A stretch of 30,504 nt of DNA from Opitutus sp. GAS368 (GTDB lineage Bacteria > Verrucomicrobiota > Verrucomicrobiia > Opitutales > Opitutaceae). Shown piece after piece: positions 1 to 30,504 of this stretch (its first letter is position 1; every line of letters begins with the position of its first letter). Below the pieces are notes generated by a model. The model was not told where the DNA came from and ran no database searches. It saw nothing but the letters and a program-made list of their open reading frames with translations. The translations under genes and the position numbers were made by a program. The stretch covers positions 1 through 30,504 of the forward strand of contig CAMAVZ010000023.1 of the NCBI GenBank assembly GCA_945861645.1. The letters run 5' to 3'.

Positions 1-114
1 CGCCTTTCGCCTAGTTGACTTTTGGGCAAACGATTACTGATTGTTCATCTATTCGGCGGGTTGCTCGTAGCGACTCGCTTAATCTCCCCGTTCATCCTCC
101 TCAAATATAACATC

Positions 115-483
115 ATGAAAAAGCTCCTCACCTCCCTCCTCACCGCCAGCTTGCTGACCCTCGGCGCCACTGCGGCCTTTGCTGAGACCGCGCCAAAATC
201 CGTGATTCATGTCGTCTCCGTCAATTGGAAGGCCGAGGCCACTCCGGAACAGATCAAGGCTGCCTTGGACGGCGTCCAAGCCCTGCCCGCTGCCAACGCG
301 GGTATTACCCATGTCTGGACCAAGGCCATCAAGGTTCAGGGTAAATGGTCAGCTGTTTTCGTAATGGAGTTCGCCGATGAGGCCGCCCTCAAGGCCTACG
401 CTGGCAGCGCCGCCCAGAAAGAGTGGTACAAGACCTACATGCCCATTCGCGGCAACAGCAACACGCACGATATCACCAACTGA
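115..483 (+). CDS. Dabb-family (stress-responsive A/B barrel) protein with signal peptide
   Basis: ATG at 115 gives MKKLLTSLLTASLLTLGATAAFA (signal peptide). The rest (VIHVVSVNWKAEATPEQIKAALDG...VFVMEFADEAALKAY) has the Dabb-domain pattern. A terminator follows. Confidence 0.8.
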   Translation: MKKLLTSLLTASLLTLGATAAFAETAPKSVIHVVSVNWKAEATPEQIKAALDGVQALPAANAGITHVWTKAIKVQGKWSAVFVMEFADEAALKAYAGSAAQKEWYKTYMPIRGNSNTHDITN

Positions 484-505
484 TACTATGCCCAGTGCTT
501 TGATC

Positions 506-532
506 AAAGGCCGCTTGCGAGCGGCCTTTTTT
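506..532 (+). terminator. Intrinsic terminator
   Basis: Stem aaaggccgct / agcggccttt with loop tgcg, running into a T-tract, shortly after the Dabb gene stop. Confidence 0.8.
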
Positions 533-833
533 GCATCTAGCCGGATCGGGCTCATGGGACCACGCTAGGCTAACCCTGGCAACCAAGCGAGCCCGCCCCA
601 GGCAAATCAGCCCAAAAAAACCCATCCCTTTACCGCCAGTCCTGATTTTACTTTCACCCCCAGCCGATTACTTTTGCCGAATGGCATTTCGTACCCTGCT
701 AAAACATGCCTCAGGCATTTTGTCCTATGCCACGATCGCGCGACTTATCCGATGTGTAAGAAAATACTCCCGCGGCGCTCTTCGCTGGTCGCCGCTCGGT
801 CGATTACTTTATTCTATTAATTCCCCCCACCAT

Positions 834-1709
834 ATGCTCACTCCGAAAATTAAATCCCTCGTCGTTATGGCCACCGCCTGGCTAGCGATTGCCTCCAGCC
901 ACGCGCAGACGCCGACGCCCAACTTGGAATTCCCGGCCGCCAGTCCAGCGGCAACGATCAAGCAACGTGTCGGCATCACCGATTTTGAAATCAATTACTC
1001 TCGGCCCAGCCTCAAGGGCCGCCAAGCCTTCGGCCAGCTGGTGCCTTTGGGTGAGATCTGGCGCACCGGTGCAAACTCCGCGACTAAGATTAAGTTTTCG
1101 ACCGCCGTTAACTTCGGTGGCGCTACGATTCCAGCTGGCCACTATGAGCTCTTCACTATTCCCGGCCTGCAGGAGTGGACCGTGATCATCCATCAAGACT
1201 CCTCGCAGTGGGGTGCCTACAAATATAATCCAGCGAACGATGTCGCCCGCGTAAAAGTTACTCCAGCCGCTCTCAGTTCCCCCGTGGAATCTCTCACGAT
1301 CGAATTCGCCGCTCTCCGCGACGAATCCGCCACGCTCAACTTAATTTGGGCGCAGACCGTCGTGCCGATTAAAATCACGGTCGATGTCGTCACCTCGCTC
1401 GTGCCCCAGATCGAAGCCGTGATGGCATCGGCGGAACCCAAAAAGCCTTACGTGAACGCGGCGATGTTCTACCTCGACCACGGTTTGGATCTCACCAAAG
1501 CCGCCGCTTGGATGGATGCAGCCATCGCCAAGCAACCATCCGCCTTCTACATGGTTTATCGTAAGGCCAAAATCCTGGCCGCCGCCGGCGACAAGGTCGG
1601 GGCGCTTGCCACCGCCCAAGCTTCCCTCGAGGCCGCCCTCAAGGCCAAAAATTCGATCGGTGAAGAATACGTCAAACTAAACCAGGACTTGATCGCCTCG
1701 CTCAAGTAA
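834..1709 (+). CDS. DUF2911 domain secreted protein with C-terminal TPR-like helices
   Basis: Signal peptide from ATG 834. Motifs SPAATIKQRVGITDFEINYSRPSLKGR and FGQLVPLGEIWRTGAN are typical of DUF2911. Helical C-terminus. Confidence 0.85.
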   Translation: MLTPKIKSLVVMATAWLAIASSHAQTPTPNLEFPAASPAATIKQRVGITDFEINYSRPSLKGRQAFGQLVPLGEIWRTGANSATKIKFSTAVNFGGATIPAGHYELFTIPGLQEWTVIIHQDSSQWGAYKYNPANDVARVKVTPAALSSPVESLTIEFAALRDESATLNLIWAQTVVPIKITVDVVTSLVPQIEAVMASAEPKKPYVNAAMFYLDHGLDLTKAAAWMDAAIAKQPSAFYMVYRKAKILAAAGDKVGALATAQASLEAALKAKNSIGEEYVKLNQDLIASLK

Positions 1710-1793
1710 CCCCAACCGCCTCTGCCTTGCTCGATAAGTGGGCCCCGATCTCAGCGTCAGGGCTCGCTTTTCATTTTAGCTCCCACCCACCTC

Positions 1794-4346
1794 GTGAACT
1801 CCCGCCGTCTTCCGTTCCTGCCTGCACTCGCATTCGCTTTCGCCTGCATCGCTGGTGGCGCGGTCGCCGCCGATTCTCGCCCGGCGCAAACGCCGAGCAG
1901 CCGACTCGTGACCCCGATCCTGCAAGAGCTGCGCGCCTTCCGCGAACTGGGATCGGTCCTCTATGTAGCCGCGCATCCCGATGACGAAAACACCCAGCTC
2001 ATCACTTATCTAGCACGGGGTCGCGGCTACCGCACGGGCTACCTCTCCCTGACGCGCGGTGACGGCGGTCAAAACGAGAGCGGTCCCGAATTCGGTGAGA
2101 AACTCGGCCTCGCGCGTACGTGGGAACTTCTCGCCGCTCGCCAACTCGACGGCGGCCACCAATTTTTTACGCGGGCCCTCGATTTCGGCTATTCCAAAGA
2201 CGTCAACGAAACCCTGCGCATCTGGGACCGCCAACAAGTGTTGGCGGATGTCGTGCGCGTTATGCGCGAATTCCGGCCCGACGTCGTCATCACCCGATTT
2301 TCGCCCACCCCCAGCAGCACCCATGGTCACCACACCGCCTCGAGCGTGCTGGCCCTCGAGGCGTTCAAGCTGGCCGGCGATCCGACCGCCTTCCCCGAGC
2401 AACTCTCCCCTTCAACCGGCGGCCTCACTCCATGGCAGCCCAAACGCATTCTACACAACAACACCCCCTATAACTCCCAGCTGAATGCCAACTCTCCTCT
2501 CTATGCGACCGCCCTCAAGCTCGAAGTCGCGGGCACCGATCCCGGGTCCGGCGAAGCCTTTGGCGCCATCGCCAATCGGAGCCGCGCCATGCACATCACC
2601 CAAGGCTTCGGCAGCTTGGCCGCGGCTCAGGTCAGGAGCTCACGCCTCGAAACCTTTGAGTTGCTAGCGGGCGAGCGGGCCGCGACCGATCTCCTCGACG
2701 GCGTCGATGTCAGCTGGAGCCGTTACCCCGGTGGCGCGACCGTGGGCACGCTTATCGACACCACGATCGCTGATTTTAATCCGGCCGATCCAACGGCGAG
2801 CGTCGCGGCATTGCTGAGCCTACGCGAACGCCTGGCGGCTTGGCCGGCTGACCCCGTCCTCACCGCCAAACGCACGCAGCTCGACCATTTTTTACAAGCG
2901 TGCCTCGGCCTCGCCATCGAAACCATCAGTCCCCAAGCCGAGGTCACTCCGGGCGAAATCCTCGCGCTGGCCCACCGCGCCACGCTGCGCTCCGGGGGAG
3001 CTACCGTGCGCTGGGTCTCGATTCGTTACCCCTCGCTCAACACGGAGCTCGCGGTTGGCACCACGCTTTCCGTTGGCGCAACGCTGACCCGTGAAGCCCA
3101 GCCCACCCTACCGAAATCAACCCCACCGAGTCAGCCGTATTGGCTGCGCGCGGAGGGCACCGCCGGCATGAGCGTAGTCGACGACGCTGAGCTCATCGGG
3201 CGCCCGGTTAACCCACCGGCCTTCCCCGTCGAATTTGTTTTTGAAATTGCTGGCCAGACCTTGAGCGTGAGCGACGAGCCGATCCAAATCGTTGCTCCCG
3301 CTTCCGCCGCGCAAGCCCGCCGGCCCCTCGTGGTCGTCGCCCCCGTCGCGCTCGCGTTTGCCGACCAGGTGGCGCTGTTGGCCCCCCACTCCCGCCAGCC
3401 TACGGTGATCGAGGTCACCGCCGCCCGCGCGAACACCAGCGGGACGTTGCGGCTGGAATGTCCCTCCGGCTGGCAAGCCGCGCCGGCCACCCACTCGTTC
3501 CACCTCAAAAACGCGGGGGATAAAATCCAACTCACCTTCACCCTCACAGCGCCAGCGCACCCCGCTACCGCGAGTGTCCGGGCGGTCGCTAATCTGGATG
3601 GTGAGAGCTACGACCATCAGCGGATCGCCATCCGCTATCCGCATCTCCCCGTGCTCCTGCTGCAACCCACCGCCCGCCTCCAAGTCGTCGCGCTCGATCT
3701 CGCCATTCGTGGCCGCAAAGTAGGCTACCTGCCGGGCGCCGGCGACAACACCAGCGCGGCTCTGCAGCAAATGGGCTACGCCGTAACTCTGTTAACGGGC
3801 GCTGATCTTACGCCGGAAAAATTGCACGATCTCGACGCCGTCGTGATCGGCGTGCGGGCCTTCAATGAACGCACCGATCTGGCGGCGCACCTCAGCGGAC
3901 TCTTCGCGTACAGCGCAGCGGGTGGCACCGTGATCGCACAATACAACCGCCCCAATGGTCTAAAGACACCGACCCTCGCGCCCTATGCACTCTCGATCAA
4001 GGGTGATGCGCCGAGCTTTCGCGTGACGGATGAGAATGCCGTCGTGACCTTCCTCGCACCCAATCACCCCGCGTTAACCACGCCCAACCGCCTTGGTCCG
4101 GCCGATTTTACCGGCTGGGTCCAAGAACGGGGCGCCTATTTCCCCAGCACTTGGGATGAGGCAAAATTTACGCCCTTATTCGCCATGCACGATCCGGGTG
4201 CAGCCCCTCTCACCAGCAGCGTACTCGTCGCTCCCTACGGCCAGGGCTATTTTGTTTACACGTCGCTGGCCTTTTTCCGCCAACTCCCCGCCGGCGTGCC
4301 CGGCGCGTATCGTCTCTTCGCCAATCTGGTCTCACTCAAGCAATGA
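1794..4346 (+). CDS. Large secreted PIG-L/LmbE-family deacetylase (850 aa) with C-terminal beta and glutamine-amidotransferase-like domains
   Basis: GTG start and signal peptide. PIG-L metal-site motifs AHPDDE, LTRGDGGQN, DFGYSK and HGHH. C-terminal VGYLPGAGD...GWVQERG region as in large LmbE-like proteins. Confidence 0.88.
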   Translation: MNSRRLPFLPALAFAFACIAGGAVAADSRPAQTPSSRLVTPILQELRAFRELGSVLYVAAHPDDENTQLITYLARGRGYRTGYLSLTRGDGGQNESGPEFGEKLGLARTWELLAARQLDGGHQFFTRALDFGYSKDVNETLRIWDRQQVLADVVRVMREFRPDVVITRFSPTPSSTHGHHTASSVLALEAFKLAGDPTAFPEQLSPSTGGLTPWQPKRILHNNTPYNSQLNANSPLYATALKLEVAGTDPGSGEAFGAIANRSRAMHITQGFGSLAAAQVRSSRLETFELLAGERAATDLLDGVDVSWSRYPGGATVGTLIDTTIADFNPADPTASVAALLSLRERLAAWPADPVLTAKRTQLDHFLQACLGLAIETISPQAEVTPGEILALAHRATLRSGGATVRWVSIRYPSLNTELAVGTTLSVGATLTREAQPTLPKSTPPSQPYWLRAEGTAGMSVVDDAELIGRPVNPPAFPVEFVFEIAGQTLSVSDEPIQIVAPASAAQARRPLVVVAPVALAFADQVALLAPHSRQPTVIEVTAARANTSGTLRLECPSGWQAAPATHSFHLKNAGDKIQLTFTLTAPAHPATASVRAVANLDGESYDHQRIAIRYPHLPVLLLQPTARLQVVALDLAIRGRKVGYLPGAGDNTSAALQQMGYAVTLLTGADLTPEKLHDLDAVVIGVRAFNERTDLAAHLSGLFAYSAAGGTVIAQYNRPNGLKTPTLAPYALSIKGDAPSFRVTDENAVVTFLAPNHPALTTPNRLGPADFTGWVQERGAYFPSTWDEAKFTPLFAMHDPGAAPLTSSVLVAPYGQGYFVYTSLAFFRQLPAGVPGAYRLFANLVSLKQ

Positions 4347-4510
4347 TCCTTCCGCCCCCGACCAATTCCGGCCGCGAGGAAAAAACTGCGCCTGACTCCG
4401 CGCCCGGCGTCCCGGGATTTAGCACGTGGCGGGGGGTCTATATTTTCGTGTTCGTAAGTTTTATTTTTGTGGTGGCGGCCCTCGCGTGGTTTGCCCGCTT
4501 TTTCGCATGA
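4343..4510 (+). CDS. Small single-pass membrane protein (55 aa), probable symporter-associated subunit
   Basis: Manual translation: MILPPPTNSGREEKTAPDSAPGVPGFSTWRGVYIFVFVSFIFVVAALAWFARFFA*. ATGA overlaps with both the LmbE stop (4343-4346) and the symporter start (4507-4510). Confidence 0.75.
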   Translation: MILPPPTNSGREEKTAPDSAPGVPGFSTWRGVYIFVFVSFIFVVAALAWFARFFA

Positions 4511-6213
4511 ACTCGCTCGATTGGCTCGTGCTGCTCGTCACGATCATCGGCATCGCCGCCTACGGGACTTGGCGCACGCGTCACACCGATCACCTCGATA
4601 CTTATTTAATGGGGGATCGCTCCACGCGGTGGGGCACGATCGGGATTTCTGTCATGGCCACCCAGGCCAGTGCGATCACCTTTCTATCTATCCCCGGCCA
4701 AGGCTTTGAAAACGGGTTGGGCTTCGTGCAAAACTATTTTGGTCTGCCGCTCGCGCTCATCATCATCTGCGTGGTCTTCCTGCCGATCTATCGCCGCTTG
4801 GGCGTCTATACGGCCTACGAATATTTAGGCCAACGCTTTGACCAAAAAACCCGCTTGCTCGGCGCTGGCTTGTTTCTGCTGCAACGCGGTCTCGCCGCGG
4901 GCGTCACTATTTACGCCCCGGCCATCATTCTCGCGAGCGTGCTGGGCTGGCGACTTGATCTCACCATCATCAGCACGGGCCTCGTGGTCATCGTGTACAC
5001 GGTCACGGGCGGCAGCGCCGCCGTGAGCCTGACCCAAAAATGGCAGATGGGGGTTATTTTCGCGGGTATGTTTACCGCATTTTTTATTCTGCTGGCGCGC
5101 CTGCCCACCGGCCTGGGCTTCAGCGAAGCGGCCCACGTGGCCGGGGCCCTCGGTAAATTAACCGCCGTCGATTTTTCCTTCGATCCGACCAAACGCTACA
5201 CGTTCTGGACCGGAATTTTCGGCGGGCTCTTTCTTTCGCTTTCCTATTTCGGCACGGATCAATCGCAGGTTTCCCGCTATATTGGCGGGGCCTCGTTGCG
5301 CGATAGCCGACTCGGCCTGATGTTCAATGCGCTCCTCAAAATCCCGATGCAATTTGGCATCTTGCTGCTCGGCGTACTGGTTTTTGTTTTTTATCAATTT
5401 CAACCCGCGCCGCTGTTCTACAACCGCGTCGAGTGGTCGCACGCGACCGCCGGCCCCACGGGCGATCCGTTGCGCGCCCTCGAGGCTAAGCATGCCGCGC
5501 TCCACGTGGCCAAGCAGGCGACAATCCACACCTGGCTCGCGGCCCGCACCGCAAATAATGCGGCCCTTGAACTCACTGCCCGGACGGCCATGGTTACGGC
5601 CAACGCCGCCACCGAAGCCGTGCGCCAAGAGGCCAAAGCCGCCTTGCTCGCCGCCAACTCGCGAGCGCAGACCAAGGACTCCGATTATGTGTTCATCGGC
5701 TTCATTCTCGAACAACTCCCCCACGGCGTAATCGGTCTGCTGATTGCGGTCATGATCGCCGCCGCGCTGGGCTCGAAGGCGAGCGAACTCAATGCGCTCG
5801 CCACCACATCCACCATCGATCTGTGGCGTCATTTCCGCCCGCTCGCCGCCCACGACGAAGCGCGCAACGTGCGCGTCGCTAAATGGTTCACGGCCGTCTG
5901 GGGCGTCATCGCCATTAGCTTCGCCCTCTTCGCGGGCTTCTCCGAAAACCTCATCGAGGCCATTAATATCATCGGCTCCATTTTTTATGGCGTCGTGCTC
6001 GGCTTGTTTCTCGTCGCCTTTTTCTTGCCGCGCGTCGGCGGCACGAGCGTTTTCTGGGCCGCCTTGGCCGCGCAGACCTTGGTCATCGTGCTTTATAACA
6101 CGCTCTCAATTTCCTACCTTTGGTATAATCTCATCGGCTGCGCCGCCTGCATGCTTTTCAGTCTCGGCTTAGAATTTCTGCGCCCCACCCCAACCGGCGC
6201 CGCTCGCCCATGA
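4507..6213 (+). CDS. Sodium:solute symporter (SSS family)
   Basis: Many TM segments and SSS motifs (ATQASAITFLSIPG, TAYEYLGQRFD, YFGTDQSQVSRY). Start taken at MNSLDW (4507). Confidence 0.92.
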   Translation: MNSLDWLVLLVTIIGIAAYGTWRTRHTDHLDTYLMGDRSTRWGTIGISVMATQASAITFLSIPGQGFENGLGFVQNYFGLPLALIIICVVFLPIYRRLGVYTAYEYLGQRFDQKTRLLGAGLFLLQRGLAAGVTIYAPAIILASVLGWRLDLTIISTGLVVIVYTVTGGSAAVSLTQKWQMGVIFAGMFTAFFILLARLPTGLGFSEAAHVAGALGKLTAVDFSFDPTKRYTFWTGIFGGLFLSLSYFGTDQSQVSRYIGGASLRDSRLGLMFNALLKIPMQFGILLLGVLVFVFYQFQPAPLFYNRVEWSHATAGPTGDPLRALEAKHAALHVAKQATIHTWLAARTANNAALELTARTAMVTANAATEAVRQEAKAALLAANSRAQTKDSDYVFIGFILEQLPHGVIGLLIAVMIAAALGSKASELNALATTSTIDLWRHFRPLAAHDEARNVRVAKWFTAVWGVIAISFALFAGFSENLIEAINIIGSIFYGVVLGLFLVAFFLPRVGGTSVFWAALAAQTLVIVLYNTLSISYLWYNLIGCAACMLFSLGLEFLRPTPTGAARP

Positions 6214-6983
6214 ACGCCGCTCCCCTCATCTGCTTTGGCCAGCAACCCTGCGGATTTTTCCCGCGCCGCTTTCTCTTTGCCAAGTTCGCCACCGCCCGGC
6301 GACTCCAAGCGGAGATCGGGGGCGAGATGGTGTTCTTCTACCATGACAGCGACCACGATCCGCACGAAACCCAGACGACGCTCCGCCATCGCAAGACAAA
6401 CGCGCCGCTGACATTCAATTTCACGTTTCAAAATAAACTTCAGCGCAAGTTCACCCCGCTGTACGCGAAAAAAATTCCGCCCGGCTGGCGCGACCAAACC
6501 GCCCGCCAATTGCCCGCCTACGTCGCGGCCCGCTGGGTGAGCGCGTTCCAAGGCATCGAGGCAGACACCGTCGCTGATTTCTGCCTGCACATGTACCGCG
6601 CCATGGGCTTGCTGGAGGGGATTCGCGTCGTGCGCTCCAGCGATCCTGCCTTCCGCCAAGCCGCCCAGCCGATCGATGATTATTTTGTGGATGTCCGCTA
6701 TGAGGGTGAACTGGTCCGCGCCCGCCGTTCCCCCACCGGCACCCTGCAACTGCACGAGGGGGGCTCCGCTTACCTGACTTTGCCCGCGGCTGCTTTCACG
6801 CCGGCGCAGATTAGTCCGTCCCGGGACAGTCGCCTCCGCTGGATGCAATCCGTGCTGCACTGCACCCATTATATTGCCGGGGCCGGCGAACAGGCTTACC
6901 TTAAGCTCGCGGATGCCCCTGAAATTACTTTTCTCACCCGTGACCCCATTGACCGCTCTGACGAAGCTTACACCGATGTCTGA
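6210..6983 (+). CDS. bshC: Short BshC-like protein (putative bacillithiol cysteine-adding enzyme, 257 aa)
   Basis: GQQP...AK..A.RL...G..VFF...SDHD.HE and SP...R.WMQ.....YIAGAGEQAY resemble the BshC motifs GQQ, EDHD and AGPGE..Y. Lies directly upstream of bshB1-bshA. Confidence 0.65.
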   Translation: MNAAPLICFGQQPCGFFPRRFLFAKFATARRLQAEIGGEMVFFYHDSDHDPHETQTTLRHRKTNAPLTFNFTFQNKLQRKFTPLYAKKIPPGWRDQTARQLPAYVAARWVSAFQGIEADTVADFCLHMYRAMGLLEGIRVVRSSDPAFRQAAQPIDDYFVDVRYEGELVRARRSPTGTLQLHEGGSAYLTLPAAAFTPAQISPSRDSRLRWMQSVLHCTHYIAGAGEQAYLKLADAPEITFLTRDPIDRSDEAYTDV

Positions 6984-7692
6984 ACTCACTCCCCTCCTCG
7001 CCTTTGGCGCCCACCCCGACGATCTCGAATTCGGCGTGGGTGGCATTATCGCTCAAGCCACTGCGGCTGGTCGGCCCGTGCACTGCGTCATCTGCTCGCG
7101 CGGCGAAGCGAGCACCCACGGCACCCCCGCAGAACGCACCGCCGAGGCGGCGCAGGCCGCGGCGCTGCTAGGCGCAACGCACGAATTCATCGAACTCGCC
7201 GGCGATGCCCACCTTGAAATCACCACGCCTCACGCGATCACCCTCGCAACGCTGATTCGGCGCCACCGCCCAGGAATCGTGCTCGCCCCCAGCCTCGGGG
7301 AAAATCAACACCCCGATCACGCCCGCCTCGGTCGCCTCGTGCGCGACGCCACGCGCCTCGCTCGCTACGGTGGACTGGCCGAACTCCAAGCGCTCCCCGT
7401 GCACGCCTGCGCCGCGCTGTTGTATTACGCCCTCTCGACCGACGCCGAGCCCAAGGATATTACGCCCATCCTGATTGATGTTTCCGCCCCCGCGGTGCTC
7501 ACCGCTTGGACCGCGGCGATGGCGGCACACGTCAGCCAGCACCAAACCCGTGACTACTCGCGCCTGCAACTCGCCCGCGCCACCGTGAACGGAGCCCGCG
7601 GAGGTTGCGCTGCCGCCATCGCGCTGTACCCCAATGATCCCCTGGTCTTCGCCTCCTTGGGGCCGATCACCCGCGCCGCGCGTCACTTCTGA
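6976..7692 (+). CDS. bshB1: N-acetylglucosaminyl-L-malate deacetylase BshB1 (PIG-L family)
   Basis: Motifs LAFGAHPDDLE, SRGEASTHGTPAERTAEA and HPDH. ATG 6976 overlaps the upstream stop, and the gene is adjacent to bshA. Confidence 0.82.
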   Translation: MSELTPLLAFGAHPDDLEFGVGGIIAQATAAGRPVHCVICSRGEASTHGTPAERTAEAAQAAALLGATHEFIELAGDAHLEITTPHAITLATLIRRHRPGIVLAPSLGENQHPDHARLGRLVRDATRLARYGGLAELQALPVHACAALLYYALSTDAEPKDITPILIDVSAPAVLTAWTAAMAAHVSQHQTRDYSRLQLARATVNGARGGCAAAIALYPNDPLVFASLGPITRAARHF

Positions 7693-7697
7693 AATCC

Positions 7698-8855
7698 ATG
7701 CCGCCCCATCGTCCGCTGAAGATCGGCATTACCTGCTACCCGAGCGTCGGGGGTAGCGGCATCCTTGCGACCACGTTGGGGGAGGAACTCGCCGCGCGCG
7801 GTCACGAAATCCACTTCATCAGTTACGAGCGGCCCTTTCGTCTGCCCCACAATGTGCCACGCCTGCATTTCCACGCCGTGGAAATCAATCGCTACGAGCT
7901 CTTCAAATACCCCGACTACACGCTGCCGCTTTCGGTCAAGCTCGCCGAGACTTCCCGCGATTACGGGCTCGATCTCATTCACGCCCACTACGCCGTCCCT
8001 CACGCCACCGCCGCTCTTCTCGCGCGCGACATGCTCCCGCCCGATCGCGCGCCGAAAGTCATCACCACGCTGCACGGCACCGACACCACCTTACTCGGCA
8101 AGGATCCCGGCTACGGCCCCGCGATCCGTCACGCCTTGGAAGCCGCCGATGGCATCACGGCGGTCTCAGAATTTTTGCGGGCGGAAACCCAGCGCGTCAT
8201 GGGAGTCCAACGGCCCATCGAAGTCATCCATAACTTCTTCACCCCGCGCCGCCCCGCGCGCAGTCGCGCGGCGGTCCGCCAAGAGCTCGGCGTGGCCGAA
8301 CATGAAGTGCTTCTGTTTCATTCCTCCAATCTGCGCCCACTCAAACGCATCGATGTTCTCTTAGCCGCCTTCGCTCGCGTGCAAGAGCGCGCTCCCTGCA
8401 AGCTGCTCATTTTGGCGGGCGCTGACTTTCATCCATTCGCCGCGGACGTCGCCCGACTCGGCCTCAGCGACCGCGTGATCGTGCGCGAAAATATTAGCGC
8501 CATCGAGGACTACATCCAAGCCACCGACCTCGGGTTCTTTACTTCTGAGAGCGAAAGTTTTTGCCTCAGCATTCTCGAGGCCATGGCGTTTAAGTGCCCA
8601 TGTGTGGCCACCCGCGTCGGGGGCATACCCGAAGTTAATATCGATGGCTCAACCGGCATTCTCGTCCCGCTGGGCGACACCGCCGGACTGGTCGAGGCCC
8701 TCGTCACGCTCGTCTTGGATCCCGTTCTCCGCGCTCGGCTCGGATCCGCCGCCCAGCAGCGCGCCGCGCAGGTTTTCTCCGCTGAAGTTATCGTGGAGCG
8801 CTATCTGAAATTTTATTACCAAGTCTGCGCCGAAGCCTCGCGTCCTTCCCGCTGA
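7698..8855 (+). CDS. bshA: N-acetyl-alpha-D-glucosaminyl L-malate synthase BshA (GT4)
   Basis: Signature motifs KIGITCYPSVGGSG, HFISYERPFRL, YPDYTLPL, HAHYAVPHA, ITTLHGTD, SNLRPLKR and ESFCLSILEAM. Confidence 0.92.
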   Translation: MPPHRPLKIGITCYPSVGGSGILATTLGEELAARGHEIHFISYERPFRLPHNVPRLHFHAVEINRYELFKYPDYTLPLSVKLAETSRDYGLDLIHAHYAVPHATAALLARDMLPPDRAPKVITTLHGTDTTLLGKDPGYGPAIRHALEAADGITAVSEFLRAETQRVMGVQRPIEVIHNFFTPRRPARSRAAVRQELGVAEHEVLLFHSSNLRPLKRIDVLLAAFARVQERAPCKLLILAGADFHPFAADVARLGLSDRVIVRENISAIEDYIQATDLGFFTSESESFCLSILEAMAFKCPCVATRVGGIPEVNIDGSTGILVPLGDTAGLVEALVTLVLDPVLRARLGSAAQQRAAQVFSAEVIVERYLKFYYQVCAEASRPSR

Positions 8856-8916
8856 GCGCAGCGTCCGCCTACCGGAACGACCATTCCTCTGCGCAAAATT
8901 TCTATTTTTCACCGCC

Positions 8917-11016
8917 ATGCATACCACCCGCCGCCTCCTGCTCGCTATGCTCACCGCCGCCTCCCTCTCCGCTGCCCCCGCACCGACGCCCGCGCCCGTC
9001 GATGATCCCTACTATTGGCTCGAAGAGGTTGAAGGCGCCAAGCCGCTCGCTTGGGTCGAGGCCCAAAATAAAGTTTCCCTCGCCGAGCTGACCGCCGCCC
9101 CCGGTTACCCGGCCTTGTACGCTCGCCTTCTGGCGATCAACGACTCGCGCGCCCGCATTCCCAACGTCGTGAAACGCGGTGCGTTCTATTACAATTTCTG
9201 GCAAGATGCCGCCAACCCTCGCGGCCTCTGGCGCCGCACCACGCCCGCTGAATACCGCCAAGAAAATCCTGCGTGGGAAACGGTGCTCGATCTCGACGCC
9301 TTAGCTCGCACGGAAAAGGAAAACTGGATCTGGGGCTCCGCCATTCCGCTTTATCCCCAAAACGAACGCTACCTGATCCGACTCTCCCGCGGCGGCGGCG
9401 ATGCGGTGGTCGTCCGCGAGTTCGACCTGCCCTCAAAATCTTTTGTCACGGGGCAGCCGTTCACCTTACCCGAGGGGAAAAATAACGTCGCTTGGCTCGA
9501 CCGAGACACCCTCTTCGTCGGGACCAATACCGGTCCCGGTGCTCTCACGGATTCCGGCTATCCCCGCACCGTAAGACTCTGGCGGCGCGGCACGCCCATC
9601 GCCGACGCCCCGGAAGTTTTCGCCGGGGCAGCAACCGACGTCAGCGTGGTTGGCTACGCCTCTGATGAACCCGGTTATCACCGCGAGTTCGTGCGCCGTG
9701 CGATAACTTTTTACACCAGCGAAACGTTTATTCATCACGCGGGAAAACTCACAAAACTTGCGATTCCCCTCGACGCCCAGCCCGGCAGCTACCGCGACCA
9801 GTTCACGGTCGAACTGCGCACCGACTGGACCACCGGCGGCCGCACCTATCCCGCCGGCGCACTCCTCGCGATGAACTACGATCGCTTTCTCAAGGGCGAG
9901 CGCGACTTCGCCTTCCTCTTTACCCCCAGCCCGCGCACCGCTCTCGTTGGCATGAGCGACACCAAGAATCATCTCATCGTCAACGAACTCGATAACGTCC
10001 GCAACCGACTCTACACCCTGACCCTTCGCTCCGAGGGCCAGTGGGAACGCCAACCCCTCGCGGCCCCCCTGTTTGGCTCGGTGTCCGCCCGGGCCGTCGA
10101 CGCCGATGAGTCCGACGAATTTTTCCTCAGCGTGACCGATTTCCTCACCCCGTCCACGCTCGCCCTCGGCACCATTGGGCGCGACGAGCGCACTACGCTC
10201 AAGCAACTGCCCAGTTTCTTTAACCCAGCCGGCTTGGCCATTACCCAGCACGAAGCGATGTCGCGGGACGGTACGCGCGTCCCGTATTTCCAAGTCGCCC
10301 GGGAAAACCTCAAGCTCGATGGCCAGCACCCCACTCTCCTTTATGGCTACGGTGGTTTCGAGATTTCCGAGACGCCCAACTACAGTGGCGGCATCGGGGC
10401 GGCGTGGCTCGAGCAGGGCGGCGTCTACATCCTCGCCAACATTCGGGGCGGCGGCGAGTTTGGTCCCCGCTGGCACCAGGCCGCGCTGAAGGCCAATCGC
10501 CAACGCGCCTACGACGACTTTGCCGCCATCGCCGAAGATCTCATCGCCCGGAAAATCACCTCGCCCGCGCACCTCGGCATTATGGGCGGCAGCAACGGCG
10601 GCCTGCTCACGGGCGTCATGCTCACCCAGCGCCCCGAACTTTTTGGCGCCGTCGTCTGTCAGGTTCCTCTCCTCGACATGCAACGCTACCACCGGTTGCT
10701 CGCGGGCGCGAGTTGGATGGGCGAATATGGCAACCCCGATGTCCCCGCCGAATGGGACTACCTCAGCCGTTACTCGCCGTACCAGAATGCCGTCGCCGGG
10801 AAAAAATATCCACGCACGTTATTCATGACCTCCACCCGCGACGACCGCGTGCATCCCGGCCACGCTCGCAAGATGGCCGCGAAACTCACCGCCCAAGGCC
10901 ACGATCTGCTTTACTATGAAAACACTGAAGGTGGCCACGGTGGCGCCGCCAACAACGCCCAGCGCGCCCGCATGACCGCCCTCGCCTTCACCTTCCTCCA
11001 AAAACAACTCCGCTGA
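8917..11016 (+). CDS. Prolyl oligopeptidase family serine peptidase (S9A), secreted
   Basis: DDPYYWLEE, LLYGYGGF, NIRGGGEFG, catalytic GGSNGG, DDRVHPGH and EGGHG. Has a signal peptide. Confidence 0.95.
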   Translation: MHTTRRLLLAMLTAASLSAAPAPTPAPVDDPYYWLEEVEGAKPLAWVEAQNKVSLAELTAAPGYPALYARLLAINDSRARIPNVVKRGAFYYNFWQDAANPRGLWRRTTPAEYRQENPAWETVLDLDALARTEKENWIWGSAIPLYPQNERYLIRLSRGGGDAVVVREFDLPSKSFVTGQPFTLPEGKNNVAWLDRDTLFVGTNTGPGALTDSGYPRTVRLWRRGTPIADAPEVFAGAATDVSVVGYASDEPGYHREFVRRAITFYTSETFIHHAGKLTKLAIPLDAQPGSYRDQFTVELRTDWTTGGRTYPAGALLAMNYDRFLKGERDFAFLFTPSPRTALVGMSDTKNHLIVNELDNVRNRLYTLTLRSEGQWERQPLAAPLFGSVSARAVDADESDEFFLSVTDFLTPSTLALGTIGRDERTTLKQLPSFFNPAGLAITQHEAMSRDGTRVPYFQVARENLKLDGQHPTLLYGYGGFEISETPNYSGGIGAAWLEQGGVYILANIRGGGEFGPRWHQAALKANRQRAYDDFAAIAEDLIARKITSPAHLGIMGGSNGGLLTGVMLTQRPELFGAVVCQVPLLDMQRYHRLLAGASWMGEYGNPDVPAEWDYLSRYSPYQNAVAGKKYPRTLFMTSTRDDRVHPGHARKMAAKLTAQGHDLLYYENTEGGHGGAANNAQRARMTALAFTFLQKQLR

Positions 11017-11033
11017 AGCCTGCGGCGCATACT

Positions 11034-11555
11034 TAGTTTTAAGGTTTAAGTTCTAAGTTTTAAGCTCGGATTTCCTTTCGCGTCGTTTCGCGTATTTCGC
11101 GGGCCAAAATGCCTGGGTCGATCCGGATCTTCGTTTTCAGATTTTCTACTTTTCCCAGTTTCATCTTTTCCGTTCCTACCTTGGCCGACCCCGAAACCAA
11201 TTTAACCACGGATTTCACGGATCCGATCTGGATTAAAGACAGAAGACCCCTGCCTCAGATCCATCCTGATCCCATCCTGTCCCCATCCGTGGTAAAAAAT
11301 GCCTGCGTCGATCCGGGTCTCAGTTTCCCGATTTCTACTTTCCTAGATTTCATCTTTTCCGCCCCCCTTCGCGTCACTTCGCGTCCTTCGCGGTTAAAAA
11401 TGTCTTGGTCGATCCGGATCTTCGTTTCTCCAGTTTCTACTTTCCAAAGTTTCATCTTTTCCGCCCCTGCCTTGTTCGATTTTTGTGTTTCTCGTGTTTT
11501 TCGTGGCTGTGCCTCGTTCGTTTTGCGCCTTATGCGCTTTTTGTGGCGGCCTTAA
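11034..11555 (+). repeat. Mosaic modular repeat array 1 (module order T-B-C-D-C-B-C-E-E)
   Basis: T heptamers 11034-11070. B (ttcgcg x3) at 11076 and 11368. C (gatccggatc plus pyrimidine tract) at 11117, 11307 and 11408. D hairpin 11194-11300. E at 11480 and 11521. All modules recur in other arrays. Confidence 0.9.
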
Positions 11556-11686
11556 GGCTTGAGGCTAGAGGCGGCACCGCCCCACTCAATTTTGTCTTTT
11601 TTATCGCTGTCCATCCATGAAATGCTTCTACCTTAGATCTTAAATCAGCTTCCGACCCAAGCCCATTCATCTGCCGATCCGTTGCT

Positions 11687-12205
11687 ATGCCGAAAAGAAT
11701 CATTAAACGCTGGATGCCCGATCGCGATACCCTAAAGAAACACAGGTATTTAAGGCTATTCGGAGACAGACTACTTGACCCTAATCTGTGGCATTTGAAT
11801 CGCCGCTCGGCTGCCGGATCCTTCGCCGTCGGGCTCTTTGCGGCCTGGATTCCAGTTCCCTTGCAATCGTTGCTCGCCGCCGCTGGAGCCATCGTCTGCC
11901 GAGTCAACTTGCCGATCTCGGTAGCTCTGGTGTGGGTCTCCAATCCCCTGACCATGCCGCTCATGTTTTATAGTGCCTATAAGATGGGTTGCATGCTGTT
12001 GAGACAACCCGTCCAACCGCTGGAATTCGAATTTACTTGGCACTGGTTAAAATCAGTTTTGGGAACAGTGGCAACTCCGCTGCTACTAGGCACTCTGGTG
12101 ATGGCCATCCTCAGTTCACTCTTCGGCTATATCCTTATTCGGGTTATCTGGGAGATCAACGCAGCGCGCAAATGGCAAAAGCGAAAGCAAACCATTAATA
12201 ATTAA
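11687..12205 (+). CDS. DUF2062 domain membrane protein
   Basis: LWHLNRRSAAGSFAVGLFAAWIPVPLQ and WVSNPLTMP are typical of DUF2062. Visibly more AT-rich than neighbouring genes. Confidence 0.88.
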   Translation: MPKRIIKRWMPDRDTLKKHRYLRLFGDRLLDPNLWHLNRRSAAGSFAVGLFAAWIPVPLQSLLAAAGAIVCRVNLPISVALVWVSNPLTMPLMFYSAYKMGCMLLRQPVQPLEFEFTWHWLKSVLGTVATPLLLGTLVMAILSSLFGYILIRVIWEINAARKWQKRKQTINN

Positions 12206-12476
12206 TCGCTGGTTTCCTCGTTGCTAAATAAAATCCGCTACCGGCGCCTCGGCAATGCTTGCTCCGGTTTAGCATGCGCCGGCGCCCGTGAGCCTGGTGG
12301 CCCGATGACAGCTGAGCCCTCCGCAGCGCGCCCCTGCCCCTGCCGGTATTTCTAGGCCGCCCGCACCGGTTAGCTCAGGCAGCCCGAGACGCCGGCGCGG
12401 TCCACCTGCCCTCAGGCCCGCATTGGCTTGAGTCCGATTTTATCGCCGTCCAGTTTTTACTAAAAATAGACTAACT

Positions 12477-14084
12477 ATGCTTAATCGTTATGCTCCCCTC
12501 TTAGTCACCCTCTTCGCCACGCTGCTCCTGGCCGCTTGCAGTAAAAAATCCTCTTCGGCGGTTGACGGCACGAAGACCCTCCATCTTGGCAATGGCACCG
12601 AAGTGCAGGATCTGGATCCGCAAGTCGTCACCGGTGTCCCCGAGAACAAAGTCATTAACGCGATCTTTGAGGGGCTCGTCATTGAAGGCCCCACCGGCAC
12701 CGACACCGCCCCAGCGGTGGCCGAACGCTGGGAAACTTCGGCTGACGGCCTCCAGTGGACGTTTTACCTGCGCGCCGAGGCCCGCTGGTCCAATGGTGAT
12801 CCCGTCACGGCGCATGATTTTCTGCGCTCTTATCAACGCATCCTCACGCCCAGCCTTGCCGCCGAATACGCTTACAAGCTTCACCACGTGGTTGGGGCGG
12901 AGGATTACAACACTGGGAAGCTGATCGATTTTTCTCAAGTTGGCTTTAAGGCCCTCGATGATCGCACCCTGCTAATCACCCTGCGCCACCGCATGCCGTT
13001 CCTGCTGGAGGCGCTAAAGCACTACTCGTGGTTTCCGGTTCACCTCCCCACGGTCGAAAAGTTTGCTGGCCTCACCCGCAAGGGCTCCCGTTGGACCCGC
13101 ACCGAGAACATGGTGGGCAATGGGGCTTTCGTTCTCGGCAACTGGCAGCCCAACCAAAAAATTATCGTCACCCGCTCCCCAACTTATTGGGACCGCGCCA
13201 ACGTCAAACTCGACGCAATCCACTATTATCCCATCGAAAGCATGGAAACTGAGGAGCGAATGTTCCGCACTGGTCAGCTGCATAAAACCAACGAGCTGCC
13301 CATCGCCAAGATCGACACCTACAAGCGCACCTACCCGACAAGCTACCGGCAGGATATCTACTACGGCACCTACTTTTACCGCCTCAATGTCACGCGGCCG
13401 CCGCTCAATGACGTCCGCGTGCGCCGCGCCCTCGCCCTCGCGATTGACCGCGAGCTGCTGGTCGCGCAGGTCACCCGCGGCGGCCAAGCCCCCGCGTACC
13501 ACTTTATTCCAGCGACGGAAGAATTCACCCCGCAGGCCCGACTTCGAGGCGATCTTACCGAGGCCCGCCGCCTGCTCGCCGCGGCCGGCTATCCCGAGGG
13601 CCGAGGCTTTCCGAAGATTGAATTACTCTACAACACCTCCGAGAACCACCGGGTCATTGCCGAGGCCATCCAGCAAATGTGGCGCCGCCATCTCGGCGTG
13701 AATATCGGCCTGCGCAACGAGGAGTGGAAAGTGTATCTCGATTCGCAAGATGCGCTGAACTTCGACCTCTGCCGCGCCGGCTGGATCGCGGACTATACCG
13801 ATCCCAACACCTTCGCCGATCTGTGGGTCACCGGCGGTGGCAACAATGACACCGGGTTCTCCAACGCCGACTATGACCGATTGCTGCGCGCTTCGATGGA
13901 TGCCCAGACTGACGAGCAGCGTTTCGCCATCTATCAGCAGTTGGAGAAAATCCTAGTCGATGAAATGCCCGTCATTCCCATTTATTTCTACACGCGCGTG
14001 TATGCGATCAGCCCCAAGGTGCGGCACTGGGTAAAAAATTCCCTCGACAACCGCGCTTGGAAATTCATCGATCTCGCCGAGTGA
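12477..14084 (+). CDS. oppA: Peptide ABC transporter substrate-binding lipoprotein (OppA family)
   Basis: Lipobox LLLAAC. Motifs DLDPQ, WTFYLRAEARWSNGDPVTAHDF, VGNGAF and RAGWIADYTDP. Confidence 0.92.
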   Translation: MLNRYAPLLVTLFATLLLAACSKKSSSAVDGTKTLHLGNGTEVQDLDPQVVTGVPENKVINAIFEGLVIEGPTGTDTAPAVAERWETSADGLQWTFYLRAEARWSNGDPVTAHDFLRSYQRILTPSLAAEYAYKLHHVVGAEDYNTGKLIDFSQVGFKALDDRTLLITLRHRMPFLLEALKHYSWFPVHLPTVEKFAGLTRKGSRWTRTENMVGNGAFVLGNWQPNQKIIVTRSPTYWDRANVKLDAIHYYPIESMETEERMFRTGQLHKTNELPIAKIDTYKRTYPTSYRQDIYYGTYFYRLNVTRPPLNDVRVRRALALAIDRELLVAQVTRGGQAPAYHFIPATEEFTPQARLRGDLTEARRLLAAAGYPEGRGFPKIELLYNTSENHRVIAEAIQQMWRRHLGVNIGLRNEEWKVYLDSQDALNFDLCRAGWIADYTDPNTFADLWVTGGGNNDTGFSNADYDRLLRASMDAQTDEQRFAIYQQLEKILVDEMPVIPIYFYTRVYAISPKVRHWVKNSLDNRAWKFIDLAE

Positions 14085-14368
14085 GATCCGCCCGTGCGTC
14101 GCGGCCCACAAGCGGTGACAGGCCGAGGGCAGAAGCTGTGATTCCAGCCGCTTGGCCGGCCAGCATTGGCGCACGCACGGCGCGCCGAGGCCAGCGCCAG
14201 ACCACGGGGGACCTACTTGAGCGATTGACCAACGCTTAGCGTTCGCTCACCCCGGCGAGTTAGCCATCGGCTCTGGCACCCGGATTTCTTCTCCCCAGAC
14301 TAAGCCAGTTTTCTCTTAATGAAAACTGCCGGAGCGAGTTTACTGAAATAAATTATTTAATTTTAAAT

Positions 14369-14395
14369 TGAGGCGTAAGCCTCATGCCTTTTTTT
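14369..14395 (+). terminator. Terminator-like hairpin (tgaggc-gtaa-gcctca followed by T7) upstream of the TerC-family gene
   Basis: Perfect 6-bp stem with a GNRA loop and a T-run 4 nt downstream, about 40 nt before the ATG at 14435. Confidence 0.45.
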
Positions 14396-14434
14396 AATTG
14401 AAAGTGTTGAGAAATTCTTAACAAAGTTAAAACT

Positions 14435-15133
14435 ATGGAATTTTTTACCATGATCGACTGGTCTGTGGTGGTTCAAATCATCCTCATCGATCTCCTTTTG
14501 GGTGGTGATAACGCTGTCGTAATCGCCCTAGCCTGCCGTAATTTAAATCCCAAGCAAAGAGCAAAGGGCATTATCTGGGGCACGGCCGGAGCGATCATTT
14601 TGCGGGTCATCTTGGTCGCTTTCGCCGTCACCCTTTTACAAATTCCCTTTCTCAAGTTAGTCGGTGGGGCCCTCCTGTTGTGGATCGGTTATAAATTGAC
14701 GGTGCAGGACCAGCAGGCAGAGCACAAGCTCAACGCTCCCGACAGACTGCTCGCGGCCATTAAAACGATCATTGTGGCCGATATAGTCATGAGTTTGGAT
14801 AACGTCCTAGCCATCGCTGGGGCCGCCGGTCAGGTAAATAATTCAGCTCACCAGGTAAGCTATGTGATCTTCGGCCTACTCGTTTCGGTGCCGATTATCG
14901 TCGCTGGTAGCAGGATCGTCCTTTATTTCATCGATCGTTTCCCCCTCATCGTGACGGCGGGGGCAGGTCTCTTGGGTTGGATTGCCGGTGGCATGATCAT
15001 GACCGATCCTGCACTCCTTAAGCAATTTGGTGAAAGTTTAGCCAATTACGAAACGATCGCTGGACTTGCTGGTGCAATTGGGGTCATGGCGGTCGGTGAA
15101 TTAGTGAAGCGGCAGCGGCGAGCGCGGCGCTAG
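14435..15133 (+). CDS. TerC-family (YjbE-type) integral membrane protein
   Basis: IILIDLLLGGDNAVVIALAC and IIVADIVMSLDNVLAIAGAA are TerC repeat motifs. More AT-rich codon usage than neighbours. Confidence 0.92.
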   Translation: MEFFTMIDWSVVVQIILIDLLLGGDNAVVIALACRNLNPKQRAKGIIWGTAGAIILRVILVAFAVTLLQIPFLKLVGGALLLWIGYKLTVQDQQAEHKLNAPDRLLAAIKTIIVADIVMSLDNVLAIAGAAGQVNNSAHQVSYVIFGLLVSVPIIVAGSRIVLYFIDRFPLIVTAGAGLLGWIAGGMIMTDPALLKQFGESLANYETIAGLAGAIGVMAVGELVKRQRRARR

Positions 15134-15751
15134 TTTAAGTTTTAAGTTTAAGCTTAAGATCGAGCCGGGCTGCTGATTCGAACCGGCCACAAAAGGCGAA
15201 ACAGAGACGGCACCGAGGTGAAAGGTCAGAGGTGAGAGGCCATAGGCCAGAGGCTATAGGGCCGATCCGGAACTCAGTTTCTAGATTTCTCACTTTCAAA
15301 AGTTTCATCTTTTCCGCCCCCCTTCGCGTCACTTCGCGCCCTTCGCGGTTAAAAACGTCTTGTTCGATCCGGATCTTAGTTTCTCCAGTTTCTACTTTCC
15401 CCAGTTTCATCTTTTCCGCCCCTTTCGCGTCGTTTAGCGCCCTTCGCGGTTAAAAATGTATTGGTACTTCCCAAACTAATTTAACCACGGATTTCGCGGA
15501 TCCAATGTGGATTAAATCCAAAAGAACTATGCCTCAGATCCATCCTGATCCCATCCTGTCCCCATCCGTGGTCAAAAATGCCTTGGGTCGATTCATATCT
15601 TCGTTTCCCAATTTTCTACTTTCTAAAATTTCATCTTTTCCTCCCCTGCCTTGTTCGATTCTGCGCCTTCTGTGCTTTTTGTGGCTGGTTCAAAATCCGC
15701 GGCTCGATCCGATCCGAACTTAAAACTTAAACCTTAAAACTTAAACCTTAA
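15122..15751 (+). repeat. Mosaic modular repeat array 2 (T-partial G-F-C-B-C-B-D-C-E-inverted T) with long imperfect terminal inverted repeats
   Basis: F heptamers 15216-15257. C at 15261, 15363 and 15587. B at 15323 and 15423. D 15473-15579. E about 15659. The ends 15122-15198 and 15674-15751 are imperfect inverted copies. Confidence 0.9.
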
Positions 15752-18434
15752 CTCCCAGCCGCTCAATGCGGACCGCGGTGATTTTATATTCAGGGGTCTT
15801 GGTGTAGCGGTCGCGGTGGGCCGTCGTGATATGATTCAGGAGCACCCGTGTGGAGTGGAACGTGGTGTAAACTTCGCCTGGCTTCACGTGCGTGCTGAGT
15901 TGGACCGGCACTTCCGCGGAGCCTTGCGTACTGACCAAGCGGATCGTTTCGCCGTCGCTCAAACCGAGGCGGGCTCCATCGATGGGTGAAAGTTGCAGAT
16001 AATCCGTCGGGTGCAGGCGATCGTTGGGCGTGCGGGCGGTTTGCGTGGCCGCATTGTATTGGTACAAATTGCGTCCGGTGGTGAGCAGGAAGGGATAGTC
16101 GGGGGTCGTGAGAACCGGCGGCGCCACATACTCGATGCGCCGCAGGGCTGTGGTGTGCCCGTGGGTGAAATGCTCCGCATGGAGAATAGCTAAGCCCGGG
16201 TCCGTTTCATCGAGACACGGCCATTGCAACCCCCCGAGCGCATCCATGCGCGCATAGCTAATCCCCGCGCCGTCCGGCCAGAGGGAGCGCACTTCGTCCC
16301 AAATTTCCTCGGCGGAGCGATAGCCAAATTGCTCGCCGCGCCCCATGGTGTGCGCGATGGCGCAGATAATTTCCCAATCCGAGCGGGCCTCGCCTTGCGG
16401 CAACGCTGCGCGCCGCACGCGCTGCAGCCGGCGCTCACCATTCATAAAAGTCCCGTCTTTTTCAAACGACGACGCCGCGGGCAAAAATACATCGGCAAAT
16501 TCCTTCGCCGTTTCGTTCATGAAAAGATCCTGCACGATCACGAGATCCAACTGCTCGAGCGCGTGGCGCGTCGCATGCATATTGGGATTCGTCATCAAGA
16601 TATCGTAGCCGATCGACCAGAGCACCTTTAACTTTCCGGCCGTCGCCGCGTCCATCATGTCGATCATGTTGAGCCCGGGGTGCGTCGGGATCGGTTGATG
16701 CCAGGCTGTTTCAAATTTCTGCCGCGCTTCTTCGATCGGCACGTAACCGGCCAGCAACTTAGGCTCGCAACCCATGTGGGGCGCGCCTTGGACATTGTTC
16801 TGCCCGCGCAGGGGGTTAATCCCCGTGCCTGGTTTGCCAATATTGCCGGTGAGCAGCGCGAGATTCACCAGCGCCATGATGCCTTCGGTGCCTTGGATGT
16901 GCTCGGTCAGGCCGAGGCCGTGCACACTCAACGATGGCTTCGCGGTCGCGTACAAACGGGCCGCCGCGCGAATCTTTTCCGCCGGCACGCCGCAAATTTC
17001 TGCCACTTTCTCCGGCATAAAGTCGCGGATGAAATCAACGTACTCCGAGTATTCGGTCAGCCGCGTCCGGATGAATTCCTCATCAGCCAAGCCTTCGTCG
17101 ATGATTGCCGCCCCAATCGCATTAAACAGCACGACATTCGTGCCGGCGTGCAGCTGCAGATGGAGCGTGGCGAATTCGCAGAGCTCGATCTCGCGGGGAT
17201 CCACGATGATTAGGTGAGCGCCGTGACGGGCCGCTTGCTTGATGCGTGCACCAGTGACGGGATGACCGTCCGTGGGATTAGCGCCGCACACGAGAATCGT
17301 CTTCGCGAGTGCGATCTCGTCCAAGGAGTTCGTCGCCGCGCCCGTGCCGAGCGTCATCTTCATCGCCGCCGCCGTGGGCGAGTGGCAAACGCGCGCACAG
17401 CAATCAATATTGTTGGTGCCCAACACCAAGCGGGCGAATTTCTGCGCGACGTAATTCTCCTCATTCGTCCCGCGCGCGGAACTGAGCAGGCCAATACTAT
17501 CGGCCCCATGCGCCGCCGCGGTCGCGTGCAACCGCGTCGCGATAAATTCATTCACCTCCGCCCAACTCACGCGCTGCCACTGGCCGTCGCGCCGAATCAT
17601 GGGGGAAGTCACGCGATCTTGGGCGTAGACGTAGTCGAAAGCATAGCGGCCCTTGACGCAGGCGTGGCCGTGATTGCTCGGGCCCTCGAGGGAGGGCCGG
17701 ATCGTGGTGATCTTGCCGTCGCGCGTGCCGACGTTCATCTCACAGCCCGTGCCGCAGTACGAACAGATCGACTTCGTCCACTGCGTCGGCGTGCCGCGCA
17801 TGAGGACGGTGATATCTTCCAAGGCGCCGGAGGGACAGGTATCCACGCAAGCGCCGCAACTCACGCAACCGCCATCGAGCAGGGTCTCGCCGCGCACGGG
17901 CAAGATGCGCGTGGTATCACCGCGATTCCACGCCTTCCAAACAAATTGCCCCTGCACTTCCTCACAAATGCGGACGCAGCGGTAACAGGTCACGCACTGC
18001 GACATGTCGACGTTGATGTACGGATGCGACGCATCCTGCATGAACGGCACCGCGGGAGCGGGAGAATTCCGCGAGCCCCCAGCGGTGACGCCGTAGGTGC
18101 GGAGATAACGGTGAAATTGTTTTTCCGGATAAGCCGCTACGGCTTCCGCCGGATAATCCTTGGCCAGCAGCCCCAAGAGTGTGCGACGCACGCCCTCCAC
18201 GGCGGGCGAATGCGTCTGGATCTCCATGCCCTCGCGCAGCGGGGTGTTACAAGCGGTGGCCAAGCCGGGCATCCCCGTCACTTCCACGGCGCAGAGTCGG
18301 CACGAGCCGTAGGGTTCGAGGCGATCGTCGTGACACAGCGTCGGCACTTCGCCACCGATCTGGCGCAAGGCCTCATTGATCGTAAGCCCCTCGGCGAACT
18401 GATGCGACTGCCCGTTGATGGTTACTTGAAGCAT
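15741..18434 (-). CDS. fdhF: Formate dehydrogenase alpha subunit (Mo/W-bisPGD, FdhF/FdsA type, Cys-containing)
   Basis: N-terminal 2Fe-2S (VPTLC...GSCRLC...ACNT) and 2x4Fe-4S (CVTCYRCVRIC, CVSCGACVDTCP). Also CSYCGTGC, active-site CARVCHSP, PLRGQNNVQG and TPEYK. Confidence 0.93.
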   Translation of the reverse strand: MLQVTINGQSHQFAEGLTINEALRQIGGEVPTLCHDDRLEPYGSCRLCAVEVTGMPGLATACNTPLREGMEIQTHSPAVEGVRRTLLGLLAKDYPAEAVAAYPEKQFHRYLRTYGVTAGGSRNSPAPAVPFMQDASHPYINVDMSQCVTCYRCVRICEEVQGQFVWKAWNRGDTTRILPVRGETLLDGGCVSCGACVDTCPSGALEDITVLMRGTPTQWTKSICSYCGTGCEMNVGTRDGKITTIRPSLEGPSNHGHACVKGRYAFDYVYAQDRVTSPMIRRDGQWQRVSWAEVNEFIATRLHATAAAHGADSIGLLSSARGTNEENYVAQKFARLVLGTNNIDCCARVCHSPTAAAMKMTLGTGAATNSLDEIALAKTILVCGANPTDGHPVTGARIKQAARHGAHLIIVDPREIELCEFATLHLQLHAGTNVVLFNAIGAAIIDEGLADEEFIRTRLTEYSEYVDFIRDFMPEKVAEICGVPAEKIRAAARLYATAKPSLSVHGLGLTEHIQGTEGIMALVNLALLTGNIGKPGTGINPLRGQNNVQGAPHMGCEPKLLAGYVPIEEARQKFETAWHQPIPTHPGLNMIDMMDAATAGKLKVLWSIGYDILMTNPNMHATRHALEQLDLVIVQDLFMNETAKEFADVFLPAASSFEKDGTFMNGERRLQRVRRAALPQGEARSDWEIICAIAHTMGRGEQFGYRSAEEIWDEVRSLWPDGAGISYARMDALGGLQWPCLDETDPGLAILHAEHFTHGHTTALRRIEYVAPPVLTTPDYPFLLTTGRNLYQYNAATQTARTPNDRLHPTDYLQLSPIDGARLGLSDGETIRLVSTQGSAEVPVQLSTHVKPGEVYTTFHSTRVLLNHITTAHRDRYTKTPEYKITAVRIERLGVKV

Positions 18435-19930
18435 GGCTCAATTTCTGTCGGGTAATAACGTAGGATCGATTCCGCAAAACGCGCCAGACCGGTGCCGTGA
18501 CCGCAGAGGCTGGTGAGTTTGAGCGCGGTGACGAGGTCGCGACATTCTTGGAGATCCGCGCGGGACGCCGTGCCCGCAATTGCGGCGGTGAAAATAGCTT
18601 CGACGCGTCCGCTGCCGCTGCGGCACGGCGTGCATTTGCCACACGACTCATAGGCCCCGAAGGAGAAAACATGTTCCACCAAGGCGGGAATCGAAGTGTG
18701 TTCATCAAACGCCACCACGCCCCCGTGACCGACGCCGGCGCCGATGGCCGCTAGTTCCTCAAACCCCAGCGGGGTATCGAGCAAGTGCGGCGGGATCAGA
18801 CCGATGATGGGACCGCCGATAATAATGCCCTTGAGCTTACCGCCCCCGCGCAAGCCGCCGCCGATGACCTCGACGATGTGGCGGACGGTGACACCGAATT
18901 CGACTTCATAGAGACCCGGACAATTAAAAAGTGAATTTAGCGAGAGTGCCTTCGTGCCCCGGCTCTTGGAAAACCCCAAGGCCGCGTAGGCGGCGCCGCC
19001 GTGCGTCACGATCCACGGCACGCTGACGAGCGTCTCGACATTATTGAGCAACGTCGGTCGGCCGAAAAGGCCGCGTTCGGTCGGATAAGGCGGGCGCGCC
19101 ATGACCTCGGGACGCTGACCCTCGATGGAACGCAGGAGGGAAGTTTCCTCGCCGCAGACATAGCTCCCGTGGCCGACGTAGACCTCGAGGTTAAAGGTAA
19201 AATCTTTTCCGCCGATGCGCGCACCGAGCCAGCCCGCCGCGTGAGCCTCGAGGAGTGCGGCCTGCAAGACGCTGACGGCCTGCGGATATTCGATGCGCAC
19301 ATAAATATAACCCTGCGCCGCGCCGACCGCATAAGCGGCGAGGATCATGCCCTCGATGAGCGCGTGCGGATCATCCTCCATGATGTAGCGATCGATGTAG
19401 GCACCGGCATCGCCCTCATCGGCGTTGGCCACCACGTATTTGGTACCAGCCGGCTGGGCGGCGACGGCGCGCCATTTTCGACCGGTCGGAAAACCCGCAC
19501 CACCCCGCCCGCGCAGTCCAGAAGTTTCGACGGCGGCCAGGAGTTGTTCGGGGGATTGCGTTAACGCCTGAGCCAAGGCCGCGTAGCCGCCCATTTTTTG
19601 AGCAGCCACCAAGGAGCGCGCGCCCCCGGCCGCGATCCGGCCGAGGACGATCCCATGCGGGGAGAAAACTTTAACGGGCGGACGCGGACGGGTCTGGCCC
19701 TTGGCGGGAGCGGCGAAGCATTCGCCCAGGCAGTAGACGCGCGGATTTTGCGCGGCGGCCTCGACCCAGCGCGCGGGATTTAAATGTTTCGCGGCAAAGC
19801 AAGCGGTACCCTGACAAGCTTGGCCCGTGTGTTCGCCGTGCGGCAAATGGTAGAAAGACTCCACATCAGGCGTGAGCGGAGCGGGCGAGCAACGCCGAGC
19901 AGCGTGAGGATGAGCTGGGGTAATTTGCAC
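18422..19930 (-). CDS. NuoF/FdsB-like NAD(H)/FMN-binding subunit with a fused short NuoE/FdsG-like 2Fe-2S segment
   Basis: SGLRGRGGAGFPTG, NADEGD, YVCGEETSL and ESCGKCTPCR...SLCG. N-terminal FYH...CQGTAC...CLGEC. Overlaps the alpha gene start. The GTG start is uncertain. Confidence 0.88.
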   Translation of the reverse strand: MQITPAHPHAARRCSPAPLTPDVESFYHLPHGEHTGQACQGTACFAAKHLNPARWVEAAAQNPRVYCLGECFAAPAKGQTRPRPPVKVFSPHGIVLGRIAAGGARSLVAAQKMGGYAALAQALTQSPEQLLAAVETSGLRGRGGAGFPTGRKWRAVAAQPAGTKYVVANADEGDAGAYIDRYIMEDDPHALIEGMILAAYAVGAAQGYIYVRIEYPQAVSVLQAALLEAHAAGWLGARIGGKDFTFNLEVYVGHGSYVCGEETSLLRSIEGQRPEVMARPPYPTERGLFGRPTLLNNVETLVSVPWIVTHGGAAYAALGFSKSRGTKALSLNSLFNCPGLYEVEFGVTVRHIVEVIGGGLRGGGKLKGIIIGGPIIGLIPPHLLDTPLGFEELAAIGAGVGHGGVVAFDEHTSIPALVEHVFSFGAYESCGKCTPCRSGSGRVEAIFTAAIAGTASRADLQECRDLVTALKLTSLCGHGTGLARFAESILRYYPTEIEPCFK

Positions 19931-20056
19931 AAGACGAAATAATGAGCCGAACGAACGCGAAGGTAGCTGAGCGCCAACCAGTGGTTCAATCCCAGACTAC
20001 GCTTATACCCCGCAAAAAAGGCGAAATGATTAATCACGCACCGGCGCAGGCGCGGG

Positions 20057-20470
20057 CGCGGCGCCAGTTTAAGTTTTAAGTTTAAGATTAAGTTCGGATC
20101 GAGCCGCCGATTTATAACAATCCACAAAAAGCACAGAAAGCGCAAAATCGATCCAAGGCAGGGAAGGAAAAGATGAAACTTGGGAAAGTAGAAAATTGGG
20201 AAACGCATATCCGGATCGACCAAGGCATTTTTAACCGCGAAGGGCGCGAAGTGACGCGAAGAGGGGCCGGAAAAGATGAAATTTGGAAAGTGGAAAATTG
20301 GGAAACGAAGATCCGGATCGGCCCTCTCACCTCTGACCTCACACCTCTGACCTCCTGCCTCGGTTTCGCCTCTGTTTCGCCCAGTGGCGAGAACTGAGGA
20401 CGAACACCGGGTTGATAGTAATCAACAACGGTGCCACCCCAGTGAGCGCGGCGAATGGCTTAAACTTAAG
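20057..20470 (-). repeat. Mosaic modular repeat array 3, inverted relative to the others (T-G-F-C-B-C-E-inverted T on minus strand)
   Basis: The reverse complement shows G 20364-20438, F about 20323-20355, C 20269-20322 and 20166-20220, B 20227-20260, E about 20121-20147, and T-type ends. Confidence 0.9.
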
Positions 20471-20473
20471 CCT

Positions 20474-20496
20474 GCGCCGCGCCGTCGGCGCGGCGC
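20474..20496. other. GC-rich hairpin immediately after the SDR stop
   Basis: gcgccgcgcc-gtc-ggcgcggcgc, a perfect 10-bp stem between the SDR stop and array 3. Confidence 0.6.
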
Positions 20497-21351
20497 TTAG
20501 GCAGTTTTTAGAAAATCGGTGGCAAGGCCCGTGGAATTTCCTGATTCAAGTTCTCGGGTCGCGGCGGCGAGCTTTCGGCGGGCTTTGTCGAGGGCGTATT
20601 TGCCGAGCACGAGCCGGAGTGGCGGATTCTCTGCGGCCACTGCGTTGATGATGGCGTCCGCGGCCCTCGCCGGATCGCCGGGTTGGCGTCCATTCAGTGT
20701 TTCAATCAAACGCCGAAACTTGCCGCTCGATAAATCGTAGTCGGAAATACTGCCCGGGGCGCGCTCGAGTGACCGAGCGACGAAGTTCGTGCGGAAGGGG
20801 CCGGGTTGCACGATCGTCACTTTCAAACCTAACGGACGGACTTCCGCCGCGAGTGATTCGGACAGGCCCTCCAGCGCCCATTTGGTCGCACCGTAAACCG
20901 AAAAGCCGGGATAATTTTCGATGGCGGCCGCCGCACTGATATTGACGAAATGCCCGCGCCGCTGCGCCCGCATGATGGGCAGCGCGGCCCGGATTACCCG
21001 TAAGGCCCCGAAAAAATTTGTCTCAAAGTTCCGGGCGATTTGCCCTTCGTCATATTCCTCTAGTGCCCCGATCAGGCCATAGCCCGCGTTGTTCACCACG
21101 ACATCTAACCGGCCGAATATCGCCGCGGCCTGAGCGACCACGGGCGCCGCTTGAGCGGCGTCAGCGACGTCGAGCGCCAGCGCGCGGGATCGGCTCGGAT
21201 CAGCGTCGACCAGATCGGTCAGCGTGGCCGGATCGCGGGCCGTGGCGATGAGCCGATGGCCATGAGCCAGCACGCGCTCAGCGAGCGCGCGTCCGAGACC
21301 GCTGGAGCAACCCGTAATTAGCCAAACCGGAGTGTCATTAATTTCATTCAT
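20497..21351 (-). CDS. Short-chain dehydrogenase/reductase
   Basis: WLITGCSSGLG, VNNAGYG and YGATK (YxxxK). ATG 21351 overlaps the DUF2071 stop (ATGA). Confidence 0.93.
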   Translation of the reverse strand: MNEINDTPVWLITGCSSGLGRALAERVLAHGHRLIATARDPATLTDLVDADPSRSRALALDVADAAQAAPVVAQAAAIFGRLDVVVNNAGYGLIGALEEYDEGQIARNFETNFFGALRVIRAALPIMRAQRRGHFVNISAAAAIENYPGFSVYGATKWALEGLSESLAAEVRPLGLKVTIVQPGPFRTNFVARSLERAPGSISDYDLSSGKFRRLIETLNGRQPGDPARAADAIINAVAAENPPLRLVLGKYALDKARRKLAAATRELESGNSTGLATDFLKTA

Positions 21352-22145
21352 AAAGCAGTGGAAACGAGGGGTGTGAGGGGAAAAATGGCAACCTCGACTG
21401 GCCAAGCGGCCAGCACGGAGGCGGGTTCATCGACCAAGTTAAAACCAGCCAGCCGAGCGGGCTCGACCGACCATTTCGCCCCCCGCGGCGCATAGACGCG
21501 ATAAGGATCATGGTGCACGCGCCCCTGATATAGCCGGCCCGCTGGGTCAGCCGCGAAAAGCAGATAGCGCTCCAACAAGAAAAACTCGAGCGAGCCTGGT
21601 ATCGCCGGCGCCGCTTCGGACCCCGGAGTCCACGCGAAATTACCCGTTTGGGCGCCCGCCACCTGGCGCTGGCACTCAAACTGAATCCAGCCGTCGTGAG
21701 ATGATCTCGCCATGCGGGCCGACTGATACGGCAGATGGAAAAAGCGCCGCGCGATCGCCACCGCGAGAGGCTGATTACAATCGAGTGAGTAGAACCACAC
21801 GCCCGGCTGCCCCTGCTCATCATAGACGTAAGTGCGCACGTTCAGCTCGTGAAACCAGGACAACCAAGGTAGCGGAGGCAGCCACGCCGGACGAACGCGC
21901 TCCATCGAAAATGGCACGATGCCGATATACGCCGCCCCAGCAAAAGTGTCGACGTAGAGCCCCGGGGGCAGCGTCGCTTGGATCGACTCCGGATCGACGG
22001 TCCAGTGCGCGAAAAGCAAGTGATTCCAACGCTGTCGACCGATCACCGCACCAGCCGGCCGCCGGCGCAGGTTGCCGCGCTGCTCCAGAGTCGGCGGAGC
22101 AGGAGCGAATGCCGGCAAGATCGATGGGGAATAATCCAGATTCAT
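21348..22145 (-). CDS. DUF2071 / YqjF family protein
   Basis: QRWNHLLFAHW, LPPGLYVDTF, FHELNVRTYV, PGVWFYSLD and FLLERY. Confidence 0.9.
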   Translation of the reverse strand: MNLDYSPSILPAFAPAPPTLEQRGNLRRRPAGAVIGRQRWNHLLFAHWTVDPESIQATLPPGLYVDTFAGAAYIGIVPFSMERVRPAWLPPLPWLSWFHELNVRTYVYDEQGQPGVWFYSLDCNQPLAVAIARRFFHLPYQSARMARSSHDGWIQFECQRQVAGAQTGNFAWTPGSEAAPAIPGSLEFFLLERYLLFAADPAGRLYQGRVHHDPYRVYAPRGAKWSVEPARLAGFNLVDEPASVLAAWPVEVAIFPLTPLVSTAL

Positions 22146-22289
22146 GCCGCAAGATTATTGCTTACCCTTTTACGCTTTTCCAAGTTGCCGCATTCGCCCG
22201 CGTTGCCAGCGAGGTTTTCAGGATCAGCACGCTGGGGAGATTTGTTCGTGACCATTTTAAACGGGCGAAGTGCTGCGGTGCGAAGGGAG

Positions 22290-22724
22290 CTAGGGAGTCG
22301 GGCCAAGCGCTGCACAGGTGGCAGCGGAGATGGGCTCGGCCTGCATGCGACCGCTCGCATCCTGCCGAACGTGCACAGTGCTCATGCGACCCAGCGCCAC
22401 CTGAGTCCATTTACCAGCCCGATCTTTGTGGAAGCTGAATTCGTAGGCGAGGCTGGTTGCCCCCAGTTCGATCAGAGTGGCCGTGATGCGAACCAGATCG
22501 CCGCAGCGGAGAGGCCGTTGGAAACTGCAGGAGGCTTCACGGCGGGGCCAGCCGAACCGGATGCCGGCGGGATTGGTGCTCATCATCGGTAGGCCGAGGG
22601 AGCGAAACCACTCGTGCTCGCAGACCTCCATCCAACGATAGAAATTCGAGAAATGCATGATGCCGGCGGCATCGGTTTCATGAAATTCAACCCGACGAGT
22701 AAGCGCGAAGGTTTGGCTGGGCAT
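22290..22724 (-). CDS. Acyl-CoA thioesterase (4HBT/YbgC-like hotdog fold)
   Basis: RRVEFHETDAAGIMHFSNFYRWME and FQRPLRCGD. Start at MPSQ (22724). Confidence 0.88.
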   Translation of the reverse strand: MPSQTFALTRRVEFHETDAAGIMHFSNFYRWMEVCEHEWFRSLGLPMMSTNPAGIRFGWPRREASCSFQRPLRCGDLVRITATLIELGATSLAYEFSFHKDRAGKWTQVALGRMSTVHVRQDASGRMQAEPISAATCAALGPTP

Positions 22725-22840
22725 AGGACAGCATGAAGCAAAGCGAGAGCTTGTCAAAGTGCGCGCCGGTCGCGCAGCAGATCGATGCCAGTTTTCTCCT
22801 ACAATCGCGGCAAACCGGAGTTCGAACGCTGATCCCTGGT

Positions 22841-24601
22841 TCAGCGCGGTGTCGCGGCCCAGTCGTTGATTACGGTCTCGAGGACGGCGAGCGGCATGTT
22901 GCCGCTCTGCAGGACGAGGTTGTGAAATTGTTTGATGGTAAACGCGTCACCGAGAGTGGCGCGGGTTTGGGCGCGGAGCGCGAGGATTTTGAGCTGGCCG
23001 ATTTTATAGGCGCACGCTTGGCCGGGAAGTACCACGTAGCGCTCTACCTCGGAGGCCGGAATGCCGTAGTCAATCGCCTGCTGGCGCGTCCAGCGTTGGG
23101 TATGGAGGCCGGTATCAGTCACGAGGCGCTTGGCGCGAAACAGCTCGGCATCGAGCTGGCCCAGGTGGCCGACGGGGTCGCCTTCGTACCAATTATTCTC
23201 CACGGCAAGCTGTTCGGCGTAAAGCGCCCACCCCTCCGAGTAGGCGGAGCCGCCACCAAAGATTCCGTCCCGCCGGTAGCGCGGCAGGCTGTCGGTCTCG
23301 CGTTGCAGCGCGATCTGAAAGTGGTGCCCGGGGATGGCTTCGTGGTAGGTCAGGGTCCGCATGTTCACGATTTTGAAGACGGGGCCGGGCAGCGGGGCCC
23401 AGAAGGTACCAGGGCGCGAGCCGTCCTTGGCCGGCCCAGTGTAGCGGGCCGCGGCAGTTTTTTCGGTGAAGGGCGGCTCGCGTTTCACCTCGCATGGCGC
23501 TTTCGGGCGGACGTCGAACACCGCAGCGGAACGCAACTGCGCGTCGGCGAGAATTTCACGGTAGCGCTTGATCAAGGCATCGCGCGGGTCGGGCTCCGCG
23601 GCGGGCTGGAGGCTGGCGTTGAGCTGCTCCATCCGATCTTTAATGCTGCCAGTCTTGAAGCCGAGCGATTGCAGCATGCCTTCCATCGCAGCCTCAATCC
23701 GGGCGACTTCCTTGAGCCCGAGGGCATAAATCTCATCGGGCTTCAGGTCGGTGGTCGTGAATTGGCGCAGCGCGTACGCGTAAGCGCGGTCGCCGCCGGG
23801 CAGGCGCCATAAACCGGCGTCGCTGGTCGTCGCGGGTAGTTGCGCCAGGAGGAGGGCCTGCGCGCGCTGGAAGGCAGGGATGATCTGGTCACCCACGGTC
23901 TTCTTCGCGGCGGCAACAAAGGCGGCTCGCTCGGTCGCAGACACGTCCCGCAGTTTGGCCGCGCGCTCATCAAGCGAAACCACGAAGACGTTTTTTGCGG
24001 GGGCATCGGCGAGGAAGATGGTGAACTGCCCGAGGGCAGATTTTGTGATGAAGTCCGGCATCAGGAAACCGCGGGTAGCGGCATCCCGGGCCTGCGCGAT
24101 GCCCTCGTCCATTTGCGCGGCCACGAGGTCAAGGCGCGCGAGGTAGTTCTCGATGTCTCGCTTGTTGCGGATGGGATGAGTCTGGCTGAGGAAGTTGACG
24201 AGGCTCACCTGCAGGCCCCTAAACTGGCTGAAGACAAAATTAAAATCGGCGAACGGCTGGGAGTCGACGATGCCGGCGAGTGACCACTCGATGATGGCGG
24301 CGGAGATGCGCTGCTCCGCGCTGAGCTGGGCGCGGTCGAACTTCGCGAGCTGAGCGCGGGCGGCCTGGGCTTTTGCCACCCGCTCTGCGCGGTAGGCCGG
24401 AGTGATCGGCGTGAGCTGGCGGTCGAGCGCATCCTGCTCTGCGCCAGTGAAGAACTGGGTTATGGTGGCGCCGGTCGGGCTGGCGCGTATGGTCTCGGTG
24501 GTGAGGGCGTCGGCCCAGGTGTCGAAGGCAGGATTGGTAGCGAAAAGCGCTGACGCAGGGATCACGAGTAAGCCAAGCCAACGGGTGAATTTCATCGTCA
24601 T
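22841..24601 (-). CDS. DUF885 family protein (putative secreted metallopeptidase-like)
   Basis: Signal peptide, then HEAIPGHHFQ, YSEGWALYAE, RLVTDTGLH and PGQACAYKIG. Confidence 0.9.
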   Translation of the reverse strand: MTMKFTRWLGLLVIPASALFATNPAFDTWADALTTETIRASPTGATITQFFTGAEQDALDRQLTPITPAYRAERVAKAQAARAQLAKFDRAQLSAEQRISAAIIEWSLAGIVDSQPFADFNFVFSQFRGLQVSLVNFLSQTHPIRNKRDIENYLARLDLVAAQMDEGIAQARDAATRGFLMPDFITKSALGQFTIFLADAPAKNVFVVSLDERAAKLRDVSATERAAFVAAAKKTVGDQIIPAFQRAQALLLAQLPATTSDAGLWRLPGGDRAYAYALRQFTTTDLKPDEIYALGLKEVARIEAAMEGMLQSLGFKTGSIKDRMEQLNASLQPAAEPDPRDALIKRYREILADAQLRSAAVFDVRPKAPCEVKREPPFTEKTAAARYTGPAKDGSRPGTFWAPLPGPVFKIVNMRTLTYHEAIPGHHFQIALQRETDSLPRYRRDGIFGGGSAYSEGWALYAEQLAVENNWYEGDPVGHLGQLDAELFRAKRLVTDTGLHTQRWTRQQAIDYGIPASEVERYVVLPGQACAYKIGQLKILALRAQTRATLGDAFTIKQFHNLVLQSGNMPLAVLETVINDWAATPR

Positions 24602-24682
24602 AAAAAAAAGCAGGCGCGTCGGGAAGTCGAGCGGGCAATCGTCTTGCCGGGCCGAGGTCAAAAAGGAGGGCGCCGCCGCTGA

Positions 24683-25900
24683 CTACCAGTAGTTGCCGAT
24701 CGCCCCCAAGATCGCACTGATCGCTTCCGCGCGGTCGACCGGGCCATTCTTGCGCCAAATAATTTTGCCCTCCGGATCCAGGAGCACCGTGTGCGGGAGC
24801 GGCCCCGGCCAAGCCGGATCCAGCGCGGCCACCAAGGCATCCACCCCTCCGCCGTCATATAAATAGTGGTTCGTTGCTCGTCCCTCCTTGTGCACCGAAG
24901 CCTGCTTCCGCGGCGTTAAGCCCGCACCGTGCTGCTGTAAAAAAGCCTGAGCCTTGGCCGACTGCGCGGGCGCATCCATACTGATCGTGATAAAATCGAT
25001 CTCCCGCATATCAAATTTTCGAGCTAGCTCCATCAAGGTGGGAAACTCCTCCACACACGGGGCGCACCACGTCGCCCACACATTAATAAAACGATATTTC
25101 CTGGTGGCGTTCACCGTCCGCAACGCCGCCACGCCCGCCGCGTCGATCCGCGCTAATTTTACCGGGATTTCCGACCAGGATTTTTCCCAGCTCACATGCT
25201 TGGCGTGCTTCTCCCGCCACTTGGTCGAGCAGCCAAATGGCTTCGTGAGCGGGACCGCCACCGGCCGACCAGCGAGGAGGGACTCAATGGCATCGCGCGC
25301 ATAGGCCGCCTTGACCGTCGCGTCATCTAAGAAACGTGAATCATCGAAGCCGCCCGCGTACCGCAGCCGCCGCTCGCGATCAAAAATAAACACGTGGGGG
25401 GTGGCAAGGCACCCATAAGCTCGCGCCGCCACCTGCGCCTCGCCGTCATAAAGATACGGAAAATCCCAACCCAGGGATTTCGCATAAGGCGTCATCTCCG
25501 CAAACGAATCGCCGTACTCGCCGTAGCCGAGTTCGTCCACGCTCAGACCCTCCGGATGATTCGGATTGATCGCCACCAATCCAAAACTCCGCCCCCGCAG
25601 ATCTGCCCGGAGCTGGTGCAGTCGGCGCTCAATACTATGAGAGGTCGGGCAATGATTCGAGGTGAAGAGCACCATCAGCACGTCGGGCCCCGCAAAATCG
25701 CTGAGCCGATACTTGCGCCCATCGATGCCGGGCAACTCAAAATCCGGGGCCATCGCGCCCAGCTTTAGCGTCCGAAAGCCCGCCGGGTTACCGCTCTGGT
25801 CGAGCAACGCCACCGCGGGATTTTCGGCCGCCGAATGAACGGTCGCGGCCAGTGTGATCCAGCCAAACAGGGCGATAATAAAACGGAGGGAAACCTTCAT
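24683..25900 (-). CDS. Secreted two-domain redoxin (AhpC/TSA-like plus TlpA-like thioredoxin)
   Basis: Signal peptide. First domain APDFELPGIDG...SNHCP...GCSTKW. Second domain INVWATWCAPC. Confidence 0.85.
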   Translation of the reverse strand: MKVSLRFIIALFGWITLAATVHSAAENPAVALLDQSGNPAGFRTLKLGAMAPDFELPGIDGRKYRLSDFAGPDVLMVLFTSNHCPTSHSIERRLHQLRADLRGRSFGLVAINPNHPEGLSVDELGYGEYGDSFAEMTPYAKSLGWDFPYLYDGEAQVAARAYGCLATPHVFIFDRERRLRYAGGFDDSRFLDDATVKAAYARDAIESLLAGRPVAVPLTKPFGCSTKWREKHAKHVSWEKSWSEIPVKLARIDAAGVAALRTVNATRKYRFINVWATWCAPCVEEFPTLMELARKFDMREIDFITISMDAPAQSAKAQAFLQQHGAGLTPRKQASVHKEGRATNHYLYDGGGVDALVAALDPAWPGPLPHTVLLDPEGKIIWRKNGPVDRAEAISAILGAIGNYW

Positions 25901-26070
25901 GATAGGGGGAGGGCTAGGGCCAAGAAATCCAATTTACGGAAGGGACGGAGTGCCGAGGTAGCCTGGTTCACGTGAGCGACAAATCAACTTGATTGAGGAA
26001 CTGCCGGAGGGATCAGCCTGCGGATGTTGATATCAACGTAGACTGGGCGCGCACTTCCCTCGCCCAGCCC

Positions 26071-26125
26071 TGGCCGGTTCGAAATCAGCCGCCGGCCCAA
26101 GCTTAAACTTAAACTGGCGCTGCGC
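26071..26125 (-). repeat. Solo terminal segment of the mosaic repeat family
   Basis: Minus strand reads gcgcagcgccagtttaagtttaagcttgggccggcggctgatttcgaaccggcca. Array 2 left end reads gcgcggcgctagtttaag...aagctt...gccgggctgctgattcgaaccggcca. Confidence 0.7.
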
Positions 26126-26190
26126 CGTGACCGCGCCGATCCGGTCAAGCGTCAAGGCATGACGTCATCGGGTATCACTTGGGACCTTGA

Positions 26191-26220
26191 AATTTAAAAG
26201 CCGCGCACGGCCGCGCGGCC
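26191..26220 (-). terminator. Probable intrinsic terminator of the autotransporter gene
   Basis: Stem gccgcgc / gcgcggc followed on the minus strand by ttttaaatt, about 25 nt past the stop at 26246. Confidence 0.55.
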
Positions 26221-26245
26221 TTGAGGGGGAGGACTGATCGGCGGC

Positions 26246-28111
26246 TTAGAAGCCGGTATGAATTGCGGCAGAATATTGAACGGCATCCTTGCCATCACTG
26301 CGCATCTCGGTGCCGAGGCCCGCAGTCCAACTCCAAAGTTTGCCGGCTCTGCCCGTCACGTGAAAACCGACCTTGAAGCTGTCGCCGTTGCCGTCGTCGA
26401 CCTGCACGCCGGTCCATCCGGAGAGATTGTCGGCGAGCCGACCGGAAAGCGTACGCTGGTCATTGTTGAGGTCGCCCGAATAGACGCCGGTGAGGCCGAA
26501 AGTCAGCGGTAGGTCGCCGGCGTGGAATACGTAATCCGCCGTCGCCCCGATCTGGCCCGCGAGGCTCCGCATGTCTTGCTCCTCAAAGGAGAAATTCAGG
26601 CCCGTGACGCCGGACTCGGTGTAGCTGCCCAGTGAGCCGCGCGTATACCGCACCCCGACAAACGGCGTGACGTGTAACGCGCTGCTGCTGAAGTCATGCC
26701 CCACCCGCACCGAGGCCCCGTAGCGGTTGCCGGAGGCTTTGCCGGTTGCGCGGAAGGTCGCCAGCGAAGTGGGCCGAGCGATATCGCGGACATTCTGGCC
26801 GCCGTAGGTGGCCGTGGCCTCAAAGAAAGTCGCGCCCGATTTCCACTGGGCGTAACCGGTGCCGGACTCGCCTGAGATTTTGAAGGAACCAAGACCATAG
26901 TTCGTCTTCACCTTCGCATTAACGGTCTCTACACTGAAGGCCAGACCCACGGTGAAATTGGATTCGATCTTGCAATCAAATCCGGCGGTGAGGGCCCGAG
27001 CGTTAGCATCGTAGCTCGGCTGGTAACGATCAAAGTGTCGTCCCCCATCCTGAAAGGTGTAGGAGACGAAACCATCGGCCCCGTGGCGATTGGTGCCGCT
27101 CCTAATCTGATTGAGCCGGGCGTCGACGGTGTCGGCGGTCAGATCAGCGAGGGCAACGATGGCGGTGCCTTGGGTGCCGGCGGTGCCAAGCACGAACTCG
27201 GGATTCAGGATTTCCTGCAACGCGCCCGTGAGAATGGCATGCGTGCGCGTGGTCGGATGAATGCCATCAAAAAAGACATACCCGTCCGCTGGGCCCGGGG
27301 TGCCGCCGGCGGCGAGAATATCGACTATGCTCTGGTTCGTGACCGCGAAGCCGAAGGACGCCGGATTCTTCACGATTAGGTTTAGGAACGATTGCAGATT
27401 CACGAGCGTGACATCGGTGCCCGCCGGCAGACCGGCCGCGGTGAGCTTCGCGCGGATGGAAGCGTTATACGTGAGTGAGCCGGCATCTGCGAGCGAGGCG
27501 GCCGGTGCGCCCGATCCGGTGGTGAAGCGCGGGGTCTGTGCGATGTTGGGCAGATTGATGACCAGAAATTTCCGAGCGCCGGCCGCGGCCAAGGTCTTCA
27601 CCGCGCTAGTGACGGAAACCGAAGCCGCTTCAGCGGCGGCATTGACCGAAGTAAAGTTCTGCGTCGCCGGATTGCCGATCGTGTTGAGAATATCGTTGGC
27701 GCCAGCCAGCAGGACAAAGAGATCGGTGGCCGCCGGCGTGATTCCCCGCGCCTGGAACATGCCCAGCTGCGTCGGAATCGAGGCCGGGACGGGCGTCGCG
27801 CCGACGGCGGTGGCACCGGCAAAGGCGAAGTTAAGGTTCGTGCGCACCGAGGCGGCGGCGGTCACGGCATTCTGCAGGCCGGGCACCAGCTGCTCAGCGT
27901 AAACCGGTCCATTGGAGTAGCGCCCCTTGAAATACGGCACCGGCGGCTGGCCGGTCAGGGCAAATAGATTGCCGGTATCCGACAGGCTGTCGCCGAAAAA
28001 AAAGGTGCTGGTGAAAGTACGGGCCACCGGCTGGGTCTGGCCAAAAGAGGTCAGTATGCCGGCCAAGGCCAGCGCGAGGAATAGTTTTAAAATAAGCCTA
28101 TTGATAATCAT
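26246..28111 (-). CDS. Autotransporter-domain SGNH/GDSL esterase/lipase (EstA-like)
   Basis: FFGDSLSDTGN, GRYSNG, NFAFAGA, GANDI and FFDGIHPT. C-terminal beta-barrel ending in Phe. Confidence 0.9.
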   Translation of the reverse strand: MIINRLILKLFLALALAGILTSFGQTQPVARTFTSTFFFGDSLSDTGNLFALTGQPPVPYFKGRYSNGPVYAEQLVPGLQNAVTAAASVRTNLNFAFAGATAVGATPVPASIPTQLGMFQARGITPAATDLFVLLAGANDILNTIGNPATQNFTSVNAAAEAASVSVTSAVKTLAAAGARKFLVINLPNIAQTPRFTTGSGAPAASLADAGSLTYNASIRAKLTAAGLPAGTDVTLVNLQSFLNLIVKNPASFGFAVTNQSIVDILAAGGTPGPADGYVFFDGIHPTTRTHAILTGALQEILNPEFVLGTAGTQGTAIVALADLTADTVDARLNQIRSGTNRHGADGFVSYTFQDGGRHFDRYQPSYDANARALTAGFDCKIESNFTVGLAFSVETVNAKVKTNYGLGSFKISGESGTGYAQWKSGATFFEATATYGGQNVRDIARPTSLATFRATGKASGNRYGASVRVGHDFSSSALHVTPFVGVRYTRGSLGSYTESGVTGLNFSFEEQDMRSLAGQIGATADYVFHAGDLPLTFGLTGVYSGDLNNDQRTLSGRLADNLSGWTGVQVDDGNGDSFKVGFHVTGRAGKLWSWTAGLGTEMRSDGKDAVQYSAAIHTGF

Positions 28112-28342
28112 ATGTTATGACACGTAGGTTTTTAATCCGAAAGTCCATCCCCTTTTTATAGAAGCGGCCGAAGGAATCTGGTGGCGGACACTGTTTGCTA
28201 AAGCGGACTTTGCCATCCGATGTATGCATCGTAGGGACAGCTGACCCTAGCTGCCCGCTGCCTCCCTTTTACCTTTGCCCAGCAGCTGCGCTACGATTTG
28301 CGCTTTTGTTCTCCCCCTTTAGCTTCCTGTTCAACCTCACCC

Positions 28343-28576
28343 ATGCCCAAGCCCGGAAAAAACGATATCGAACGCCTAAGCCGCGGAGAATCGACCCGCG
28401 GTAAGATCGGCCATCGCGGAGTCGGCCATCGGCTTACGCAAAAAGAACGTATTCTTTTCGAAGCCGCCAAGCGCCAGGGATTTCTAAAAATACCCGTCAA
28501 AGGTATTCGAAATAACGTCATTAATATTTATCGCCTGTGGTGCCAGGCCACAGACCGCCCCTTTGTCACCAAGTAG
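28343..28576 (+). CDS. Small basic hypothetical protein (77 aa)
   Basis: ATG 28343 gives MPKPGKNDIERLSRGESTRGKIGHRGVGHRLTQKERILFEAAKRQGFLKIP...WCQATDRPFVTK. Fills the gap and has protein-like composition. Confidence 0.65.
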   Translation: MPKPGKNDIERLSRGESTRGKIGHRGVGHRLTQKERILFEAAKRQGFLKIPVKGIRNNVINIYRLWCQATDRPFVTK

Positions 28577-28589
28577 GCCGGCGGCTAAA

Positions 28590-29102
28590 TAGTTTTAAGG
28601 TTTAAGTTCTAAGTTTTAAGCTCGGAATTTTCGCGTCGTTTCGCGTTTTTCGCGGTGCTTGCTGAGGTGGCACCGTTGTTGACTGCTATCAACCCGGTGT
28701 TCGTCCTCAGTTCTCGCCCTTGGCGAAACAGAGGCGAAAGGTTAGAGGGTCGATCCGATCTTCGTTTCCCAATTTTCTACTTTCCCCAGTTTCATCTTTT
28801 CCTCCCCCCTTCGCGTCACTTCGCGCCCTTCGCGGTTAAAAATGTCTTGGTACTTCCCAAACCAATTTAACCACGGACGGCACGAATCCGATCTGGATTA
28901 AATCCAAAAGAACTATGCCTCAGATCCATCCTGATCCCATCCTGTCCCCATCCGTGGTCAAAAATGTATTGTTCGATCCGGATCTCCGTTTCCCGATTTT
29001 CAACTTTCCCCAGTTTCATCTTTTCCTCCCCTGCCTTGGTCGATTCAGATCTTCGTTTCCCAATTTTCTACTTTCCCCAGTTTCATCTTTTCCTCCCCTG
29101 CC
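28590..29102 (+). repeat. Mosaic modular repeat array 4 (T-B-G-C-B-D-C-C)
   Basis: First 37 nt are identical to array 1. B at 28629 and 28810. G 28666-28739. C at 28749, 28972 and 29039. D 28859-28965. Confidence 0.9.
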
Positions 29103-29170
29103 ACCCGCAGTCAACGAGGTTGAAATTTGCCGCGGCGGGTGCAGGGTCAGGGGATCAATCATTTGAATTT

Positions 29171-30271
29171 ATGTTTTCACGCACCCTAATCCTGAAATTT
29201 CCTCCTCGTGGGCCCGCTGCTTTCATCCTGGCCGCATTCATGCTGGCTGAGGTCGCGGCCGCGGATTCCGGGTTCGCGCCGACGGTGGCCAATGCCACCC
29301 CGGCTCCAGCGGCTGGGCCGGATGGCATGGTGTGGATTCCGGGCGGTGAGTTTTCCATGGGGGCGAATAGCGAAGCCGAGGACATGTGCAGTTTGCCCGG
29401 GGCCACCAAGGATGCGCAACCCATCCACCGGGTACGCGTGGATCCCTTTTGGATGGACGCCACGGAGGTCACCAATGAGCAGTTTGAAAAATTCGTCGCG
29501 GCCACCGGTTATATCACCGTCGCCGAGCAGAAGCCGACCGAGGCGGAGTTTCCCGGCGCGCCGCCGGAAGTATTAGTCGCCGGATCCATTCTTTTCACGA
29601 CCATGCCTGGGCCGGTGCCGCTGACTCAAGCCCGGTGGTGGAGCTACGTGGCAGGAGTGGCTTGGCAACATCCGGCTGGCCTGGGTAGCGACGTGAAGAA
29701 TGCGGGAAAAGTCCCCGTCGTCCACATCGCCTACGAAGACGCCGCCGCCTACGCGCAATGGGCCGGCAAGCGGTTGCCCACCGAAGCCGAGTGGGAATTC
29801 GCAGCCCGCGGCGGTTCCGCCGGCCAAATTTTTGCTTGGGGCGAAGAACTCAAGCCCGGCGGAAAATTCCAGGCTAATATTTATCAGGGGCAATTTCCCG
29901 TCACCGCCGGCGACACCGGTGAGGACGGCTTCAAGGGGATCGCCCCGGTCGGCCAATATCCCGCCAATCCCTACGGTCTCTACGACGTGGCCGGAAATGT
30001 CTGGGAGTGGTGCAGCGATTGGTATCGCCCCGATTCCTACGCCCAGGCCGCCGCCGACGGTGGGGTCGTCAGTAACCCCCGTGGTCCGGTTTCCTCGCAC
30101 GATCCTGATGAACCGGGTGCCCTTAAGCGCGTCCACCGCGGCGGGTCCTTTCTCTGCACCGACCAGTATTGCACGCGCTACATCCTCGGCACGCGCGGTA
30201 AGGGTGAGATTCGCTCATCGAGCAACCACGTCGGCTTCCGCTGCGCGAAGTCGGTCAGTACTGAAAGGTAA
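29171..30271 (+). CDS. Formylglycine-generating enzyme family protein (SUMF1/FGE-sulfatase domain)
   Basis: MVWIPGGEFSMG, EVTNEQF, RLPTEAEWEFAARGG, GNVWEWCSDWY and RGGSFLCTDQYC. Start uncertain (29171 or 29240). Confidence 0.9.
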   Translation: MFSRTLILKFPPRGPAAFILAAFMLAEVAAADSGFAPTVANATPAPAAGPDGMVWIPGGEFSMGANSEAEDMCSLPGATKDAQPIHRVRVDPFWMDATEVTNEQFEKFVAATGYITVAEQKPTEAEFPGAPPEVLVAGSILFTTMPGPVPLTQARWWSYVAGVAWQHPAGLGSDVKNAGKVPVVHIAYEDAAAYAQWAGKRLPTEAEWEFAARGGSAGQIFAWGEELKPGGKFQANIYQGQFPVTAGDTGEDGFKGIAPVGQYPANPYGLYDVAGNVWEWCSDWYRPDSYAQAAADGGVVSNPRGPVSSHDPDEPGALKRVHRGGSFLCTDQYCTRYILGTRGKGEIRSSSNHVGFRCAKSVSTER

Positions 30272-30504
30272 GAGGTGAGAGGTGAGAGGTCAGTGGTCAG
30301 AGGTGAGAGGTGGCACCGTTGTTGACTGCTATCAACCCGGTGTTCGTCCTCAGTTCTCGCCCTTGGCGAAACAGAGGCGAAACAAAGGCTAGAGGTCAGT
30401 GGTAAGAGGTGAGAGGTGGCACCGTTGTTGACTGCTATCAACCCGGTGTTCGTCCTCAGTTCTCGCCCTTGGCGAAACAGAGGCGAAAGGTTATAGGGCC
30501 GATC
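30265..30504 (+). repeat. Mosaic modular repeat array 5 (F-G-F-G-start of C), truncated by the window end
   Basis: Heptamers aggt(g/c/a)ag, two identical 74-nt G modules (30309-30382 and 30415-30488), then gccgatc. Confidence 0.9.

Follow-up and report, generated by a model that had tools for sequence, protein, structure and literature searches.

A few model bacteria are known to carry mosaic intergenic repeats, which are usually considered to have arisen through RAYT transposases. The 30,504-nt contig analyzed here in its entirety (the window) comes from a small-genome freshwater lineage of an Opitutaceae-type genus of Verrucomicrobiota, and it raises the question of what kind of element its intergenic arrays are, and from where their recurring modules derive.

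Layout, modules, and folding of the arrays

Direct reading of the window sequence located five mosaic arrays, at 11034, 15122, 20057-20470 (minus strand), 28590, and 30265, as the original prediction of shared parts in differing orders had placed them. Array 1 (11034..11552, plus strand) has the order T-B1-C-D-C-B-C-E-E2, determined from the sequence and module matches, and begins 18 nt past the stop of the gene at 8917-11016. The sequence of array 2 (15122..15755, plus strand) reads T, an E-type left arm, and then F-C-B-C-B-D-C-E-T'; its T provides the TAG stop of the gene at 14435-15133, while its T' abuts the stop of fdhA (15741). Array 3 (20057..20470, minus strand), with the order T-G-F-C-B-C-E-T' defined by sequence and matches, is located between the stop of the gene at 20497-21405 and the start of the gene at 18422-19930. 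The sequence of array 4 (28590..29110, plus strand) is T-B1-G-C-B-D-C-C, beginning 14 nt past the stop of the ORF at 28298-28576. Array 5 (30265..30504, plus strand) consists of F-G-F-G and the start of a next unit in a 106-nt tandem period, and it is ended by the contig end. The arrays create spurious long ORFs, such as a 148-aa frame at 11109-11555.

The modules were counted by repeat finding and blastn-short, and the numbers agreed with the predicted 11 C, seven B, three D, and four G copies. C starts at 11116, 11307, 11407, 15260, 15362, 15586, 20155(-), 20268(-), 28747, 28971, and 29038; B at 11063, 11364, 15319, 15424, 20226(-), 28629, and 28806; D at 11190, 15470, and 28856; and G at 20363(-), 28668, 30311, and 30417. 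The identity among module copies in the window, 80-100%, is far above chance. Module B (11364..11406, plus strand) is composed of three phased CTTCGCG words followed by GTTAAAAA; 16 copies with up to three mismatches were present in the genome that holds the window (G000), compared with none for a reversed-pattern control, and an exact B 31-mer is common to G000, G004, G016, and G045. B1 (11065..11116, plus strand), which always follows T, has three TTTCGCG words and then GGCC, while E and E2 (11476..11552, plus strand) have three TTYGYG words and then GGC. The E-type left arm (15184..15218, plus strand) reads CCACAAAAGG CGAAACAGAG ACGGC..., and D (11190..11306, plus strand) is an imperfect hairpin of about 100 nt with the 5' arm TTTAACCACGGATTTCACGGAT and a 3' arm ending in ATCCGTGGTAAAAA. 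Module C (28971..29037, plus strand) is a 67-nt unit with the palindrome GATCCGGATC at its start and a joint sequence at its end. Module G (30311..30384, plus strand) contains two adjacent hairpins and a 3' tail of purine-rich words resembling a left arm. The two remaining modules are tandem repeats: F (30265..30310, plus strand) of heptamers of the form GGTSAGA, and T (11034..11064, plus strand) of GTTTWAAG-like 7-8-mers with stop codons in six frames. T is located at outer array ends, and arrays 2 and 3 carry its inverted form, T', at their far end. Longer F variants, such as (GGGTTAT)n, were observed on contig C11.

The arrays do not correspond to the simpler repeat types. They are not copies of one MITE, in agreement with the original prediction, because their lengths and contents all differ and T/T' inverted ends are present in arrays 2 and 3 only; no target-site duplication was evident at arrays 1-4. 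They are also not CRISPR-like repeat-spacer arrays, because the "spacers" between joints fall into about seven recurring families. Rfam 15 gave no match at gathering score in the window, and at E values up to 10 arrays 1, 4, and 5 had chance-level matches alone, with E above 1. Together with literature searches that found no description of the arrays, this is consistent with the earlier view that they belong to no catalogued family.

The structured hairpins that had been predicted were confirmed for D (z of -4.45 on the plus and -3.18 on the minus strand) and G (z of -4.63 and -4.29, respectively), while C, B, and E folded no better than shuffled sequences. The latter three are pyrimidine-rich, with C being 77% pyrimidine and having a C/G ratio of 3.1; purines predominate in array 5 and in the left half of both array 2 and array 3. 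When folded as a whole, array 2 formed one giant hairpin (z of -7.2), in which T paired with T', the left arm at 15184-15218 with E at 15655-15690, and F with the C tail. The segment at about 15184-15218, previously read as a partial G, is not a G fragment but the left-arm partner of this E, and it is also present at the orthologous G004 site. Array 3 also folded into a giant hairpin (z of -4.66) with T paired to T', array 4 had a whole-fold z of -2.6, and array 1 was without a global fold (z of -0.21). A scan for terminator and promoter patterns showed no excess over shuffles (22 terminator patterns found vs. 22.8 expected). In the metatranscriptome run X15 contigs were found on genes and none of those listed in arrays, with an array-bin depth of 0-0.24, although such contigs cannot show absence.

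Order and spread of the modules

The order of the modules was analyzed in 36 arrays from G000, G004, and G016, comprising 169 modules and 133 transitions. The data showed that 165 of the 169 modules have one orientation, and that each of the four inverted ones is a T'. Only 30 of 64 ordered neighbor pairs are in use, the commonest transitions being C>B (19), B>C (14), B>E (9), and F>C (8). Hence, the array order follows a directional grammar rather than the free module-level shuffling originally proposed. A 13-nt joint, TGCCTTG/GTCGAT (29032..29044, plus strand), recurs at unit boundaries; with up to one mismatch it is present at 29 sites genome-wide and at seven in the 30-kb window, where the listed sites (0-1 mismatch) fall on module boundaries, except for the one at 1723. 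The proposal that a small number of module types keep their boundaries throughout real mosaics was upheld. Independent assemblies of related species contain the same modules in other orders.

A genome-wide module search by iterated BLAST in G000 (116 contigs, 84% complete), of the kind proposed earlier together with an adjacency grammar, detected 49 repeat regions that cover 8.6 kb on 16 of the 116 contigs. Other mosaics of the same modules were found on these 16 contigs and in four related genomes. Module C is present in five of 65 genus genomes, including G044 and G045, and, like G, F, and T, it is lineage-specific. G000 and G004 have fdh operons of 94% identity, but the arrays flanking them differ in content. 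In one of these arrays B-C is opposite in orientation to the seven interior modules of G000, and the G000 and G004 arrays at the fdhA 3' site are oppositely oriented. Array 4 has three C copies that are 94-100% alike, while C similarity across arrays reaches 95%; that the array 4 copies are mutually closest suggests local duplication. Four species, between which other genes yield only fragments of about 70% identity, have the exact 31-nt B sequence in common. No empty site, for which a comparison of orthologous loci had been suggested, and no target-site duplication were found for any single window module.

Relation of the modules to GxxExxY nuclease cassettes

The window contains no cognate enzyme gene, as had been noted, and the search beyond it pointed to a candidate, a GxxExxY cassette with arms that match B, B1, and E. 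In this cassette a small gene for a GxxExxY protein (a predicted PD-(D/E)XK nuclease) is framed by inverted arms, each consisting of three 7-nt words spaced 9-10 nt and ending in ..GYGG(TTAA), with CCRC at the left end. The same word pattern is present in B, B1, E, E2, and both ends of D. The single GxxExxY gene of G000 (C4:77148-77489; 107 bits against a cut-off of 35) is located between inverted E-type arms, to which E and E2 are 92.9% identical, and E-type arms also frame its orthologues in G004, G044, and G045. In G004, G016, and G045, cassette alpha has a 3' arm that matches module B, and B-type arms flank GxxExxY genes in G079, G002, G052, G059, and G066, while B1 has a near-identical counterpart in the 3' arm of the cassette at G016 locus beta. 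At this locus, the genes and arm words of G016 differ from those of G004 and G045.

Public genomes contain the exact D 22-mer in at least 115 stretches, and at seven of these loci it is directly upstream of a GxxExxY gene on the same strand. At the D-type loci L051, L073, L085, and L091 inverted partner arms follow the GxxExxY stop codon, and cassettes of other PVC genomes have the 5' arm of D, letter for letter, as their leader. The arm core is found again in genomes across the PVC superphylum and outside it, and 63 of 65 genus genomes carry GxxExxY genes. In 24 of 34 cassettes, the match between the paired arms exceeded the 95th percentile of 300 cross-locus pairs, with a median match score of 15.5 within a cassette and 7 across loci. 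Strict arm detections in G000 numbered 52, compared with 9-12 in shuffled controls; 27 of the 52 were of B, B1, or E type, as assigned by reading the listed sequences, and none of these 27 was inside a gene call. Judged by sequence homology, B, B1, E, and E2 are best regarded as solo 3' (right) arms of GxxExxY cassettes, and D as a hairpin of this element type that lacks the gene and consists of a left arm, a loop, and a right arm. These ties of B, B1, E, and D to the cassette appear to be new, as a literature search with GxxExxY, PDDEXK_3, PF13366, TIGR04256, the arm strings, and PDDEXK combined with REP or REPIN found no description of arms or arrays.

Against a cassette origin, no GxxExxY gene is present in or beside any of the five arrays, and in the G000 assembly (84% complete) the E-type cassette is the only one, so that B and D are without a partner gene in this genome. 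In the window, the arms are single and in one orientation, among C, G, F, and T modules, which account for most of the array length and are without a shown relation to the cassette. A CsrA-type GGA sponge, considered for the CACGGAT words, was rejected because other arms use words without GGA.

The GxxExxY family (TIGR04256/Pfam PDDEXK_3) has its function given as "unknown" in the sections consulted of Steczkiewicz et al. (2012; PMC3424549). A structural model of the protein (pLDDT 94.5) predicts a minimal PD-(D/E)XK fold with invariant D70, E80, and K82. Its best solved-structure matches were Cas4, MGME1, lambda exonuclease, and Hjc, although these Foldseek matches are weak and at superfamily level (best E of 1.1e-3), and a PDB sequence search with a GxxExxY protein gave no match. 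The cassette can be described as a widespread, selfish-looking element. Because several modules appear to be stray ends of this nuclease-gene cassette, the arrays are a variant of the REP/BIME kind of repeat rather than a wholly new system.

Origin of the arrays

The data argue, with somewhat better than balanced plausibility, for the arrays being noncoding mosaic clusters of cassette pieces and lineage-specific fillers, which turn over by exchange at joints and arms. The cassette pieces (B, B1, E, E2, and D) are combined with the fillers C, G, F, and T, the units being strung head to tail in one orientation and meeting at the 13-nt joint; duplication, deletion, and exchange at joints and arms would change the arrays. 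Cuts by the cassette nuclease, mended with other loci that bear arms as templates, could start this turnover. The unstructured C-rich transcript immediately past stop codons may help to end transcription or to insulate neighboring genes, either as a by-product or in a co-opted role. Against this explanation count the lack of target-site duplications and empty sites for single modules, the weak co-orientation of arrays with upstream genes, the absence of excess terminator patterns, and array interiors that none of the listed independent contigs bridged. A more tentative proposal is that the arrays are both landing pads and graveyards of an undescribed class of mobile element, with the GxxExxY nuclease recognizing the three-heptamer arms and promoting homing-like copying that assembles and rearranges BIME-like mosaics without a transposase. 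Cuts at solo arms or hairpins and repair from other arm loci could then copy neighboring modules too, and such a process would explain the letter-identical 31-nt arm in four species with genes about 30% diverged. About half of the module types (B, B1, E, E2, and D) trace to cassette arms, in a mosaic without RAYT. If the nuclease drives the turnover, it would represent a second, independent route to a REP/BIME-like genome architecture, and it would provide a function for the large PDDEXK_3 family, still listed as unknown.

Selection by the host for a role in RNA or termination seems rather unlikely as the origin of the arrays. The C-rich, G-poor, unstructured transcript would then serve in Rho loading or as a terminator-insulator, or the D and G hairpins would stabilize mRNA 3' ends, with the mosaic form being incidental; this is partly compatible with the cassette explanation. 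The composition of C and its lack of structure, the starts of arrays 1 and 4 shortly past stop codons, the TAG supplied by the T of array 2, and the stops in six frames of T are consistent with such a role. Co-orientation with the upstream gene, observed for 10 of 14 arrays with at least three modules, also agrees with it, but the overall bias (18 of 29) is a weak trend based on crude gene calls, and both the purine-rich parts of arrays 2, 3, and 5 and the opposite orientation of the fdhA 3' arrays in G000 and G004 argue against it. Deletion-only decay of one nested palindrome, with a master of the form T-E'-C'-B'...B-C-E-T', is less probable still. It would account for the giant hairpins of arrays 2 and 3, which are bounded by T/T' and have left-arm-type and right-arm-type halves, for the G004 array at the fdhA site, readable as mirror-image modules, and for the restricted grammar, which fits a fixed parent order. 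On the other hand, arrays 1 and 4 are without palindromic organization, array 5 is a tandem F-G-F-G, the C copies of array 4 point to local duplication, and the interior of the fdhA-site arrays differs by orientation and not by deletion alone.

The resemblance to BIMEs that had been proposed holds in that the arrays are extragenic mosaics, while their units are not alternating palindromes. In the parts consulted of the work on REP/BIME of Enterobacteria and REPIN-RAYT systems (Bertels and Rainey 2011, PMC3116915; Di Nocera 2013, PMC3733652), the shared features are extragenic, high-copy mosaics of few motif types, a single-copy-like associated gene elsewhere in the genome, and gene-less hairpin derivatives. 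Unlike the REP/BIME units described there, the arrays are without GTAG-tagged short palindromes and alternating orientation, and their associated gene encodes a PD-(D/E)XK fold, while that of REPIN-RAYT is a Y1 HUH transposase. The arrays are not a REP/RAYT system, because there was no Rfam match and no RAYT gene: PF01797 had no match in the three genomes with full arrays, G000 (84% complete), G004 (99%), and G016 (94%). That an ordinary RAYT was missed by incomplete assembly is very improbable, even though the clusters resemble BIMEs and passages of PMC3733652 report REPs with GTAG or GTGG tags in Opitutus terrae. Among 10 Y1 loci of G002, G017, and G008 only one chance-like TTAACCRC/GYGGTTAA flank word was present in total, and the units are unidirectional and mostly non-palindromic. 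Some module may match one of the O. terrae families GTAG-17 to GTAG-20. We give equally little credence to an order variation caused by mis-joined short-read repeats. The window is a short-read MAG contig that ends in an array, and Logan contigs from three DNA runs of three studies broke inside every array, where depth was 2-5 times that of the flanks, with none of the listed independent contigs bridging an array; the internal order hence rests on one short-read MAG assembly. Alternative joints between arrays were also seen, which probably reflect other genomic copies. However, the array edges were confirmed in all three studies, the adjacencies C-B-C, B-D-C, G-F-C, and T-B recur in the independent G004 and G016 assemblies, module C is present also in G044 and G045, and the copies differ by 5-20%, which argues against collapsed repeats. 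In practical terms, such arrays fragment the short-read assemblies obtained from freshwater Verrucomicrobia.

Neisseria intergenic mosaic elements (NIMEs) consist of RS units bounded by 20-bp inverted dRS3 repeats. Neisseria "large mosaic intergenic regions" are mentioned in a passage of PMC3733652. The arrays resemble NIMEs in that variable units of 30-120 nt are strung together with one short recurring boundary sequence between them. The boundary is here a 13-nt direct joint, in contrast to the 20-bp inverted dRS3, and a link to a phage integrase or IS110 was not seen. STRR are heptamer tandem repeats of heterocystous cyanobacteria, and BOX elements (boxA-B-C) are modular repeats of pneumococcus. 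F and T are likewise tandem heptamers in intergenic DNA, and the internal module number varies between arrays as in BOX, but these repeats have other sequences and belong to other taxa, and the two modules are here just parts of larger mosaics.

Organization and order of the module arrays

The five arrays and their module families were borne out by a repeat search (blastn-short) of the window, which located them at 11034-11552 (array 1), 15122-15755 (array 2), 20057-20470 on the minus strand (array 3), 28590-29110 (array 4) and 30265-30504 (array 5), and the same search returned the same copy numbers as before, with 11 copies of C, 7 of B, 3 of D and 4 of G. The segment of array 2 that had been read as a partial G module (approximately 15184-15218) is instead a purine-rich left arm, which base-pairs with the E module at the opposite end of the array. 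The array sites are five gene-free intervals with lowered G+C content and strong strand asymmetry. A 148-amino acid ATG-started open frame at 11109-11555 passes through array 1; it is not a gene but a consequence of the scarcity of stop codons on the pyrimidine-rich strand, and could be called by annotators. The T module (11034-11064, 15122-15152 and 28590-28620) contains stop codons in all six frames, and in array 2 it provides the gene upstream with its TAG stop. The modules recur elsewhere in the genome, where BLAST iterated from the five arrays detected mosaics again in 49 regions covering 8.6 kb on 16 contigs. The internal order of the arrays comes from one short-read assembly, and the same module adjacencies were seen again in assemblies of other species.

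Module order was compared in a non-redundant set of 36 arrays, each of two or more modules (169 modules in all), taken from the window's own genome (G000) and from loci of two other genomes of the genus, G004 and G016; eight duplicate loci on the same contig stretches were dropped. Only four of the 169 modules ran against the B/C/E majority of the array to which they belong, and all of them were distal T', the inverted form of T. The 133 neighbor transitions used 30 of the 64 ordered pairs, the commonest being C>B (19), B>C (14), B>E (9), F>C (8), T>B, G>C and D>C (7 each), and C>E and B>D (6 each). Except for one T>F, modules F, G or T never directly followed C, D or T in the 36 arrays. The one-way orientation and the restricted set of pairs mean that module order is constrained and directional, and free combinatorial reshuffling was not borne out. 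The unit joint, at which TGCCTTG meets GTCGAT, was present at 29 sites genome-wide with at most one mismatch, including 7 in the window, and the window sites listed at 0-1 mismatch were at module boundaries, with the single exception of 1723. Arrays were co-oriented with the upstream gene in 18 of 29 cases, and in 10 of 14 with three or more modules, which is a weak trend based on crude ORF calls; counting the 92-amino acid ORF at 28298-28576 as a gene adds one to both figures. Terminator-like patterns showed no excess.

The C copies of array 4 are mutual nearest relatives (94-100%), and certain C copies of separate arrays are 95% alike. This similarity, both within one array and across arrays, argues for an origin of the arrays through local duplication and inter-array exchange, and against pure deletion from one master element. 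Empty sites and target duplications were looked for, and none were found. The formate dehydrogenase (fdh) operon at 15738-20089 is 94% identical to G004 contig C29:212-4560, and the other window genes matched G004 and G016 at most as fragments of about 70% identity, or not at all. In both G000 and G004 this operon is flanked by arrays which have outer T modules and an E-type arm in common, while their interiors are not alike: at the fdhA end G004 contains B-C versus seven modules in the opposite orientation in G000, and at the other end C-D-B versus E-C-B-C-F-G. The fdhA/nuoF-like operon may have been transferred with arrays at its borders. The gene located beyond the array is not the same in the two genomes (locus L142, G004:C29:1-6060).

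Relation of the modules to GxxExxY nuclease cassettes

About half of the module types derive from a GxxExxY nuclease cassette, either as stray arms or as hairpins that lack the gene. The only GxxExxY gene of G000 (C4:77148-77489) sits between inverted E-type arms, which are E copies with 92.9% identity by BLAST. Among the three cassette loci of the subclade that carries the C module, alpha has B-type arms, gamma has E-type arms, and beta has B1-type arms in G016, with another gene and other words in G004 and G045. The orthologous beta site, defined by the same two flanking genes (L187 in G016:C28, L190 in G045:C262 and L191 in G004:C78), contains in G016 a gene with a score of 133 bits and CGCGAAA-type arms, and in G004 and G045 one with a score of 107 bits and CGCAAAG-type arms; the gene was apparently replaced together with its arm words. 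The array joint, (A)TGCCTTG, is similar to the ATGCCT... start of the genes located just 3′ of cassettes beta (L187) and gamma (L188, L193, L154), and at the gamma locus a C-like pyrimidine tract follows the E arm.

The GxxExxY gene family was present in 63 of the 65 genomes of the genus. In a set of 34 cassettes, consisting of 30 from the genus (each listed locus contributing one), the G000 cassette and the three from the subclade, the two arms of the same cassette matched each other above the 95th percentile of 300 cross-locus arm pairs in 24 cases. The B arm was detected with at most three mismatches in 27 of the 65 genomes, including 16 copies in G000, while a reversed-pattern control gave 0 in every one of the 65. 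In five other genomes of the genus GxxExxY genes also lie between B-type arms, and an exact 31-mer of B is present in 6 copies in G000, 4 each in G004 and G016, and 3 in G045. No tie to the cassette was found for C, G, F and T. The arm link supplies a concrete candidate for the enzyme that was missing from the window, the GxxExxY nuclease; mechanism and function are inferred.

In public genomes, at least 115 stretches contain an exact match to the first 22 nt of the D hairpin, TTTAACCACGGATTTCACGGAT. The usual element at these loci is a long hairpin, each arm of which consists of three CACGGAT words with 9-10-nt spacing and ends in ..GTGGTTAAAA, and it has sister elements built from other words. 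A GxxExxY gene was present at 9 of the 115 loci listed, and at 7 of these 9 the 22-mer was directly upstream on the same strand as the gene. At L051, L073, L085 and L091 a partner arm in inverted orientation lies after the stop codon; of these, L051 and L073 count as one independent case because they are seemingly orthologous.

An alignment of 38 family members showed invariant G27, E30, D70, K82, Q94, Y98, L99, N111 and F112, with E80 nearly invariant. The AlphaFold model (pLDDT 94.5, pTM 0.86) predicts a minimal alpha/beta nuclease core. Its best matches among solved structures were weak and all belonged to the PD-(D/E)XK superfamily: Cas4 SSO0001 (E 1.1e-3, TM 0.57-0.61), MGME1, lambda exonuclease and archaeal Hjc. 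Searching the PDB by sequence gave no match for the protein. The function of PDDEXK_3 is given as unknown in a 2012 superfamily survey (PMC3424549).

Folding and comparison with known repeat families

The prediction of structured hairpins holds for D, whose long hairpin is imperfect (z -4.45 for the plus and -3.18 for the minus strand), and for G, which forms two hairpins (z -4.63 and -4.29), whereas the folding of C, B and E was not above that of shuffled sequences. The C module is 77% pyrimidine with a C/G ratio of 3.1. When whole arrays were folded, array 2 (z -7.2) and array 3 (z -4.66) each formed a giant hairpin, with pairing between T and T', between the left arm and E, and between F and the C tail; no comparable global fold was observed for arrays 1 and 4 (z -0.21 and -2.62).

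Rfam 15 returned nothing at gathering score, and the matches to the arrays were at chance level. Y1/RAYT transposase was not found in G000, G004 (99% complete) or G016, and the flanks of Y1 genes from three larger genomes of the genus had no bordering arm words, apart from one chance-like hit in 10 loci. GTAG/GTGG-tagged REPs are reported in Opitutus terrae by Di Nocera et al. (2013; PMC3733652). The predicted mosaic is real and forms a probably undescribed family of BIME-type mosaic repeats, with a directional grammar and few structured parts.

Distribution and genomic setting

Of the 65 genus genomes, five contained the 67-nt C module (G000, G004, G016, G044 and G045), each with an assembly of 1.4-2.8 Mb, and D was found at full length in G000, G004 and G016. 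The named records sharing the D core were mostly Verrucomicrobiota (Opitutaceae and others), Planctomycetota, Lentisphaerae and Kiritimatiellales. The exact 22-mer also reaches beyond the PVC superphylum, in records L017, L037, L043, L053 and L076, which are labeled Gemmiger, Bacteroidales, Pyrinomonadaceae, Acidobacteriota (a 4.7-Mb contig) and the cyanobacterium Laspinema. Two D copies in G000 (C11:10585-11192 and C11:50386-51059) contain a G+C-rich insert of about 150 nt in the 5′ arm, directly after TTTAACCACGGA.

The 2.30-Mb G000 assembly consists of 116 contigs and is 84% complete, the window being the entire 30.5-kb contig C23. The window genes are of the housekeeping type, and encode a sodium/solute symporter, a peptidase, an OppA-like binding protein, a TerC/YjbE-type protein, formate dehydrogenase alpha with a NuoF-like subunit, an SDR, a GDSL esterase autotransporter and an FGE-sulfatase-type protein. 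A G+C-rich non-coding stretch of about 270 nt at 12210-12476, located 5′ of the OppA-like gene, had no Rfam match. The sequencing runs containing G000 DNA belong to several studies and are metagenomes of lake water and other freshwater samples. Tandem 9-mers were observed outside the gene calls of G000, with eight copies of TGTAGCGGC at C5:74315-74384 and six copies of TTAGGTGTT at C49:134-185.
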